Shown here: positions 1-64,000 of the stretch, in pieces
Position numbering within the stretch: the first letter of the stretch is position 1
How the letters are laid out: each line of letters opens with the position of its first letter
IMG/VR virus record: IMGVR_UViG_3300025098_000016
DNA: 64,000 nucleotides
Reading direction: 5' to 3' (one strand)
Source of the DNA: an uncultured virus (IMG/VR IMGVR_UViG_3300025098_000016)
Lineage: Duplodnaviria; Heunggongvirae; Uroviricota; Caudoviricetes
Notes under the pieces: model-generated
Told to the model about the DNA's origin: nothing
Database searches by the model: none
Seen by the model: the letters and a program-made list of their open reading frames with translations, nothing else
Program-made: the position numbers and the translations under genes

Positions 1-2
1 AT

Positions 3-3000
3 AAACAGGCTGATTTTACAAAAGGTGATATTATTGGTATTCATGATATATCAGATGCAACTAACGGATATTATAAAGTTAACAGTATTGAGCTTAATGT
101 TGTTAAACTAGCATCAGTTGAAGGCGAAGATGTTGAAGCAACAGAAGACAATGCCGATGTAAATGGATTCATTACTGAATTTAAAAAAGCAAGACTATCT
201 ACACTATCACTTGCTAACGATAGTATCAAGAAAGATCCAAACAACCTGTTTAGTTTAAACGGAAACAATAATGCAACTAATACAATTTGGGTTGATGACG
301 ATGATACTGGTAAATGGATTGTACTTAAAAATAAACAAGTTTTTGAATTAAAACCTAATATTATTAATACCGCGGCAGGTTTACTAGACTCAACTGAAAA
401 AGATTTTGGTAGTGCGTTTAGTGTAACAAAAAATAATAATCGTATTGCAATTACTGCGCCTAAAGATTTAAATGGTAGCGTTTACGTTTATCAAAGACCT
501 AGTGATAATACTGAATTTGGTTTCATACAACAGATTGACGAGCAACTATTCTTGTTTGATTCAAATGGCGGATTTGGCCAAAGTGTTGCAATGAGCCCAG
601 ATGGCAAGTATCTTGCAATTGGCTCGCCACATGCTTCAAATGTTAAAAGCAAATTAAAAGGTGATTTTGAAAATAGTATTTCTTACGTACAGAACGATAT
701 TGTACTATATTCAAATCAGTTATGGAAAGCGGCAAGGAACATTGAAGCTGATGCATTACAGTTGTATCAAAATCATTCATCCAACGCCCAATCTAAAGGT
801 AATGATTACATAAGCGATACGCAGAGCTATCCAGAAATTGAATATATTGTAAGAGGCGATTATACATTAGGCGCTGATTCAGATACAGATCATATTTTAG
901 TTAGAGCAGAAAAAGAACAGTTTGAAGGAACTAAGATAGGTGATATATTAACTCTTAAATGGAATGAATATACAACATCAAATCAAATAGGTACGCTACC
1001 ATTTAACAACGATAGTACACTTACTAAATCATTATTAAATGGTCAACACACTATTGCTAATAAAGTACAACACATTGTACATATTCAAAGTGCATTAAGT
1101 GTTCCTGACGCTGGCACAGAAATTACTACAGATACTTGTAGAGCAACACTAGCCTATAGAAGAATTAATAATGAAAACGAGATGCAAGTTTATATTAAAA
1201 ATGTAAACGGAGCATTTACAGGATCAGGTTCAATATATGCCAATGGCATTCTAGTTGGAGAATATGAAGAAGTACTTCAAATTACTGATGATTATCATAC
1301 AGGTTGGTGGTATATTGATGTTGGTTCATCATTTAATTCAACAGAGCTTACAGAGAAAAATGCAAATCTAGTAATACAAAATATTACACTAGAAGGTAAT
1401 GTAGTTAACGATCCTTATTTTAGTAATATTTTAGATACTAAACAACTACAAAATATTCTTAATCCAACTAAAGTTTCAGAGTTAGGAATACTATCTCATA
1501 CACAAGGACAAAGTAATGTACAAGTGCTTGATAGCAAGTGGTGGATTAGAACACCGTTAGAACACGGAAACAGTATTAGTGTAGGTGACAAGACAAGAGT
1601 TTGGTTAAATGATATTCGTCTTAACGGAGTAGTGCAAGATCCAACTGCTATTGGATTAACATCAACTTATATTAATGATACAGAGCATACTGTAATTGAT
1701 GTATGGAATGGTTATGTAGAAGTTAGATTAACAAACTTTGATTTGAACGGTGATCCGTTTATTCCAAATGTTGGCGATACATTAACAGATACTGCAACAG
1801 GTTCAACAGCTGAAATTGCATACATTGAAAGATCATTTGCTACAGCAAAAATTTATGTTAAAAATAGAAACGGCACTTGGGCAGTAGGATCAGACTTTGG
1901 TACAAATTCAAATGCAACATTTATTGAAAATGATTCAACTGTAAGAACTATGGGTCCTATTAATTCAGCACAAATGGAAAATAGTGTTTCAGGACCATTA
2001 TTAATATTAGATACAGCAACAAACATTCCTGTAGTAGTAGGCGGCGCAAATTATCTAAGAGATTTAGAGTACTGGATTTATTCTTCTAACACTATTGAAG
2101 GTATTACAGATACTGCTAATCCTCCATCAAGTCTTAACTTAGATTGGACAAGAGTATATAACCTTCCTGTAGTTCCAGAGGGTTACGGTACAGGATTAAG
2201 TGAGCAAGGCACATTTGCAATCTACGAAATTAAAGGTGTTACATATAGTCTTATTAATTACTTTACAGTTCCTAATAGTGCAGACAACAGACAGCTAGGA
2301 ACAAAATTAAGATTTGTACAACCAGATTCAGATAGTTACAAACTTTACATTCATGCCCAAGGTGATGGATCAGAAGATAATCAAGGTAGAATATATTTTG
2401 TAAATAAAAATTCTACAGAAGACTGGGCATTATCTGTACAAAAGAACTACAGAGGAAACTTTAAAAGTTCTGAAACTTATTTTGAAAATGAATATGTTAG
2501 ATTTGGTGAAACAGTATATAAAGCAAATACTAATTTAATTCCAGGAACATTTAATGTTAGTCAATGGACTGCACAAACAACCGGACTAGATTTATTAGGA
2601 TATGTACCTAACGATACAAACTTCTCGTTAGTTGAAAGTACACTTGATCAAAACAATCTTGAAGCATTTGGTACAGACTTTGACGTCAACGATAATGGTC
2701 AAGTATTAGTTGCTAATTCAATGTATACAAGTGTATATGAAATTGAATCAGGAGATGTTACGTTAGGTTTAGATAGTAGTATTGCAAATAGAAAAGTTGT
2801 AGTATATAGACTTACTGGTTCAAGTTATGAATATTCACAAATACTAGAACCGTTTAATCAAACAGAAGACTTTGGTACTACTATTGCAGTTTCAGCTGAT
2901 GGTACTAAAATTGCTATTGGCGCCCCATTAAATAGCGAAATAGAATCTAATGCTGGCGCAGTATACATTTATACACAAAACGGAACAACATTTAGTTATA

Positions 3001-6000
3001 GTCAAACTATTCGACCTGCAACAATTAAACCTAATTCGCAATTTGGATCTAAATTAGATTTTGATGGCAATACTCTTGCAGTTACATCAAGAGGTGGAGA
3101 TATTATTACATCAACAACATTTGATGCTAACAGTACTTCATTAGATAATGCTTCAACAACATTTAAAATTATTGACAGCGGAAGTGGAGTTGTAAGTTTA
3201 TATGAAACAGTTAATAATACTTTGCTATATAGTCAAGACTTTGCTTATGATTTAGATACACAAGACTTTGGTAGTAGGATGCTTGTAAGTAATAACCATG
3301 TTTATATTGGGTTACCTAAACAGCAAGTACCAAACAGTAGTATAGTTGACAAAGGTATGGTTGCAGAATATAGAAAACCAGTAAACACAACATCTTGGGC
3401 AATTACAAGACAACCAGTATTACCAGCAGATACTAGTAAGTTTAAAGGTGTGTATTTGTACAATGTAAAAGATAATAGTTTACAGACATACTTAGATTAC
3501 ATTGATCCTATCCAAGGCAAAATTGCAGGACCTGCAGAACAAGAATTAACTTTTAAAACAAGTTATGATCCAGCAAGATATTCAAATACTACAACTGCTT
3601 CTGGTATAACTGCTCACACTTTAGATTACACAAGTGATAAATGGATTGGTAAGTTATGGTGGGATATTGATAGTGCTAGATTCATTAATCATCATCAAGG
3701 TGATATTACAGAAGCAACTGCTACCTTTAATAAACTTTTCCCTGGAACAACAGTAGATGTTTACGAATGGGTAGAATCAACATTATTACCAAGTCAATGG
3801 GACGAACAAACCGGTGACGAAACTGCACTTAATCAAGGTATCAGCGGAACTACATTATATGGTGACGGAGCATACAGTGTCAGAAGAAAATTTGATACAG
3901 TATCACAAACATTTACAACTTATTATTACTATTGGGTATTAGACAAAGCAACAATTCCAAATGTAGAAAATAGATCACTAAGTGCATCTAATGTAACAAG
4001 ATTAATTACAGATCCAGCAGGTTTGGGTTATAAATTTGTTGCTATGTTAGGATCTAATAGATATGCACTACATAACTGCGAATCTTTCATTAATGATAGA
4101 GATACTGCAATTAGTTTCAATTGGTGGACAATCGAAAATCAACAACAACAAACACATCTTCAGTATCAGCTAGTAACTGACGGATTAGATACAAGTGTAC
4201 CTAATAATGAAATTGAACAAAAATGGTTTGATAGTTTAGTTGGATTTGATAGGAATGACAGACCAGTACCAGATATTAGTTTACCAGTTAAAGAAAAATA
4301 TGGTGCATTAAATGAACCAAGACAAAGTTGGTTTGTAAATAGAACAGAAGCACGTAAGCAGTTTGTTGAAAGAACAAATAAATCTCTAAGCAAGCATTTA
4401 ATTGTCGATGATTTTGATTTAACTAAATTAACAGGGTCTGATCCTCAGCCTACACTAGCAACAGGATTGTATGACACAACATCAGATAGTTATGCTGAAA
4501 TAGGTTTTGTTAGTGTTGCTAGAGTTAAACCTGCTAGTATAACATTAGAAGTTGAAAACGGTGTAATCATTAATGTGTTAATTAATGAAGCTGGTGCAGG
4601 ATATATTAATGTTCCTACATACAAAATTACAGACACAGGCGGAAGCGGCGGAGTATTAGAATTTACACTTGATGCCAACGGCTCAATATCAAACGTTACT
4701 ATTGTTAACGGCGGTAGAGATTATACAAGTAGTGTAGCAGTTACTATTAGAAAATTTGCAGTACTTGTTAAGAGTGATGAAACTATTGGCGGCAAATGGA
4801 GCGTATATCACTGGGATGGCGCAGAATATTTAAGAACACTGACCCAAAGTTACGATATTAATTTATATTGGAATTATATAGATTGGTATTCACCGGGTTA
4901 CAATCAGTTTACATTTGTAAACCATACTATTGATTCTAGTTACGAAATTTATGCACTTGATGATCAAATTGATGATATTATTAAAATTAATAATGTTGGT
5001 ACAGGCGGTTGGCTATTACTAAGAAAAATTAGTAATGCAGATACACAAGATTACACATTAAGTTATCAAACTATTGGTAGAGAAAATGGAACTATTGCAT
5101 TTAAAAATAGTCTCTATGATGTTAATGCAAGTAATACAGCATTTGATGGTGCAAGTTTTGATAAAATATTTTATGATACAGAACCAAATACAGAATTTAG
5201 AAAAATACTTGAAATTTTAAAATCAGATATTTTCGTAGATAATCTTGCAATTTATTGGAATGAATTATTCTTTGCAGGTATACGTTATGTGTTCTCAGAA
5301 CAACCAAATGTTGATTGGGTATTTAAGACAAGTTTTGTAAAAGCAAAACATAATATTGGTGAGTTACAACAAAAAGTTACCTTCCAAAATGATAGTTTAC
5401 CTAGTTATCAACAATACGTTGAGGAAATGAAACCTTATAAGACTAAAATTAGAGAATATTTAAGTTCTTATGAAAAGATTGATCCAGCAAGTAATGTTAT
5501 AACAGATTTTGATCTTTCACCTTTCTATAGCGATTCAGAAGGAAAGATTATACCACAAGATGTTAAAATTATTAATGGTGAAATTTCTGTAGGTGATGCA
5601 AATGTTTTAACATACCCAGGTAAACATTGGATTGATACTGTTGGCTTTGAAATTGTATCGTTTAACATTGCTGATGCAGGACAGGGATATACTGTTCCAC
5701 CTAAGATTATTATTAGTGGCGGTAGCGGCACAGGAGCAACAGCAGAAGCATTTATTGGTACTAACGGCAAAGTAACAAGTGTTAAAGTTACAAATTCAGG
5801 TAGTGGTTACTTAACAAGTCCTACTATACAAATTGTAGGGTCATTTGGAGATACTGGTACAGTTGCTAGACTAAGTCCTGTACTTGGCAAAGGTAAAGCA
5901 AGATCAGCACATATTAGATGTAAGTTTGATAGAGTTACAGGAACTTACTTGTTCCAAACACTTGCCGAAACTGAAACATTTACTTCAACAATTGATCAAC

Positions 6001-8870
6001 AGATATTTAATTTAAAATGGCCAGTACAACTAAAAGCGACTGAAATTAAAGTTACAGTTGATGGACTAGAAGCATTGCGTAGTGAATATGCATTTAGTAA
6101 TGTTGAAGATACTACTAAAGGTTATACACGAACTTCAGGACGTATTACATTTACTAATGCACTTGCAGTAAACAAAACAGTTGTTGTTACATATAATAAA
6201 GCACCTGAACTACTACAAGCACAAGATAGAATTAATTTGTACTATAATCCAACTACTGGAATGTACGGAAACGATCTCGGACAGTTAATGGAAGGTATTG
6301 ACTACGGCGGAGTTGAAGTAAGTAGCTTTGATTTTGGTACAGGTACTGGATGGGATTCAGACGAATGGTTCACAACAACTTATGACACATTTGATACAAC
6401 GTTTGAAGATGAAATTTTCCAAATTGGCGATGATAGTACACGAGTATTAAATTTTGCTAGTCCGTTAGTTTCAGGAACTGTTTACAATGTTTATAAAAAC
6501 GGTGTAAGAATTGATGATCCTAACTACGGAACAGCAAGTCAAAAAAATGTCAACGCTAAGATGACAAGTATTACAGGTGCAAATCAAACTGGAGTTGCAT
6601 TGTATGATGATGCTGATGATTTAGCATCTGACATAATTGTATTTGACGAAGATATTATTTCAACTGGTCCAGGAGATATACTAGTATTTAGAAAAACTAC
6701 TTCAGACGGAGCGTTTTTACCAGATCCAAGATCTTATGATACTGTACTAACAGGCGGCGACCTAGCATTTAGTACAGCAAAAGGTATCAACCCAGAAGAA
6801 ATTATTATTGATGGTGATGACTTTATAAGTCCAACAACATCAAAAGGTCCTGAGGAACAAGTTCCAGGGCAGGTGCTAGACACAGTAAACATTAGAGTAT
6901 TCCACAGACCAAAAGACGGCGGCAGTATATTATCAAGTAACTCCTACAGAACAGATGGTATAGTAGGATCGTATAACTTTGGTATACAGCCACAGAACAG
7001 AGATGGTTTGATTGTTAAAGTTAATGATATAATACAATCACAATCTTTATATAAAGTAGACTACAGATTAAAAACAGTTACATTCAACACAATACCTAAT
7101 GTAAACCAAGATATTAATATTTTATCAATCAGCGGTAACGGTAAAAATGCATTAGAGCAAAATGAATTTATAGGTGACGGCAGTACACTTGCTTATATAA
7201 CTAAAGTACATTATGATAAGAAACTAGATTATTATGCTACTGTTAACGGTGAAGCAGTTGAATCTGTACTAACATCAAGTGGTGACAGTACAGACAAAGA
7301 TCCAAAAGCAATGATTGTATTTGGTAGTCCTCCACCAGACAATAGTATAATCAATTACGCAATTTACACAGCAGTAGATTCATTTAGTAAAATTGAAACA
7401 ACAGAATTTACTGGTGACGGAAGTACTAAAGTATTTGATCTAGCAACAACTCCTTATAGTGCATTACCTAACAGTCATAATGTAATTGTTAAGCAAGGAA
7501 ATAAAATTTTAAATCCTGGATATAGCCAGCAGTTTGCAGTAACAGCATCGGCAAGAGAATATTTCTTAGAAATATGGCAAACACCAATTGGTAGTTTTGA
7601 TAACACAGACTTGTTAGTATTACTTAATGGCAAGGCACTTACTATTGCAGTTGAATATAACATACGTCCTGCAAACAGTAGTGTTATACTTGAACCAGGC
7701 ATTGGAGCTGAAGGCGATATTTTAGAAGTTTACTTGCGTACTGACGGCGAATATGCGTTTGGCGATGTGCAAGTTATTAACAATCAAACTTCTTGGGTAG
7801 ACAGCGGATCAAATTTACAGTTGACTACTGCACCAGCAGATGGCGAAAAACTTACAGTTTATACATTTAATAAACATGACAGTATGGATTTTGAAAGACA
7901 GAATTTTGATATTGTTGCAAGAAGTGTAATTGCTGTAGGTACAGAAGATCATATACAGTTTAATCATATTAAAGCAGGATTAGTAAAATTAAGATATCCA
8001 GCAATTGATGCACAATATGTTTGGTTAACTATTAATGGTATACTACAAACACCAAGTGTTGATTATAAATTAACAGATGATAGAAACTTTGTAAAATATA
8101 ACGGTTCATTTGCAGATGATGATGTAATTGAAGTTATACAATTTAGTGCTACTGGAGAAATTACTCCTAAGTTTGGATTTAGTCAGTTTAAAGATATTTT
8201 AAACAGAAACATTTATAAGCGACTTGGTGATGTTGCACCATTAAAACTTGCAAAAGATTTAGCAACACTTGATAAAGAAATATTCTTAGACGATGCAAGC
8301 AAACTAAGTCAACCTGATAAGAACAGTAGTATTCCGGGTATTTTGTTTATTAATGGTGAACGTATTGAATATTTGATTAAACAAGGTAATGTGTTACGTC
8401 AAATACAAAGAGGAACACTAGGAACTGGTGTTGCAAGTATACACGAAGCAGGTAGCGATGTATACAATCAAGGACCAATGCAAACAGCACCTTATATGGA
8501 CCAAACTATTGTAGATGAACAAGTAGGTGACGGCTCAACAACAGTATTTCCACTAGCATTTACTCCTAACAGTGTAAATGAGTTTGAAGTATTTGTTGCA
8601 GGCAAACGATTACGTAAAAATGCAATACAACAGTTTAATCCAACATTAGATCAAGACTCACCCGAAGCTGATGAAACAGCACCAGCAGAGTTTTCAGTAG
8701 ATGGCACAACAGCAAGTGTAATTCTGTTAAATACACCAGCAGTGAATGCTAACATAAAAATTGTCAGAAGACAAGGAAAACGCTGGACAGACCCAGGAAT
8801 TTCACTTAATGATGCGGAAAGTTTGGTAGCACGTTTCTTTAAGGCGGAAAAGGTGGAGCTACCCAAATAA
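3..8870 (+). CDS. Giant virion/baseplate structural protein with FG-GAP-like beta-propeller repeats (5'-truncated by window, >2,950 aa)
   Basis: Frame of ORF 552..8870 is open back to base 3 (KQADFTKGDIIG...), so the TTG at 552 is not the true start. Repeats FGSAFSV..IAITAP, FGQSVAMSPDGKYLAIGSP, FGTTIAVSADGTKIAIGAP, FGSKLDFDGNTLAV; G-x-G-Y repeats (NEAGAGY, NGGRDY, DAGQGY, NSGSGY); GDGST modules. Confidence 0.75.
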   Translation, partial: KQADFTKGDIIGIHDISDATNGYYKVNSIELNVVKLASVEGEDVEATEDNADVNGFITEFKKARLSTLSLANDSIKKDPNNLFSLNGNNNATNTIWVDDDDTGKWIVLKNKQVFELKPNIINTAAGLLDSTEKDFGSAFSVTKNNNRIAITAPKDLNGSVYVYQRPSDNTEFGFIQQIDEQLFLFDSNGGFGQSVAMSPDGKYLAIGSPHASNVKSKLKGDFENSISYVQNDIVLYSNQLWKAARNIEADALQLYQNHSSNAQSKGNDYISDTQSYPEIEYIVRGDYTLGADSDTDHILVRAEKEQFEGTKIGDILTLKWNEYTTSNQIGTLPFNNDSTLTKSLLNGQHTIANKVQHIVHIQSALSVPDAGTEITTDTCRATLAYRRINNENEMQVYIKNVNGAFTGSGSIYANGILVGEYEEVLQITDDYHTGWWYIDVGSSFNSTELTEKNANLVIQNITLEGNVVNDPYFSNILDTKQLQNILNPTKVSELGILSHTQGQSNVQVLDSKWWIRTPLEHGNSISVGDKTRVWLNDIRLNGVVQDPTAIGLTSTYINDTEHTVIDVWNGYVEVRLTNFDLNGDPFIPNVGDTLTDTATGSTAEIAYIERSFATAKIYVKNRNGTWAVGSDFGTNSNATFIENDSTVRTMGPINSAQMENSVSGPLLILDTATNIPVVVGGANYLRDLEYWIYSSNTIEGITDTANPPSSLNLDWTRVYNLPVVPEGYGTGLSEQGTFAIYEIKGVTYSLINYFTVPNSADNRQLGTKLRFVQPDSDSYKLYIHAQGDGSEDNQGRIYFVNKNSTEDWALSVQKNYRGNFKSSETYFENEYVRFGETVYKANTNLIPGTFNVSQWTAQTTGLDLLGYVPNDTNFSLVESTLDQNNLEAFGTDFDVNDNGQVLVANSMYTSVYEIESGDVTLGLDSSIANRKVVVYRLTGSSYEYSQILEPFNQTEDFGTTIAVSADGTKIAIGAPLNSEIESNAGAVYIYTQNGTTFSYSQTIRPATIKPNSQFGSKLDFDGNTLAVTSRGGDIITSTTFDANSTSLDNASTTFKIIDSGSGVVSLYETVNNTLLYSQDFAYDLDTQDFGSRMLVSNNHVYIGLPKQQVPNSSIVDKGMVAEYRKPVNTTSWAITRQPVLPADTSKFKGVYLYNVKDNSLQTYLDYIDPIQGKIAGPAEQELTFKTSYDPARYSNTTTASGITAHTLDYTSDKWIGKLWWDIDSARFINHHQGDITEATATFNKLFPGTTVDVYEWVESTLLPSQWDEQTGDETALNQGISGTTLYGDGAYSVRRKFDTVSQTFTTYYYYWVLDKATIPNVENRSLSASNVTRLITDPAGLGYKFVAMLGSNRYALHNCESFINDRDTAISFNWWTIENQQQQTHLQYQLVTDGLDTSVPNNEIEQKWFDSLVGFDRNDRPVPDISLPVKEKYGALNEPRQSWFVNRTEARKQFVERTNKSLSKHLIVDDFDLTKLTGSDPQPTLATGLYDTTSDSYAEIGFVSVARVKPASITLEVENGVIINVLINEAGAGYINVPTYKITDTGGSGGVLEFTLDANGSISNVTIVNGGRDYTSSVAVTIRKFAVLVKSDETIGGKWSVYHWDGAEYLRTLTQSYDINLYWNYIDWYSPGYNQFTFVNHTIDSSYEIYALDDQIDDIIKINNVGTGGWLLLRKISNADTQDYTLSYQTIGRENGTIAFKNSLYDVNASNTAFDGASFDKIFYDTEPNTEFRKILEILKSDIFVDNLAIYWNELFFAGIRYVFSEQPNVDWVFKTSFVKAKHNIGELQQKVTFQNDSLPSYQQYVEEMKPYKTKIREYLSSYEKIDPASNVITDFDLSPFYSDSEGKIIPQDVKIINGEISVGDANVLTYPGKHWIDTVGFEIVSFNIADAGQGYTVPPKIIISGGSGTGATAEAFIGTNGKVTSVKVTNSGSGYLTSPTIQIVGSFGDTGTVARLSPVLGKGKARSAHIRCKFDRVTGTYLFQTLAETETFTSTIDQQIFNLKWPVQLKATEIKVTVDGLEALRSEYAFSNVEDTTKGYTRTSGRITFTNALAVNKTVVVTYNKAPELLQAQDRINLYYNPTTGMYGNDLGQLMEGIDYGGVEVSSFDFGTGTGWDSDEWFTTTYDTFDTTFEDEIFQIGDDSTRVLNFASPLVSGTVYNVYKNGVRIDDPNYGTASQKNVNAKMTSITGANQTGVALYDDADDLASDIIVFDEDIISTGPGDILVFRKTTSDGAFLPDPRSYDTVLTGGDLAFSTAKGINPEEIIIDGDDFISPTTSKGPEEQVPGQVLDTVNIRVFHRPKDGGSILSSNSYRTDGIVGSYNFGIQPQNRDGLIVKVNDIIQSQSLYKVDYRLKTVTFNTIPNVNQDINILSISGNGKNALEQNEFIGDGSTLAYITKVHYDKKLDYYATVNGEAVESVLTSSGDSTDKDPKAMIVFGSPPPDNSIINYAIYTAVDSFSKIETTEFTGDGSTKVFDLATTPYSALPNSHNVIVKQGNKILNPGYSQQFAVTASAREYFLEIWQTPIGSFDNTDLLVLLNGKALTIAVEYNIRPANSSVILEPGIGAEGDILEVYLRTDGEYAFGDVQVINNQTSWVDSGSNLQLTTAPADGEKLTVYTFNKHDSMDFERQNFDIVARSVIAVGTEDHIQFNHIKAGLVKLRYPAIDAQYVWLTINGILQTPSVDYKLTDDRNFVKYNGSFADDDVIEVIQFSATGEITPKFGFSQFKDILNRNIYKRLGDVAPLKLAKDLATLDKEIFLDDASKLSQPDKNSSIPGILFINGERIEYLIKQGNVLRQIQRGTLGTGVASIHEAGSDVYNQGPMQTAPYMDQTIVDEQVGDGSTTVFPLAFTPNSVNEFEVFVAGKRLRKNAIQQFNPTLDQDSPEADETAPAEFSVDGTTASVILLNTPAVNANIKIVRRQGKRWTDPGISLNDAESLVARFFKAEKVELPK

Positions 8871-8873
8871 ATA
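8868..8873 (+). promoter_or_regulatory. Late-promoter-like motif (A)TAAATA
   Basis: ATAAATA overlapping the upstream stop, ending 17 nt before ATG 8891; matches the core of the T4 late TATAAATA. Confidence 0.55.
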
Positions 8874-8890
8874 CAGTATAGGACAAAGGT

Positions 8891-9502
8891 ATGATTGATA
8901 ACATAAAAGAAGAAAACGGAGTAATGCTCCAAGGACATATTAAAATTTCTAACCCTGAAACGGGCGAAGTTATAGTCGATAAACGTAATGCTATCCACTA
9001 TGAGAACATGAGTATATCACTTGCAGAAAGTTTAGCTAATGCAGGACAAGGTACCATTTATCAAATGGCGTTTGGCAACGGAGGAACTAGTATTGACCCA
9101 ACTGGAATTATTACATACCTAACACCTAACAGTACAGGTACTAATGCTAGTCTTTATAATCAAACGTTTATTAAAGTTGTTGACGACAGAAGTGTTAATA
9201 ACACAGATCCTGCAAGAAACAAGATTGAATCAAGACACGTAAGTGGTACTAACTATACAGATATTGTTGTTAGTTGTTTGCTTGATTACGGTGAACCTTC
9301 AGGACAAGATGCTATTGACAATGCAACTAATGCTGATAGTTTATATGTATTTGATGAATTAGGATTAGTAAGTTACCTACCATCGGGACAAGGTAGACTG
9401 TTAACACATGTAATTTTCCACCCAGTACAAAAGAGTTTGAATAGACTTATTCAAATTGATTATACTGTGCGTGTACAAAGTTTATCGGGGTTTAACGAAT
9501 AA
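8891..9502 (+). CDS. Putative virion structural protein
   Basis: 203 aa ORF within the structural operon; no enzymatic motif. Confidence 0.55.
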   Translation: MIDNIKEENGVMLQGHIKISNPETGEVIVDKRNAIHYENMSISLAESLANAGQGTIYQMAFGNGGTSIDPTGIITYLTPNSTGTNASLYNQTFIKVVDDRSVNNTDPARNKIESRHVSGTNYTDIVVSCLLDYGEPSGQDAIDNATNADSLYVFDELGLVSYLPSGQGRLLTHVIFHPVQKSLNRLIQIDYTVRVQSLSGFNE

Positions 9503-11583
9503 TGGCATATACAATTAACTACTCAGACACGAATAAGGGAACTATCTCAATTGAAGATAGTACAATTAATCAGCAAACAAGTCTAGATATTCCTGGACGT
9601 AACACTACTAGTTATGGGTCAGTTATTGCCGAAAACTTCTTAAAGCAATTAGAAAACTTTGCTAATACAACAGCACCAAGGAATCCAATACAAGGACAGT
9701 TATGGTACGATAGCTCAACAGGAGTTGACACACTTAAACTATACGACGGTACAGGTTGGGTTAATGCAAGTGGACTTAAAAAAGGAAACACAGCACCAGA
9801 TGTTGCTAATGCACTACAAGGTGACCTTTGGTCAGATACTGATAATAATCAGTTGTACATTTTTACAGGTAGTGGATGGACACTAGTTGGACCAGAATAT
9901 AGTGATGGTTTGCTAACAGGTGCAAAGCCTGTTGTAGTAACAGGTAAAGACGAAGTACTTTATACTATCCTACAACTTGAAGTAGGCGGTAATCCTATTG
10001 CAATTTATTCAACAAGAACATTCCAGCCAAAAAGTACTATTCCAGGATTTACAATTATTCAACCTGGACTAAACTTATCTACAGCAAACATCGGCGGCGA
10101 TGGTATAGCCAAGTATTTAGGTACAAGCGAAAAAGCAGAAAATTTAGTTGTTGCTGGCGCAAGTGTTGCGGCAAGTAACTTTTTAAGATCAGACGTAGCA
10201 AGTACTTCTTCACAAAAATTAACAATTAGTAACAACCAAGGTATACAGGTTGGACAGGATGCTATTGTTACATTTGATGTGCAAGGTACATCAGGTGTTG
10301 TTACTAACCTAACATCAGGTGCACCAATTGACTTTAAGGTTAATAACTTAGGTGTACAAGCAAATGTAATTAGAATTGACTCAACTGAAAAAGTTGGTAT
10401 TAACACACTATCACCTGCAGAAGCACTAGACGTAGCAGGATCAATACAAACAAGTGCAAACTTAATTGTACAAGGTACAACAGATAGTGCAAGTATTGGA
10501 ACTGGTGCTGTTAAAATTAGTGGCGGTGTTGGTATTGCTAAGAAACTATTTGTAGGCACAGATTTAAGTGTTGCAGGATCAAGCACAGTAGGTGCAGTAG
10601 CACCACTTGCAACACAACAATATTCTTTAGGTACAAGCGACAAGCGTTGGTCAGCAGTACATGCAGTTGAATTTAGAGGTAACTTAATTGGTAACATTAC
10701 AGGTACAGTTACAGGTGGCGCGGCAAACGCCAACAAACTTACAAGTGCATCAACATTTGAACTAACAGGAGATGTAAGTTCTAATCAAATTACATTTGAT
10801 GGCCAAATTGGCGGAACTACAAAAACATTCAATACAGCAATTAGTAATACGTTTATTGCTAACAAAACACTTGCTACAACACCTAACACAGATGATGAGA
10901 TTATTATCAACAGAATTTCAGGTGATGACACAGGTGTGTTTAAGATTTCACAAGCGGCACTAGTTAGTAGTGTTCCTGTTATACCAGTTGGAACTATTGT
11001 ACCATTTGGTGGAGTTAACACTCCAGCAGGTTGGGTATTGTGTGATGGTACAGAAGTTAGAATTGCTGATTACTTGAGTTTATACAATGCTATACAATAT
11101 CAATTTAAAGACCAAAGCCAGGTTACATCAGGATTTTTTGGACTACCAGACTTTAGAGGTAGATTTGCATTAGGTGCTGACAACATGGGTGGGTCAAGTG
11201 CTAACAGAGTATCAGATGTTAATGCTGATACAGTTGGTCTTGGTTCGGGTGTTGAAAGTAGAGCAATTGATGTTAAAAACTTACCAGAACACGAACATGA
11301 TTTAAGATCACCAAAAGGTGCTCAGTTCTATGTTATACTAGATGATAGTGGAGCACAACAAGATGCTGATACTATTCCATACGATGCACCAACAGGATCA
11401 GGCGCAGGTCAAGCAAGAACTTCAAGTGGTGGATTACTTAACAGAAGAAATATTGTTTATAATAGTAATACAGGATTAGAAGAATTTGAAACGTTTGATA
11501 TTACAGAACTAGGAACTCCGTATAATGTTATGAACCCGTTCTTAACAGTCAAATATATTATCTATACAGGAGTAGGGGGCTAA
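9502..11583 (+). CDS. Tail fibre/baseplate-associated protein with tail-collar domain
   Basis: C-terminal PVGTIVPFGG..PAGWVLCDG...LPDFRGRF (phage tail collar signature); N-terminal module shared with the next two genes; S/T/G-rich. Confidence 0.75.
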   Translation: MAYTINYSDTNKGTISIEDSTINQQTSLDIPGRNTTSYGSVIAENFLKQLENFANTTAPRNPIQGQLWYDSSTGVDTLKLYDGTGWVNASGLKKGNTAPDVANALQGDLWSDTDNNQLYIFTGSGWTLVGPEYSDGLLTGAKPVVVTGKDEVLYTILQLEVGGNPIAIYSTRTFQPKSTIPGFTIIQPGLNLSTANIGGDGIAKYLGTSEKAENLVVAGASVAASNFLRSDVASTSSQKLTISNNQGIQVGQDAIVTFDVQGTSGVVTNLTSGAPIDFKVNNLGVQANVIRIDSTEKVGINTLSPAEALDVAGSIQTSANLIVQGTTDSASIGTGAVKISGGVGIAKKLFVGTDLSVAGSSTVGAVAPLATQQYSLGTSDKRWSAVHAVEFRGNLIGNITGTVTGGAANANKLTSASTFELTGDVSSNQITFDGQIGGTTKTFNTAISNTFIANKTLATTPNTDDEIIINRISGDDTGVFKISQAALVSSVPVIPVGTIVPFGGVNTPAGWVLCDGTEVRIADYLSLYNAIQYQFKDQSQVTSGFFGLPDFRGRFALGADNMGGSSANRVSDVNADTVGLGSGVESRAIDVKNLPEHEHDLRSPKGAQFYVILDDSGAQQDADTIPYDAPTGSGAGQARTSSGGLLNRRNIVYNSNTGLEEFETFDITELGTPYNVMNPFLTVKYIIYTGVGG

Positions 11584-11584
11584 T

Positions 11585-13426
11585 ATGGCATATCAAATTA
11601 ATAAGACTAGCGGTGCATTACTTGTTAACCTAGCAGATGGGCAGATTGATGTAGCAACTACTGATATCACACTAATTGGTAAAAACTATACAGGGTTTGG
11701 TGAAAGCATAAACGAAAACTTTGTTAAAATGTTAGAAAATTTTGCAAATGTTTCTTCTCCAGCTAATCCGCTTGCAGGACAAATTTGGTGGGATACATCA
11801 AATAGTAGATTAAAAGTTTATACAGGCACTGACTGGACTACAGGCGGTGGACCAATTGTACAGCCTACACAACCAACAATGGTTGCAGGCGATATGTGGA
11901 TTAATAACGATGCAAATCAGCTTTACTTCTTTGACGGTACAGACTTAGAACTAGCAGGACCAATTTATAATGCGTTCCAAGGTAAGTCAGGACCCGAAGT
12001 AATCACAGTGCTTGACCAAACAGGTACAAGCAGAACTATTGTAAAATATTGGGTAGGCGGCACATTTGTAGGCTTATGGAGTAAGGTTGCATTTATACCA
12101 CAAAACGTAGACACTATTCCAGGATTTACAGGTGATGTTGTTAAAGGCTTTAATGTTGTTGATGCAGACTTTATTTTTGCTGGCACGGCATCAAGAACAT
12201 CAGCACTAGTTGATAGTAATAATGTAGCAAGAACAGCGGCACAGTTCCTTGCTAGTGACTCAGATGATGCAACATCTGGTGCGTTAACAGTTAGAAATAA
12301 CAATGGACTTACAGTAGGACTAACAGATAACAATGTTGTAAAAGTAACATCAGAAGGTGTTGTGAACGAAAACAACGTTAGTAACCAAAATTACATATTT
12401 AGAATGACCACAAGTAGTGGTAAGACTGATGCAATGACAATTGATTCTACTAATAGTAGAATTGGTATCTATAACACAAGTCCAACACAAACATTAGATG
12501 TTGGCGGCAATATGCGTGTTGCAGGAGACCTAATTGTTGATGGTGATACTACTAGTATTGATGTACAAACATTATTGGTAAGAGATAAGAGTATTGAACT
12601 TGCAAAAGGTGACGACAGTACATTATTAGATGACGCAGGAGTTGATGAAGCAGGATTTACAATAGCATCGTCAAACGGTACTAAAGAATTTTTATGGCGT
12701 AATGCAACAAATGCATTTACATCAAATGTAAGTCTTAACCTAACAGGTGGAAGTTCACTTAAATTTAATGGTGTTGATATTATTACAGGATCAGCAGGTG
12801 TTGGTATTACAAGTATTGGTGCGTTAACATCAGCTAACATCGGTAGTTTTAGTTTTACAGGCGGTAACAACCTAACTACAACAACAGTTGATGGTAGTGG
12901 TAATGGTATAAACTTAACTGCGGCTGGTAATATTAACCTTGTAACACCAAGACAGATTAGAAATGTTAGTGATCCTACAGCAGATCAAGACGTTGCTACT
13001 AAAGCATATGTTGATAGTAGTATTAATTTAGAAGTATTAGCACTAGCATTAGACGTTACAGGGCTAGGAACAGCAGGCACATTACAACAGCATACAAATA
13101 TTGCTACAATTTTGAATGATATTGCACCTGCAAGTACAAAGCAAGACGGTACAGAAGCTAGAATTCACTGTACAACCACTACAGGTGCTACAGCAACGCT
13201 AACTGGATCAGCTTTGAACACAGCATTTAACGAAAGTACTGTACTAGTACAACAAAAAGACAACGGCGGCAACGATGATGGGTCGGTAAGTGTTATCCAA
13301 AGTGCTACATTTAATGATGCAACTGGTAATATTTCATCTACAGTAACACGAACACTAAAATTATTTAGAATAAGTTCAGGAGCATGGGGTTATGTGCAAG
13401 ACCTTACTCCGGGCAGTTTGGTATAA
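11585..13426 (+). CDS. Tail fibre-like protein (paralog of 9502 and 13456)
   Basis: N-terminus MAYQIN..GKNY.GFGE..NENFVKMLENFA..P..GQIWWD; fibre motifs IGIYNTSPTQTLDV and DPTADQDVATKAYVD. Confidence 0.7.
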   Translation: MAYQINKTSGALLVNLADGQIDVATTDITLIGKNYTGFGESINENFVKMLENFANVSSPANPLAGQIWWDTSNSRLKVYTGTDWTTGGGPIVQPTQPTMVAGDMWINNDANQLYFFDGTDLELAGPIYNAFQGKSGPEVITVLDQTGTSRTIVKYWVGGTFVGLWSKVAFIPQNVDTIPGFTGDVVKGFNVVDADFIFAGTASRTSALVDSNNVARTAAQFLASDSDDATSGALTVRNNNGLTVGLTDNNVVKVTSEGVVNENNVSNQNYIFRMTTSSGKTDAMTIDSTNSRIGIYNTSPTQTLDVGGNMRVAGDLIVDGDTTSIDVQTLLVRDKSIELAKGDDSTLLDDAGVDEAGFTIASSNGTKEFLWRNATNAFTSNVSLNLTGGSSLKFNGVDIITGSAGVGITSIGALTSANIGSFSFTGGNNLTTTTVDGSGNGINLTAAGNINLVTPRQIRNVSDPTADQDVATKAYVDSSINLEVLALALDVTGLGTAGTLQQHTNIATILNDIAPASTKQDGTEARIHCTTTTGATATLTGSALNTAFNESTVLVQQKDNGGNDDGSVSVIQSATFNDATGNISSTVTRTLKLFRISSGAWGYVQDLTPGSLV

Positions 13427-13429
13427 ATA
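13422..13429 (+). promoter_or_regulatory. T4-type late promoter TATAAATA
   Basis: Exact TATAAATA upstream of ATG 13456. Confidence 0.65.
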
Positions 13430-13455
13430 CATATAACACAATTAGGGGTTTATAA

Positions 13456-14940
13456 ATGGCATACGTAATAAATTTAACAAATGGAGGGTCGTTAGTAACG
13501 GTTGAAGACGGCACCATTGACCAGAGTACTTCACTTAAATTAGTAGGTAAGAACTATGCTGGCTATGGTGAGATACAGAACGAAAACTTTATCCATTTGC
13601 TAGAAAGTTTTTCTAGCGGAAATCAACCAGCAGGTCCAATAAGCGGCCAAGTTTGGTTTGATAGTTCATTAAAAAAATTAAAGTTCTATGACGGAACTAA
13701 GTTTAGAACAACAGGTGGAGCGGAAATATCCACAACACAACCAGTAGGATTAACAACAGGTGATTTTTGGTGGGATACTAGCAACAATCAATTATATGCA
13801 CAAAATGCAGATGGTGGATTTGTCCTAATTGGTCCACAATCAATTGGTGAAACAGTAAGTGCTATGGTAACTGCTCAAGTACGTGATAACAATCAAGTTA
13901 ACAGAACTGTAATTAAAGGTACTGTTGATGATGGTGTTGTGTTTATTGTAAGTAATTCAGAATTTACAATAGATACTACAGATCCAGCCAATGCCATTAC
14001 TGGATTTGATGTAGTACGCCAAGGACTTACCCTAAGAAATACAACTAGTTCAGCAAATGGTATTACAAGTTCAGCACACAGATTCCATGGTACAGCAACA
14101 AATGCTGAATCACTAGGTGGTGTTAGTGCGGCAAACTTTGTACAAAACACACCAGGCCAAGAAAGTTCATTTGGTGAAACTGTAAGATTTTCTGATGCAG
14201 GATATACAGTTGGTGCGGCAAACGATTTAAAAATATTTGTAGATTCAGCAGGTTCAGGTGATGAGGGTGTTATTGAAAACACTACAGGACAAAAGATTAG
14301 ATTTAGAGTTAAGTCAAGTGGTGGTGTAACTACAGAGCCATTCCAAATACAATCAATTGGACTTATTCCAACAACAACAGCAACATATGACATTGGTGAT
14401 GCAAATTATAAATGGAGAAACATGTATGCAACTTCATTTAACGGATTAGCAACACAGGCGATTGCACTACAAGTTGGATCAAATTATAGAACAGGTGATG
14501 TAAATGCAACAAATAATACAGTTGCAGTGCGTGACTCAAGTGGTAATATATCAGCAAATGTATTTAATGGTGTATCAACAAGTGCAAGATATGCTGACTT
14601 AGCAGAAAAATACACAACAGACAATGAGTATCCAGTAGGTACAGCAATGGCAGTAGGTGGAGACGCTGAAACAACAGCGGCTAAATCAAGTACAATGTGT
14701 ATTGGTGTAATTTCTGAAAATCCAGCACACTTAATGAACGCAGAATCAGAAGGCCAAGCAATTGGACTTAAAGGCCGTGTTCCTGTAAGAGTAAAAGGTG
14801 TTGTATCAAAAGGACAACCAGTGTATGCTTGGGAAGATGGTGTATGTTCAACTATAGAAACAACAGGTTTAGTCGGTATTGCATTAGAAGCTAGTGACGA
14901 TGAGTCAGAAAAGCTAATCGAGTGTGTACTTAAAGTATAA
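13456..14940 (+). CDS. Tail fibre/spike with C-terminal intramolecular-chaperone autocleavage-like domain
   Basis: Shared N-terminal module; C-terminal ARYADLAEKY...IGVIS..PA.LMN...GRVPVRV (peptidase G2/IMC-like). Confidence 0.7.
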   Translation: MAYVINLTNGGSLVTVEDGTIDQSTSLKLVGKNYAGYGEIQNENFIHLLESFSSGNQPAGPISGQVWFDSSLKKLKFYDGTKFRTTGGAEISTTQPVGLTTGDFWWDTSNNQLYAQNADGGFVLIGPQSIGETVSAMVTAQVRDNNQVNRTVIKGTVDDGVVFIVSNSEFTIDTTDPANAITGFDVVRQGLTLRNTTSSANGITSSAHRFHGTATNAESLGGVSAANFVQNTPGQESSFGETVRFSDAGYTVGAANDLKIFVDSAGSGDEGVIENTTGQKIRFRVKSSGGVTTEPFQIQSIGLIPTTTATYDIGDANYKWRNMYATSFNGLATQAIALQVGSNYRTGDVNATNNTVAVRDSSGNISANVFNGVSTSARYADLAEKYTTDNEYPVGTAMAVGGDAETTAAKSSTMCIGVISENPAHLMNAESEGQAIGLKGRVPVRVKGVVSKGQPVYAWEDGVCSTIETTGLVGIALEASDDESEKLIECVLKV

Positions 14941-14943
14941 GTA
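14936..14943 (+). promoter_or_regulatory. Late-promoter variant TATAAGTA
   Basis: One mismatch to TATAAATA, followed by SD AAGGA and ATG 14960. Confidence 0.5.
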
Positions 14944-14959
14944 TTAAAAAGGAACTATT

Positions 14960-15874
14960 ATGGCAGTAGGCGATACAATTACCGCGGCGCGGTACAACAT
15001 TATTCAAGCAAGAGTAGCGGCAGTTATTGGATTAGGTTCTGGTGATGAAGGTTACGGACAAGCTCGTGCAAGTAGTACAGCGGCAGTAGGTGCTACAATT
15101 ACAGCACAAGATATGGCAAATTTGTTTACTGATATGAACAAGATCAGATTACATCAAACAGGATCAGTTCCTACAGAAATTATAGCACCAAGTGTAGGTG
15201 ATACAGTTGAAGATTCAAATAATACTTCAAAAGAAGGTTATGTACAGTACGAAACATTAAGTACAACATGCCAAGCATCAAGATTAACTGCAAATGCAAG
15301 CCAACTAGGATTGCAAGCAGGTACAAGTAGCCAAAGAACATCAAGCTGGTCAACAGATATTAATCATATTTTTACTGTTACTTTTGGTGGATATGCAGTT
15401 ACTAATGGAGACGGAAGTACTACAACAGTTAGTGGCGCAGAACATATGCGTGTATTTTTTAATGCAGGCGGCACAATAAATTTAAGTGGTACAATTGGTT
15501 CAGGTAGTTCAACTATTAATAACGACTGGCGTAACTTAATGACATCAGTAGGTACAGTTATAGTTGGAAGATCAACTACTTCAAATGGTTCAACAGGTAC
15601 TAACTACGGTTATTCAAACTTACCTACTAGCTATACAACAATTTTTAACAAGACAGCAAGTGCTTATAGTGCTAACGATTATTTAATTGAAGCAAAGAAA
15701 AGCGGTGCAGTTTTAACATTCCGTGTTACATTTAACGAAGATAAAGGTCCTAATCCAAACTATGACGAAGCAGTTACAGCAACTACAACTAGTACTGTAC
15801 AGTTAAATAGACCTAACAATGCAAGCAGTGTAAACATTGCGGCACCAACTTTCGCCAACACAGACAACCTATAA
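14960..15874 (+). CDS. Putative virion structural protein, S/T-rich
   Basis: 304 aa, composition like the neighbouring fibre genes; follows a late motif. Confidence 0.55.
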   Translation: MAVGDTITAARYNIIQARVAAVIGLGSGDEGYGQARASSTAAVGATITAQDMANLFTDMNKIRLHQTGSVPTEIIAPSVGDTVEDSNNTSKEGYVQYETLSTTCQASRLTANASQLGLQAGTSSQRTSSWSTDINHIFTVTFGGYAVTNGDGSTTTVSGAEHMRVFFNAGGTINLSGTIGSGSSTINNDWRNLMTSVGTVIVGRSTTSNGSTGTNYGYSNLPTSYTTIFNKTASAYSANDYLIEAKKSGAVLTFRVTFNEDKGPNPNYDEAVTATTTSTVQLNRPNNASSVNIAAPTFANTDNL

Positions 15875-15877
15875 GAG

Positions 15878-15912
15878 TAAATAGTTATACTATAAACTAG
15901 GAGTATAACTAT
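15878..15912 (+). promoter_or_regulatory. Late motif TAAATA plus 11-bp hairpin occluding SD/start codon
   Basis: TAAATA 15878-83; perfect inverted repeat ATAGTTATACT (15881-91)/AGTATAACTAT (15902-12) overlapping SD AGGAG and the AT of ATG 15911. Confidence 0.7.
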
Positions 15913-16258
15913 GGACGAAGCACTAGAGAAGGCATTAGATTTTTCTAATTTTACTTCTACACTCAACGCCCAAAAACGTATATTGCATGAAAAGTATTTA
16001 GATGAACTAGTAATGTACTCTAATAATGGCATGTTTACAATTTCAAAAGAACTTTTGAATTTTTGTTTTATGCTAACTTCTACAAACATAAACAAAACTG
16101 TATTAATAGATAGTAATAGAACTCCTATTGAAATTAATGATGTTGAAGAATTTATGTTAAAAGCAACTCAACATTACACAGATGTAACTAGTAAGTACTT
16201 ACAAGAATATAAGATTCTTAGCACCAAACGTAATGTAGAAGGTTTAGTGGATGACTAA
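15911..16258 (+). CDS. Hypothetical protein, first gene of modification island
   Basis: 115 aa ORF, SD AGGAG. Confidence 0.6.
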   Translation: MDEALEKALDFSNFTSTLNAQKRILHEKYLDELVMYSNNGMFTISKELLNFCFMLTSTNINKTVLIDSNRTPIEINDVEEFMLKATQHYTDVTSKYLQEYKILSTKRNVEGLVDD

Positions 16259-17075
16259 TGGTGTACTATGCTTTGCACACAATAACGGAAAAGTAAATTA
16301 TATAAAGCAAGCAGAGTTTCTTGCAAAACGTGTAAAGCAACATTTGAATTTACCAACTACGTTAGTCACGTCTACTCCACACGGGCTAGACGACAACACA
16401 GTATTTGATCAAGTAATTGAAATAGCAGATGATAATAACAACGTAAAACGTTATTATAACGGCTCTTTACATCATGAAAGATTACCATTCAAAAATAATG
16501 ACAGAGTAAGAAGTTATGAATTATCTCCTTATGATACTACACTTGTTCTTGATACAGATTACATAATTTGTAATGATGTATTCAACAATGCATTTAATAG
16601 TACACACGATTTTCAAATATATAGGAACGGTATCGATTTATGTGATTGGCGTAAACATAAAGAATTTGATTACATTAATGATACAGGTATTCCTTTTTAT
16701 TGGGCAACTTGTTTTTGCTTTACAAAAACACAAGAAACAAAAATATTTTTTGACCTATTACAACACTTAGTAAGTAACTGGAAACATTATGATCACGTGT
16801 ATAATTTAGGAAGTAGAAACTTTAGAAATGATCATGTGTTTAGTATTGCTATACATATGATGAATGGATTTACAGATGGTAATTGGGCAAAAACTCTACC
16901 AGGCAAAATGTTTTATACATTAGATAGAGATATTGTAAAAACTATTAAAGATAATTCACTTACATTTTTACTACAAAAAGAAAACTATGTAGGAGAATAC
17001 ATTTTAGCATCAACAAAAGACTGTAATGTACATGTCATGAATAAGTTTAGTTTGGGAGAACTTATAAATGGATAA
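16251..17075 (+). CDS. GT-A (GT8-like) glycosyltransferase
   Basis: LSPYDTTLVLDTD (DxD) motif; paralog of the next gene. Confidence 0.6.
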   Translation: MTNGVLCFAHNNGKVNYIKQAEFLAKRVKQHLNLPTTLVTSTPHGLDDNTVFDQVIEIADDNNNVKRYYNGSLHHERLPFKNNDRVRSYELSPYDTTLVLDTDYIICNDVFNNAFNSTHDFQIYRNGIDLCDWRKHKEFDYINDTGIPFYWATCFCFTKTQETKIFFDLLQHLVSNWKHYDHVYNLGSRNFRNDHVFSIAIHMMNGFTDGNWAKTLPGKMFYTLDRDIVKTIKDNSLTFLLQKENYVGEYILASTKDCNVHVMNKFSLGELING

Positions 17076-17862
17076 GGGATATATTATGGTAGCTATGGGC
17101 GACGACTATGTACGCCAAGCATATTTGTGTGCTGTGAGCATTAAGAAAACACAGGCAATTAACAACGTATCAATAGTAACAAGTGACGCAGTTCCAGAAG
17201 AATATAAAAGTGTTTTCGATAAAATTATTGAAGTACCTTGGCACGACGACCCACAAAGTTTTTATATAACAGAACATCGTTGGAAAGTGTTTCATTTAAC
17301 TCCGTATGATGAAACAGTTGTACTAGATACTGATATGATATTTCTATCAGATATTTCGCACTGGTGGAAATACTTTGCACAAAAAAGTATAGGCTTTATT
17401 AGTAACGTAACAGACTATAGAGGAAATACAATTACAAATGACTACTATAGGAAAGCATTTACAGCAAATAACTTACCTAACATATATTGTGCTTTTCATT
17501 ATTTTAAGAAAGACAACACAGCATTAGATTATTATAAAGTATTGAATAGAGTATGTGATAATTATCAAAAGTATTATGAAGTATATGCCCCTAAGCAAAC
17601 ACCTACCTTAAGTAGTATGGATGTGAATCATGCTATTGCATTACTTGACAGTAATATAGATGATTATACTATTAATTCTGCATCGTTTGTACATATGAAA
17701 AGTAAAGTACAAGGATGGGATAACCCAACCGATACTTGGACTGATACTGTGCCATATTATATTAGTGACGAATTAAAAATTGGAAATTATACACAACACG
17801 GACTTTTTCATTATACTGAAAATAGTTTTTGTGAGGAGATGTTATGCAACATGTTAAAATAG
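17068..17862 (+). CDS. GT-A (GT8-like) glycosyltransferase
   Basis: LTPYDETVVLDTDMIF (DxD), FVHMK. Confidence 0.62.
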   Translation: MDKGYIMVAMGDDYVRQAYLCAVSIKKTQAINNVSIVTSDAVPEEYKSVFDKIIEVPWHDDPQSFYITEHRWKVFHLTPYDETVVLDTDMIFLSDISHWWKYFAQKSIGFISNVTDYRGNTITNDYYRKAFTANNLPNIYCAFHYFKKDNTALDYYKVLNRVCDNYQKYYEVYAPKQTPTLSSMDVNHAIALLDSNIDDYTINSASFVHMKSKVQGWDNPTDTWTDTVPYYISDELKIGNYTQHGLFHYTENSFCEEMLCNMLK

Positions 17863-18383
17863 ATACTCCGCAGTATGTTTGTTTTAATCAAAAGACTGGA
17901 GAAATTTTTAGTGTAGGACCTAGTATTGAGCCAGGCTATCAGTATGTTGAAGTTACTGAAGAAGAGATTGAGCCTATTAAAACTTTTAAAAAAAATATGA
18001 CCGATTATGTTGTAGCTTACAATCGAGTTGAAAAGGCATTTGTACTTAAAGAGAATATCTATATCGAACACGAAGCACAGTTTACACAGATCATGCCTGT
18101 AGATGAATCTGCAATGTATGATTTGCTTTTAACGGTTGACAATAAGGCTAAAAGATGTTATATTAGTACAGGTATAGAACTATTAGATACAATGAAAACA
18201 ACTAACGTAGATTTCCAAAAAGAAATTACTTTTAGTTTTACAAAGAAAGGCGATCCGCATGTATTATACGATATGATTACGTTTAATATTGCAGATCCAA
18301 AAGAACATACAATTAATATTAAAGATACGTATAGTATCTATGCAAGTAGTGATATGGCAACTTGTATGTATAAGGAATTATAA
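17844..18383 (+). CDS. Hypothetical protein
   Basis: 179 aa ORF overlapping both neighbours, SD GAGGAG. Confidence 0.55.
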   Translation: MQHVKIDTPQYVCFNQKTGEIFSVGPSIEPGYQYVEVTEEEIEPIKTFKKNMTDYVVAYNRVEKAFVLKENIYIEHEAQFTQIMPVDESAMYDLLLTVDNKAKRCYISTGIELLDTMKTTNVDFQKEITFSFTKKGDPHVLYDMITFNIADPKEHTINIKDTYSIYASSDMATCMYKEL

Positions 18384-19303
18384 TGAAAGTAAAAATTGCA
18401 GAAATAGATATAATTTATTTAAGTTATGACGAACCAAACGCTGATAAAAATTATGCAGACTTGTTAACTAAAGTTCCGTGGGCAAAGCGTGTACATGGTG
18501 TAGAAGGTTCTGATGCGGCACATAAAGCCTGTGCTGAACTTTCTGAAACAGATAGATTCATTACAGTAGACGGTGATAATACTATACGGCAAGATTTTAT
18601 TAATCAAGTATTAGACTTTGATGAACATACAGACTTAGAACATAGTGTAATTAGTTGGTGTGGTAGAAATTCTGTTAACGGATTGCTATATGGCAATGGA
18701 GGATTAAAATGCTGGCCAAAACAATATGTGTTAGATATGAAAACACACGAAAACGCTGATCCTAATAATAAACAAGCACAAGTAGACTTTTGTTGGGACT
18801 TACAGTATATCCAACAAAATAGTTGCTATTCAGATGTACATAATAACGAAACAGCACATCAGGCCTGGCGAGCAGGATTCCGTGAAGGTGTAAAAATGGC
18901 ACTTGATCAAGGAGTCAAACCAACTAAGGAAGAATTTTTAAACGGACATTGGAAGAATTTACACAGACTATGGATTTGGTTAATGGTTGGTGCTGATGCT
19001 AAAAACGGTAACTGGGCAATATTAGGTGCTAGAGAAGGCCTTAGTATGACAATGCTTAGTGATTGGGATTACGTACAAGTACGTGATTTTGAATATCTTA
19101 ATCAGCTTTGGGGCGGAAGAGACGAAATGCCTGCAGATGTTTTACACGATGAAATTTTTAATTATGGAAGCGAGTTAATTAATCAACTAGATTGCCCTAT
19201 TGCTATCCAACCTTTTACTGAAGAACAAAGCATGTTCTTTAAAACTGTTTATCAAAATCCTAGTAGAAGTAGTAATCAGCAGTTTATAGACAAGGAAAAA
19301 TAA
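18383..19303 (+). CDS. GT-A-like glycosyltransferase
   Basis: ITVDGD (DxD), N.L.YGNGGLK, AWRAGFREGVK; paralog of 20640. Confidence 0.55.
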   Translation: MKVKIAEIDIIYLSYDEPNADKNYADLLTKVPWAKRVHGVEGSDAAHKACAELSETDRFITVDGDNTIRQDFINQVLDFDEHTDLEHSVISWCGRNSVNGLLYGNGGLKCWPKQYVLDMKTHENADPNNKQAQVDFCWDLQYIQQNSCYSDVHNNETAHQAWRAGFREGVKMALDQGVKPTKEEFLNGHWKNLHRLWIWLMVGADAKNGNWAILGAREGLSMTMLSDWDYVQVRDFEYLNQLWGGRDEMPADVLHDEIFNYGSELINQLDCPIAIQPFTEEQSMFFKTVYQNPSRSSNQQFIDKEK

Positions 19304-20652
19304 TGCAACAACCGCAACTAATTGAGGTCAAAGAAAAATTAGATAAAGTAGGTTGTGGATTCTGTCTGGCTAAATGGACACAAGTAACTATTCATTTAGG
19401 ATCAGGATTAACGCACAGTTGTCATCATGTTAAAGCACATCCAATTGATTTAAACGAACTTGCAAAAAATCCTGGTACATTACATAACACTGGATTTAAA
19501 AAGAACGTAAGAAAACAGATGCTTAACAACGAGCGACCAAACGAGTGTGATTACTGTTGGCGTATTGAGGATAATACAGACGAATATAGTGATAGAGTTT
19601 TTAAAAGTAGCGATCCATTTAGTTGGCCAGATTTTGATACTATATCTAAGATGACTGGTGATGAAAACTTTTATCCTCGTTATGTTGAAGTAAGTTTTAG
19701 TAATGTTTGTAATTTTAAATGTGGATATTGTAGTCCTTCTTTTAGTAGTAAATGGGCTGACGAAATTAAAGAGCATGGCCCTTACACGTTCAAAGATACT
19801 AATTGGAGATATAATCAACCAGACGAACATCAAAAACAAATACCACAACGAGAAGCTAATCCGTATGTTGAAGCATTTTGGAAATGGTTCCCAGAAGCAG
19901 TAACACATATGCACACGTTTCGTATTACAGGTGGTGAACCTTTGATGAGCAAACATACTAATAGAGTAATAGAGTACTTGATGAATAATCCTCAACCTCA
20001 ATTAGAATTTTCTATAAACACAAATGGATGCCCTCCATTAGCAAACCAATGGAAAGAATTTGTAGATAAAATTAAAATTTTAGAAGATAATAATTGTATA
20101 CAAAGATTTGTTTTGTTCGTAAGTGCAGAAAGTAAAGGAGATCAAGCAGAATATAATAGATATGGTATGGACTGGACAATGTTTACAGACAATGTTAAGT
20201 ATTATCTAAAACAAGCAACAGGTAGTTTAGTGTTTATGAGTGCATTTAATGTGTTAAGTATTCCTACATTTTTACCTTTTCTTAAGTATGTCGCTAGACT
20301 TAAAGGCGGATACAAAAATGATATTATAGTAGATATACCTTATGTAAGAAGTCCAGGATTCTTAGATGCTAAAATTGCTACTAGTAATTTAATTCAAGAT
20401 TACTTACATCCGTGTATTCCTTATATGGAAGAAAACAATTTTAATGATAGAGAAAAGTCTCAAATGAAGCGTATTGTAAAAGACTTAGATGTAAGACAAG
20501 ACAATACTAAGTTCAAACAAGAGACAATTGAAGGTCGAAGAATGTTTTATGAATGGATACAACAATACGATAAACGACGAGATGTTAATTTTTTAGAAGT
20601 ATTCCCTCAAATGAAAGATTTTTACGAGGAGTGTAAAAAGTGCATGATATAA
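19303..20652 (+). CDS. Radical SAM protein with N-terminal auxiliary Fe-S (twitch/SPASM-like) domain
   Basis: CNFKCGYC, TGGEP, NTNG; N-terminal C..C/SCHH/CDYC. Confidence 0.85.
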   Translation: MQQPQLIEVKEKLDKVGCGFCLAKWTQVTIHLGSGLTHSCHHVKAHPIDLNELAKNPGTLHNTGFKKNVRKQMLNNERPNECDYCWRIEDNTDEYSDRVFKSSDPFSWPDFDTISKMTGDENFYPRYVEVSFSNVCNFKCGYCSPSFSSKWADEIKEHGPYTFKDTNWRYNQPDEHQKQIPQREANPYVEAFWKWFPEAVTHMHTFRITGGEPLMSKHTNRVIEYLMNNPQPQLEFSINTNGCPPLANQWKEFVDKIKILEDNNCIQRFVLFVSAESKGDQAEYNRYGMDWTMFTDNVKYYLKQATGSLVFMSAFNVLSIPTFLPFLKYVARLKGGYKNDIIVDIPYVRSPGFLDAKIATSNLIQDYLHPCIPYMEENNFNDREKSQMKRIVKDLDVRQDNTKFKQETIEGRRMFYEWIQQYDKRRDVNFLEVFPQMKDFYEECKKCMI

Positions 20653-21329
20653 TCTTTATAAGTTACTTTGAGCCAAATGCGGAACAAAATTTTGACGATT
20701 TGTACAATAGATTTAATACTGTTGGAGTATTTGGTGACAGAGTAAAGCGTGTTACTAATGTCAAAGGTATACACAATGCTCACGTTGAAGCGGCTAAACT
20801 TGTAAGAACTAGTTACTTCTATGTAGTTGACGGTGACGCAAAGGTCGTACAAGACTTCAAATTTGCTTATATAGCAAAGGAAAAGGATATTGTACATGTT
20901 TACCGTAGTGCTAATCCTATCAATAATTTAACGTATGGGTATGGCGGTGTAAAACTGTTACCTACAACACTAACACTTAACATGGACACAACTACTAATG
21001 ACATGACTACGAGTATTAGTGATAAGTTTAAGGTGATGAACGAAGTAAGTAACACCACAGCATTTAACACTGATCCTTTTAGTACTTGGAAAAGTGCTTT
21101 TAGAGAATGTACAAAATTAAGCAGTAAAACGATCAAAGGACAAAAAAATGACGAAACAGAAGAAAGACTACACATATGGACAACAGTTGGAGGGGATGTT
21201 CCCTTCGGCGATTACGCTATTGCAGGTGCTATTGCTGGCAGGGAGTTTGGGCTTTCTAACAAGTCTGATATTAAGTTAATTAATAATTTTGATTGGTTAA
21301 AGGAAAAATTTAATGAGCAATACAGTTAA
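20640..21329 (+). CDS. GT-A-like glycosyltransferase
   Basis: YVVDGD, NNLTYGYGGVK, WKSAFRECTK; paralog of 18383. Confidence 0.55.
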   Translation: MHDIIFISYFEPNAEQNFDDLYNRFNTVGVFGDRVKRVTNVKGIHNAHVEAAKLVRTSYFYVVDGDAKVVQDFKFAYIAKEKDIVHVYRSANPINNLTYGYGGVKLLPTTLTLNMDTTTNDMTTSISDKFKVMNEVSNTTAFNTDPFSTWKSAFRECTKLSSKTIKGQKNDETEERLHIWTTVGGDVPFGDYAIAGAIAGREFGLSNKSDIKLINNFDWLKEKFNEQYS

Positions 21330-21996
21330 TCTACTTAACGGATTAGAATATCTTTATCCTGAAAATAAAGTAGTTTCACAAATGAAGCGTACTCTTACTA
21401 TGTTTCCTGAAAGTGAAACTGCTATGGTAGATGCTTTTAGTTTAGGACAATTAGAAAGTAAACTGTGGCTTATTGAAAATTTACCCGACAAGTTAGGAAC
21501 TGTATTTGTTTGTGCAGGCTGGTATGGTACACTTGCAAGTTTTATGTTTGAACGTGCAAGAGACAAATTTGACAAAATACGTAGTTTTGATATTGATAGT
21601 AGTTGTGCATCTGTTGCCGATAATATGAATAGACCCTGGGTAATGGACGGGTGGCAATTTAAAGCAAGTACATTAGATATTCTTAATATGGAATATCCAA
21701 CTACACATACAACTTATAGAGCAGATGGCAGTAGTTTACAACTTACAGAAATGCCTGATACTATTATTAATACTAGTTGTGAACATATTAAAAATTTTGC
21801 AGATTGGTATGCAAAAATACCTAGTGGTAAGATGGTAATTTTACAGAGTAATAATTACTATGAAATTAAAGAACATGTCAACTGTGTTAAAGACATTTAC
21901 GAGTTTAAAGATATGGCACCGATGAATGAACTACATTATACAGGTCAGAAAGAGATGTCTAAATACACAAGATTTATGTTAATTGGAAGAAAATAA
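21313..21996 (+). CDS. Class I SAM-dependent methyltransferase-like protein
   Basis: Motif I-like VCAGWYG, acidic motif II SFDID, DTIINTSCEH. Confidence 0.55.
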   Translation: MSNTVNLLNGLEYLYPENKVVSQMKRTLTMFPESETAMVDAFSLGQLESKLWLIENLPDKLGTVFVCAGWYGTLASFMFERARDKFDKIRSFDIDSSCASVADNMNRPWVMDGWQFKASTLDILNMEYPTTHTTYRADGSSLQLTEMPDTIINTSCEHIKNFADWYAKIPSGKMVILQSNNYYEIKEHVNCVKDIYEFKDMAPMNELHYTGQKEMSKYTRFMLIGRK

Positions 21997-22304
21997 TGAG
22001 CGATAACATATATCCTAAATGCGAAAATGCAAGAAAATTATATATTACATCTAATAGCCAAGTGCGTCCTTGCTGTTGGTTAAGTGAATGGGAAGAAGTT
22101 TCAATGGATGAAAATTGGAATTTGAAAACCAATACTATAGAACATATTTTAGAAAATGAACTTTCTGCTTATGTTCAAGGGTTAAAAGAAAATCCTGAAA
22201 AATTTGCTTGCAAAATGTGTTATAGAAAGTGCAATCAACCTTTTACAGAAACAGCAAACCCTACACAGCAATATGTGATATTTGGAGATGAAGATGAAAC
22301 GTGA
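21996..22304 (+). CDS. Stand-alone SPASM-like Fe-S domain
   Basis: PKC..YIT...V.PCCW...C..C...C; aligns by eye with the N-terminus of 27578. Confidence 0.65.
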   Translation: MSDNIYPKCENARKLYITSNSQVRPCCWLSEWEEVSMDENWNLKTNTIEHILENELSAYVQGLKENPEKFACKMCYRKCNQPFTETANPTQQYVIFGDEDET

Positions 22305-22971
22305 ACTACAAGACATGACACTCCATTTAGAGATGAGTAAACGCTGTTTATTGCAATGCCCTAAATGTCCTCGTACAAAATATACAGGACATTATAAAAT
22401 TGATGATCTGCCAATTGAACATATGAAGACAATAGTCAATGCTACAAATCCTAGGAGAGTTACTTTTTGTGGTAACTATGGAGATCCGCTATATCATCCT
22501 AAAATTTTAGACGCAGTTAGATTTCTACATGATTCGGACATCCCATTTGAATTTCACACTAATGGCTCTGGCAAAAAAGTATCCTGGTGGGAAGAGTTTT
22601 ATAACTGTTATGAAAATAAACCATACGGAAGAAAAGAAATTAAAAGTACAGTGTGGTTTGGATTAGATGGATTAGAAGATACTGCACATTTATATCGTGT
22701 AAACACAAATTGGAAAGAAGTTTTCGATGCAATGTGTTTAGGTGTTAAGATGAATCAAGAAATAATATGGCAATGGATTCCGTTTAGTTTCAATGAACAT
22801 CAGATTGAAGAAGCAAAGAAATTAGCAGAAGACAATGGTATACATCTACTATTACGTTTAAGTGATAGGTGGGACAGCAGACAAGGAAAGTTTGATCCAT
22901 TAGAACCTACAGAAAAGTTCAAGCCTACAACTCGTCATACCGGTAATGGATATATTCATGAAAAAAAGTAA
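22294..22971 (+). CDS. Radical SAM protein (core only)
   Basis: CLLQCPKC, CGNYGDP, HTNG, GLDG; ATG 22294 has SD GGAG. Confidence 0.8.
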   Translation: MKRELQDMTLHLEMSKRCLLQCPKCPRTKYTGHYKIDDLPIEHMKTIVNATNPRRVTFCGNYGDPLYHPKILDAVRFLHDSDIPFEFHTNGSGKKVSWWEEFYNCYENKPYGRKEIKSTVWFGLDGLEDTAHLYRVNTNWKEVFDAMCLGVKMNQEIIWQWIPFSFNEHQIEEAKKLAEDNGIHLLLRLSDRWDSRQGKFDPLEPTEKFKPTTRHTGNGYIHEKK

Positions 22972-24130
22972 AAGAAAAAATAAAATACATTGTGCATATG
23001 TAGAAAAAGGAATACGAGTTAATTTTTTAAATAAATCTGGACACCCGTATGTACGTGCTACACCTTGTTGTCATTTAGATAAAGATTTTATCGAAGACCG
23101 ATTTAAATCATTCACTCCTTTAGAAGAAAAACAATCAATTGAAAAGCATATAACTTTAAGACATTTTAAGTCACATTTCAAAAAAGGAACATTTCATCCT
23201 GCTTGTGGAAGTTGTATAAATGCTGAAAAATCTAACAACGATAGTGTAAGATTAAAACTTAATAAATTAGAAAAAGAAAATCCAGATTTTGATTATTTAA
23301 AATTAGATGTAGTGATGTCTAATAAATGTAACTTAGCATGTCCTTTTTGCAGTCAAGGCTCTAGCAGTTTAATTGAGACACTTGCAAAAAAATATACATG
23401 GCACTTGCCTATGCATTGGAAAAAAGGAACACTGGAACAACCTGATACTAAACTAGTAGGAAAAACATGTGCTAATTTACTAAAAAAATATAAAATCCAT
23501 ACTTTTAAAATTATTGGAGGCGAACCATTTTTAATTGAAAACTGGGAACCTATAGGAAAAGTATTAGATGAAAACTATTGTAGCGATTTAAATTTAGAAA
23601 TTACTACTAATGGTACAATAATGAATGATGAAATTATCAAAAGACTTTCTAAAGCAAAACATACTAAATTAAGAATTAGTATGGATTCAATAGGAGAGAA
23701 TTATAATTTCATCCGCTGGCCTCATAATTGGGAAAAGATGAAACGTAATTTAACTTTTCTAAGGGATAATAAACCAGATAACTGTGACTATCAGATTTCT
23801 ATTCTTGTTAATATATTGAATTTTGAATATCTACCTCAGATAGAAGAATTTTTAGTTAATGAAAATTTAAATTATGGATTTGACTTTACATTAAAACCTG
23901 TAGACAGTCCGTTACAATGGTATAATCTTCCTTTGCCAATTATTTTTCTAATACTTGAAAAAGTTAAAGACGAAACTATTAAAAACAGTATCAAACAACT
24001 TATGCATACAGAATCAAATGTTGATTTTGATCTTATTGTAAAAGACGTAAAGTTTTATCTTGATCAAAGGAATATGAAACCTGAACATGTGCTAGGACTT
24101 AAAACTAGAGGATTTTTAGATTTAAAATGA
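22946..24130 (+). CDS. Radical SAM protein with N-terminal Cys-rich domain
   Basis: CNLACPFC, GGEP, TTNG, ISMDS, YNFIRWP; N-terminal PCC/CGSC. Confidence 0.85.
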   Translation: MDIFMKKSKRKNKIHCAYVEKGIRVNFLNKSGHPYVRATPCCHLDKDFIEDRFKSFTPLEEKQSIEKHITLRHFKSHFKKGTFHPACGSCINAEKSNNDSVRLKLNKLEKENPDFDYLKLDVVMSNKCNLACPFCSQGSSSLIETLAKKYTWHLPMHWKKGTLEQPDTKLVGKTCANLLKKYKIHTFKIIGGEPFLIENWEPIGKVLDENYCSDLNLEITTNGTIMNDEIIKRLSKAKHTKLRISMDSIGENYNFIRWPHNWEKMKRNLTFLRDNKPDNCDYQISILVNILNFEYLPQIEEFLVNENLNYGFDFTLKPVDSPLQWYNLPLPIIFLILEKVKDETIKNSIKQLMHTESNVDFDLIVKDVKFYLDQRNMKPEHVLGLKTRGFLDLK

Positions 24131-25065
24131 TTTTAATAAAAACCGCAGACGGATTAAAACAATCTAACCTTGCTGAAGCAAAGACAACCTATAATAAATT
24201 TAAAGGTTGGTACTGTGGTGCAGGTATGGACTTCTTATGGATTAGTAACAAGGGCGAAGTTTTTGGTAATGTGTGCAGGAATAGCGGATCTTATGGAAAT
24301 GTATTCAGTAATTTTACACTGCCAACAGAACCTATGATTTGTCCTGTCAAAAGTTGCTATTGTGCAAGTGATATTAATATACTCAAAAGTAAATCTATTG
24401 AAAATTTTAAAACACTAAAAAATGACATTGATTATAATGCTCCAAAGTATAGTGGCGAAGAAATTTTAGCACTAGAATCTGTTAACAAAGAATTTGCAAT
24501 TAATTGGAATTTAGGACCAAGGTGCAACTACGATTGTAGTTACTGTCCTGCTACAGTTCACGATAATTATAGTCCTCATATTACATTTGAGCAATTTAAA
24601 TTAGCATTTGACAAAGTATTAGATCAAATAGGTAAACAAGAAAATTTAAAATTAACGTTTACTGGAGGAGAACCTACTATTAATCCAGAGTATATGCAAA
24701 TTGTAGATTATGTAGTTTCTCATAATGGAAGAGTTTATACAAATACAAATGGAACAGCTAGTATAGATAAATTAAAAAAACTTTGTAATGCCGGCGGCTT
24801 GCATATTAGTGTACACACTGAATTCTATCAAGCAAATAAATTAGCAGATAAAGTCAGCCAGTTATCACTAGAACAAGGAGTATGCATTGTTAAGTATATG
24901 TTAGTACCGGGAAGATTGCAAGAGTGTAAAGATTTTATCAACTTGCTTCCTTCTAGTAACGGATCATACAGAATCAATATAGAGCCTCTAGTTGATAAAG
25001 CTAACGGTAACAAAATACTAGATTATACACAAGAAGAACTAGAATATCTGAGAACACCCAAATGA
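24127..25065 (+). CDS. Radical SAM protein with N-terminal Cys-rich module
   Basis: CNYDCSYC, TGGEPT, NTNG; N-terminal GWYCGAG..C..C....CYC.SD. Confidence 0.85.
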   Translation: MILIKTADGLKQSNLAEAKTTYNKFKGWYCGAGMDFLWISNKGEVFGNVCRNSGSYGNVFSNFTLPTEPMICPVKSCYCASDINILKSKSIENFKTLKNDIDYNAPKYSGEEILALESVNKEFAINWNLGPRCNYDCSYCPATVHDNYSPHITFEQFKLAFDKVLDQIGKQENLKLTFTGGEPTINPEYMQIVDYVVSHNGRVYTNTNGTASIDKLKKLCNAGGLHISVHTEFYQANKLADKVSQLSLEQGVCIVKYMLVPGRLQECKDFINLLPSSNGSYRINIEPLVDKANGNKILDYTQEELEYLRTPK

Positions 25066-25757
25066 CTTTTAAACAACCAGAAAATGTAATTGCTATACAA
25101 AGCAATAGACCACAGGATTTTTTTTATGTACATTGGAACATAGGAAGACGATGTAATTACGATTGTAGTTATTGTCCTGACAGTTTACATGATTTTAAAA
25201 GTCCGCACCGCAGTCTTGAAAATTTAATTGAAATAGCAGAAAAACTTAAAGCAAACATTCCTTCAAGTAAAAAGATTAGAATATGGTTTACAGGCGGCGA
25301 ACCAACAGTTAATCCAAATTTTCTTAAGTTTTGTAAATGGTTAAACAATGACGGAAGATTTGTAGTAGGGTTAAACACTAATGGTAGCAGGACCAAAGAA
25401 TACTTATTAGAACTTATGAGCTATATCAACATTATTCAATTTAGCAGTCATTTTGAGTATGTAGAGGAAGACAAATTTCTCCCTTCAATGAAAGCGATAA
25501 GCAATTATGTAAGTGACAAACATGGAAAAAGCATGAGTCTTAATCTAATGATGGAACCGGAGCATTGGGATAAAGCAGTAAGAATGGTTAAGTATTGTAT
25601 AGCTCATAATATTCCTTATCATATGAAACGCATAAGACCCAAAAGTGTTGTACATGAAGGTAAGAATCCATATTCGCCTGTTTATACAGAAAATCAAATA
25701 AAATTTTTAACTGATAATGAATATAGAAATGTAGTGCTAGAGGAATACGATGATTGA
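25062..25757 (+). CDS. Radical SAM protein (core only; paralog of 24127)
   Basis: CNYDCSYC, TGGEPT, NTNG. Confidence 0.85.
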   Translation: MTFKQPENVIAIQSNRPQDFFYVHWNIGRRCNYDCSYCPDSLHDFKSPHRSLENLIEIAEKLKANIPSSKKIRIWFTGGEPTVNPNFLKFCKWLNNDGRFVVGLNTNGSRTKEYLLELMSYINIIQFSSHFEYVEEDKFLPSMKAISNYVSDKHGKSMSLNLMMEPEHWDKAVRMVKYCIAHNIPYHMKRIRPKSVVHEGKNPYSPVYTENQIKFLTDNEYRNVVLEEYDD

Positions 25758-26382
25758 ATTTTTTAAGATAGGTGATTATCAATTTCCTTATGATCCTACA
25801 TTAGAAAAAGTAGGCTTAAAAATCAGCGGTGGAGCAGATAGTAGTTTAATAGCATACATTTTAGGATTACTAAAATCACAAGGTTTAATTAAAAGCCAAA
25901 TAATTACAATGACCAATGAGCATCATGATCGTCCTTATCAGATAGATTATACTAACAAAATACTAAACTACATTACACAAAAAACAGGAAGTGTTTTTGA
26001 ATATAGATGTTCTGTGTTTTCTCCAAGTGCAGAAGAATACAACATGAACAGTAGTGCTATAGTACAAAAAACAAAAAATAGTTTAATGTTTGGTAAGCAT
26101 TATATGGGTATAACTGCTAATCCTCCAATCGAAACAGGAATAAAACAAGAAGATTTAGAACGCACACACGATAGAAATAAACTAGTATATACTGATACTA
26201 AAATTACACCGTGGATTAACTACGATAAGAAAGATATTGCTAACATTTATAAGCAATTAGACATTATGGAACTTTTTAGTATGACTAGAAGTTGCGAAAA
26301 TAAAACCTTTGACTTTACAAAGCATTGCGGTGAATGTTGGTGGTGTATAGAACGTAAATGGGGATTTGGAAAATATGAGTGA
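25750..26382 (+). CDS. PP-loop ATPase, QueC-like
   Basis: SGGADS PP-loop; TRSCE...HCGECWWC Zn-binding motif as in QueC. Confidence 0.7.
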   Translation: MIEFFKIGDYQFPYDPTLEKVGLKISGGADSSLIAYILGLLKSQGLIKSQIITMTNEHHDRPYQIDYTNKILNYITQKTGSVFEYRCSVFSPSAEEYNMNSSAIVQKTKNSLMFGKHYMGITANPPIETGIKQEDLERTHDRNKLVYTDTKITPWINYDKKDIANIYKQLDIMELFSMTRSCENKTFDFTKHCGECWWCIERKWGFGKYE

Positions 26383-26743
26383 TATAATTGTTTACGACAA
26401 AGACGGTAATACTCAAGAAGTTTGGGCTAACGATATGGTCAAAGCAGAAGAAGTAAATTTTGAAGGCTGGCTCTGTGGCATTGGCTTAGAAAGTATTGAC
26501 ATAAAAAGCAATGGAGATATTTACAGAGGCACGTGCAGGATAGGAGGTCCTATCGGACACATCGATGATGAAGTTTGGAATTTGCCTACAGACTTTATTG
26601 AGTGTAATAAGAATAGCTGTACTTGTGTAGCTGATATTAAAAGTACTAGGTATAAAGACCAAGAAACAAGAAACAAATTAGAAAGTAAAGTTAAACAAGT
26701 AGTAATAGGAAAGGGTGGAGATGAGAGTTCAAATAATTTTTGA
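26375..26743 (+). CDS. Stand-alone Cys-rich (SPASM-like) module
   Basis: FEGWLCGIG..C..LPT...C....CTCVAD; homologous to the N-terminus of 24127. Confidence 0.65.
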   Translation: MSDIIVYDKDGNTQEVWANDMVKAEEVNFEGWLCGIGLESIDIKSNGDIYRGTCRIGGPIGHIDDEVWNLPTDFIECNKNSCTCVADIKSTRYKDQETRNKLESKVKQVVIGKGGDESSNNF

Positions 26744-27581
26744 GGACGATACTGTTTTTGACTGGCACATGCATAACAATTCATTTGTAAAAAAATGGGT
26801 AAGCATGTTACAAGAACATATTGTTAATGTTCCTAAATTACATAACTATGAGCTTACATTACAAGGATTAGGTCCTGCTGACGAATTTAAACGCCTTAAT
26901 AAAATTATTGACAAATGTAATGAACATCGTGCAAACACAATTCCAGATCATTATGTTAATAAAGCAGAATACACATTACAAGAATTAAGCGAAGTACACT
27001 ATATCTATGAAGAAATAGCACAACAGCCCGAATGGCTTAACGGATTGTTAAATGAAAATGATGCTATAAAAGCAAGAGACTTACTAAACGATTTTATTCA
27101 TCAAGCAGAAAGCAGAGCTGGAAGTAATTTAAATTTTCAAAAAAGAATAACTCCAAGAGTTAGATTTAGAATTGTTAATCCTGAAACAGGCGTGCCTAAT
27201 GCTCGTAAAGAAGATTTTCAAGATTTAGATTATAATTTATTTGATCCTATTGTACATCCTAGTATAATGTATTTAAATTATAATGCAATAGGAGAAGACT
27301 TTATTAAAACTTATAAGAGTGAACGCGAGCCCAAAGATGCTGTGCCTCTAAGACAATTTAGTCCTAGTTTCTTTTTTGTTTTACATGCTATTGATTATGA
27401 CACACAATTTAAACGGATCGAACGTTGCAAACAATGGATGCAACAAGGTGGCTTTGATCCTTTAGATGTTAAAAATTCTTTTGGATATATTCCTATGGGA
27501 ACTTTATTCAAAAGTGAAAATGACAGTGTTTATGAAAATGCATTGTTAAAATCTAAAATTAAAAAGGTAGTGATTTTATGA
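26721..27581 (+). CDS. Hypothetical protein
   Basis: About 286 aa ORF; no motif recognised; start approximate. Confidence 0.55.
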   Translation: MRVQIIFEDDTVFDWHMHNNSFVKKWVSMLQEHIVNVPKLHNYELTLQGLGPADEFKRLNKIIDKCNEHRANTIPDHYVNKAEYTLQELSEVHYIYEEIAQQPEWLNGLLNENDAIKARDLLNDFIHQAESRAGSNLNFQKRITPRVRFRIVNPETGVPNARKEDFQDLDYNLFDPIVHPSIMYLNYNAIGEDFIKTYKSEREPKDAVPLRQFSPSFFFVLHAIDYDTQFKRIERCKQWMQQGGFDPLDVKNSFGYIPMGTLFKSENDSVYENALLKSKIKKVVIL

Positions 27582-28603
27582 TATTTCCTAAATGTATGAT
27601 CGGAAGAGCACCTCAAATTACATATACAGGACATGTTTTACCCTGTTGTTGGATACCATATGAAAAGGAACTAGAGTTTGTAGACGGACTATCTAAAATA
27701 AATCCTTTTTGGCGAGAAGACTTTAATTTATACAACAATAAATTTATGGACATTGTAGACAGCCCCGAATGGAATACCATGTTAGAAACTATTTACAAAG
27801 ACACGCCATTAAAGTGTTCAATTAAATGTAGCGAGTTTACAGTTAGCAAAACTGGAAAAGCGGAAACTGGAAATACTACAGTGCCAAAAATAAATCCATC
27901 AAAAACAGACAAACAAGGATATATAGAAACACTATCAGAAAGCCAAGAGATTTTTGAATATACTAAAAATAAAATTGTAGACTATAAAAAAGTTCAATTA
28001 GAAACTACAAGTAGATGTAGTTTAAAATGTCCTTATTGTCAAAGGACAGTAGAAGCAGGAACAGGTAAGTATTATAAATCCGATTTGACATTAGAAATAC
28101 TCGAAGATGTTTTAACCACTCCATATATTGAAAGAATAGATGATTGCGGTCGTTATGGAGATCCTACATTTTACAAACAATATCATGAGTTCTTAGATTT
28201 AGTTGCAGATTCGAATATTAAAAAATATAATATGAGTGTTGCGGCTACAGGACGAGGCAGTAATTGGTGGAAAACAACAATAGATAAATTTATTAAAATT
28301 AAAAACACTGGAACTATACCTATCATTACATTTGGAATCGACGGGTTAAAGGACACTAGTAATAAACATAGGATAGGACAAAACTTTGACGAAATATGGA
28401 ATGCTATGATTGACTGCCATAATGCAGGTATTAAAGTTTTGTGGCAAGTTATTCCTACAAGTGCTAATGAACATCAAATTGAAGAAATTAAAGAGATAGC
28501 AGACAGATTAGGTATTGAAATTAGAATGGTGTTAAGTAATAGATTTAGGGGAAGAGATGATCCTCTTACACCGGTTAATTTGGACCTTAGTTATATCAAA
28601 TAA
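27578..28603 (+). CDS. Radical SAM protein with N-terminal SPASM-like domain
   Basis: CSLKCPYC, CGRYGDP, GIDG, NEHQIEE; N-terminal PKC/PCCW/C...C. Confidence 0.82.
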   Translation: MIFPKCMIGRAPQITYTGHVLPCCWIPYEKELEFVDGLSKINPFWREDFNLYNNKFMDIVDSPEWNTMLETIYKDTPLKCSIKCSEFTVSKTGKAETGNTTVPKINPSKTDKQGYIETLSESQEIFEYTKNKIVDYKKVQLETTSRCSLKCPYCQRTVEAGTGKYYKSDLTLEILEDVLTTPYIERIDDCGRYGDPTFYKQYHEFLDLVADSNIKKYNMSVAATGRGSNWWKTTIDKFIKIKNTGTIPIITFGIDGLKDTSNKHRIGQNFDEIWNAMIDCHNAGIKVLWQVIPTSANEHQIEEIKEIADRLGIEIRMVLSNRFRGRDDPLTPVNLDLSYIK

Positions 28604-28614
28604 ATATTAGTATG
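28601..28614 (+). promoter_or_regulatory. Late motif-N5-ATG (leaderless-type start)
   Basis: TAAATA-TTAGT-ATG, no SD. Confidence 0.55.
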
Positions 28615-29304
28615 TTAAAAAATATTATTAAAAATAGGTATAGTGCTAGAACATTTCTTGACATAGAAATTGAGCAAGATAAGATTGATTACATTTTAGA
28701 ATGTGCAACACATGCTCCTAGTAAACAAGGAATATATCCTTACAAGATTTTTGTGTTAGGTACTAGTGACAAAGCACAAGAAATAAAAGAGTGGTTATTC
28801 TGGGAAAACACCTGGTGTGTAAATGGACAACGTGCCATTCCAGAAGGAAAGGATAGCAATAATAAAAGATTTAATGGCCAATATAAAGCGCCGCTGGTGC
28901 TAATATATGTGGGATATCCTCCTAAATCTGTAGAAAATCATATATCTGCAGATTATATAAAAGACTTTTTAAAAAACTCTGCCGATAAAATTAATACTGA
29001 CGCAACTGTTAGTGCAAGTTTTGCAATGTTAGCCGCTGAAGAACAAGGGCTTAGAACTTGCTTTGGTAAATGCCACGATGAAAAATTAGTATCAGAAAAG
29101 TTAGGAATACCCTCGAAAGCAGTAATGGTAGTAGGTATAGGTTATGCAGAAGATTATGAAGGAGAGGACGGAATACTAAACCAAGAAGTTTACAAAGACG
29201 GTATCCTACAAGGACAGCAACCAAAAAATTTACCACAAACAACAAATATTCCAGATCATTACGATCGCCAAAGAAAGCCAAGCAACATTATGGTGGAAGT
29301 ATGA
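28612..29304 (+). CDS. Nitroreductase-family flavoprotein
   Basis: IKNRYSARTF, APS, MLAAEEQGLRTC, GIGY. Confidence 0.8.
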   Translation: MLKNIIKNRYSARTFLDIEIEQDKIDYILECATHAPSKQGIYPYKIFVLGTSDKAQEIKEWLFWENTWCVNGQRAIPEGKDSNNKRFNGQYKAPLVLIYVGYPPKSVENHISADYIKDFLKNSADKINTDATVSASFAMLAAEEQGLRTCFGKCHDEKLVSEKLGIPSKAVMVVGIGYAEDYEGEDGILNQEVYKDGILQGQQPKNLPQTTNIPDHYDRQRKPSNIMVEV

Positions 29305-30002
29305 GAACACTTGAACATGTTAAAAGTATAGAAGAAAATAATTCTGATCCCTTTCAACTTTATAATTTTATCAGCAGAGTTGAAAACCAAGAACTTATTA
29401 AATTTTATGATAATACAGATAAAGAAATAAAAGCAACAGGACCTACAATAGTACGTCCTGACCTATCATTACCTGTATTTAAACAAATATTTAATAGAGT
29501 ACAAGAAACTATAGGTGAAGATGTACGTTTAGAATCAGCATTGATATTCAGTACTCCTTGGGCACATGTAATACATAATGACGACGATGTTAAAGGAAAT
29601 GCAAAGCCTTATAAAGCATTAACTATTCCTTTAGAATTATGGGGAACAGCAAAAGATACTGATATAAAACTAATGATGTTTGATCAGTATTATTATCATG
29701 GCGGCAAAAAATTTTACAATGGTGGCCCTGCCCCAAAAAAAATTGCAACCAATCTGCCTTTACTAGAATACAAAGATGTTAGTTACATTAATAATAAGGG
29801 TATACCTTATGATGTAAAGAAAAAATATCTTACACATTTACAAGATAACTGGCTAGAAGGATTATCAATCCATAGTTATTTTCCTTGGAAAATTAATAGT
29901 GCAATAATTTTTGACAGCACAAGATTACATAGTAGTAGTAATTTTAATGCTATAGGAGTTACTAAAAAACTAGCACTCAGTATCTTTACCTACCTACCAT
30001 AG
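29301..30002 (+). CDS. Fe(II)/2OG-type oxygenase-like protein
   Basis: IHND...IIFDSTRLHSS....K (HxD...H). Confidence 0.55.
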   Translation: MRTLEHVKSIEENNSDPFQLYNFISRVENQELIKFYDNTDKEIKATGPTIVRPDLSLPVFKQIFNRVQETIGEDVRLESALIFSTPWAHVIHNDDDVKGNAKPYKALTIPLELWGTAKDTDIKLMMFDQYYYHGGKKFYNGGPAPKKIATNLPLLEYKDVSYINNKGIPYDVKKKYLTHLQDNWLEGLSIHSYFPWKINSAIIFDSTRLHSSSNFNAIGVTKKLALSIFTYLP

Positions 30003-30009
30003 ATATAGA

Positions 30010-30023
30010 TAAGTATTTTTATG
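30010..30023 (+). promoter_or_regulatory. Late motif-N5-ATG (leaderless-type start)
   Basis: TAAGTA-TTTTT-ATG, no SD. Confidence 0.5.
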
Positions 30024-30776
30024 GTAGACTATAAGACTCACGACAAAAATGGTAACTCTTTAAATATTATAGATAATTCGCCTATTGAAGGTTATATAAG
30101 TCCTGCAAAAAGATGGGCTAATGAACCAGACTGGTTTGAACCTACGCAAGAAGATTTAAAATGTGAACTACAGTTATCTGCTTTAGATTTTTGGGAACCA
30201 TTAAAACAAAAAGTTAAAGAAAAAGAGTTCAGTTCTCAAATTGAACCTTACAATAATAAATGGATACCTTATTTGCGTAAAGAAGGTATTATGAATGATA
30301 GAGAAGGAATGTTGCTTTCAGGTCTCAACGGTGATACCTATACAGATAGTCTAAGCATGCCTGAAGCAATAAAACGTTCAGGGAAATATTTGTACGATAA
30401 GGACTTTAAATATCCAACAGAACTTTATAATAATTTAACATGCTTGCACCCTGTATTAGATATGTTTGGTCCTCTTGGCAGAACTGTTTTAATTAAAATG
30501 AACAAGGGATCTTTTTTTGTACCTCATAAAGATGATCCTTGGCTGGTTAGAGACTGTTTTAGGATTGCCGCTTTCTTTGGTAACACTCGCAACTTTGAAT
30601 GGGAAATGTGTGGTCAGAAAGTTGATATTGAGCCTGGAAGATTTTATTATATTGATACACGTAAAACTCATAGAACACATTCTTGGCAACATAGTAGTAT
30701 TCATTTAATTGTAAATATTCCAAAGACTTGGAAAAATGTTATGACACTTATAACAAATTTAGAAAGAGCTCCATGA
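30021..30776 (+). CDS. Asp/Asn beta-hydroxylase-like Fe(II)/2OG oxygenase
   Basis: FVPHKD...GRFYYIDTRKTH...HLIV. Confidence 0.65.
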   Translation: MVDYKTHDKNGNSLNIIDNSPIEGYISPAKRWANEPDWFEPTQEDLKCELQLSALDFWEPLKQKVKEKEFSSQIEPYNNKWIPYLRKEGIMNDREGMLLSGLNGDTYTDSLSMPEAIKRSGKYLYDKDFKYPTELYNNLTCLHPVLDMFGPLGRTVLIKMNKGSFFVPHKDDPWLVRDCFRIAAFFGNTRNFEWEMCGQKVDIEPGRFYYIDTRKTHRTHSWQHSSIHLIVNIPKTWKNVMTLITNLERAP

Positions 30777-31597
30777 AATTATTATGTGATGGATGGTGTG
30801 CCGACTACGATATCAAACTAAAAGGCATGCCCAAAGATGAATTACAAGAAGTTTTTAAAGACATATACAAATACCTTGTTCTAAATTTTCATAATCAAGA
30901 TTTAGACGAAGCAGACCTATTGCGTATTAGTGAAGTAGTAGGTAGTGTGCAGAAGCAAGATCCTAAAGACGCCCAAAGGGCTCACGGCGGTGGCGGTGAT
31001 GTGTGGGCAGGTGAAGGCATACTTAGAGTAGGCGGCGACGATTTGACAGGTAAGCCTAGTCTGTTTAGTCACAAGCATGATTTAGATTGGCATGCTAATC
31101 AACCTAGTAATCCTAAAAGAAAACATTTAATTTGGTTATATGCAGTAACTGGCACCGTTGGAAGTCGCACAAGTTGGTTGAATAATGCATGGTCATACGA
31201 AGACTTACCTGCTGACATAAAAGAGACTCTTGAAAATGTTCATGTTTATTGTGGTTATCAAGCAGGTAGATATAGCGATACTCCATTATTTAAAGACCAT
31301 ATACAGAGAGATAATCCTGTAAAACTTATTCAAAATTTTGGCGAACATAAAGGAATCTTTTTTCCTTTTTATCAAATATTTGAAGTTGTAGGATGGGATA
31401 AAAAAGAAAGCGAAGAACTTATTTCATATCTACAAAATCATATATTGAACGAAAAATATATGTATCACCATCATTGGAAAAACGGCGATCTCAATATAGC
31501 TGAACAAATTGTTACTATTCATAAAAGATGGCATTTTGAACAAATGGGTCAACGTATACTTTGGAGAGTAGCAAGTGGTCACGAAAATTTGCAGTGA
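30773..31597 (+). CDS. TauD/TfdA-family dioxygenase (variant ligands)
   Basis: WHAN, G..T.W, H.WKNGD.....TIHKR, RILWR; ATGA overlap with the previous gene. Confidence 0.7.
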   Translation: MKLLCDGWCADYDIKLKGMPKDELQEVFKDIYKYLVLNFHNQDLDEADLLRISEVVGSVQKQDPKDAQRAHGGGGDVWAGEGILRVGGDDLTGKPSLFSHKHDLDWHANQPSNPKRKHLIWLYAVTGTVGSRTSWLNNAWSYEDLPADIKETLENVHVYCGYQAGRYSDTPLFKDHIQRDNPVKLIQNFGEHKGIFFPFYQIFEVVGWDKKESEELISYLQNHILNEKYMYHHHWKNGDLNIAEQIVTIHKRWHFEQMGQRILWRVASGHENLQ

Positions 31598-31601
31598 AAT
31601 A

Positions 31602-32336
31602 ATGGCTCTTAGTACTGCGGTACGAACTAACGTACTTGCGGATGTAACCCACGCTGTATCGGGCTTAAAATGCGATTTAGACGGTATATATCCGTACTCT
31701 ACAAGTATAGTTGATTGGCTTAAACCAGTTGTAGATCTATCGAATTTCCATGTGTATCCTATGAACGGTATTACACAAGGGCTAGATTGGTGGTACGATA
31801 AAGAGCGTAGAGCTGTAACAATGGAACGTGGAGACTATCAATGGATACATCCAAAAGCAGGAGTAAAACGTATTCATTATATTAGTGTGCCTAGTGCTAT
31901 TGACGGAAACTTTATAGACATACCCAGAGACACACCTACAGCAGTTGACCTTGCATATTTAGGAAGCACAGATATACATAAAATAGATATACCAAAAAAT
32001 GTAGAGTATGTGTTTTATAGTTTAAGTAAACCTTTTGGTGTACGTAATGTTCGCACAGGTTGGATTTTTACTCGCAATCTAGATACAAGATTAGATGCTA
32101 TTACCAATAGTGCTAAGTACTATAACTATTATGCAAATAGTGTTGCAGAAACAATCATAAACAAATTTGATATTGACTATGTATGGAATACTTTAAAAGA
32201 CAAGCAAATAGATATTTGTAATACATACGGATTCACACCAAGTGATAGTGTGTGGCTTGCAACAACAAACAATCCTGCATACGATAAATTTAAAAGAGGA
32301 GATGTAAATAGGTTATGCCTCGCACCGTGTTACTAG
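31602..32336 (+). CDS. PLP-dependent (fold I) aminotransferase-like protein, short
   Basis: NGITQGL, VDLAY, YSLSKPFGVRNVRTG (Schiff-base Lys motif). Confidence 0.65.
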   Translation: MALSTAVRTNVLADVTHAVSGLKCDLDGIYPYSTSIVDWLKPVVDLSNFHVYPMNGITQGLDWWYDKERRAVTMERGDYQWIHPKAGVKRIHYISVPSAIDGNFIDIPRDTPTAVDLAYLGSTDIHKIDIPKNVEYVFYSLSKPFGVRNVRTGWIFTRNLDTRLDAITNSAKYYNYYANSVAETIINKFDIDYVWNTLKDKQIDICNTYGFTPSDSVWLATTNNPAYDKFKRGDVNRLCLAPCY

Positions 32337-33835
32337 GAACTATCTCAAGTGTATATCACGATTGGGTACCATACCCTGTAGGATGCCTCATCTCTCATTG
32401 TATGAAAAATCCTACTATAGCAAAAGACACAACTTTTTTAGAACCTTTGTATAAAAGCAAATGGGATAATGAAGATACACATGCAAAATTAAAACAAGCA
32501 GACATACTCGGACTTACATGTTATGTATGGAATCAAAATGCAAACGATGAAATTTCTCAGTTATTTAAAAAATATAATCCTAAAGGTGTAATTGTATACG
32601 GCGGTCCTAATGTACCAGAACAAAATTTACAAGAATTTAAACGTCCTTATGTAGATCATTATATGACCGGTCCAGGCGAGTTACAATGGGAAAAGTTTTT
32701 AGATCCTACTAGCAGTAGTGAGTATGCTATACCAACTCCTTATACAGATGGAATATTTGATGACTTACTAAAACGTGAAGATGATATTGCAGTAGCATTT
32801 GAAACCAACAGAGGATGTCCATATCATTGTGCATTTTGTGATTGGGGCGGAGTAAGTCGCAGTAAAATTACAAAACTAAAAGATGCCGCAGTAAAAGAAA
32901 CTATAGAGCATGTACTGAGCTTTGACAATGTAAAGCGTTTAGAAATACTAGATGCAAACTATGGCATATTTCCTAGAGATGTAGATTTTGTACAACACAT
33001 TGTTGATAATAAAAAGCGTGACGATATGATGCTTACTTTTGCTGGCTTTGCAAAAAATGGATCTCCATACTTGCCTGAGATCATGAATCTCACAATGGAT
33101 AATTTTAATGACAAAATGCGTAATGTAAAAATTAGTTTGCAAACATTATCGCCAGATGTACTAGATACAATTCAACGTAAGAATATTAGTACAGACAAAC
33201 TATTGCGTATAATGGATCAACTAAGAGATATCAAAGTAAATTCAGAACTTATTATAGGCTTGCCAGGAGAAACAGCAGACAGTTGGGCAGATACATTATT
33301 CAAACATCCAGAACTAGGTATTGATTTTGCAAGAAGTTATCCTTTATATGTTTTACCTAATACACCTATGGCAACAAATGAATATAAAGAAGAATACGGA
33401 ATAAAAACTAAAAAAATAATTTTGCCTAATAAAGAACAGTTTGAAATGATATATCAATGTAATAGTTATGATTTAGAAGAAATCACAAAAATATATCTTA
33501 CTTGGTGGTACTTTAACACATTCTATAATTTTGGCATTGATAAATCAGTCACAAAAGAAACAATGAAAACTTTTTTTAATAACTTAGACAGCATGCCTTA
33601 TGTTAGTTGTTGTGTTGAAGAAGTACGTATGGCATTACATAGAATATTTAAACCTGAGGACGAATTGCATCTAGAAGGATATGATTATAGTTTTTTACAT
33701 AAACAGTTAGGCAGAGGAAAAGAATTACTTTATTTCAAGCAAAATCAAAAACAGATATGTAAAGAACTAGGAATCAAGTTTAATATCAATAATGATGATA
33801 AAGAATTAGGGAGTGCATTTGCATATATAAAATGA
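32315..33835 (+). CDS. Cobalamin-binding radical SAM protein
   Basis: N-terminal B12-binding-like (LGLTCYVWN, GGP, GPGE); ETNRGCPYHCAFC; ELIIGLPGET. Confidence 0.85.
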   Translation: MPRTVLLGTISSVYHDWVPYPVGCLISHCMKNPTIAKDTTFLEPLYKSKWDNEDTHAKLKQADILGLTCYVWNQNANDEISQLFKKYNPKGVIVYGGPNVPEQNLQEFKRPYVDHYMTGPGELQWEKFLDPTSSSEYAIPTPYTDGIFDDLLKREDDIAVAFETNRGCPYHCAFCDWGGVSRSKITKLKDAAVKETIEHVLSFDNVKRLEILDANYGIFPRDVDFVQHIVDNKKRDDMMLTFAGFAKNGSPYLPEIMNLTMDNFNDKMRNVKISLQTLSPDVLDTIQRKNISTDKLLRIMDQLRDIKVNSELIIGLPGETADSWADTLFKHPELGIDFARSYPLYVLPNTPMATNEYKEEYGIKTKKIILPNKEQFEMIYQCNSYDLEEITKIYLTWWYFNTFYNFGIDKSVTKETMKTFFNNLDSMPYVSCCVEEVRMALHRIFKPEDELHLEGYDYSFLHKQLGRGKELLYFKQNQKQICKELGIKFNINNDDKELGSAFAYIK

Positions 33836-34497
33836 AAGATATAATTTTTACACCATTAGCAATTCCACCTATTCCGAATAAACAAAAAATATTAGATAGG
33901 TTCAATGCACCTGATTTTTATATTTGGTGGGATGAAGAAACATTATTAGGTGAAAAGGAAAATAATAATCCTTTAGGTAATCCGCAACAGTGGACAGATA
34001 AAGCAAAAGAAAATTATCCTGAGCTTATAGAATGGATCGAAACTTATATTCCTTGTGATGATTTTTACTATATTCGTATTGCAAGAGCTAAACATTCAAT
34101 ACCTCCACACATAGACGGTAATGCTGTTAAACCAACACATAAACATCATCTTGCTATTATGCCTGAAACATTGGAATATAATATGGCGCATGAACCTATT
34201 GGTTATCGTTTTGTTGTTGCAGGTAGCAAGGATAAAATGTATATGTGCAAAGACTATGATTATACAAAGGACATGTCTTGGCAACAAAAGCATAGATGTA
34301 TTGTGCCTGAAGAAACAGATGCGTTCTTAATACGCAACCAAGACCAAGCACATGGAGTTGAAGAAGATACTGAAGATAGACTAATAGGATTTATACTTGG
34401 TAAAGTTAATGCCAGGAAGCATTGGGATCTAATAGAAAAAAGCGTAAGTAAGTATAGTGATAAAGTTATAAGGAAACAAGATGTATTCAATGCATGA
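33832..34497 (+). CDS. Fe(II)/2OG-type oxygenase-like protein
   Basis: IPPHID...AHGV....R. Confidence 0.55.
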   Translation: MKDIIFTPLAIPPIPNKQKILDRFNAPDFYIWWDEETLLGEKENNNPLGNPQQWTDKAKENYPELIEWIETYIPCDDFYYIRIARAKHSIPPHIDGNAVKPTHKHHLAIMPETLEYNMAHEPIGYRFVVAGSKDKMYMCKDYDYTKDMSWQQKHRCIVPEETDAFLIRNQDQAHGVEEDTEDRLIGFILGKVNARKHWDLIEKSVSKYSDKVIRKQDVFNA

Positions 34498-35095
34498 TGG
34501 CGCAAATATTAGTGTACACCAACAAGTAGCCAAACGACTACAACCAAAAACGTGTGTAGAGATCGGAACTTATTATGGTGGCATCACATACAAGTTAAGT
34601 AAGATGCTCCCTGATAGTCATTTCTTTGCTGTGCAAAGTTATCACGATCATAAACTTAATCACATGCCCAATACTGACAGAGGCGAATATAGTATTGGTC
34701 AAGCAAGAGAAGATAAAAGTGAAGGGCTTGATAAGGACCTTAAAGAACAAGATTGGAAGCGTAGTGTTAAGAGACATTTTCCAGAAGAGTATCACGACTA
34801 TTTTGATTTTAATCTACTAGCAAAAACATTTGAAGACTGTAACAATGTAAGTATTATATTAGATACTAGTCCTTTTAAGTATGATTGGAAAATTGGATTT
34901 GATCTAGCAATATTTGATGTATCACCGTTGTTAGAAGAAAACGTAAAACAATTTAATTATTGGTGCAAGTACGGCAATCATCATGCTAACATACTTATGG
35001 GTGCATATAATCATCAACAAGAATTTTATGATTATGTAGACAAAAGATATAAAGCAGAAAAAATAGGAAATGATTATGTTCTCGTGTGCATATGA
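34481..35095 (+). CDS. SAM-dependent methyltransferase
   Basis: VEIGTYYGG motif I, FDLAIFD; SD AAGGA. Confidence 0.7.
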   Translation: MYSMHDGANISVHQQVAKRLQPKTCVEIGTYYGGITYKLSKMLPDSHFFAVQSYHDHKLNHMPNTDRGEYSIGQAREDKSEGLDKDLKEQDWKRSVKRHFPEEYHDYFDFNLLAKTFEDCNNVSIILDTSPFKYDWKIGFDLAIFDVSPLLEENVKQFNYWCKYGNHHANILMGAYNHQQEFYDYVDKRYKAEKIGNDYVLVCI

Positions 35096-35741
35096 ACTTA
35101 ACATAGACATCACACAAGTACGTGAAGAACTACAACATCTAAATAATCCTAAATACAAGTATGCAGGCTACGATGATATGTGCTTTTACGTATCAGACGA
35201 AACAGTAAAACAACAAGGTTGTGATGCTGTTGTAAGTTTCAAAGAAAAATTTAATAACGGTTTTGTAGATGGCATACGTTTTCTTAACATGTATCCAGAA
35301 CAAAAATATTTGCCCCACGTTGATTCCAATGAACAAGGATTTCATAAAGACATACCTATGGATGTACAACATCCTGGCAATGTAAATATTTTGTTAAGTA
35401 AACCAGTTGGTGATACCACAGTATGGTATATAGATCCTGACCTTAGGAAATTATGGCCTTGGGCATTTAGTAACAACGGAGATCTATTTCCTGATAATGT
35501 TAATAATTATATTACAAACGAAACCATGGGGCAAGATAGATCAACACTTCAACAAGTAGATAAATTTAAACTAACTGACAAAGCAACATTGTTTAATACG
35601 TCTGCACATCATACTATAATAAGTGAAGATGTAAATGAACCACGCTCTAGTGCATGTTTTATATTTTGGCCATACAATAGTTGGCAAGGTATAGTTGAAG
35701 CAGTAAGAGCAAAGGGATTATTGCATGACCGCATGGAATAA
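35070..35741 (+). CDS. Fe(II)/2OG-type oxygenase-like protein
   Basis: LPHVD...LFNTSAHH....PR. Confidence 0.6.
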   Translation: MIMFSCAYELNIDITQVREELQHLNNPKYKYAGYDDMCFYVSDETVKQQGCDAVVSFKEKFNNGFVDGIRFLNMYPEQKYLPHVDSNEQGFHKDIPMDVQHPGNVNILLSKPVGDTTVWYIDPDLRKLWPWAFSNNGDLFPDNVNNYITNETMGQDRSTLQQVDKFKLTDKATLFNTSAHHTIISEDVNEPRSSACFIFWPYNSWQGIVEAVRAKGLLHDRME

Positions 35742-36252
35742 AGAAAAAATCTTTATACATATTCCTAAGACAGGCGGAATAAGTATGACGTCTACAATGG
35801 GCAAAGTAAATATTAAACCACATGCACCTATATGTGATCCAACACTTCCTAAATTACCTAGTTTTACAGTAATAAGAAATCCATATGAACGTGCAGTTAG
35901 TTGGTGGAAGTATTCTAAACAATACGGAATTGATGTTGGATTTTTAGAATATTTGTATGTTTATTTTGACAAGCCATGGCCTAATTGGCGTAAACAATTT
36001 GAAGAATATACAACTACAACAGCAGATTTCTTTTTAGGAGAATTTAAACCTAGTATTCCTATGATGGATTATATAACAATTAATCATAAAATTGCAGTAG
36101 ATGAAATTATAAGATACGAAGATATGCAAATCCAAGAACGACAAAATGTGTCTAAGTTCAAAATAAATATTAATGAGGTACTCACACCAGAAGCAAAAAA
36201 CGTTATAGAACACTATTATCGTGTTGATTTGGAAAGTTTTGATTATGAATAA
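35725..36252 (+). CDS. Sulfotransferase (Sulfotransfer_2-like)
   Basis: 5'-PSB loop FIHIPKTGGIS and 3'-PB RNPYERAVSW; IRYED. Confidence 0.8.
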   Translation: MTAWNKEKIFIHIPKTGGISMTSTMGKVNIKPHAPICDPTLPKLPSFTVIRNPYERAVSWWKYSKQYGIDVGFLEYLYVYFDKPWPNWRKQFEEYTTTTADFFLGEFKPSIPMMDYITINHKIAVDEIIRYEDMQIQERQNVSKFKININEVLTPEAKNVIEHYYRVDLESFDYE

Positions 36253-36868
36253 AAAGCATTTACCTAGTATATACAACTATAATTTAAATATCGACTTAAA
36301 AAAATTACAAAACGACTGTGATAAATTAGCAGAAAAATTTGTTGATGTACGCACAGCAAATCCTATGCTGTGTATGAATCATGAAGATTTAGTTAAGAAT
36401 GTATACGACAACTTTGAACAGATAAACCTTACTACACCTAGTGAGATTTTACCGCACACAGCCAGCATTAAGGAGCGTCTAAGACGCCGAGAAGAACACC
36501 TTTATAATGTTCCTACTGACGATTATCCTGGTAGTTACTTTGAGCAAGTTATTACACAACTTAAAGCACCTGCAAGCCGTATAAGAATTACAAAACTTGC
36601 ACCAGGTAAAAACATACCATTTCATGTAGACTATGATGTAAGTTATGCAGTACGTTGTATTGTACCTATCTACGGAGATAACCAAGTTATAAATTTATTT
36701 AAAAGAGATGGCAAATTAGAAGCATATAATTTAGAAAATGGAAATGCTTACTTTCTAAATATAGGATATCCACATGCAGTTGTTAACATGAGTAGCAAGC
36801 CACGTATTGCTTTAATGTTTAGTTTAGATGGGACAGACGATATTAGTCATCTTTCCAACGGTTCCTAA
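36245..36868 (+). CDS. Asp/Asn beta-hydroxylase-like oxygenase
   Basis: RITKLAPG..IPFHVD...YFLNIGYPHAVVN....R. Confidence 0.75.
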   Translation: MNKKHLPSIYNYNLNIDLKKLQNDCDKLAEKFVDVRTANPMLCMNHEDLVKNVYDNFEQINLTTPSEILPHTASIKERLRRREEHLYNVPTDDYPGSYFEQVITQLKAPASRIRITKLAPGKNIPFHVDYDVSYAVRCIVPIYGDNQVINLFKRDGKLEAYNLENGNAYFLNIGYPHAVVNMSSKPRIALMFSLDGTDDISHLSNGS

Positions 36869-37361
36869 CTTCAGATGTTATAAATGGCCAACCACTAAGA
36901 TTAAGTCTTTGGCCACTACATGGTTCGACCCAGTGATCAAATCCTGTACGCATTATTACAAGCCTATTACGCTTTGGAAGTATACGCATATCTTCTGTAC
37001 ATAATTCGCCATCAGTCTCATCTGTAAGATAAAGCATCCATACCCAGTCTCCATAAACTTCTGGATCTTCTTTGTGCTTGCCTATGTGACTGCTAGGGGT
37101 AAACTTTTTGGCAAACAGTTGCATAGGTTCTAGATCCTGTGTAGGTATACTTGTGCCAATGTGTTCGCCTATTTCGCTCAACAACATTAGTCTATGGGGA
37201 CTAGTTCTAATGTTATTTTTTATCATTTGCCATTCGTATTCTGTATATTCGCCTACATGTGACCCTGTTTCACTGTCTAGTTGTAACAGTTCTCCTTTGC
37301 AAAGTTCATCTAGTTCTTGTAGATAATCCTCTTCAAAAATATCGTCAACTACTATAACCAT
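36843..37361 (-). CDS. Fe(II)/2OG oxygenase (prolyl-hydroxylase-like)
   Basis: HKE, MLYL, GEL, PKRNRLVI, H.V...R. Confidence 0.7.
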   Translation of the reverse strand: MVIVVDDIFEEDYLQELDELCKGELLQLDSETGSHVGEYTEYEWQMIKNNIRTSPHRLMLLSEIGEHIGTSIPTQDLEPMQLFAKKFTPSSHIGKHKEDPEVYGDWVWMLYLTDETDGELCTEDMRILPKRNRLVIMRTGFDHWVEPCSGQRLNLSGWPFITSEVRNRWKDD

Positions 37362-38097
37362 TTTCTTCCGCCCATTCTTTCCAAGTTGTGTTAGTATCCT
37401 CAATCCATTGATTGTTATGTTGTTTCCCTACACTATGAGGACCATTTATACTAGCCACGGCATGCAGTCTTACACTACGACAAGGAACTACAGCATGAGC
37501 TTTGCTTGTATTCAAAATAAAAGACTCTCCAGGCTTACAAAATACAGGACCGTCAGCAGTTTCTATGCTACTTGTAATTCCTTCACCGTCATTTAATAAA
37601 ACATGATGATATCTAAATCCTGTATCACCGTCAGTGTGCCAAATAAATCTGCAATCGTGTTCCATATAGCTAAACCAAAAATTGCTACGCAAATTAGGAA
37701 TAACTGCGTCGATTTCATTACAATGTTTTTTTCCTAATTCTTTAAAGTCTTTATGAACAAAACAATAAATGTTTAAATGCTGATCCGGTTCTATTCTAGC
37801 ATTTTCATGTCTTAGTTTAACATAATACAAAACTCCTGAATCATAGTGATATTCATCCACATAATCTAACCAGTTCTCTTCATCCTTCATATCAAATCCT
37901 CTAAGTCCGTTGTATATGTCACGTTTATCCATAAGTTTTTCTGACCGACGCATATACACATTAAGATAAGTTTGATCACCAAAATTAAGATCTGGCCAAA
38001 TTTCTTCAGTCATATCATAAAATAACTTTGTAAGTTCTTTAGTGTTGTTTACAGTGTCACAAAGAACAAATGCTTCTTTCATATGTTGATCAAACAT
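37345..38097 (-). CDS. Asp/Asn beta-hydroxylase-like oxygenase
   Basis: WHTD..FRYH...FILNTSKAHAV...RLH. Confidence 0.65.
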   Translation of the reverse strand: MFDQHMKEAFVLCDTVNNTKELTKLFYDMTEEIWPDLNFGDQTYLNVYMRRSEKLMDKRDIYNGLRGFDMKDEENWLDYVDEYHYDSGVLYYVKLRHENARIEPDQHLNIYCFVHKDFKELGKKHCNEIDAVIPNLRSNFWFSYMEHDCRFIWHTDGDTGFRYHHVLLNDGEGITSSIETADGPVFCKPGESFILNTSKAHAVVPCRSVRLHAVASINGPHSVGKQHNNQWIEDTNTTWKEWAEENGYSS

Positions 38098-38540
38098 TCT
38101 ACTAACTCCTCTATCGGTTGCTCAAAGCAAATTTGAAAATTATATCTAGGGTATTCATTATTATTAATATAGTGAGGTAACTGTGTGTTAAACAATATAG
38201 GTTTTTCATGTGTAACAGTTGGACCGTCTATAAAATGGCAAGGTGCATAATCTTTATGCCAAAACAATGGAACAATTAATACAGTGTTCCTCTTCCATTT
38301 AGTATTATCTACATGTGCAACTACCTTTGCATTTGCAGGTTGATGTACAAACATTGTATAACAATTATAGTTAAATCTTTTAAAATAAGGTAAATCTAGG
38401 TCCCAACACAAGTTACCATCTTTTTTACCGCTTATGGTATCGTAACCAAGAAAATTTGCTTCAGGACTCTTACATAAATTTTCTAAAAAATTTACATCTT
38501 CTGAAGAAATAAGATCTGTTGTTTCATAAAACGGAATCAT
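38079..38540 (-). CDS. Fe(II)/2OG-type oxygenase-like protein
   Basis: AHVD...LFNTQLPH....PR; ATGA overlap. Confidence 0.6.
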   Translation of the reverse strand: MIPFYETTDLISSEDVNFLENLCKSPEANFLGYDTISGKKDGNLCWDLDLPYFKRFNYNCYTMFVHQPANAKVVAHVDNTKWKRNTVLIVPLFWHKDYAPCHFIDGPTVTHEKPILFNTQLPHYINNNEYPRYNFQICFEQPIEELVECLINI

Positions 38541-39202
38541 GTATATATTTGTCTTTTCATTTCTATTATTGCATCCATACACATCTCTATATTCATTACA
38601 AGCCATATACTGTCGCTAGAGCCCGGATTAAATAACGAGTGCGTTTTTAAAGTATTTAAGAAATAAATTCCACCTTCTATCCAATTAAGTACATTGTGAT
38701 TTTTATAGTCGCCATGCATCCAATAAAAATTTGGAGGGTTTACATTTTTTATAGGTACAACTAATCTAAACGTTTCGGGAGACCGGCTCATTGCTTCATC
38801 AACATGAGGAGGAAAGTATCCACCAGGTGGAATTTTAATAAACTGTGTTCTTCCTAAAAAGTTCTTCCAAGGAGTTAATATTCTTTGTAATTCCTGACTT
38901 GAATTATATAAAGGTGTAGGAATTTTAAAATCTAATTCGCTATATAGTGTCACCTTCGACTTTAAAGCCTCTTCCTTCTGTTGGTCAGATTTTCTTAAAC
39001 TGCCTTTACTTTGATTAAATTTTCCGTCTAACGATGTAACTGCTAAAGAATATCTTGGAATATGAGGTTTATTAGGATTATATTGAACCCATTCTGTATT
39101 ATATTGTTCTATACTGGTTAGTATTTGTTTTGTACTAACTGAAGTTGTTAATTTAACAAAGTCACCGTTACTGATTAATGCACTAAATATTTCCCAACTC
39201 AT
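38537..39202 (-). CDS. Asp/Asn beta-hydroxylase-like oxygenase (paralog of 30021)
   Basis: LGRTQFIKIPPGGYFPPHVD...YFLNTLKTH. Confidence 0.7.
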   Translation of the reverse strand: MSWEIFSALISNGDFVKLTTSVSTKQILTSIEQYNTEWVQYNPNKPHIPRYSLAVTSLDGKFNQSKGSLRKSDQQKEEALKSKVTLYSELDFKIPTPLYNSSQELQRILTPWKNFLGRTQFIKIPPGGYFPPHVDEAMSRSPETFRLVVPIKNVNPPNFYWMHGDYKNHNVLNWIEGGIYFLNTLKTHSLFNPGSSDSIWLVMNIEMCMDAIIEMKRQIYT

Positions 39203-39650
39203 TTGTTACCTCCTTTACTGCATCTTGTATAGTTATATCTGTTTCTAATTCTGGGTTATTGTCTAATATAGGATTTTCTTTTGTAAATCCCCATGTAAGA
39301 TAAGGTTGCTTAAATTTTTTACTCATATGTTCTAGTGTAATTTTATTGTCCTTTTTTATAATGTCCCAATGATCTGTAACTTTTGCTTCTGTGATTTTAC
39401 TACCAATGTTTATACATTTAATTTTGTTACGATACGCTCTTATACTAATATTAACTTGAGCATTTCCAATATCTGCACAATTTATCATACAATCCAGCTT
39501 ATCTTCAAATATTTTCTCCACATCAAAATTTAAGTCATATCCTGTTGCTCTACTATAACCTTTAATACTGTGTCCTAGCTCTTTGCACTCATTAGCAATA
39601 TGTTTGCCAAAGCCGCTTGTATGACCAGTTATGCCAATCGTAAGACCCAT
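39183..39650 (-). CDS. Short-chain dehydrogenase-like Rossmann protein (short)
   Basis: IGITGHTSGFG, MINCA, INIGS; SD GGAGGA. Confidence 0.6.
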   Translation of the reverse strand: MGLTIGITGHTSGFGKHIANECKELGHSIKGYSRATGYDLNFDVEKIFEDKLDCMINCADIGNAQVNISIRAYRNKIKCINIGSKITEAKVTDHWDIIKKDNKITLEHMSKKFKQPYLTWGFTKENPILDNNPELETDITIQDAVKEVTNELGNI

Positions 39651-40084
39651 TGCAGTCCTCCTAAAGGAATTTCTTCTTGGGTAATTTTCCAATTATAAAA
39701 ACTATGTTCTTGAAACCATTCAAGCAGTTTAGGATTTTCTTCCCTGCTTACCCATATATCTTTATAGCCCATATCAAGTGCCATCTTTGTACTAAAACCT
39801 AATGTAGCATTTCCTCTTTGCAGATCATCTTTCATTGTACCCCAATCATAATTTCGATCACGAGTATGACGGCTCATAATTCTAATGCCGCCGTTGTATT
39901 CTGGTCTTGCAATACCAGCACTATAATAAATTAAATGAGGATCCCAACCCATGCGGGCAAACTTTGTATGTTCAAACAAAGGCCACTTGCTATAGTTATC
40001 TGCATGTTTGTGTCCTTGTGTTTTTTCAAACAGTTCTTTAATGTCCTCTATGTGAGGTTCAATCTCTTCTAAACGCCATTTCAT
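39629..40084 (-). CDS. Hypothetical protein, possibly GNAT-like
   Basis: 151 aa; weak acyltransferase-like pattern (RG...L...ALDMGY..IWV). Confidence 0.35.
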   Translation of the reverse strand: MKWRLEEIEPHIEDIKELFEKTQGHKHADNYSKWPLFEHTKFARMGWDPHLIYYSAGIARPEYNGGIRIMSRHTRDRNYDWGTMKDDLQRGNATLGFSTKMALDMGYKDIWVSREENPKLLEWFQEHSFYNWKITQEEIPLGGLQWVLRLA

Positions 40085-40640
40085 GATGATCTTTATGGTT
40101 TCCTTCGAACGGTGCGATTAAATTTACCCAAATATTATTAATCGGTCCTTTACTGTCATGCCCCCAAAAGTTCAATGCGCCAAAGCCGAAGTAGGCTAGT
40201 GCGTAAATTATTGCTAATACTACAAGTGCGTTGAATCCAAATACCAGTGTTAGTAGTATTGCGTTTGTAATGTAAATTAAATTTCTATGTTTATGAAAGA
40301 AAACTACTCTAGGATTTGTAATTATATCCTTTAAGAATTTACGTGGTATTCTTTCTACTCTCCATAGACTAAACAATATTGAATACCAAGGTTGATATTT
40401 TGCACTATGCGGATCTTTTGGTGTATCTGCATATACATGGTGCATACGATGTACACCTACCCAACCTAGCGGACTTCTGTTACCACAAAGCAATCCGCAG
40501 TATAGCATTACTATTTCTTGCCAAGGCTTTGCAGAAAATTCATTGTGAGAAAAATATCTGTGATATCCATACGTAATGCCAATAGTGACAATTAGCATAT
40601 AGGCTAGATAAGAGAATAGAATAATATATAGTATTTGCAT
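40059..40640 (-). CDS. Membrane fatty-acid desaturase (delta-9-like)
   Basis: Three His boxes HRYFSH, HRMHH (DTPKDPHS), HKDHH; transmembrane segments. Confidence 0.88.
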   Translation of the reverse strand: MQILYIILFSYLAYMLIVTIGITYGYHRYFSHNEFSAKPWQEIVMLYCGLLCGNRSPLGWVGVHRMHHVYADTPKDPHSAKYQPWYSILFSLWRVERIPRKFLKDIITNPRVVFFHKHRNLIYITNAILLTLVFGFNALVVLAIIYALAYFGFGALNFWGHDSKGPINNIWVNLIAPFEGNHKDHHEMAFRRD

Positions 40641-40652
40641 ACTAATACTTAT
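40638..40652 (-). promoter_or_regulatory. Late motif-N5-ATG (leaderless-type start)
   Basis: Minus strand reads ATAAGTA-TTAGT-ATG, no SD. Confidence 0.55.
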
Positions 40653-40673
40653 CTTTATTGCATTGGGGAGTTA

Positions 40674-41699
40674 TTAAATAAGGTTAGCCCAAGAACCGTT
40701 TTCATAGCCTTGGAATTTATTATCTGAAGTATTATAGATAACCATACCATTTGCGGCTGTAAGTGCATCACGTTGTGTAGTTGTTAATGAACCAAATTGT
40801 ACAAAGCCAGTTGCTTTAGCATTACCTAAAACTTCTAATGCTTCAGTTGGCTCAGAAAAGTCTGAGTTTGCAGGTTCAATTTTTACTTTTAATCCACCAA
40901 ATACCTGATGAGAATTATAAAGTGATACGCCAGTCAATCCAGTATCATTATGACTCATGTAAGTATTATTAACACGAGTTTGCATAACAAATTTTTGTTG
41001 TCCGTCGACTCTAGTAACTAATGTGCTTGCAGGATCTGATCCTGGAGGTGCACCTACTCCCTGAGTGTCAAAGCCAAATTCAAGTCTTGCTGTTGTACCA
41101 ATATTGCCTGTTCCGTTAACAAACAGTCCGCTTGTACCTACAGTTACTTTATCTGTATCTACGTTACCTGTAATTTTGCTGTTATTACTATCAATCAATA
41201 CAGTTGAATCGTCTGCAAAAACAGAGCCTACCATATCACCTACAACTGAACCAAAGTGTGTACCTGTTGTATTACCAACTACGTTACCTGTTACAGACCC
41301 AGTTACATCTCCTGTTAAGTTACCAACTACGTTAGTTGCTGTTACTGAACTAGATACTACTGGTCCTACAATTTTTCCGTTTATAGCATCAACTAGGAGC
41401 GTTGAGTCATCACCATAAATGTTACCACGTATATCAATTTGTGGATTGTCAGTTGCGGCCCATTGTGTGCCGTTGTATACAAGGATTTGATCGTTCTGTG
41501 CGGCTAACGCTTGTACGTTACCTAAATCTTCTAAATTCTGTGTTGATACAGATACTGGAGTACCACCTGTTGTGGCTCCGTCTCCAACAAATACTTCTTT
41601 GCTGTCTGTTGTGTAAACAAGTTCACCTTCAGCTGGTACATAACCTGGACTGGTTTGTAGTGCTGTTTTAGTGCCTCGTTTGATTCGTAAAGTACCCAT
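40674..41699 (-). CDS. Tail fibre/receptor-binding-like virion protein
   Basis: N-terminal LRIKRGT..AEGELVYTTD.KEVFVGDG (Mtd/hyaluronidase-N-like), GxxxG repeats, C-terminal TTTQRDAL...GMVIYN...FQGY..GSW. Confidence 0.7.
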   Translation of the reverse strand: MGTLRIKRGTKTALQTSPGYVPAEGELVYTTDSKEVFVGDGATTGGTPVSVSTQNLEDLGNVQALAAQNDQILVYNGTQWAATDNPQIDIRGNIYGDDSTLLVDAINGKIVGPVVSSSVTATNVVGNLTGDVTGSVTGNVVGNTTGTHFGSVVGDMVGSVFADDSTVLIDSNNSKITGNVDTDKVTVGTSGLFVNGTGNIGTTARLEFGFDTQGVGAPPGSDPASTLVTRVDGQQKFVMQTRVNNTYMSHNDTGLTGVSLYNSHQVFGGLKVKIEPANSDFSEPTEALEVLGNAKATGFVQFGSLTTTQRDALTAANGMVIYNTSDNKFQGYENGSWANLI

Positions 41700-41734
41700 G
41701 TAATGCTCCTAATTCATTGTTACATGTATTTATA
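41697..41734 (-). promoter_or_regulatory. Late promoter TATAAATA plus 7-bp hairpin containing start codon
   Basis: TATAAATA (41734-41727); inverted repeat at 41720-26/41697-703 (CATGTAA/TTACATG), loop contains AGGAG. Confidence 0.65.
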
Positions 41735-41751
41735 TCAAAACTACGATATCT

Positions 41752-42066
41752 CTACTTTTTCTTTTTAGTAGGATTCTTTAAAAATGCTCTAGTTTGCTTT
41801 TGAACATCGCGTTTTACCTTTGTTGTATTTAATCTAAAGTCAACATGCACAATTTCATCGCCGTATTCGTTAAACAAATCGGCGATAGTATCGTCTAAAT
41901 TTGCGCCTGTACTACGTTTAGCATTACAATCAATCTCCCAAATTTTACCTTCTTTAAATTCAATGCGTATTGAATGCAGGTAGTCAATAGGTATAGTCTG
42001 TATATCTATATCTCTAAAAACTTCGGGCCAATGTTTGATTACATCATCAGGTAGCGGCTTTGGCAC
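41752..42066 (-). CDS. Hypothetical protein
   Basis: ORF in - strand operon; start uncertain (GTG 42066 minimises overlap). Confidence 0.5.
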   Translation of the reverse strand: MPKPLPDDVIKHWPEVFRDIDIQTIPIDYLHSIRIEFKEGKIWEIDCNAKRSTGANLDDTIADLFNEYGDEIVHVDFRLNTTKVKRDVQKQTRAFLKNPTKKKK

Positions 42067-42706
42067 TTTTGGTCTTCTTTGTAGTAGGAACAAGCTCTTC
42101 TGCTTGTGCTCTAAGCGCCTTTGCTTCTTTATATAATCTATCCGCATCTGAACGATATTTTGCGGCTAGGTCTGCATCAGTTAGTACACCATCATTAGGT
42201 GCCTGTAACTTAGCAGTTTGTGACTCAGCTACCACTGCTGAATTTGCTGTTTTTGGCATTTCGTTAACGCTACCAGCTTCAGTAATTGTTGTACCTTCTG
42301 GAAGTTCGTTAGGATCTTTCATTGCCAAGTCAGCAATAGTAACACCCCTTTGATCTGCAATAATCTTGTTAAGTTCATCTAGACCAATTACAGTTGCAGT
42401 GTTTGGTGTCATTTCAATTTCACTCATAGGTAATGATTGTAATTTACCTGTGCTGTGAAATCTTGCTAACATATTAGCACCGTCACTTAATTGTGTTCTT
42501 GCCATTACTTCTGCAAACTCAAATGCTGTTTGAGATGAGTTACTTTCAACTGTCTTAATTAAGACATCGTGATCTTCATCTCTAAGTGTAGCAGTATCAA
42601 TTACTAAAGCATTTGCAGGAGGATTTTCTCCTGGAATAACTCTGTATGCTACTACAACTTTACGATTGTTTGTCTTAAGTCTGCCTACGTGTTTAATTTC
42701 GGCCAT
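42047..42706 (-). CDS. Hypothetical protein
   Basis: 219 aa, SD GGAG, TAATG coupling to the upstream gene. Confidence 0.6.
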   Translation of the reverse strand: MAEIKHVGRLKTNNRKVVVAYRVIPGENPPANALVIDTATLRDEDHDVLIKTVESNSSQTAFEFAEVMARTQLSDGANMLARFHSTGKLQSLPMSEIEMTPNTATVIGLDELNKIIADQRGVTIADLAMKDPNELPEGTTITEAGSVNEMPKTANSAVVAESQTAKLQAPNDGVLTDADLAAKYRSDADRLYKEAKALRAQAEELVPTTKKTKSAKAAT

Positions 42707-42999
42707 TATGCGTCTCCTTTAGGTGCTTCCGCTGGAGCAGTTCCTTCTTTGCCTGCTTTCGCTTCGTCTTCGGCTTTTTGAACTGTTTGTAGGAATGCAT
42801 CTAATTTATTAAATGTTTTTCCAACTGCTTCCATTTCGTTAGCTTTAAATGCGCCTCTTTGTGATGCGACATCAATGATTGATCTTAGTACTCCAAGATC
42901 TTGTACAGTAAGTTCAACTGGTGCTGTTGACACACCTGCTTGTGGTGCTTCACCTGCGGGTGCCGCTTGAGCTTCTGCTGTTTTTGTTTCTTCAGACAT
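42706..42999 (-). CDS. Hypothetical protein (A/E-rich), probably late-expressed
   Basis: SD AAGGAG; ATAAATA at 43037-43 upstream. Confidence 0.6.
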   Translation of the reverse strand: MSEETKTAEAQAAPAGEAPQAGVSTAPVELTVQDLGVLRSIIDVASQRGAFKANEMEAVGKTFNKLDAFLQTVQKAEDEAKAGKEGTAPAEAPKGDA

Positions 43000-43039
43000 A
43001 TTATTTACTCCTTGTATGTATTATATATGCACTTAATAT

Positions 43040-43321
43040 TTATTTGTACTTTAAAAGTGGACATGCTAAAACGAAATATGAAAGTTCTTTTGGATCCTCA
43101 AATCCTGCTCTAAGAACAGTTTCAATTTTATTCTCTTTAGTTAATCCTACTACCTTTTTTAGAAAGTATCTCTTTTTTAGATTAGAATTAATCCATTTAG
43201 AAATAGCAGTTTCAATGTTATAGGTATGTGGTAAGTCTATTGTAGCAAGATGTGAAGGCTCATAAGATAGCCTTCTTATCTCAAAAAAGTCTTGAGCTGT
43301 AACCTTATTTTTAACGATCAA
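43040..43321 (-). CDS. Hypothetical protein
   Basis: 93 aa, overlaps the stop of the vWA gene. Confidence 0.55.
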   Translation of the reverse strand: MIVKNKVTAQDFFEIRRLSYEPSHLATIDLPHTYNIETAISKWINSNLKKRYFLKKVVGLTKENKIETVLRAGFEDPKELSYFVLACPLLKYK

Positions 43322-44604
43322 CGTGCCTCCTCATAGTGGGCAGTTACACCAAATGGTGCTTTAGTATTCTTATCATGATGACCGTGTATAATGAATACAG
43401 TTTCACAGTAGTCTGCATCACCCCAGCTACCAAACGGATAACCATCTGTAAACATAATAAACTTCTTAGGCTCAATGCCGTGTTCTTTCATGTATTTCCA
43501 GTTAGCATCAAAGTCAGTACCACCGCCACCTTGTATATCGTAATCAAGCAAGTCATCACCGCCATCTGAACTAAAGTCTTGTTCATTGTAAACATCTGTA
43601 TCAAAAGTCCAAAGTTTAATATTATAATCTTTGTATTCTTCCATGATGCCTTTAATTTCACCTAAGAAATCTTTTGCTTGATGATCACCTATTGAACCAC
43701 TCATGTCAAGTCCAATAGCAACATCAATGGTATCCATAAAGTTCATACCTGGAAGTATTGCACCAGTATGCCATCCTTTACGTGAAGGACGACTAAATGT
43801 ATAATCGTTACGTATTGTAGATTGTATTTGCTGACGTAACAGTTCACGCCAGTTCATTTTAGGTTCTGTAAGTTCTTTAATAATACGTTGCACTTCTGCA
43901 GGAGTGTTACCAGCACCTGCGGCTTGTGCAGAACTTATCATGTTCTCTTTTATTTCATCACGTATTTTTTTAAGTTCATCTTTAGTATATGTAGGTCGGC
44001 CTTCGCCTTCTGCACCTTCTCCTTTACCCTTACCTTGATCTCCACCTTTAGGATCTTTCTCCCAATCAATATGTTCATCAAGTAAATCGCCAAGTGATTC
44101 TAAATACTCTTGTCCTTGTTGTTCTGCTTTTTCAAATAAGTCGTCGTATACTGCTTCACTCATCCAACCATCATATTTAAAGTCTTGATAGCATTGTACG
44201 ATCTTAACCATCTCACCAATACGGTCACGTACTAGTGTATTGTTTACGATGTAATCACATGCGATATTGTGTAGTACTGGAATACGATCTTCTCTACGTG
44301 TAATATGATCAAATACACAATGCAAAATTTCGTGTGCGATTACAAATTCTATTTCCTTATTGCTCATAGCATTAAAGAATTGTGTGTTATAATATAAATG
44401 TTTACCGTCTGTAGCGGCAGTAGGACACCAATCATCACAGTTTTTAACAATAAGCCTAGTAGCCATATTACCAAAGAAAGGATGTCTAAGTAGTAAACCA
44501 ACACGAGCAACGATAATTCTATCAGCTACGTCTACTCGCATTTCTGCAAGTTCTTCTGGTGTAATATCTGGATTAGGTTGAAAACCTTTTATATCTATGC
44601 CCAT
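43318..44604 (-). CDS. Metallopeptidase-like plus vWA domain protein (DUF2201-like)
   Basis: TAATDG, HEILH (HExxH), MIDAS DMSGS, GGGTDF, FTDG. Confidence 0.85.
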   Translation of the reverse strand: MGIDIKGFQPNPDITPEELAEMRVDVADRIIVARVGLLLRHPFFGNMATRLIVKNCDDWCPTAATDGKHLYYNTQFFNAMSNKEIEFVIAHEILHCVFDHITRREDRIPVLHNIACDYIVNNTLVRDRIGEMVKIVQCYQDFKYDGWMSEAVYDDLFEKAEQQGQEYLESLGDLLDEHIDWEKDPKGGDQGKGKGEGAEGEGRPTYTKDELKKIRDEIKENMISSAQAAGAGNTPAEVQRIIKELTEPKMNWRELLRQQIQSTIRNDYTFSRPSRKGWHTGAILPGMNFMDTIDVAIGLDMSGSIGDHQAKDFLGEIKGIMEEYKDYNIKLWTFDTDVYNEQDFSSDGGDDLLDYDIQGGGGTDFDANWKYMKEHGIEPKKFIMFTDGYPFGSWGDADYCETVFIIHGHHDKNTKAPFGVTAHYEEAR

Positions 44605-44638
44605 ATTGTGTACTCCTTGTGTGCCATTTTATACTTAT

Positions 44639-44667
44639 AGTATACAGTATTTAATACCATTTGTCAA
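44639..44667 (-). promoter_or_regulatory. sigma70-type promoter TTGACA-N17-TATACT
   Basis: -35 at 44667-62, -10 at 44644-39; TAAATA within the spacer (44653-48). Confidence 0.7.
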
Positions 44668-44677
44668 TAGTTTTGGT

Positions 44678-44716
44678 AAAATATTGGGCAAGGTCTTATG
44701 CATGCCTTGCCCAATA
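44678..44716 (-). terminator. Rho-independent terminator-like hairpin after the AAA ATPase
   Basis: 12-bp perfect stem TATTGGGCAAGG/CCTTGCCCAATA, 11-nt loop, followed by TTTT on the minus strand. Confidence 0.7.
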
Positions 44717-44728
44717 CTACCGTGCCTA

Positions 44729-45817
44729 TTAGGCACTCTGTGCGGCTTGGATATACTTACCAAAACGCTCATGGAACTCATCAAAACATTCTACTTCATC
44801 TGGGTCTATTGGAAGTGAATATTGTGTTAGAGCTAGTTTGATACCCATAACAACTAATTCAGTATCAAAGTTATCCATTGCAAAACGTAAAAAGTTATTT
44901 ACTTTGTTGTCAAACTTCTTATCGTTTTTATCGCAGGCGTCTTTAAGTTCATAGCAAAGTGAAACAGTCAAGGAATACATGGCACTGATTTCTTTAGTTT
45001 CACAATCCTTAACCTTACCTTCAAGTATGTCAGTAGGGTCAGGAAGTTTTGAAGCAACCTTACGATGCGCCATAAACTTAACGGCAAGTCCTTCGCCGAC
45101 AGAACCACTTACCAAATCGGTAGTGGTGTTCTCATCATCATCGTCTTCGATAAGCTCGGAAACAAATGACCAAGAACGAGGTGTAGCAAACGAACGACTT
45201 GGGCTCTTTGGATCAAAGTCATACAAGTCCTTCTTGCTAAATGTCAAGTAACCAACAACATCTTGGTGTATGTCGTGGTCTACTGCCCACTGGAACCAGT
45301 CATCAAAATCAACTGCTAGTTCTAAGTGAACAAATCTATTTGCTAACGGAGCAGGCATTCTGTACGTAACACCTTTGTCAGCATCTCTATTACCAGCCGC
45401 AACAATAAGAACATTGTCTGGCAGTTTGTATTGTCCAATACGTCTGTTAAGAATAAGTTGGTAAGCCGCCGCTTGTACAGCCGGAGCCGCAGAATTCATT
45501 TCGTCTAAGAACAATACGATATAATCGAATTGTTTTGCAAACTCTTCTGTTGGAAGTTCTTGTGGCGGTGCCCAAGCCATTACATTATCATTTGCTGAAT
45601 AGTATGGAATACCTTTAATATCTGTAGGTTCCCATAGTGACAAACGAATGTCAATTAAGTGTGAATTTTTTAGTTGTTGTGTAATTTGTCCAACGATATC
45701 AGACTTACCAATACCTGGAGGTCCCCACATAAACACAGGACGTTTTTTCTTGAAAGCTCGCATAATGCTTTTTTTAGCGCCATTGGGCGAAACAGTACGT
45801 AGTGCAGTATTTTCCAT
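44729..45817 (-). CDS. MoxR-type AAA+ ATPase
   Basis: Walker A GPPGIGKS, Walker B LFLDEMN, AAGN, LANRF, TPRSW; SD AGAGG before ATG 45817. Confidence 0.88.
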   Translation of the reverse strand: MENTALRTVSPNGAKKSIMRAFKKKRPVFMWGPPGIGKSDIVGQITQQLKNSHLIDIRLSLWEPTDIKGIPYYSANDNVMAWAPPQELPTEEFAKQFDYIVLFLDEMNSAAPAVQAAAYQLILNRRIGQYKLPDNVLIVAAGNRDADKGVTYRMPAPLANRFVHLELAVDFDDWFQWAVDHDIHQDVVGYLTFSKKDLYDFDPKSPSRSFATPRSWSFVSELIEDDDDENTTTDLVSGSVGEGLAVKFMAHRKVASKLPDPTDILEGKVKDCETKEISAMYSLTVSLCYELKDACDKNDKKFDNKVNNFLRFAMDNFDTELVVMGIKLALTQYSLPIDPDEVECFDEFHERFGKYIQAAQSA

Positions 45818-45873
45818 ATTATATTCCTCTTCTATTGTTATCAGTGCCATACTTTATTTCTAAGTATGTATAT

Positions 45874-45902
45874 ATAATACACTAAGTTATGCCAGAAGTC
45901 AA
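45874..45902 (-). promoter_or_regulatory. sigma70-type promoter TTGACT-N17-TATTAT
   Basis: Exact 17-nt spacing, upstream of the ATPase. Confidence 0.6.
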
Positions 45903-46081
45903 CCACTTTTGGACGTTTTTTACAATTTATTTTTTTCGTACCATTTAATAGAACCTATGCGACAGACACCTTAAATGTACGATTTTCACGTCTAAATGGC
46001 TCTTAAACTGCGTTTAACGTTTTTCTGGGGTGTTTGTATGTATTAGACTATAAGACCGTTATAAGAGCATTTAATGACGTT

Positions 46082-46462
46082 TTATTCGTGCCGTTTCATG
46101 GCCTTTGTAAGTCCGTACTTGCGTAAGTCACCACTAAAAAGATGTAATTCCATGCTCTTTTTTTCGTCTGTAACCCATATACTGTATGTGGTTAGATAGT
46201 AAGGGCATGTAATAAATTGGTCTAAAAATATGTAAGTTTGTGTCGTAAATTTGAAATCCCTAGGAAAAGGAATTTCATACATCTGTATATCTAATTTTTC
46301 TTGTAAAAAATCAAAGCCGTCTTCAGTAAGTCTTAGTCCGCCTGTTACTTTACCTCTGGTGTTTTGCCACCAGTCTGACATATACTGTTTAACATTGGCA
46401 TCGCTAATAGCAATGTCTGATTGCTTTAGAAAGACTTTAGTATATGTTTCTTTCCAGTTCAT
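46082..46462 (-). CDS. Hypothetical protein
   Basis: 126 aa, ATGA coupling. Confidence 0.6.
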   Translation of the reverse strand: MNWKETYTKVFLKQSDIAISDANVKQYMSDWWQNTRGKVTGGLRLTEDGFDFLQEKLDIQMYEIPFPRDFKFTTQTYIFLDQFITCPYYLTTYSIWVTDEKKSMELHLFSGDLRKYGLTKAMKRHE

Positions 46463-46749
46463 TCATCTGTAACCAGTTCACCTGAGGTAAGTTTATATAC
46501 TGCGAAGTCTTCACTTCTAAATAAATCGTTTAATTTTTTTGCTAGATTGTGTGCATGTCCTGGATTACTAAAGGATACTTTTTTATACTTTGGTCCAGGA
46601 TAGTTTGTTATTGCGTTTGATGTCTTTAGATTAAACGGAGCACCTTTAAAAAACACAGCCCAAATAGCTTCAGCCTGTAAAACTTGCTCGCACTTATAAG
46701 ATGCTTTGTCAACATTTTCTAAAATAATCGTTGGTTTTGGTCTACTCAT
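46459..46749 (-). CDS. Hypothetical protein, probably late-expressed
   Basis: 96 aa, SD AAGGA, late motif upstream. Confidence 0.6.
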   Translation of the reverse strand: MSRPKPTIILENVDKASYKCEQVLQAEAIWAVFFKGAPFNLKTSNAITNYPGPKYKKVSFSNPGHAHNLAKKLNDLFRSEDFAVYKLTSGELVTDE

Positions 46750-46785
46750 ATGCGTATCCTTTTAATTAACTACGCATATATTTAT
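46747..46785 (-). promoter_or_regulatory. Late motif ATAAATA plus 9-bp hairpin occluding start codon
   Basis: ATAAATA (46785-79); inverted repeat ATATGCGTA/TACGCATAT (46748-56/46771-79); loop holds SD AAGGA. Confidence 0.68.
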
Positions 46786-46814
46786 CTTTTTTTATTAGAA
46801 AACTACCACTATAA

Positions 46815-47057
46815 TTAGACGTCTTGTGTATTTCTATATTCTAATAGTATCTTTAATTGATTTTTATCAATACAAAATACGTGTTCAATTTTTTCCATTC
46901 GACCTTCGTAGTCTTGTATTAGTTTTTCAACTAGAGTTGGATAAAATTGAGGATCTGTTATACTACCTATACATTGATCTTCTGAATCAAATGTAGGTTT
47001 TGTAAAAATATACGGATCACCTTGATTAAAAAATAATACTAATATGAACCACTTCAT
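46815..47057 (-). CDS. Hypothetical protein
   Basis: 80 aa, hydrophobic N-terminus, two Cys. Confidence 0.5.
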   Translation of the reverse strand: MKWFILVLFFNQGDPYIFTKPTFDSEDQCIGSITDPQFYPTLVEKLIQDYEGRMEKIEHVFCIDKNQLKILLEYRNTQDV

Positions 47058-47302
47058 TTCCAGTCTCCACCGCCGTCCATAGTAACTGTTACAGGTTCAT
47101 CATCTGCACTAGATTTATTATCAATAATAAGTTTTTCTAGTCTTCCTTGATGATTTGCCATTACAGTTCCTAGGGCGTATACAAGTGCTTTGGCTTGTGC
47201 TAGTGGAATTCTGATTTCTTTTTGGTTAGTAGTTTCAGCAGTCTTTACAATTTGTATAAACTGTTGAATTGGTATAGTATTAATTGGTTCGTTTGTTTGC
47301 AT
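47054..47302 (-). CDS. Hypothetical protein
   Basis: 82 aa, coupled to neighbours. Confidence 0.5.
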   Translation of the reverse strand: MQTNEPINTIPIQQFIQIVKTAETTNQKEIRIPLAQAKALVYALGTVMANHQGRLEKLIIDNKSSADDEPVTVTMDGGGDWK

Positions 47303-47759
47303 CTGAAAGTTCCTGCCTCATTGTAAATTCAGTTTTGAAAGGACCTCTGTAATCATACTTTTCAAGTGTGACTAGTTTAGGACAAAAACTTCGGACCCAA
47401 CCCTTGTCAAAGTGAATAATGTAATATCCTGCCGCATACAAACTCTTAGACTTTTTACTTTTAGTAAAGAGCGGTAATTTCTTTTGTACATTATACATTA
47501 CATTGTAAGGTGTACTAGACGTTGAAAAACCGTGTATTTCTTTAGTAGCAGAACTACCGTCTGATATAGTTGCTTTATCGTAACTAATACCGCCAATAAA
47601 ACTATTAAAAGATTTAATATCAGTAAAGTAATCTGTTCCAGATGAACAACTATACATATATCTTTTGTCTTCTTGTTTTGATAGTGTACCAATACGTTCA
47701 CCATCTTTTTCTACAATCCAAAATTTGTTCTTTAGGATTGGTTTTGCCTTAAGTGTCAT
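47280..47759 (-). CDS. Hypothetical protein
   Basis: SD GGAGG before ATG 47759. Confidence 0.6.
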   Translation of the reverse strand: MTLKAKPILKNKFWIVEKDGERIGTLSKQEDKRYMYSCSSGTDYFTDIKSFNSFIGGISYDKATISDGSSATKEIHGFSTSSTPYNVMYNVQKKLPLFTKSKKSKSLYAAGYYIIHFDKGWVRSFCPKLVTLEKYDYRGPFKTEFTMRQELSDANKRTN

Positions 47760-47772
47760 TTTTGCCTCCATG

Positions 47773-48756
47773 TTATGAATACCTCGCATTGAGTGGATCA
47801 GCATATAACTGAACATTGTCTGCAATACGTTGCATATCGTGTTTAGCACAAAATTTCATTAAACGCATACCTACCTGTGTAACTTCTTTTGCAACCATGT
47901 TGTCTTCTATTACATCGTTAATAATACTTCTAATGTCGCTGGGTTGTGCAGTTAAATCACAAAGGACAACGTTACGTTGATAGTCATCAAGTACACGATG
48001 TTCTACACCTTCATGATCAGTCCAGCGTTGTAGCATCATGTTGTTCCAGTTGTAACCTTTGTTGTCTTTATCTTCAAATGCTTCAATAAGACCAACTTTG
48101 TTCTTAGTACCTTTTGTACGTACACCAGGGTAAGCACTGAACACATTATCACTTGTGTCACCACGCATACACTTTTCAAACAACATAAATTCTGGATTAG
48201 GAGCAGGCTTCGCCTCTTTAGTTTTCTTGTCAATAACAGGTTGCTTCTTCTTATCATCAAAGTAACCTTCATGTGAAATAATTGTATTACTAACACCATT
48301 GTACTGTGTTACATTGGGTGCAATAAGTTGTGCAAAGTCACCGTCAGTACTAATAATAACATGATTATCATTAGGATGTGCTTGTACCCAACCTGCAATA
48401 AGATCATCTGCTTCTAGTTGTGGATGTTGCATTACAGTACAGTTAGTCTTTGTACTTACAAAGTCTTTGAACTCATCAAACATCTCCCAAAACACTTTAT
48501 CTTCTTCAGCCTGCGATTCAGTAAGTGCATCACGTGCAACCTTTCTGTTACGCTTGTAAGGCTCGTAAAAGTCCTTACGCCAGCTACGTCCTTCTAAACA
48601 GAACACAACATGACTGCCGTCAAAGTCAGCCCATGCTTTCTTAATACTGCTTAGTGTAATATGAAAAGCCATGCCTATCTTTGTATCAAGATCACCACGT
48701 ATAACGTGTCTTGCACGGAAAAATGTATTAGCTGTGTCTACTAGAATGTATGTCAT
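47773..48756 (-). CDS. rnh: 5'-3' exonuclease / T4 RNase H-like (FEN family)
   Basis: LVD..N, YK.NR, LEADDLIA, STDGDF.QL, GDTSDNV..PGV. Confidence 0.85.
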   Translation of the reverse strand: MTYILVDTANTFFRARHVIRGDLDTKIGMAFHITLSSIKKAWADFDGSHVVFCLEGRSWRKDFYEPYKRNRKVARDALTESQAEEDKVFWEMFDEFKDFVSTKTNCTVMQHPQLEADDLIAGWVQAHPNDNHVIISTDGDFAQLIAPNVTQYNGVSNTIISHEGYFDDKKKQPVIDKKTKEAKPAPNPEFMLFEKCMRGDTSDNVFSAYPGVRTKGTKNKVGLIEAFEDKDNKGYNWNNMMLQRWTDHEGVEHRVLDDYQRNVVLCDLTAQPSDIRSIINDVIEDNMVAKEVTQVGMRLMKFCAKHDMQRIADNVQLYADPLNARYS

Positions 48757-48785
48757 TAGTTTGCCTTTGTAATTATTATAGTAGT

Positions 48786-48814
48786 ATTATAGCACCAGAT
48801 CTGGCTTTTGTCAA
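48786..48814 (-). promoter_or_regulatory. Consensus sigma70 promoter TTGACA-N17-TATAAT
   Basis: Perfect consensus upstream of the exonuclease. Confidence 0.8.
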
Positions 48815-48817
48815 GCA

Positions 48818-49201
48818 TTATTTAACTTCAGCTTTACCATTATCGTCTGCTTTACTAGTATTGATATACCCCATACCGCGATTAGGTTCTTGACCTTCTT
48901 CATCTAAAACTTGTGTAGCAATAGTTCTAAACCATTGATCTATAATCTGTTCTGGTTCTTCACCTTGATATCCTGCATCAATAAGTTGTTCAATAAACTC
49001 GTTATTCCAATCGAGCTCAAAGAACCCGTTCTTAATGTTATCTGGATTCACTTGTGTATCTAGTACTGCTACCCAAGGCTTTTTATCTTTAGTTGCTTGT
49101 GCTTTTTCTTTTTCAAGAATAGCTCTGCGTTCTTCTTCTGCAGAAAGTACTTTTACTTTTTCGGGTTTCATACCCAATGCTTTTTTTACTTTATCTAACA
49201 T
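48818..49201 (-). CDS. Hypothetical protein
   Basis: 127 aa ORF in operon. Confidence 0.6.
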   Translation of the reverse strand: MLDKVKKALGMKPEKVKVLSAEEERRAILEKEKAQATKDKKPWVAVLDTQVNPDNIKNGFFELDWNNEFIEQLIDAGYQGEEPEQIIDQWFRTIATQVLDEEGQEPNRGMGYINTSKADDNGKAEVK

Positions 49202-49286
49202 ATATCACCATCCTGCCTTTCTTATTTTATCTTCGTTAATAGGCGCCTTCATCGCCCTTTCGTGTTGCTTGTTCTTGTATTTTGCA

Positions 49287-50195
49287 TCAAGTGCCCCACG
49301 CATTTCCGAAGAGTGAAATGTGTAGTCTGGGGGTAAATCTCCACCCTTCGGCCATACACGCTTCAGCCACGTCTTTAACGTTGAGGGCATATTCTTCACT
49401 GCGTCCGCCCAACGGCATAAGATATACTGGACATTCCAACCCGGCACCTCTGTAAGCTTCAACAGCTCTTTTGACTTCATCAAAGTCACCTTGAGTAGCG
49501 ACAACAAACTTAAGATACATGTCGCTGTCAGTAACAAGCTGATACTCACTAGCCACGTCAGGCTTAATAGCAGTATCCCAAGGTTCTCCGCTAACGCTAA
49601 GTTTCGGGGAACAAGACCAAGTGACTTGGATTCTATCTTGATCATTAAGATAGTTAAAGAAATCTTCGTGTAAATGTTGTGTAGTGTTTGTTTCAAATGT
49701 AACATTTTTTAAATCCTTCATACGTGGATGTTCAAATAAATCAATGTAGAGCCTTTGCCACGCTAATAACGGCTCACCACCTGTTAAGATAAGGTGAACA
49801 TCTTGTCCATTATCTTGTACCCATTTACCATTAGGAGTAAGTGATAGTAAATGTTCAACAACAGCATCAACACCTGCTAGTTTATTAAAATGTTTAAACT
49901 CTGGATAGATACTTGCATATGTATCACAGCCTGTATGTATGATAGGCAAGTCGTTAAACTCTTTTGTAGTTTCGTGTACACCTTGGTTAATAAGTTCCAT
50001 TACTTCTGCGTTATGTTTCTTACCTGCTTTATGTTGTTCCCAACGGTCACGTTTTTCATCTGTACCAAAGTTCATGCAACGAAAGTTACAACCAAATGTA
50101 CGTAAGAATACACTAGGTACTCCTACAAATTTGCCTTCACCTTGTACACTATAAAATGCTTCTGAATATCTTAATTGTTTTTCTTTACTTTCCAC
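49287..50195 (-). CDS. queE: 7-carboxy-7-deazaguanine synthase (QueE-like radical SAM)
   Basis: FYSVQGEG..G.PSVFLRTFGCNFRC...CDT, LTGGEPL, ETN, SPKL, RLH; GTG 50195 with SD GGAG; adjacent to folE. Confidence 0.85.
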   Translation of the reverse strand: MESKEKQLRYSEAFYSVQGEGKFVGVPSVFLRTFGCNFRCMNFGTDEKRDRWEQHKAGKKHNAEVMELINQGVHETTKEFNDLPIIHTGCDTYASIYPEFKHFNKLAGVDAVVEHLLSLTPNGKWVQDNGQDVHLILTGGEPLLAWQRLYIDLFEHPRMKDLKNVTFETNTTQHLHEDFFNYLNDQDRIQVTWSCSPKLSVSGEPWDTAIKPDVASEYQLVTDSDMYLKFVVATQGDFDEVKRAVEAYRGAGLECPVYLMPLGGRSEEYALNVKDVAEACMAEGWRFTPRLHISLFGNAWGT

Positions 50196-50874
50196 AAGCA
50201 AACTCCTGTTGCAGTTTAATGTTATCCATAAACTCTTTTTTAGTACCTGCGTCATCTTTAAACGCACCTTTGAGTACAGTTGTTTGTGTAAGACTACTAT
50301 GTGCCTTAACACCTCTGTTCTCTACACAACCATGCGTTGCTTGTACATAAACACCTAAGTGTTCTGCATCTGTTGCTTTTTGTATTTCGCGAGCAATATC
50401 ATTTGCAAGTTCTTCTTGCAATGTACCACGTTCAGCACACCATTGTGCAATACGGGTGTATTTACTTAGTCCAATTAATTTGTCTGCGGCAATAATACCA
50501 ATGTATGCAACACCTTTTACAATCTGATGATGATGCGAACACATACTTGTAAGTTCACTTCTAACAACTAACATACCTTCATAACGATCCATACTGTCAT
50601 TTGGAAATGCTGTCGCTTTTGGAATTGGATCATAACGTCCTGCCATTAATTCATTAATATACATCTTTGCTAGACGTTTACCAGTTCCCATACTATTAGG
50701 ATCATTATGCCTGTCAATTACGAGTGAGTCTAGTACACTCTCAAAGGCTACAGTTGCTTCGTCAATTAGTGCTTCTTTGTCGCCTTCTAATAAAACGTCA
50801 CTGATGTTGTCACCAGCCCAAGATCTAATGCCAGCCTCTTCTAACCTTGCTTTAATTTCTTCACTTTTGTTCAT
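50185..50874 (-). CDS. folE: GTP cyclohydrolase I
   Basis: SMCSHH, IGLSKY.R, LQE.L, HGC..RGV. Confidence 0.92.
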   Translation of the reverse strand: MNKSEEIKARLEEAGIRSWAGDNISDVLLEGDKEALIDEATVAFESVLDSLVIDRHNDPNSMGTGKRLAKMYINELMAGRYDPIPKATAFPNDSMDRYEGMLVVRSELTSMCSHHHQIVKGVAYIGIIAADKLIGLSKYTRIAQWCAERGTLQEELANDIAREIQKATDAEHLGVYVQATHGCVENRGVKAHSSLTQTTVLKGAFKDDAGTKKEFMDNIKLQQEFACGK

Positions 50875-50919
50875 TTAGTTCTCCGATGTTAAGGCAGTGG
50901 ATTGCCTGTAATAGTTTAT

Positions 50920-50948
50920 ATTATACAATATATTTAGGTCTGTGTCAA
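50920..50948 (-). promoter_or_regulatory. Consensus sigma70 promoter TTGACA-N17-TATAAT for folE-queE
   Basis: -35 at 50948-43, -10 at 50925-20; TAAATA within the spacer. Confidence 0.8.
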
Positions 50949-51757
50949 CCTTTTTTAACATAATTTAAGTAGTCTTTAGCAATTAATTCATGTATATGCT
51001 TAGTATAATGCTCGCCGTCGACTCTATGTTCGTCCGTTTCTATGTTAATGGCTTTTGCTAATTGCAAATAACCTTCTGCGGACGATGATGCTTTTGTACC
51101 TGCTTGCCAATCTCCGTAAAGCTCAACATTGTCAGGAACAAATACTCTATTGTTAATCGTCCATTGATACCATTTAATATCTCGTCTAGCACACATAGTA
51201 TCAATTGCTAATAAGTCTAAACAATAGTCTTTGTATTGTAAAGGTGTTACTAGCTCGTGCCAAAGTTTTGTGTAGATATATTTTTCATGAAAGGGTTTAA
51301 AGTCTGCTTGTACTTTCATATCGTCAAAAAAGAAACCTTTAAATTCTTCGTAGTTTTCTTTTCTAACTTGATCAATCATTTCAATGTAATTTTCAGTTAC
51401 ACGATGATCTGTATATCTTTTTATCTTTTCGTCTTTTGGTTGATTGTCATCTAAGAACAAATCTACATTTGTATTTTCACCAACATCTAAGTTACGTGAA
51501 CATGCAAGTAAGAATCTATTCCAATATGTACTTTGCACAAATACTTCATCAATGTCATCATAACGATCAAGCATTGATTTAACCCAAGCAGGATATTTTC
51601 TGTTACATCCACCTGGTTGACTATAGATAATAACTTCTTTATTATTTTCTTCGGCATATATCTCAGCATAGTTATTATCTTGCCATGCTGAGATTGTATC
51701 ACCGATTTCAGAGTATCCGTGTGCGTGACTATCGCCGATGAATAGTGTTTTAGTCAT
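50945..51757 (-). CDS. SGNH/GDSL-like protein
   Basis: N-terminal FIGDSH, C-terminal DGEH (DxxH). Confidence 0.5.
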   Translation of the reverse strand: MTKTLFIGDSHAHGYSEIGDTISAWQDNNYAEIYAEENNKEVIIYSQPGGCNRKYPAWVKSMLDRYDDIDEVFVQSTYWNRFLLACSRNLDVGENTNVDLFLDDNQPKDEKIKRYTDHRVTENYIEMIDQVRKENYEEFKGFFFDDMKVQADFKPFHEKYIYTKLWHELVTPLQYKDYCLDLLAIDTMCARRDIKWYQWTINNRVFVPDNVELYGDWQAGTKASSSAEGYLQLAKAINIETDEHRVDGEHYTKHIHELIAKDYLNYVKKG

Positions 51758-51956
51758 TAAAATACTTGTTCAACATTTCTAGTCTATCATCAGCAGTTGC
51801 CATAGCATCTAATTCTTTTTGAATTGTTTCGATGATGTCTGAATGTTCGCCAATGCCTACAACCTTTTCCATATACACATTAATATTAGTTTTGTGTAAT
51901 AGGACTTCTGCTTCGGCATGTTTTCTTGCCGCTTCAATCATTTGCTGTTTCAACAT
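51750..51956 (-). CDS. Hypothetical small protein
   Basis: 68 aa, SD AAGGA. Confidence 0.55.
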   Translation of the reverse strand: MLKQQMIEAARKHAEAEVLLHKTNINVYMEKVVGIGEHSDIIETIQKELDAMATADDRLEMLNKYFND

Positions 51957-52302
51957 AAGTTCCTTTCCTGTAGTTTCCTTGTTTAGGTATTACGTGTCGT
52001 ACGCCGCCGCGTGGATCATCCATATCGCCTTTGCGCCTAGGAATTAAGTGAACGTGTGGATAGTTAACAGTTTGTCCTGCCGCTTCTCCAACGTTTTGTC
52101 CGATGTTGAACGCATCACAGTATCCACGTTCAACCCAATCATAGCCCCATTTATATGCGGCCTCCATACATTTTGTTAGTCCTCTCCAGTCTTCTTGTTT
52201 AGGCACAAAAAGAATGTGTCCTTCAGTAACCGGATAGCCATCTTTGTATACTGTAAAGTCTTTTGACTCAATTAGTACATCTGTCCAAGGTTTAGAATCC
52301 AT
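51934..52302 (-). CDS. HIT-family nucleotide hydrolase
   Basis: GH.LFVPK, NVGEAAGQTV..PHVHLIPR. Confidence 0.88.
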   Translation of the reverse strand: MDSKPWTDVLIESKDFTVYKDGYPVTEGHILFVPKQEDWRGLTKCMEAAYKWGYDWVERGYCDAFNIGQNVGEAAGQTVNYPHVHLIPRRKGDMDDPRGGVRHVIPKQGNYRKGTYVETAND

Positions 52303-52873
52303 AATTAAATGCCACCATTATACGTTCTTTATCTGTAAGTTGTTGTTCAACTTTATGATGCAAATGACTTGGAAAGATAATTAAACTTCCTGTCATTGCC
52401 GCACAAGTTACATTAGGAGAGTTTGCTTCATTTAGTTCTGAAACATTTACTCTCGGCCAGTTAGCTTTCATATTAGGATTAACAAGTGTTAGTCCTGGAT
52501 GATCTTGATCTGCTTGAATATAGTATACTCCGCTCCATGTGTCTGGAAGATGATTATGTTCTTCGTGGTAAGTGTACTTACGATTAATACTAAACCAACT
52601 GCTCTTAAGTGAAGGCGTATGTTGTAGTTTAGTTTCTTTATGACACTCTTTTACACTTGCATCAATAAAGTTTTTTAAATCTTCAAACAACGGATGTTCT
52701 AAAATACTTTCACTGCCGTATGATGTATATCCGTTAGCAGTATATCTTATAGGAGATTTATCTGTTTTTTCTTTTGCTAAAAGCTCTTTAACTACAGACT
52801 TTTGTAGCTCTTGAGCTTTGTCGTATACAGCTCTAAATACTTGTGTTGGAAATATAAACTGCTTCTCAATCAT
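52292..52873 (-). CDS. Fe(II)/2OG oxygenase (TIGR02466-like)
   Basis: HNH...WSGVYY...IFPSHLHHKV...R..VAFN. Confidence 0.75.
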   Translation of the reverse strand: MIEKQFIFPTQVFRAVYDKAQELQKSVVKELLAKEKTDKSPIRYTANGYTSYGSESILEHPLFEDLKNFIDASVKECHKETKLQHTPSLKSSWFSINRKYTYHEEHNHLPDTWSGVYYIQADQDHPGLTLVNPNMKANWPRVNVSELNEANSPNVTCAAMTGSLIIFPSHLHHKVEQQLTDKERIMVAFNYGF

Positions 52874-53418
52874 TAATATTCTCCAACGTGTTCCCAAGGA
52901 TAAACTAACCAAACATCTTCTTCTGCTTTATTTACTTCGTGGCAACTATAGGATATTGTACTATTGAAATCACTTGCTAAATTATCGGTTAGTGTAGCAA
53001 AGCGAACATTGTTACCAAACACATTATTCCATTTAGGATCATCAGGCAAACACCCTTGTTTCCAGTCTTGCATAATCCAATTAAACGTAGCACCAGTATC
53101 GTTAATATCATCTACAATAAGAATTTTCTTTTCTAATGGCCCTGCTGTTACTTTTGTACCATCGTTGTATCCATATGCATCTTCTGCCATCCATAACATA
53201 CTATCGCCAGTCTTACCTGACTCTCCATCACGTAAACTTACTTTAAGTGCTTCACAACGTATACCTGTGATGTTACTAATAATAGTAGCAGGTACATTAC
53301 CACCACGTGTAATACCTACAATGTAATCAGGCTTCCAATTGTCAGCGTACATTTGATTTACAATACTAACGCACATACGTTCTACGTCTTGCCAGTTGTA
53401 ATAGTGTTTTTTAATCAT
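52873..53418 (-). CDS. Purine phosphoribosyltransferase (Gpt-like)
   Basis: VGITRGG, PRPP loop LIVDDINDTGAT, WLVYPWE. Confidence 0.85.
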   Translation of the reverse strand: MIKKHYYNWQDVERMCVSIVNQMYADNWKPDYIVGITRGGNVPATIISNITGIRCEALKVSLRDGESGKTGDSMLWMAEDAYGYNDGTKVTAGPLEKKILIVDDINDTGATFNWIMQDWKQGCLPDDPKWNNVFGNNVRFATLTDNLASDFNSTISYSCHEVNKAEEDVWLVYPWEHVGEY

Positions 53419-53593
53419 GATATCCATCATCCTCATCTAATATTTTAATAGTTGGTTTATTAATAAACCAGTTTGGAACCTCTGGACAAGCATCTTTAAT
53501 TTCTTGACTAGTATATGATTCAGGTTGTCTAATACCATATTTGTTCATTTGGTCTAAAGCCCAATCTGTAACATCTTGCTTGTTCTTAAACAT
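53411..53593 (-). CDS. Hypothetical small protein
   Basis: 60 aa, coupled to neighbours. Confidence 0.45.
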   Translation of the reverse strand: MFKNKQDVTDWALDQMNKYGIRQPESYTSQEIKDACPEVPNWFINKPTIKILDEDDGYHD

Positions 53594-54002
53594 TCTTTAA
53601 ATAATCCTTGTTGTCGATCCATTTACCATTTTTTACAAAGCCCCAGCTTTGTGCTTTTCTACCCATGAAGAATAAACTCCAACATGGAATGTTATTTCCA
53701 TCTTTGTCCTTTGCAAGCTCTAACCAATGTAGATCTTTTGCTGAACGAAAACGTATGCTACCTGGACCACGCCAAAACTTGCCTTGTGGTGTATGTTCCC
53801 AATAGCCGCCTTTAATAATAAATGCTCCCCAACTCCAAGGATGATCATGTAGTGTAGGCTCATCACTTACTAAAACTTTATGTAGTGTGATGTTGAAAGG
53901 AAAGTTTTTTCTTTCTTTTAAAAACAAATAATATCTTACTAGGTAAGGTACTTTACCGCTTCTATCTGTAATTACACGTTTACGGTTTTTAAAAAAGTTC
54001 AT
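53586..54002 (-). CDS. Cupin-like protein
   Basis: LHDHPW...GGYWE...H metal-binding pattern. Confidence 0.6.
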   Translation of the reverse strand: MNFFKNRKRVITDRSGKVPYLVRYYLFLKERKNFPFNITLHKVLVSDEPTLHDHPWSWGAFIIKGGYWEHTPQGKFWRGPGSIRFRSAKDLHWLELAKDKDGNNIPCWSLFFMGRKAQSWGFVKNGKWIDNKDYLKNV

Positions 54003-54336
54003 CTTTTATTTCCCCTGATTCTTTTTTACCTTTGTAATCTTGCTTAACCATATTATATACACTTTCAAAGTTGCGCCAAACTTTTACAAGTGCAGGATAT
54101 TCTTTACACATGTTTTCTACTTCGTCTGGATCAATCATGGTATCTAAAATATTATAATAACCACCTGTACTACCTGCACTATCAAATGTAATATTTGGAC
54201 CTGCACTATTTGTATTGATAATGTATTCACCACCAGTATCATTTACACCATCAATGGTAATTGTTACATCACTAAGACCATAATCCATACTTGGTGAATC
54301 TGTTGTAATATAACCTGTATCGTAATCATCACCCAT
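53989..54336 (-). CDS. Hypothetical protein
   Basis: 115 aa, SD GGAGG. Confidence 0.55.
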   Translation of the reverse strand: MGDDYDTGYITTDSPSMDYGLSDVTITIDGVNDTGGEYIINTNSAGPNITFDSAGSTGGYYNILDTMIDPDEVENMCKEYPALVKVWRNFESVYNMVKQDYKGKKESGEIKDELF

Positions 54337-55408
54337 TGCTTACCTCCTTGTATAATGCTTCGCCACTAAAGAAAGATCTTTTTAAGTTGTATAATTGTTT
54401 ATTCATAGGACCTTTATAACTATCATAGTTTTCCATATAATCAATTACTTTGTCAACAAGTTGCGGTCTAAATTTTTTGTATTGCTCAAAGTTCTTAGTC
54501 CAAATACTTGGATACTTGAAAGGCTGATCTGCCATTTCACTATAACTAAGTCTATCAGGAACCATAGGAATAGTATCAACTAATAAACCTTCGTACCAAC
54601 TAATACCTAGTGTTTCTTGTAGATTAGCACTAAACACAAGTTTAGCTTTACCTAACAAATTATGGTAGTCATTTTTTGATAGTTGTTTTTCTTGACACAC
54701 AATAAATTCATATTGCGGTAATTGTTCTTTTAAATCTCTAAAGATTTCAACTTGTTTTTCTGGAGCAACTCTGTGCGGAAACAAAATTATATCTTCTTTA
54801 GGCATGCTTTTATAACTATCTAAACTAGTAGCCAAGTACTCCATAGGCCATCCAACACGTTTAATTTTATCTTCGTTAACGTGCCTATTATCTAAAATAG
54901 GATCACCTTTGTTTTTAAATGTTTGTAAAAATAAGTCTATATGAAACTGTGTAGCAAAAAAGTTATGATCATAACAATCAAACATACTACGTTCTGCATT
55001 CCTTACCCAAGGTTTATTACCTATAAGTCTACCTAAAAAATCTTGCGGATCATAACTACCTGCATGCCACAAACCACCAATGCGAATATCAACACCCAAT
55101 AGCTCTGCCATATAGCGTAATTGAATAACTGTAGGATTCCAGGCATCGGTATAGATAAAATAATCATCATCTTTAATTTCACCACTTGCAAACATCCTGC
55201 TAATCTCTAACATCTGTTGAGATTTGTAATTGTTAGTTCCGGCAAAGTTAAGAAATGCCCCAGGCGTTGTAGCCTGAGGTACTTCTCCACCACTAATAAC
55301 AATAACTTCTTCATTCGTAGATCGTTGCAGTTGCTTTGGAAGATATTCTTTCCACTGCTTAGTATACCTAGTATCTACTGCTTCAATGTCTACGATAAAG
55401 ATTGTCAT
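54329..55408 (-). CDS. GT-B (GT4-like) glycosyltransferase
   Basis: FPHRVAPEK and E-x7-E motif ETLGISWYE. Confidence 0.7.
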   Translation of the reverse strand: MTIFIVDIEAVDTRYTKQWKEYLPKQLQRSTNEEVIVISGGEVPQATTPGAFLNFAGTNNYKSQQMLEISRMFASGEIKDDDYFIYTDAWNPTVIQLRYMAELLGVDIRIGGLWHAGSYDPQDFLGRLIGNKPWVRNAERSMFDCYDHNFFATQFHIDLFLQTFKNKGDPILDNRHVNEDKIKRVGWPMEYLATSLDSYKSMPKEDIILFPHRVAPEKQVEIFRDLKEQLPQYEFIVCQEKQLSKNDYHNLLGKAKLVFSANLQETLGISWYEGLLVDTIPMVPDRLSYSEMADQPFKYPSIWTKNFEQYKKFRPQLVDKVIDYMENYDSYKGPMNKQLYNLKRSFFSGEALYKEVSNG

Positions 55409-55674
55409 TAGTGTCTCCTATTACTCTGATAACGACCTTGATTATTACGATCATTACGATGGTTATTAAATTTACGTTTGCCGCCTGAACGGAATCTGCT
55501 ATAAGCCTGCCAAGCACGACTTTTATTATTATACAGATTTCTTTCGTCCCAAGTATAGCCATCATGACCAAACAAGTACGCGGTTCTGCAGAACGCTTTG
55601 AAACGTTCCATATCGTCAAAGATTTTTACAATCTCTGGGTTTTTAGCAAAGTATTCACCCTGGTTGTAAGCCAT
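55408..55674 (-). CDS. Hypothetical protein (basic, N/R-rich C-terminus)
   Basis: 88 aa, SD AAGGAG. Confidence 0.55.
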   Translation of the reverse strand: MAYNQGEYFAKNPEIVKIFDDMERFKAFCRTAYLFGHDGYTWDERNLYNNKSRAWQAYSRFRSGGKRKFNNHRNDRNNQGRYQSNRRH

Positions 55675-55686
55675 TTATTATCTCCT

Positions 55687-56148
55687 TTAATAGCTAGGGT
55701 ATGTAATTTGTGCACCGTTCTCTCCGTCTTCGGAAATCTCGATGTGGACCTCACGTCCAGTATATTTTGTTGTAATCTGCTCATACAAATCATCTGACAT
55801 CATTTCACATGACTTATAATCTAGTTCAAGTGTTTTTTCTGCGTAAAGTTTCTCCATCCATCTTTTAAATTGAATAAACTCGATATCTCTGTCATTATGT
55901 GTAACAGTAATACCTACTCTAAAATGAAATATGTGTCTATGGGGATATCCCAAAAAACTAACATCATATTCATCACCTGTTGCAAGACTAGGATCATCTA
56001 GTGCCGCAGGATACTTATGGATACCTTCTTTCTTAAAGGTTACCCAAATCATACGTTTTGCTTCTTTCATTGCTTTGTCTTTAGCATCAATCATATCTTG
56101 TTCTCTCATTCTACGCATCATATAGTCATAATGTCGTTCTTGTTGCAT
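55687..56148 (-). CDS. QueD/PTPS-like T-fold protein
   Basis: HRHIFHFRV (HxH metal motif), IEF, SCE, ISEDGENG; folE/queE/TGT context; start uncertain. Confidence 0.6.
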   Translation of the reverse strand: MQQERHYDYMMRRMREQDMIDAKDKAMKEAKRMIWVTFKKEGIHKYPAALDDPSLATGDEYDVSFLGYPHRHIFHFRVGITVTHNDRDIEFIQFKRWMEKLYAEKTLELDYKSCEMMSDDLYEQITTKYTGREVHIEISEDGENGAQITYPSY

Positions 56149-56150
56149 TT

Positions 56151-56179
56151 ATTATACTACCTTTACTCATTGTTGTCAA
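56151..56179 (-). promoter_or_regulatory. Consensus sigma70 promoter TTGACA-N17-TATAAT
   Basis: Perfect consensus upstream of the QueD-like gene. Confidence 0.75.
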
Positions 56180-56708
56180 TAGATATTGGTGAATCATTTT
56201 CGTATTTTTCCCAAGATGTAAACTTATCTCTTGACTGCAAATCTCTAGCATAATGTACCCAAACACCTGCATTTGATGCTTTAAAGTCTTTATCATCAAT
56301 TTTAATACATGCATTGTAGTTAAGTTGATCAATATAAGGTAGTTTTACGCTAATCATACTAATAAACTTTTTATGTTCATTATACCCAGATTCTAACACC
56401 CAACTATGAAACTTAACATCATAGTCTAGTGTAACCCAAAAGCCAGCTTTACATAATCCATCAACTAATAGATCCCATGCTGTATTTTGTTCGTTCTTAC
56501 CGTATGGCAATTCAATGTCAAAACTTTGATTGGCGCCTAAGTAAATGTGTTCGACTGATTCCGCTTTTGCTCTTTCAATCACGTCATCAACATCTTGTGG
56601 TCCTACAACAAACAATGTATGTTCATTGTGAACTGGTGTATGCTCTACTTCATAACCTGTAAAATATACAACGTCATCTTTGACGCCATCATCGTAATCT
56701 CTATTCAT
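56163..56708 (-). CDS. Hypothetical protein in deazaguanine cluster
   Basis: 181 aa between the TGT-like and QueD-like genes. Confidence 0.6.
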   Translation of the reverse strand: MNRDYDDGVKDDVVYFTGYEVEHTPVHNEHTLFVVGPQDVDDVIERAKAESVEHIYLGANQSFDIELPYGKNEQNTAWDLLVDGLCKAGFWVTLDYDVKFHSWVLESGYNEHKKFISMISVKLPYIDQLNYNACIKIDDKDFKASNAGVWVHYARDLQSRDKFTSWEKYENDSPISIDNNE

Positions 56709-56886
56709 CTTTTGCTAACTGATCCTTTATTGCAAGTTTTTCTTTTTTTAGATTAATAAGGTGTGATTTGTGATTATATGATCTATCACCTTCACGTTCT
56801 TTTTCTATTGCTTCAACTTTGTTGTGTAAGTAGTCGTGCATATTTTGTAACTTTTTTGCACTTTTACTTTTTCTTCCTGTCGCCAT
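56701..56886 (-). CDS. Small coiled-coil protein (YdcH/DUF465-like)
   Basis: H..L...V...LKKEKLAIKDQL. Confidence 0.5.
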   Translation of the reverse strand: MATGRKSKSAKKLQNMHDYLHNKVEAIEKEREGDRSYNHKSHLINLKKEKLAIKDQLAKDE

Positions 56887-56888
56887 CT

Positions 56889-58421
56889 TTATACCTCCGT
56901 AAATAAATTTGAAAAGCCTGTATTTGCATTTACAGTCTTTTTACCTACTGCTCCTCTAGTGCCAATAATTGACATCCAGAATTTACTATATTCTTCTATG
57001 ATTGCTTCTGCTTCGTCTCTGTTTGAAGTTGCAAATATTGCTTCCACAACATCTTTAAAATATAGCCTGTCGAATTGTTCCTCCACAAGCATTGCCGGAA
57101 CATTTCCATTGTCGTATTGTCTGTTTGCTTCTTGTACTGCATTAACATGACTCCATACGTTGTGACCCATTTGTATAGCATAACTAAAACTATCCCAACT
57201 AGTTGAGTCACGTTTACGAATAATTTGATTACCGTCTTCGTCTAGTATAGGATTACCATGTTTGTCTCTATCAATTTCTCCTGCTAAAATTTTAGGACCA
57301 CCAACTTTGTTAGTGTCACCAGGAGCATATATACAAACATCGTTTACTTTAATATTTTTAGTCAAAGGACTATCAGTAAAGTTTTTAAATATTCCATCTG
57401 CTAGTACACCATCTCTAAAGTTACGTGTATCAGTTGCGTACTTTAATTCATCAATACTTGGAACCATTCTGTAGACCCATTTAGTTCTATCTTCAGTTTC
57501 AGTTTGAATGTAAATTTGTCCATTTGCTGTAGCAAGGAAAGGAGAAGCACAATCAAATGTAATTGTAAAGTTTGGATTATGATACTTACGTACTGCTCTT
57601 TGTATATCAGTTAGTAGTGTAGCCCATTCTAGTTTGCTTGTTCCTAGAAAGTGCATAAAGTCATGTTTACCTTGTTCAAGTAATCCATCAAAACGTAATG
57701 CTACAATACGTTTAAGAACTAAGTGTATATCACACATGTTCTGTCCACCCATCGACCATCCGTTAAAGTGATTCTCATACTTTGCAGGATCACAATAGTC
57801 TTTCATCTGTTGATACCAATCTTCAGCATCAGCATGATTCTCACCTTGTAATACATTTAAGAACTTACAAGCACCTGTTCTGTGTTTCATAAAGTAGTCG
57901 TTGTTAATACGTGTAGCATTAACAGCCTCTTGATATGTACTAATACCTGTTGCTTTTGCACCAGCAGGTGAACGTGCCACCCAAGCCGGAATATCAAGTA
58001 TCATACCATAGTCCATATAAGCATCCATCCACGCAAGTACTTGCTCACGTTTCTTTTGTGCTTTAGGACAATTAGGATCTTTCCAATCGCCTTCCCAAAC
58101 ACCTTTACCAATTTGGAAGCCACCTGAGTCACCTAACAACCAACTGTTCTCACGATCACGTTCTCTAACCATAAGTTCTTTTGGAGCATCTTTATTGATA
58201 TCTAATTCAGCATGTCCTGCTGAGTACAGAGTCCAATGATAGTTAAACATTCCTTCTTTTTTGTTTAACCAATTCATACTTTCCATACTAGGATAAGGAA
58301 TACGACTTTCTTCAACATATTCTTCACGCCTTTGCTTACCTACAAATGTTGCGTAGAATCCACTTAGAGCTGGAAGAAATATTGCATAGTCTTTTTGTGC
58401 TGTTGTTAAGTCAGTATTCAA
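56889..58421 (-). CDS. tRNA-guanine transglycosylase-like / DpdA-like DNA transglycosylase
   Basis: LGDSGGFQIG, ILDIP, VLQG, GWSMGG, HFLG, DCASP, HN; TTG start 58421 with SD AGGAG. Confidence 0.78.
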   Translation of the reverse strand: MNTDLTTAQKDYAIFLPALSGFYATFVGKQRREEYVEESRIPYPSMESMNWLNKKEGMFNYHWTLYSAGHAELDINKDAPKELMVRERDRENSWLLGDSGGFQIGKGVWEGDWKDPNCPKAQKKREQVLAWMDAYMDYGMILDIPAWVARSPAGAKATGISTYQEAVNATRINNDYFMKHRTGACKFLNVLQGENHADAEDWYQQMKDYCDPAKYENHFNGWSMGGQNMCDIHLVLKRIVALRFDGLLEQGKHDFMHFLGTSKLEWATLLTDIQRAVRKYHNPNFTITFDCASPFLATANGQIYIQTETEDRTKWVYRMVPSIDELKYATDTRNFRDGVLADGIFKNFTDSPLTKNIKVNDVCIYAPGDTNKVGGPKILAGEIDRDKHGNPILDEDGNQIIRKRDSTSWDSFSYAIQMGHNVWSHVNAVQEANRQYDNGNVPAMLVEEQFDRLYFKDVVEAIFATSNRDEAEAIIEEYSKFWMSIIGTRGAVGKKTVNANTGFSNLFTEV

Positions 58422-58431
58422 CTTGTTTCTC

Positions 58432-59178
58432 CTACTTAGATTGTGCTGGCAAAATGTAATTGTATGTTCCCATACCACTATCAACTGTAATTTGCATTGC
58501 ACCTTGATCACTTAGACTCATTGTTGCTTGTCCGTCCAAGTTTAAGATTGCTTGTACTTGTGCTACAGGATATGTCCATGCATGCTTTAATGTACCTTCA
58601 ACACCTGTTTGGAATACAAACTTACCTGCGTGTGTATTTGCATCACCAAAGTAAAACATTACATCAGTAACACCACTAGTTTCTTCAACTTTAATTGTAA
58701 AAGTTGTTTCTTCTGAATGTGCCGCACTTTGCAATTTCATTCTAGTAATTGCCGCTAACGATGGAGTAAATGATACATCCCATGTTGCACCTTTAAACTT
58801 AACACTTTTAAGTTTTTCATTAATAATCTCTGTTGACATAAAACGGAAATCGTTTTGGAAATCACCTGCTTCATTCTCAAAGTGAATACCAGTTGGAATA
58901 ACTGTACCATTACGATCTTGTTCGGTAATTGTAAGTTTGCTATTCTTTTGATACTCTGGATTCTTTAAATGCAATGCAAGTTTATCTAAGTTAGGCATAC
59001 CAAAAATGTTTGCGCCAAATTCAGCTACCTTTTCTTTTGTGTTTGCTGACAGAATTACACTGCGATCTTCTGCCATTGATTCAACAGTAGTACTACTGTC
59101 GTCTCCTGTTACTTTCACTAAGCTCAAAAAGCCTAAAGAATGTGTCTTTGCTACTACGTCTTGTAAAATATCTTTCAT
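58432..59178 (-). CDS. Probable DNA polymerase sliding clamp
   Basis: 248 aa, clamp-like size and alpha/beta pattern, ends ..YNYILPA; in the replication module. Confidence 0.5.
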   Translation of the reverse strand: MKDILQDVVAKTHSLGFLSLVKVTGDDSSTTVESMAEDRSVILSANTKEKVAEFGANIFGMPNLDKLALHLKNPEYQKNSKLTITEQDRNGTVIPTGIHFENEAGDFQNDFRFMSTEIINEKLKSVKFKGATWDVSFTPSLAAITRMKLQSAAHSEETTFTIKVEETSGVTDVMFYFGDANTHAGKFVFQTGVEGTLKHAWTYPVAQVQAILNLDGQATMSLSDQGAMQITVDSGMGTYNYILPAQSK

Positions 59179-59201
59179 AATACTTCTCCTATGTTCCTTT
59201 T

Positions 59202-59230
59202 ATTATACGACATTTTGTTGATAAAGTCAA
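59202..59230 (-). promoter_or_regulatory. sigma70 promoter TTGACT-N17-TATAAT
   Basis: Exact spacing, upstream of clamp and TGT-like genes. Confidence 0.75.
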
Positions 59231-59634
59231 CAACTTTTTACTCTATTTCGGAGATCACTGCTCGAAAAACGGTGCTCTCTTTTGTTAAAAAACAGTTCGA
59301 TTCCTCGTTTGGCACATATAGCCCTACCAGTAAACTTACCATTTTTGTATTCTTCACCTAAAATCCTTACATCAATATGAAGCATATTTAGAATGTCTTC
59401 TAAGTCAGTTTCTGTTTGATATGGGATTATTTCGTCAACGTACTTGACAGCACTAAGTTGTGTATGTCTTTCTACTATAGTTTGTACGGGTGAATTTTTC
59501 TCTGGACGATCAAGACTTGGATCAATTTGTAGGCCACAAATCAAGTAGTCACATTGTTCTTTTGCATCTCTCAGCATTTGTATATGACCTGCGTGGAGCA
59601 GATCAAATGTACTACATGTGAAGCCTATTCTCAT
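59227..59634 (-). CDS. Cytidylyltransferase (TagD/RfaE-like)
   Basis: STFDLLHAGH (HxGH), ER...L.A..YVDE, FSSS. Confidence 0.85.
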   Translation of the reverse strand: MRIGFTCSTFDLLHAGHIQMLRDAKEQCDYLICGLQIDPSLDRPEKNSPVQTIVERHTQLSAVKYVDEIIPYQTETDLEDILNMLHIDVRILGEEYKNGKFTGRAICAKRGIELFFNKREHRFSSSDLRNRVKSC

Positions 59635-60344
59635 TTCTTAAAGCCTTGTTCTTTTAAAAATCCATCTACTGTATATTTAGGTCTAAAGCCTAACTTATCC
59701 ATCAAATGTGTATTTGCCTGTGTTTTTGTTCTTTCGCCAATAGTATTTAACTTTACTGGCAAATCAGGTCTTATGTCCTGGATCCTTACACATTCTCCAG
59801 TACCAATGTCAATATTACCTGTTAGGTCTTTGTCCATTAATAACATAATACCATCTGTTAAATCTTCTAAATGTATAAAATCTCTTAGATGATTTGTTGT
59901 GTATTCTAATGTATTGTTAAGCAATTTATCAAAGAACATTTTAGCTCTTGGACTTTCGCTGTACACTGTATGAAATCTCATAAACAATGCATTAGGGTGT
60001 GGAATGTTTTCAATTACATTCTTACTTGCGGCATATGGATTAAGATGTGGTTCGTACTGTGAACTTGATCCTGCTACTAATACTCGAACATTATCGTAGA
60101 ACTCAAGTATACGTTTTGTTCCTTCTACATTAGTGTCCCAATACTTTTTAGGATCAGCAAGACTTTCTCTTACGCCGCCAATGCCTGCTAAGTGTATTAC
60201 AAAATCTACCTTAGGTAGTTCTGAGGTTAATATATTAGTACCTTCTTTAATATCTATACCGACAACATCATGTCCATCTACAACTAACTTTTCTTTTAGT
60301 CTTGATCCGATGAAACCTAGATGCCCTGTAATTAGTATCTTCAT
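59631..60344 (-). CDS. NAD-dependent epimerase/dehydratase
   Basis: ITGHLGFIG, HLAG, SSS, YAASK, RDFIH. Confidence 0.88.
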   Translation of the reverse strand: MKILITGHLGFIGSRLKEKLVVDGHDVVGIDIKEGTNILTSELPKVDFVIHLAGIGGVRESLADPKKYWDTNVEGTKRILEFYDNVRVLVAGSSSQYEPHLNPYAASKNVIENIPHPNALFMRFHTVYSESPRAKMFFDKLLNNTLEYTTNHLRDFIHLEDLTDGIMLLMDKDLTGNIDIGTGECVRIQDIRPDLPVKLNTIGERTKTQANTHLMDKLGFRPKYTVDGFLKEQGFKK

Positions 60345-61096
60345 GTTTCTTTCCTTTTGTTCTTATTGCTTGTTACAGCAGTTGATAATATTGGTAGTGT
60401 GGCGCCAATTACATTTGCTGAATACAGCAATGCTTCTGTATCTTTTGGAAAGCATGCTCCTCCAAAACCTTTGTCGCCATCTGGACCTGGAACTTGCATA
60501 TGACTATGTGTAATTCTTTTGTCCTCACCTACCAATGCTTTAACTTGATTATAATCTATTCCTGCTGATTCGCATAGATCAAATACTTCGTTAAAGAAAG
60601 CAACCTTGGTTGCTAAAAAACTATTGCGTAAATATTTTGTTAATATTAATTCTTCTACCGTAGCATAGATTGGATTGAATCCTTTACATAAAATAAACAC
60701 ATCATTCCAAAACTCTACATTACCTCCACCAAATAACATTGTTGTTTGATTTTTAAAGTCTTCGTTTGCATTGGCCGCAGTTAAAAACTCAGGGCTAAAT
60801 GTAATTTCTTTATTTTGTGGCTTAAGATCTTTGCGCCACCCTTCTAAACTAATTGTGCTTTTAATTAAAATAGGTTTATCACTTGGACATGCTTTAACTA
60901 CAGTTTCAACAATAGTCATATTACATGCTCCTGTTACTGTAGCAGGTGTTGGAACACAAATAACATAACCGTCGCTATCGTTATCAATAACATTATCGTT
61001 ATATTCAGGATCAACAATCTTTACTTCATGATAGTCTTTGAGTACTTCGTACACAGCCTTGCCTACAAAGCCATACCCAATTAAAGTTAGTTTCAT
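60341..61096 (-). CDS. ugd: UDP-glucose/NDP-sugar 6-dehydrogenase (lacks C-terminal domain)
   Basis: IGYGFVG, CVPTP, KST, PEFL, K...N, GFGGACFPKD. Confidence 0.85.
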   Translation of the reverse strand: MKLTLIGYGFVGKAVYEVLKDYHEVKIVDPEYNDNVIDNDSDGYVICVPTPATVTGACNMTIVETVVKACPSDKPILIKSTISLEGWRKDLKPQNKEITFSPEFLTAANANEDFKNQTTMLFGGGNVEFWNDVFILCKGFNPIYATVEELILTKYLRNSFLATKVAFFNEVFDLCESAGIDYNQVKALVGEDKRITHSHMQVPGPDGDKGFGGACFPKDTEALLYSANVIGATLPILSTAVTSNKNKRKET

Positions 61097-61308
61097 TTAG
61101 CCTCCTTCTTTGCTTGCAATTTAGGATGTGGAGTTTTATCGTTAAAGATATCTCCAGCCATTGCTTGTATTTGTTCTACTAGATGAGTAACTAACTGTTC
61201 GTCATACTCCTCACCTGGTGCCTTTTTATATTTTTCTCTATGTGCTTGAATGGCCATTCCGTGCATTGCACTAACCTTGTCCATTAGTTGTTGTATTGTA
61301 TGTTGCAT
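61093..61308 (-). CDS. Hypothetical protein
   Basis: 71 aa, SD GGAGG. Confidence 0.55.
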   Translation of the reverse strand: MQHTIQQLMDKVSAMHGMAIQAHREKYKKAPGEEYDEQLVTHLVEQIQAMAGDIFNDKTPHPKLQAKKEAK

Positions 61309-63980
61309 TATTCACCTCCAAAGTCAAACAAACTATTGAACGTATTGTTCTGTTTAGTGTCTTCTAAATCATAGTTTAGAACACCAATTAGGTTATCTAG
61401 TTTGTTATCAATAATAGTTGCTTCCATAGCATCGCCATCAAATGGCAGTTCTTTGAACCATTCTGGAATACGCAATTCATCTGTAGGGTATGCAACACTT
61501 GTGTAACCTAGCGGATTTTGTTTTAGTTTGCATACAATAACTTTCATACCGTCAACAATCTCTTGCGAGTACTTGTCACCATTCATACGTTTTAGTGTAT
61601 TCCAATTAATACTTGCTCTAACATGCCCAGGCATGTTTGCTTTACCTTGCTTTTCTTCAAGACGTTGATAGTGTCCTACTTTGTTTGCACGTTTAGGTGC
61701 ACCTTTTTCATAACCTGGACGTAGTTTAAACTCCTTACGAAATTGTGTAATACGATCTAATACTTTTCTTTCTTCAACATCAGTAAGTACCATAAGCAAT
61801 AGCTCACTTAAGAACTCCTGCATAAACACAGGTGTATCTGATCTACGCAAGTCTAAGCCCATTGCTTTTACTTTGCCTGGTTTACCATCTTCATCTGTTC
61901 TAAAGCCTTCGTTATCAATTACTAGTGCCGCATAACGCTTCTTAGTAATATACAATCCGCTTTTTGCAACAATTTCTCTACCTGCGGCAATAACGTCTGC
62001 ACGACTCTTTGGACAATGGAATGCTTGTAGCATAAAATCTATAAATGTACTGTCAACAGCATCACTTACTTGATCATAAAGTTTGATAGCGTTCTCAGTA
62101 CTCCAAGGAATGTCTCCTTTATCAATACCTTCTTTAAGCATTGGGTAAGCACTAAAGTAAACAGAGTCTGTATCACCATATATAACAGCATCACCTACGT
62201 GATCATATGTACCTGTAATAACTTTGTTTGCTTCTGCACTCATATGCTTAACAATAGTACGACCTGACAGTGTTGTTGACTGTCCAATACGTTTGTCAAA
62301 GAATCTACAACCAGGATTAAGAATAGCACCATACAAACTGTTCAAGTTAATCTTTTTAACAAGTTGTCGCTTGTCCCAGTATTCAATCTCTGTAGCATTG
62401 CCGGCATCCTTAGCCTTCTTTAACATTGCTTGTAGTTCTTTACGTTCTGAATACCAACGTTTTAGTAGTCCGGGTATAACACCTTCGTGTTCTGTTGTAA
62501 AAATAGTACCGTTTGCACTAAGCATCCAAGGTTGATTGCTATCAAATACAAGTTTATAAATCTCTGCACCTGATAATACATCACTTTGTCCGTTCTCCCA
62601 GTCAACAGTTAGTGCAGTATCACGTTTCTGTTCCATAACTGCTTCATATTCTTCTGTAGCAAAACGTCCTTCCCAACTGCCTGCGAAACTTTTCTTCTTA
62701 AGACCCATATCTTCTTTTACACGAGCATCTGAAACGTCTGGACGTAGTTGTCCAACAACTGTTGCTGGATCCATATTCAATGCACGAATAACACTAGGAT
62801 ACAGACTGTTCAAGTCCATACTAGCAATCCATTTGTGCAAGCCTTTTTTTGGAAATGCAACATAAGCACCTGCCGCTTGTGTGTTTTCTTCATCACGGTG
62901 CGGACGATTAGGTACTTGCATACCACGTCTGTGTGCTTCATTAACAATCGCTTGTTCTGTAACTGCGACAGCACCCATAGTGGTCTGTAGCAAAACAGTG
63001 TTTGCATGTGCAAGTTCGTTACTTAGATCAATAAATCTTAGTTTTTTGTCCAGCTTGTCCAGTAGTGCGGTATCTTGTATGTTGTATTCGATGAACTTTC
63101 TAAAGTCATTGTTGTACAACTGGTCCAAAGTGCCTTCATAAGGGACCTTGTTCTCACCAACTTCGATTTCGCCAATGGCATCAAGTCTATATGTGTGTCT
63201 TTCTTCATATGTATATTTACGATATAATTCCAAACTATCTAAATGCACTCTGCCTATTAGGTCAAAGGTAACAGCTGATTTACCATACTTTTCATATTCA
63301 CGTTTCTTAGGAAGTTGACCCCACAAGCAGAATCTACGTGTATCATCCTTGCTTAGTACACGGGCAGTTCTGTTTACAGTATACGGAATATCATAACCTT
63401 CACTGTTCCAACCTGATAAAATATCAGCGTCTTCAATCAGCGTTAAGAAAGTGTCAATCATTTCACTTTCTTTTTCAACTAGCATTACATTATCAATGCC
63501 TTCAATTTCTTTTTTAGCCTGCTCCATAGTAAGTGTCTTAGGCGGCACAGCAATACAGATCATTGTTTCCATCCACTGTAAGTATACAGAGATACTTGTA
63601 ATAGGCATAAACGGATCTGCAGGATCAGCAAAGCCACGCTCTGGATCAAAGTCAGTCTCAATATCAAAGAATGCAATGTTTAGTTTAGGAGCATCTTGAT
63701 TGAGATAGTTTTCACTCAAACATTGGAATATAGGATTAATATCGCTTTCAAACATCTTCTTGCCTTTGTTAATAGCAAGTTCTTTACGAAACTCCTTTGT
63801 GTTCTTACACACAATTCTACTAATTGGATCGCCGTAGATGCTTTTAAATTTACCTCTTTGATCTTCATAATAAAATGTATACTTGATTGGATATTCAGTA
63901 AACTTTCTTTTGCCGTCTTTACGTTCTACAACACGTACAATGTCACTGTCTCTATCAAATAATGCGTCTACGTAACTCAA
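61308..63980 (-). CDS. DNA polymerase, family B
   Basis: Exo I DIETD, Exo II WNSEGYD, Exo III YNIQD; DLNSLYPS, KINLNSLYG, YGDTDS, KKRY; TTG start with SD GGAG. Confidence 0.95.
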   Translation of the reverse strand: MSYVDALFDRDSDIVRVVERKDGKRKFTEYPIKYTFYYEDQRGKFKSIYGDPISRIVCKNTKEFRKELAINKGKKMFESDINPIFQCLSENYLNQDAPKLNIAFFDIETDFDPERGFADPADPFMPITSISVYLQWMETMICIAVPPKTLTMEQAKKEIEGIDNVMLVEKESEMIDTFLTLIEDADILSGWNSEGYDIPYTVNRTARVLSKDDTRRFCLWGQLPKKREYEKYGKSAVTFDLIGRVHLDSLELYRKYTYEERHTYRLDAIGEIEVGENKVPYEGTLDQLYNNDFRKFIEYNIQDTALLDKLDKKLRFIDLSNELAHANTVLLQTTMGAVAVTEQAIVNEAHRRGMQVPNRPHRDEENTQAAGAYVAFPKKGLHKWIASMDLNSLYPSVIRALNMDPATVVGQLRPDVSDARVKEDMGLKKKSFAGSWEGRFATEEYEAVMEQKRDTALTVDWENGQSDVLSGAEIYKLVFDSNQPWMLSANGTIFTTEHEGVIPGLLKRWYSERKELQAMLKKAKDAGNATEIEYWDKRQLVKKINLNSLYGAILNPGCRFFDKRIGQSTTLSGRTIVKHMSAEANKVITGTYDHVGDAVIYGDTDSVYFSAYPMLKEGIDKGDIPWSTENAIKLYDQVSDAVDSTFIDFMLQAFHCPKSRADVIAAGREIVAKSGLYITKKRYAALVIDNEGFRTDEDGKPGKVKAMGLDLRRSDTPVFMQEFLSELLLMVLTDVEERKVLDRITQFRKEFKLRPGYEKGAPKRANKVGHYQRLEEKQGKANMPGHVRASINWNTLKRMNGDKYSQEIVDGMKVIVCKLKQNPLGYTSVAYPTDELRIPEWFKELPFDGDAMEATIIDNKLDNLIGVLNYDLEDTKQNNTFNSLFDFGGE

Positions 63981-64000
63981 TTAATTCTCCCTGTAAGTAA

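Follow-up and report, generated by a model that had tools for sequence, protein, structure and literature searches.

A fibre-flanked island of glycosyltransferases, radical SAM enzymes and oxygenases in an uncultured marine phage, tentatively read as a glycan-tailoring locus

Bacterial O-antigen and capsule serotype loci have conserved flanks, a replaceable middle and recurring enzyme classes. In mycobacteriophages, Freeman et al. reportedly described in 2023 virion glycosylation operons in which soluble glycosyltransferases lie beside structural genes; these are said to hold only a few glycosyltransferases and to decorate the C-termini of capsid and tail-tube proteins. In the chlorovirus PBCV-1, a structural protein of the capsid carries an unusual glycan that virus-encoded cytoplasmic GT-A enzymes assemble. 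Pelagimyophages and cyanomyophages carry a hypervariable island, the host recognition cluster (HRC; Zaragoza-Solas et al. 2020, PMC7029224), and in the accessible text of that study its authors favour modification of the host O-chain.

Here we describe an island in a window of 64,000 nucleotides from an uncultured marine giant phage, a lytic virus of a jumbo T4-superfamily branch (polymerase 45–50% identical to those of Phosso and Atu_ph07). Islands of this kind have already been described, as the HRC of pelagimyophages (PMC7029224, accessible text): both are large, non-syntenic, within the structural region and behind a giant VrlC-type gene, with tail fibres, GT8 glycosyltransferases and radical SAM cassettes that differ among close relatives. 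Our island differs in its phage lineage, in a right border formed by an Mtd_N fibre and then early-type genes rather than by gp14, and in a conserved 7–8-gene head, N-twitch arrays and about 10 oxygenases, which the accessible text does not mention; the preferred target, the host O-chain there, also differs from ours. The mycobacteriophage operons, by description, likewise place soluble phage glycosyltransferases by structural genes, an equivalent mode if fibres are the acceptor here, but are without radical SAM or oxygenase arrays. The PBCV-1 system belongs to a eukaryotic virus and has no radical SAM tailoring; its A64R (PDB 2p72/2p73) is among the top Foldseek matches of island protein g5 (E 2e-4), but with a TM-score of only 0.27–0.37 and 15% identity. 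The island shares conserved flanks and an exchangeable middle drawn from identical enzyme classes with O-antigen and capsule loci, but is carried by a lytic phage between fibre genes, and no flippase, polymerase, chain-length regulator, exporter or Gtr-type membrane protein was seen among its 35 proteins.

Table 1. Features of the island and its surroundings, by position in the window
Feature	Position or start	Strand	Remark
Giant virion structural protein, 2955+ aa	3..8870	+	left flank; open at window start
Four fibre-type genes	9502..15874	+	tail-fibre PHROGs, paralogy
S/T/N-rich 304-aa protein	14960..15874	+	always before cassette
Intergenic spacer with GTAAATAGTTATAC	15875..15910	+	putative start of cassette transcription unit
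Island	15911..40640		two layers
Head	15911..21996
g1, 115 aa	15911..16258	+	helix-hairpin-helix-hairpin-helix layout, prefoldin-like lead
g2 + g3, two GT8-like (glycogenin-type) GT-A glycosyltransferases	16251..17862	+	profile match
g4, 179-aa conserved protein	17844..18383	+	family in 15 loci
g5, glycosyltransferase of uncatalogued family	18383..19303	+	GT-A domain + helical C-terminal domain
g6, N-terminal-twitch radical SAM enzyme (NF033640)	19303..20652	+	family score
g7, shorter g5 paralogue (GT-A)	20640..21329	+	sequence paralogy
g8, class-I methyltransferase-fold protein	21313..21996	+	end of extended core; family in 20 loci
Payload	21996..40640
CxxxCxxC radical SAM genes of head and payload	19303, 22282, 22946, 24127, 25062, 27578, 32315
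Proximal payload, g9–g18	21996..29304	+	five radical SAM genes
Proximal radical SAM genes	22282, 22946, 24127, 25062, 27578	+
Separate twitch/SPASM-like modules	21996, 26366	+
PP-loop protein; 288-aa protein of no assigned family; nitroreductase	25750; 26715; 28612	+
Distal payload, g19–g28	29301..36868	+
Cupin/2OG-type proteins	29301, 30021, 33832, 35070, 36221	+
TauD-like; PLP-like; B12 radical SAM	30728; 31575; 32315	+
Methyltransferase-like; sulfotransferase-like	34481; 35725	+
Minus-strand payload, g29–g35	36843..40640	-	same direction as Mtd_N fibre gene, which lies upstream
2OG oxygenase; cupin-like	36843; 37345, 38079, 38537	-
Short SDR-like; without family; membrane desaturase-like	39183; 39629; 40059	-
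341-aa fibre-type protein, Mtd N-terminal domain	40674..41734	-	right boundary; Pfam Mtd_N E 8e-11
Nucleotide-sugar genes outside island	59227..61096	-	possible precursor supply

The island's 35 ORFs (28 on the plus and 7 on the minus strand, about 25 kb) overlap at 32 of 34 junctions, the other two being gaps of 8 and 18 nt, which bears out the tightly overlapping block of about 35 genes first noticed in this DNA. Most encode soluble enzymes, hydrophobic segments being found in only one protein, and G+C is 0.30–0.35 vs 0.36–0.38 for the fibre genes. The giant left-flank protein matches phrog_10938 ('virion structural protein', E 5e-85), and its counterpart at the matching place in the cultured Ralstonia phage RsoM2USA is ORF361, a 2541-aa structural protein. 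Three fibre-type proteins (9502–11583, 11585–13426 and 13456–14940) have a common N-terminal domain of about 300 aa and are paralogous at 33–34%. Serine, threonine and asparagine make up 26–35% of the fibre proteins vs a window mean of 19.6%; such a composition is common in fibres and is no evidence of glycosylation.

We kept 80 viral loci for comparison, and in the 35 that carry the head (type-A loci) it lies, with gene order kept, behind fibre genes; the protein encoded at 14960 has family members in 28 of the 35. A complete 364-kb phage record likewise contains the head, and RsoM2USA has g1–g3 and g5–g8 at 31–47% identity. All four GT-A-like enzymes of the original prediction are supported. 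For g2 and g3, the profile of their family (A2) matches glycogenin-1 (GT8) in the PDB (E 1.6e-7, profile positions 10–108), with D101 and D103 of the DxD nearly invariant. The profile of g5 had no match in the PDB, while its AF2 model (pLDDT 90.8) has a GT-A fold in residues 1–155, closest by VIA to B4GALNT1 (Z 11.1, rmsd 3.0, 141 aligned), STIV A197 (Z 10.6), ThuS (9.9) and SunS (9.3). Its best Foldseek matches are ThuS, SunS and A64R, all at E ~2e-4 and low TM-score (0.27–0.37), and the DxD at D63 and D65 is invariant. This DxD is shared by g7, which is 29% identical to g5 over 240 aa (E 6e-23) and aligns with it (alignment A1). g8 is found in RsoM2USA at 31%, and its homologue in the relative G002 matches Spermine_synth (E 3e-6). 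No match to g4 was found in Pfam, PHROG or NCBIfam. g1 occurs in 26 of the 35 type-A loci and in RsoM2USA (35% identity); its AF2 model (pLDDT 91.5) has no winged-helix layout and gave no Foldseek match at E <= 0.001, and its top VIA match, prefoldin 1fxk_A (Z 7.6, rmsd 5.2, 96 aligned), falls under the decisive level.

Of the 35 island proteins 7 have the CxxxCxxC motif, vs 0 of the 45 other window ORFs. All seven match Pfam Radical_SAM and five exceed the gathering score, the exceptions being 19303 (29.1 vs 29.5) and 22282 (21.6). The predicted set of seven, one of them B12-binding, is thereby borne out: 32315 is of the B12 C-methyltransferase type (B12-binding E 9e-4), with 162 bits against the KedN5 family cut-off of 700. 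g6 matches NCBIfam NF033640 (N_Twi_rSAM, twitch domain-containing radical SAM protein) at 289.4 bits vs a cut-off of 170, which the other six miss. The likeness lies in this score and in four N-terminal cysteines plus CxxxCxxC; C21, C40, C82, C85 and C136/C140/C143 are invariant across 32 sequences, and 620 g6-related stretches occur in IMG/VR. To our knowledge this family has been named but has no tested function. The two free Fe-S modules were found as separate cysteine-rich proteins: 21996 (weak SPASM match, E 0.003) resembles the N-terminus of 27578, and 26366 that of 24127 (E 5e-11). Such split twitch and radical SAM gene pairs are kept together across phages and Bdellovibrionia chromosomes. 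Four of the enzymes (22946, 24127, 25062 and 27578) have weak NCBIfam matches to peptide maturases, e.g. WgkB, PapB, CefB and DarE, all far under the family cut-offs.

About 10 oxygenases had been predicted, and seven have support beyond the motif: 30728 (TauD, E 3e-25) and 36221 (Asp_Arg_Hydrox) by Pfam, 36843 marginally under the Pfam cut-off for 2OG-FeII_Oxy_3, 30021 and 38537 by paralogy, 37345 by hhalign (80% probability) and 35070 by an Atlas lead; 29301, 33832 and 38079 show HxD...H alone. The nitroreductase (E 6e-20), desaturase (40.3 bits vs 29.7, three His boxes) and PP-loop (SGGADS motif and QueC-like C-terminus) calls are firm, and the TauD-like call holds too. The remaining classes are present as weaker candidates: the sulfotransferase (20 bits vs 22; a paralogue in a relative has 31.9 bits), the SDR (E 0.007), the PLP enzyme (an Atlas lead) and two methyltransferases with motif I, one with the Spermine_synth-matching homologue given above. 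The desaturase-like protein, a membrane protein, suggests a lipid substrate.

Close relatives differ by whole cassettes. DNA homology to G002 covers 9299–21317 and resumes exactly at 40674, and that to G004 covers 9335–21999 and resumes from 29553; the breakpoints coincide with gene ends and the flanking fibres are 85–97% identical. The stretch 21996–29304 is swapped for unrelated DNA in both relatives. Genes of 29301–36868 are common to G004 at 46–95% aa identity, except 35725, whose sole counterpart in G004 is a distant match (23%) on the other strand, and genes of 36843–40640 at 45–100%; both sets are absent from G002. In one seawater run the relatives' summed depth was 92–316 over fibres and head, and that of the window's payload 0–10 in most bins. 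Alternative payloads draw on radical SAM, B12 radical SAM, nitroreductase-like, Asp/Arg-hydroxylase-like, methyltransferase and sulfotransferase classes, and one combines a DegT sugar aminotransferase with a carbamoyltransferase. Across the relatives' cassettes we found DegT (277 bits), carbamoyltransferase, RmlC, epimerase/dehydratases and UDP-glucose dehydrogenase. A second architecture, GT7+LamG, GT2 and methyltransferase followed by the g6 radical SAM family, also sits behind tail-fibre genes (6 of 18 upstream proteins match tail-fibre PHROGs and one more a virion structural family). Linkage to structural genes in relatives, named beforehand as decisive, thus holds in both architectures. 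Bdellovibrio-type chromosomes carry the same set of radical SAM, GT-A and methyltransferase genes, with no recognised fibre gene alongside; bacterial homologues adjoin GT2, GT4 and carbamoyltransferase genes.

The window has two copies of the strict T4-type TATAAATA where 12 are expected, both directly upstream of flanking fibre genes (13422–13429, plus; 41727–41734, minus). Ahead of g1, the only such signal found in the window is a conserved NTAAATAGTTATAC motif about 27 nt upstream, and in the window, as in its 8 closest relatives, NTAAATA precedes the start codon by 25–29 nt. The looser TAA(A/G)TA, taken originally as the entry signal, is uninformative by itself because it occurs 131 times in the window. 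The island, in which no consensus sigma70 promoter had been noticed, shows no excess of sigma70-like matches (100 vs 101.3 expected); perfect 12/12 sites are confined to the right flank. At the equivalent place in 10 of 24 related cassettes there is instead a sigma70-type promoter, TTGAC(A/T)-N-TAnnnT, which suits early transcription with a host-directed role no less than virion decoration. A TAAATA-type motif before g1 does not by itself establish late expression, and early transcription, named beforehand as counting against the prediction, is hinted at in those relatives. The parts of the original prediction that find support are a coherent set of tailoring genes lacking a scaffold synthase, its placement between fibre genes, sugar chemistry, and a conserved glycosyltransferase core with a payload replaced wholesale, as foreseen in the comparison of relatives proposed with it.

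The island product is most likely a heavily edited sugar decoration. We tentatively favour a phage-encoded cytoplasmic locus for building and tailoring a glycan, with a strain-specific product and the phage's own fibres as the most likely acceptor. Using nucleotide sugars, the head would build a conserved sugar stem, which the payload would then edit, and, as the weakest step, the stem may be carried by the fibre proteins encoded on either side. Since phages with almost identical fibres exchange the payload as a cassette, the product would be strain-specific, like a serotype; the head is conserved across very different presumed hosts, which favours a phage-encoded acceptor. Peptide and capsid glycosyltransferases (ThuS, SunS, A64R) among the low-TM neighbours of g5 are in keeping with this, while the absence of an unambiguous sugar-nucleotide enzyme from the window's own payload, where the SDR, PLP and sulfotransferase calls are weak, speaks against it, as do the desaturase, the Bdellovibrio-type set with no recognised fibre gene, the sigma70-type promoters of related cassettes and the preference of the pelagimyophage authors for the host O-chain. 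Remodelling of the host envelope is a live rival, if a rather unlikely one: the soluble enzymes would modify the host surface polysaccharide during infection at the level of its sugar precursors or lipid-linked units, blocking adsorption of competing phages or changing grazer recognition, and the payload would track host glycan types. It is how pelagimyophage and cyanomyophage authors read such islands in the accessible text (PMC7029224, PMC12801897), GT8 being best known for lipopolysaccharide synthesis (PMC7029224), and the sigma70-type promoters in 10 of 24 lineages, the desaturase and the bacterial gene neighbours suit it too. Against this, head order is identical from marine phages to a Ralstonia phage, whose host acceptors should differ, both architectures are linked to fibre genes, and the island has no Gtr-type protein, flippase or polymerase.

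Asp/Arg-hydroxylase-type cupins and SPASM/twitch radical SAM enzymes act on proteins too in other systems, which also speaks against the favoured reading. A RiPP-like route is improbable, in which the twitch/SPASM and B12 radical SAM enzymes (the latter as methyltransferase), Asp/Asn-hydroxylase-type cupins and nitroreductase-fold protein modify side chains of fibres or small peptides and glycosyltransferases then add sugars to the created residues. The maturase and Asp_Arg_Hydrox matches and the likeness of g5 to the glycocin peptide glycosyltransferases ThuS and SunS suit it, and prefoldin-like g1 could, as a lead from its model, hold an unfolded substrate; but the maturase matches all miss their cut-offs, neither a precursor peptide nor an RRE-type domain was recognised, g1 having no winged helix, and relatives' cassettes encode sugar-nucleotide enzymes. 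It is just as doubtful that there is no single pathway, the fibre module having gathered unrelated accessory genes in a plasticity zone with only the head as functional unit. Wholesale turnover and lower G+C would fit, the QueC-like PP-loop protein could serve with FolE and QueE of the right flank, and the desaturase gene may have a lipid role, but alternative payloads use identical enzyme classes, junctions overlap, and twitch and radical SAM pairs travel as units. Hypermodification of phage DNA bases by the island's glycosyltransferases and its tailoring enzymes is very improbable. Phage glycosyltransferases are known to glycosylate DNA (cited in the accessible part of PMC12619734), and 7-deazaguanine-type FolE (50185–50874) and QueE-like (49287–50312) genes lie near the QueC-like one; the fibre linkage is fixed in both architectures, however, the head is present in bacterial chromosomes too, and Pfam, PHROG and NCBIfam searches of the island revealed no hydroxymethylase, kinase or DNA-binding module.

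Sugar chemistry, as in the favoured glycan-tailoring reading, is backed both by the relatives' sugar-nucleotide enzymes and by genes at 59227–61096, which by their sequence could supply precursors to the island. They encode cytidylyltransferase-like, epimerase/dehydratase and UDP-glucose/GDP-mannose dehydrogenase proteins (Pfam E 2e-13, 6e-23 and 3e-23), and upstream of them the gap contains a TATAAT-type -10 element.

The island at 15911-40640 contains 35 ORFs, 28 on the (+) strand and 7 on the (-) strand, which converge at approximately 36.85 kb, and 32 of the 34 junctions between them overlap. The original prediction was of a tightly packed block of tailoring enzymes between virion genes; ORF, Pfam, NCBIfam, profile and structure evidence confirms the island and largely upholds the list of enzymes. 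The seven radical SAM proteins are all present: the CxxxCxxC motif occurs in seven island proteins and in none of the 45 other ORFs of the window, and all seven match Radical_SAM. One of these, g6, belongs fully to the N-terminal-twitch radical SAM family NF033640, and an alignment of 32 sequences of the g6 family shows C136, C140 and C143, as well as C21, C40, C82 and C85, to be invariant. None of the other six reaches the NF033640 cut-off. The expected single B12-binding radical SAM protein is g23, in which the B12-binding match (E 9e-4) is under the Pfam cut-off and precedes the Radical_SAM domain, the layout of a class B (cobalamin-dependent) radical SAM methyltransferase. The best NCBIfam match of g23 is KedN5-type (E 2e-47); membership of that family was rejected, the score being 162 bits against a cut-off of 700.

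Features of the window discussed in the text (single numbers are gene starts; bit scores are for NF033640)
Feature	Position (nt)	Strand	Evidence or content
14960 protein, fibre-type	14960-15874		T-rich strand DEAVTATTTST near C-terminus, residues ~268-282
g2, g3	16251, 17068		GT-A, glycogenin profile
g5	18383		GT-A, model
g6, radical SAM	19303-20652		289.4 bits, cut-off 170
g7	20640		GT-A, paralogue of 18383
Fe-S module	21996		
Radical SAM	22282		15.5
Radical SAM	22946		155.1
Radical SAM	24127		32.1
Radical SAM	25062		36.3
PP-loop protein	25750-26382		QueC-like layout, SGGADS N-terminal, Cys-rich C-terminus
Fe-S module	26366		
Radical SAM	27578		24.6
TauD/TfdA-like protein	30728-31597		
g23, B12 radical SAM	32315		B12-binding residues 57-123, Radical_SAM 164-328; not listed for NF033640
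Candidate oxygenases	29301, 33832, 38079		motif
Mtd_N fibre gene	40674-41699	-	
Non-coding gaps	43000-43317, 45851-46081		318 nt, 231 nt
DUF2201 metallopeptidase/VWA-like protein and AAA ATPase	43318-45850	-	adjoining genes
Sigma70 promoters	44639-44667, 48786-48814, 50920-50948	-	11/12, 12/12, 12/12; intergenic gaps
GTP cyclohydrolase I and QueE-like radical SAM gene	49287-50874		
Sugar-nucleotide genes	59227-61096		cytidylyltransferase-like, epimerase/dehydratase, UDP-glucose/GDP-mannose dehydrogenase
gp43-type DNA polymerase	61308-63980	-	
Hairpin before g1 homologue, related loci	L020:5790-5835, L021:5795-5841, L081 upstream of 11388		perfect

The two proteins first read as free Fe-S modules are present and are more specific than could be seen from the motifs. 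Paralogy within the window shows that 21996 and 22282 jointly correspond to the single protein 27578, and that 25062 and 26366 jointly correspond to 24127. The related viral record G002 has a SPASM-like gene of 119 aa before a radical SAM gene, and 118-aa and 250-aa genes of the 25062/26366 type adjoin in two Bdellovibrionia loci, L153 (917-kb contig) and L154 (56-kb contig). Because the pairs are kept as units in G002, L153 and L154, the split twitch/SPASM and radical SAM genes are two-gene enzymes rather than products of decay.

The four proposed GT-A glycosyltransferases were also recovered. The profile of the g2/g3 family matches glycogenin (E 1.6e-7) over only ~100 N-terminal positions, its DxD is nearly invariant, and no Pfam family matches at E <= 0.01. 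The AF2 model of g5 (pLDDT 90.8) has a GT-A domain; with VIA it gave Z 11.1 to B4GALNT1, 10.6 to STIV A197, 9.9 to ThuS and 9.3 to SunS, and its top Foldseek matches were ThuS, SunS and PBCV-1 A64R, at low TM-scores. The best match of the g5 family profile to PDB sequences had an E of 0.97, which is not meaningful. The nitroreductase, desaturase-like, PP-loop and TauD-like oxygenase assignments are firm (Pfam), while those of the sulfotransferase, SDR, PLP enzyme and methyltransferases stay tentative. Approximately ten oxygenases had been proposed, of which seven are backed by evidence beyond the motif and three are candidates by the motif itself. That all ten form one family was rejected, since an iterated HMM stopped at 30021, 36221 and 38537 and hhalign added only 37345 (80%). 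When the TauD/TfdA-like protein is aligned with TfdA (5bke), WHANQ stands opposite WHSD and HxD reads H-A-N, which places an Asn at the expected iron-ligand Asp position; the distal His aligns. A phmmer search of g14 against the PDB returned nothing.

The first eight genes of the island (g1-g8, the head) recur widely. The g6 family was found in 620 related stretches of uncultured viruses, and architectures were counted in the best 80 of these. The window's architecture (type A) accounts for 35 of the 80 loci, in which fibre genes are followed by a 14960-type protein, g1, two GT8-like genes, g4, g5, the radical SAM gene, g7 and often g8. A 14960-type fibre gene precedes the cassette in 28 of these 35 loci and in the window. 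Type B (38 loci) has the same radical SAM family behind different genes, namely a methyltransferase, a GT2, a 65-aa protein and two or three GT7+LamG enzymes, and followed by epimerase/dehydratases, RmlC, UDP-glucose dehydrogenase, carbamoyltransferase, GDSL and TPP enzymes. Type B also lies behind tail-fibre genes, with 6 of 18 upstream proteins matching tail-fibre PHROGs and one more matching a virion structural family; seven loci belong to neither type. The only cultured phage with the head is the Ralstonia jumbo phage RsoM2USA, where ORFs 347-354 follow the order of the head. Identity is 31-47% for g1-g3 and g5-g8, and every one of these ORFs is annotated as hypothetical; the passages seen of the RsoM2USA paper do not discuss these ORFs (PMC8504454). 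Glycosyltransferase genes adjoin structural genes in the window, in 28 of the 35 type A loci, in RsoM2USA and in type B loci. In several type B loci (L036, L044, L032 and others) each GT7 galactosyltransferase-like enzyme bears a concanavalin/LamG-type domain.

Comparison of flanks and content across relatives bears out the proposal of a conserved glycosyltransferase-bearing head and a variable payload, as seen in G002, in the related record G004 and in the 35 of 80 loci. G002 and G004 keep the window's flanks, with fibres 85-97% and right-flank genes 85-96% identical; the Mtd_N protein is the most variable fibre, at 57-73% identity between relatives. DNA homology to G002 covers 9299-21317 (end of g7) and resumes from 40674 (end of the Mtd_N fibre gene), the window's intervening 19.4 kb being swapped for 17.9 kb of other genes. 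These encode a DegT/DnrJ/EryC1 sugar aminotransferase (277 bits), a carbamoyltransferase, a class IV aminotransferase, methyltransferases, a B12 radical SAM protein and four other radical SAM proteins, together with a weak nitroreductase-like match and an IMPDH-like gene. Homology to G004 extends to 21999 (end of g8), breaks until 29553 and then continues with small indels. The G004 break region holds other radical SAM paralogues, eight of which were scanned, and a ninth across the locus join matches 24127. In G006 (L021), a complete phage record of 364 kb, homologues of window genes 41752 onward stand immediately behind the head, so that the window's ~21.3-41.7 kb is additional. Contigs of relatives from one seawater run reach a summed depth of 92-316 over the fibres and head (13.0-21.7 kb); over the window's payload most bins stand at 0-10 and a single bin at 34.5. 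This pattern, in which conserved flanks enclose a middle that can be replaced by genes of the same enzyme classes, is by analogy that of a serotype locus.

The reading of these genes with the best support is a locus that builds and tailors a glycan, and the island's radical SAM enzymes appear to act on sugars. This reading is favoured because unambiguous sugar-nucleotide enzymes recur in the cassettes of relatives, and the phage has sugar-nucleotide genes of its own in the right flank. Counting against it, the window's own payload has no unambiguous sugar-nucleotide enzyme, and several payload families act on proteins or lipids elsewhere. For peptide maturation, no RiPP precursor peptide or RRE domain was recognised in the island next to the twitch/SPASM radical SAM genes, and the peptide-maturase matches of the island radical SAM proteins are far under the NCBIfam cut-offs. 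The model of g1, a helix-hairpin-helix-hairpin-helix, gave no support to a role as a RiPP recognition element; its likeness to prefoldin (Z 7.6) is too slight to carry a conclusion. Components of Gtr-type O-antigen modification (GtrA, GtrB, GtrC, membrane acyltransferases) had no Pfam match in the island.

Since hydrophobic segments were found only in the desaturase-like protein among island proteins, and no flippase, polymerase or exporter was seen in the island by Pfam and hydrophobic-segment scan, the chemistry of the glycan locus is probably cytoplasmic, and its product would either stay on an intracellular acceptor or use host export. The acceptor we favour would be the phage's own fibres, because in two architectures the head consistently follows fibre genes and because it is conserved between phages of very different presumed hosts. 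The decoration system originally proposed is partly supported: a tailoring locus with sugar links stands, and the virion as its target is what we infer. We put forward tentatively, and would lean against it if pressed, that marine giant phages carry 'glycotypes', in which a replaceable radical-SAM-rich cassette, lying between conserved fibre genes, gives a strain-specific, heavily edited sugar coat on virion fibres, a viral counterpart of O-antigen serotypes, through sugar radical chemistry of a catalogued, unstudied family common to predatory Bdellovibrio-type bacteria. The T-x-T-x-T pattern in the T-rich strand of the 14960 protein is kept in distant homologues; its VTATTTST may be a modification (glycosylation) site or a plain structural beta-strand.

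Bacterial homologues of g6 at 35-46% identity are mostly in records titled Bdellovibrionales, Bacteriovoracaceae and Halobacteriovoraceae. Some adjoin g5-like, g8-like, GT2, PP-loop and further radical SAM genes, and others adjoin housekeeping genes. Neither an exporter nor a fibre gene was recognised in the bacterial loci L144 and L153, where many neighbours have no family.

Virion glycosylation has reportedly been measured in mycobacteriophages by Freeman et al. in 2023, as cited in PMC12619734 and PMC12801897. It has also been measured for PBCV-1, according to PDB entry titles. Unlike the window island, both systems are without radical SAM arrays. The nearest published system is the host recognition cluster (HRC) of pelagimyophages and cyanomyophages, a hypervariable island that follows VrlC, carries tail fibres, GT8 enzymes and cassettes of radical SAM genes, and is read by its authors as modifying the host O-chain (PMC7029224). 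Like the HRC, the window island is placed within the structural region and immediately follows a giant virion gene and tail-fibre genes, is non-syntenic in content between the close relatives G002 and G004, and has GT8-like and seven radical SAM genes; unlike the HRC, its other side is the Mtd_N fibre and not the neck gene gp14. A 2025 cyanomyovirus paper classes similar genes as cell-wall and 'antibiotic' genes (PMC12801897). Islands of this type having been published for pelagimyophages, this one is no first sighting; it represents a variant of a kind already described and biochemically unexplored. What the window adds are breakpoints of cassette replacement, exact to the gene, between phages whose fibres are near-identical, the promoter-class switch before the cassette, the two-gene twitch and radical SAM enzymes, and the oxygenase-rich payload.

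If the product is on fibres, marine phage particles would carry strain-specific glycans, with a bearing on host range, escape from host or grazer recognition and the sticking of virions to particles. Wherever the product sits, untested radical SAM chemistry is concentrated in the locus, with seven radical SAM genes in the window and up to eight within 21 kb in related loci. The question is testable because the conserved eight-gene head is also in one cultured phage.

The absence of a consensus sigma70 promoter from the island holds, with 100 matches against 101 expected and the best (11/12) inside g4. The strict T4-type TATAAATA is strongly depleted in the window (2 copies, 12 expected), and both copies are intergenic, one upstream of the fibre gene 13456 and the other upstream of the Mtd_N fibre gene, the first gene of the minus-strand block. 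A motif that functions as a late promoter would be expected to show such avoidance and placement. Upstream of g1 there is only GTAAATA / GTAAATAGTTATAC and no full TATAAATA. All nine cassettes of the clade to which the window belongs keep GTAAATAGTTATAC; at its spot, 20-26 nt before the start codon, 10 of 24 related cassettes have TTGAC(A/T) and TAnnnT with a spacer between them. Because a sigma70-type site replaces GTAAATAGTTATAC in these ten, we consider the cassette to be its own transcription unit with a lineage-dependent promoter class. With predicted promoters differing between lineages, 'late' should not be assumed as a property of the system, and early expression would fit a host-directed role at least as well. 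Two metatranscriptome runs hold ~5% of sampled words, with contigs over the fibre genes (X22) or over the head at 90-95% likeness (X23); such libraries can contain DNA and the contigs give no timing, so they are not evidence of expression. In three related loci a perfect hairpin of the CCTAGCAT...ATGCTAGG type stands before the g1 homologue, and the spacers of L020, L021 and L081 there have no recognisable promoter.

Judging by its genes, the window is from a giant phage of the T4 superfamily, its DNA polymerase having 49.5% identity to that of Sinorhizobium phage Phosso and 45.5% to that of Agrobacterium phage Atu_ph07. The left 15.9 kb encodes a virion protein of >2955 aa, identified as VrlC by phrog_10938 only, and four fibre-type genes. 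To the right of the island the Mtd_N fibre is followed by small unknown genes, the DUF2201/AAA pair and early-type genes with sigma70 promoters, and in the right 22 kb genes for replication, nucleotides and sugar nucleotides lie downstream of textbook sigma70 promoters; these sites probably mark an early-type region abutting the island. G+C across 16001-40000 is 0.30-0.35; it is higher in the fibre genes (0.37-0.38) and over most of the right flank. The whole island had no megablast match among 50,697 phage records. The DNA is marine: 11 of the 24 listed runs, all labelled marine metagenomes, contain at least half of the sampled words of a 10-kb probe. The island is present at 100% identity in two other viral records, L001 and G001, and is therefore no assembly chimera; G001, the nearest record, is a 100% identical copy over 20 kb.

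No Rfam family reached the gathering score anywhere in the window, including the two non-coding gaps beside the DUF2201/AAA pair. The DUF2201 protein carries the PHROGs label 'HNH endonuclease' without Pfam support. The GTP cyclohydrolase I and QueE-like pair in the right flank suggests a 7-deazaguanine pathway, and the PP-loop protein of the island could be a member of either that pathway or the island's own.
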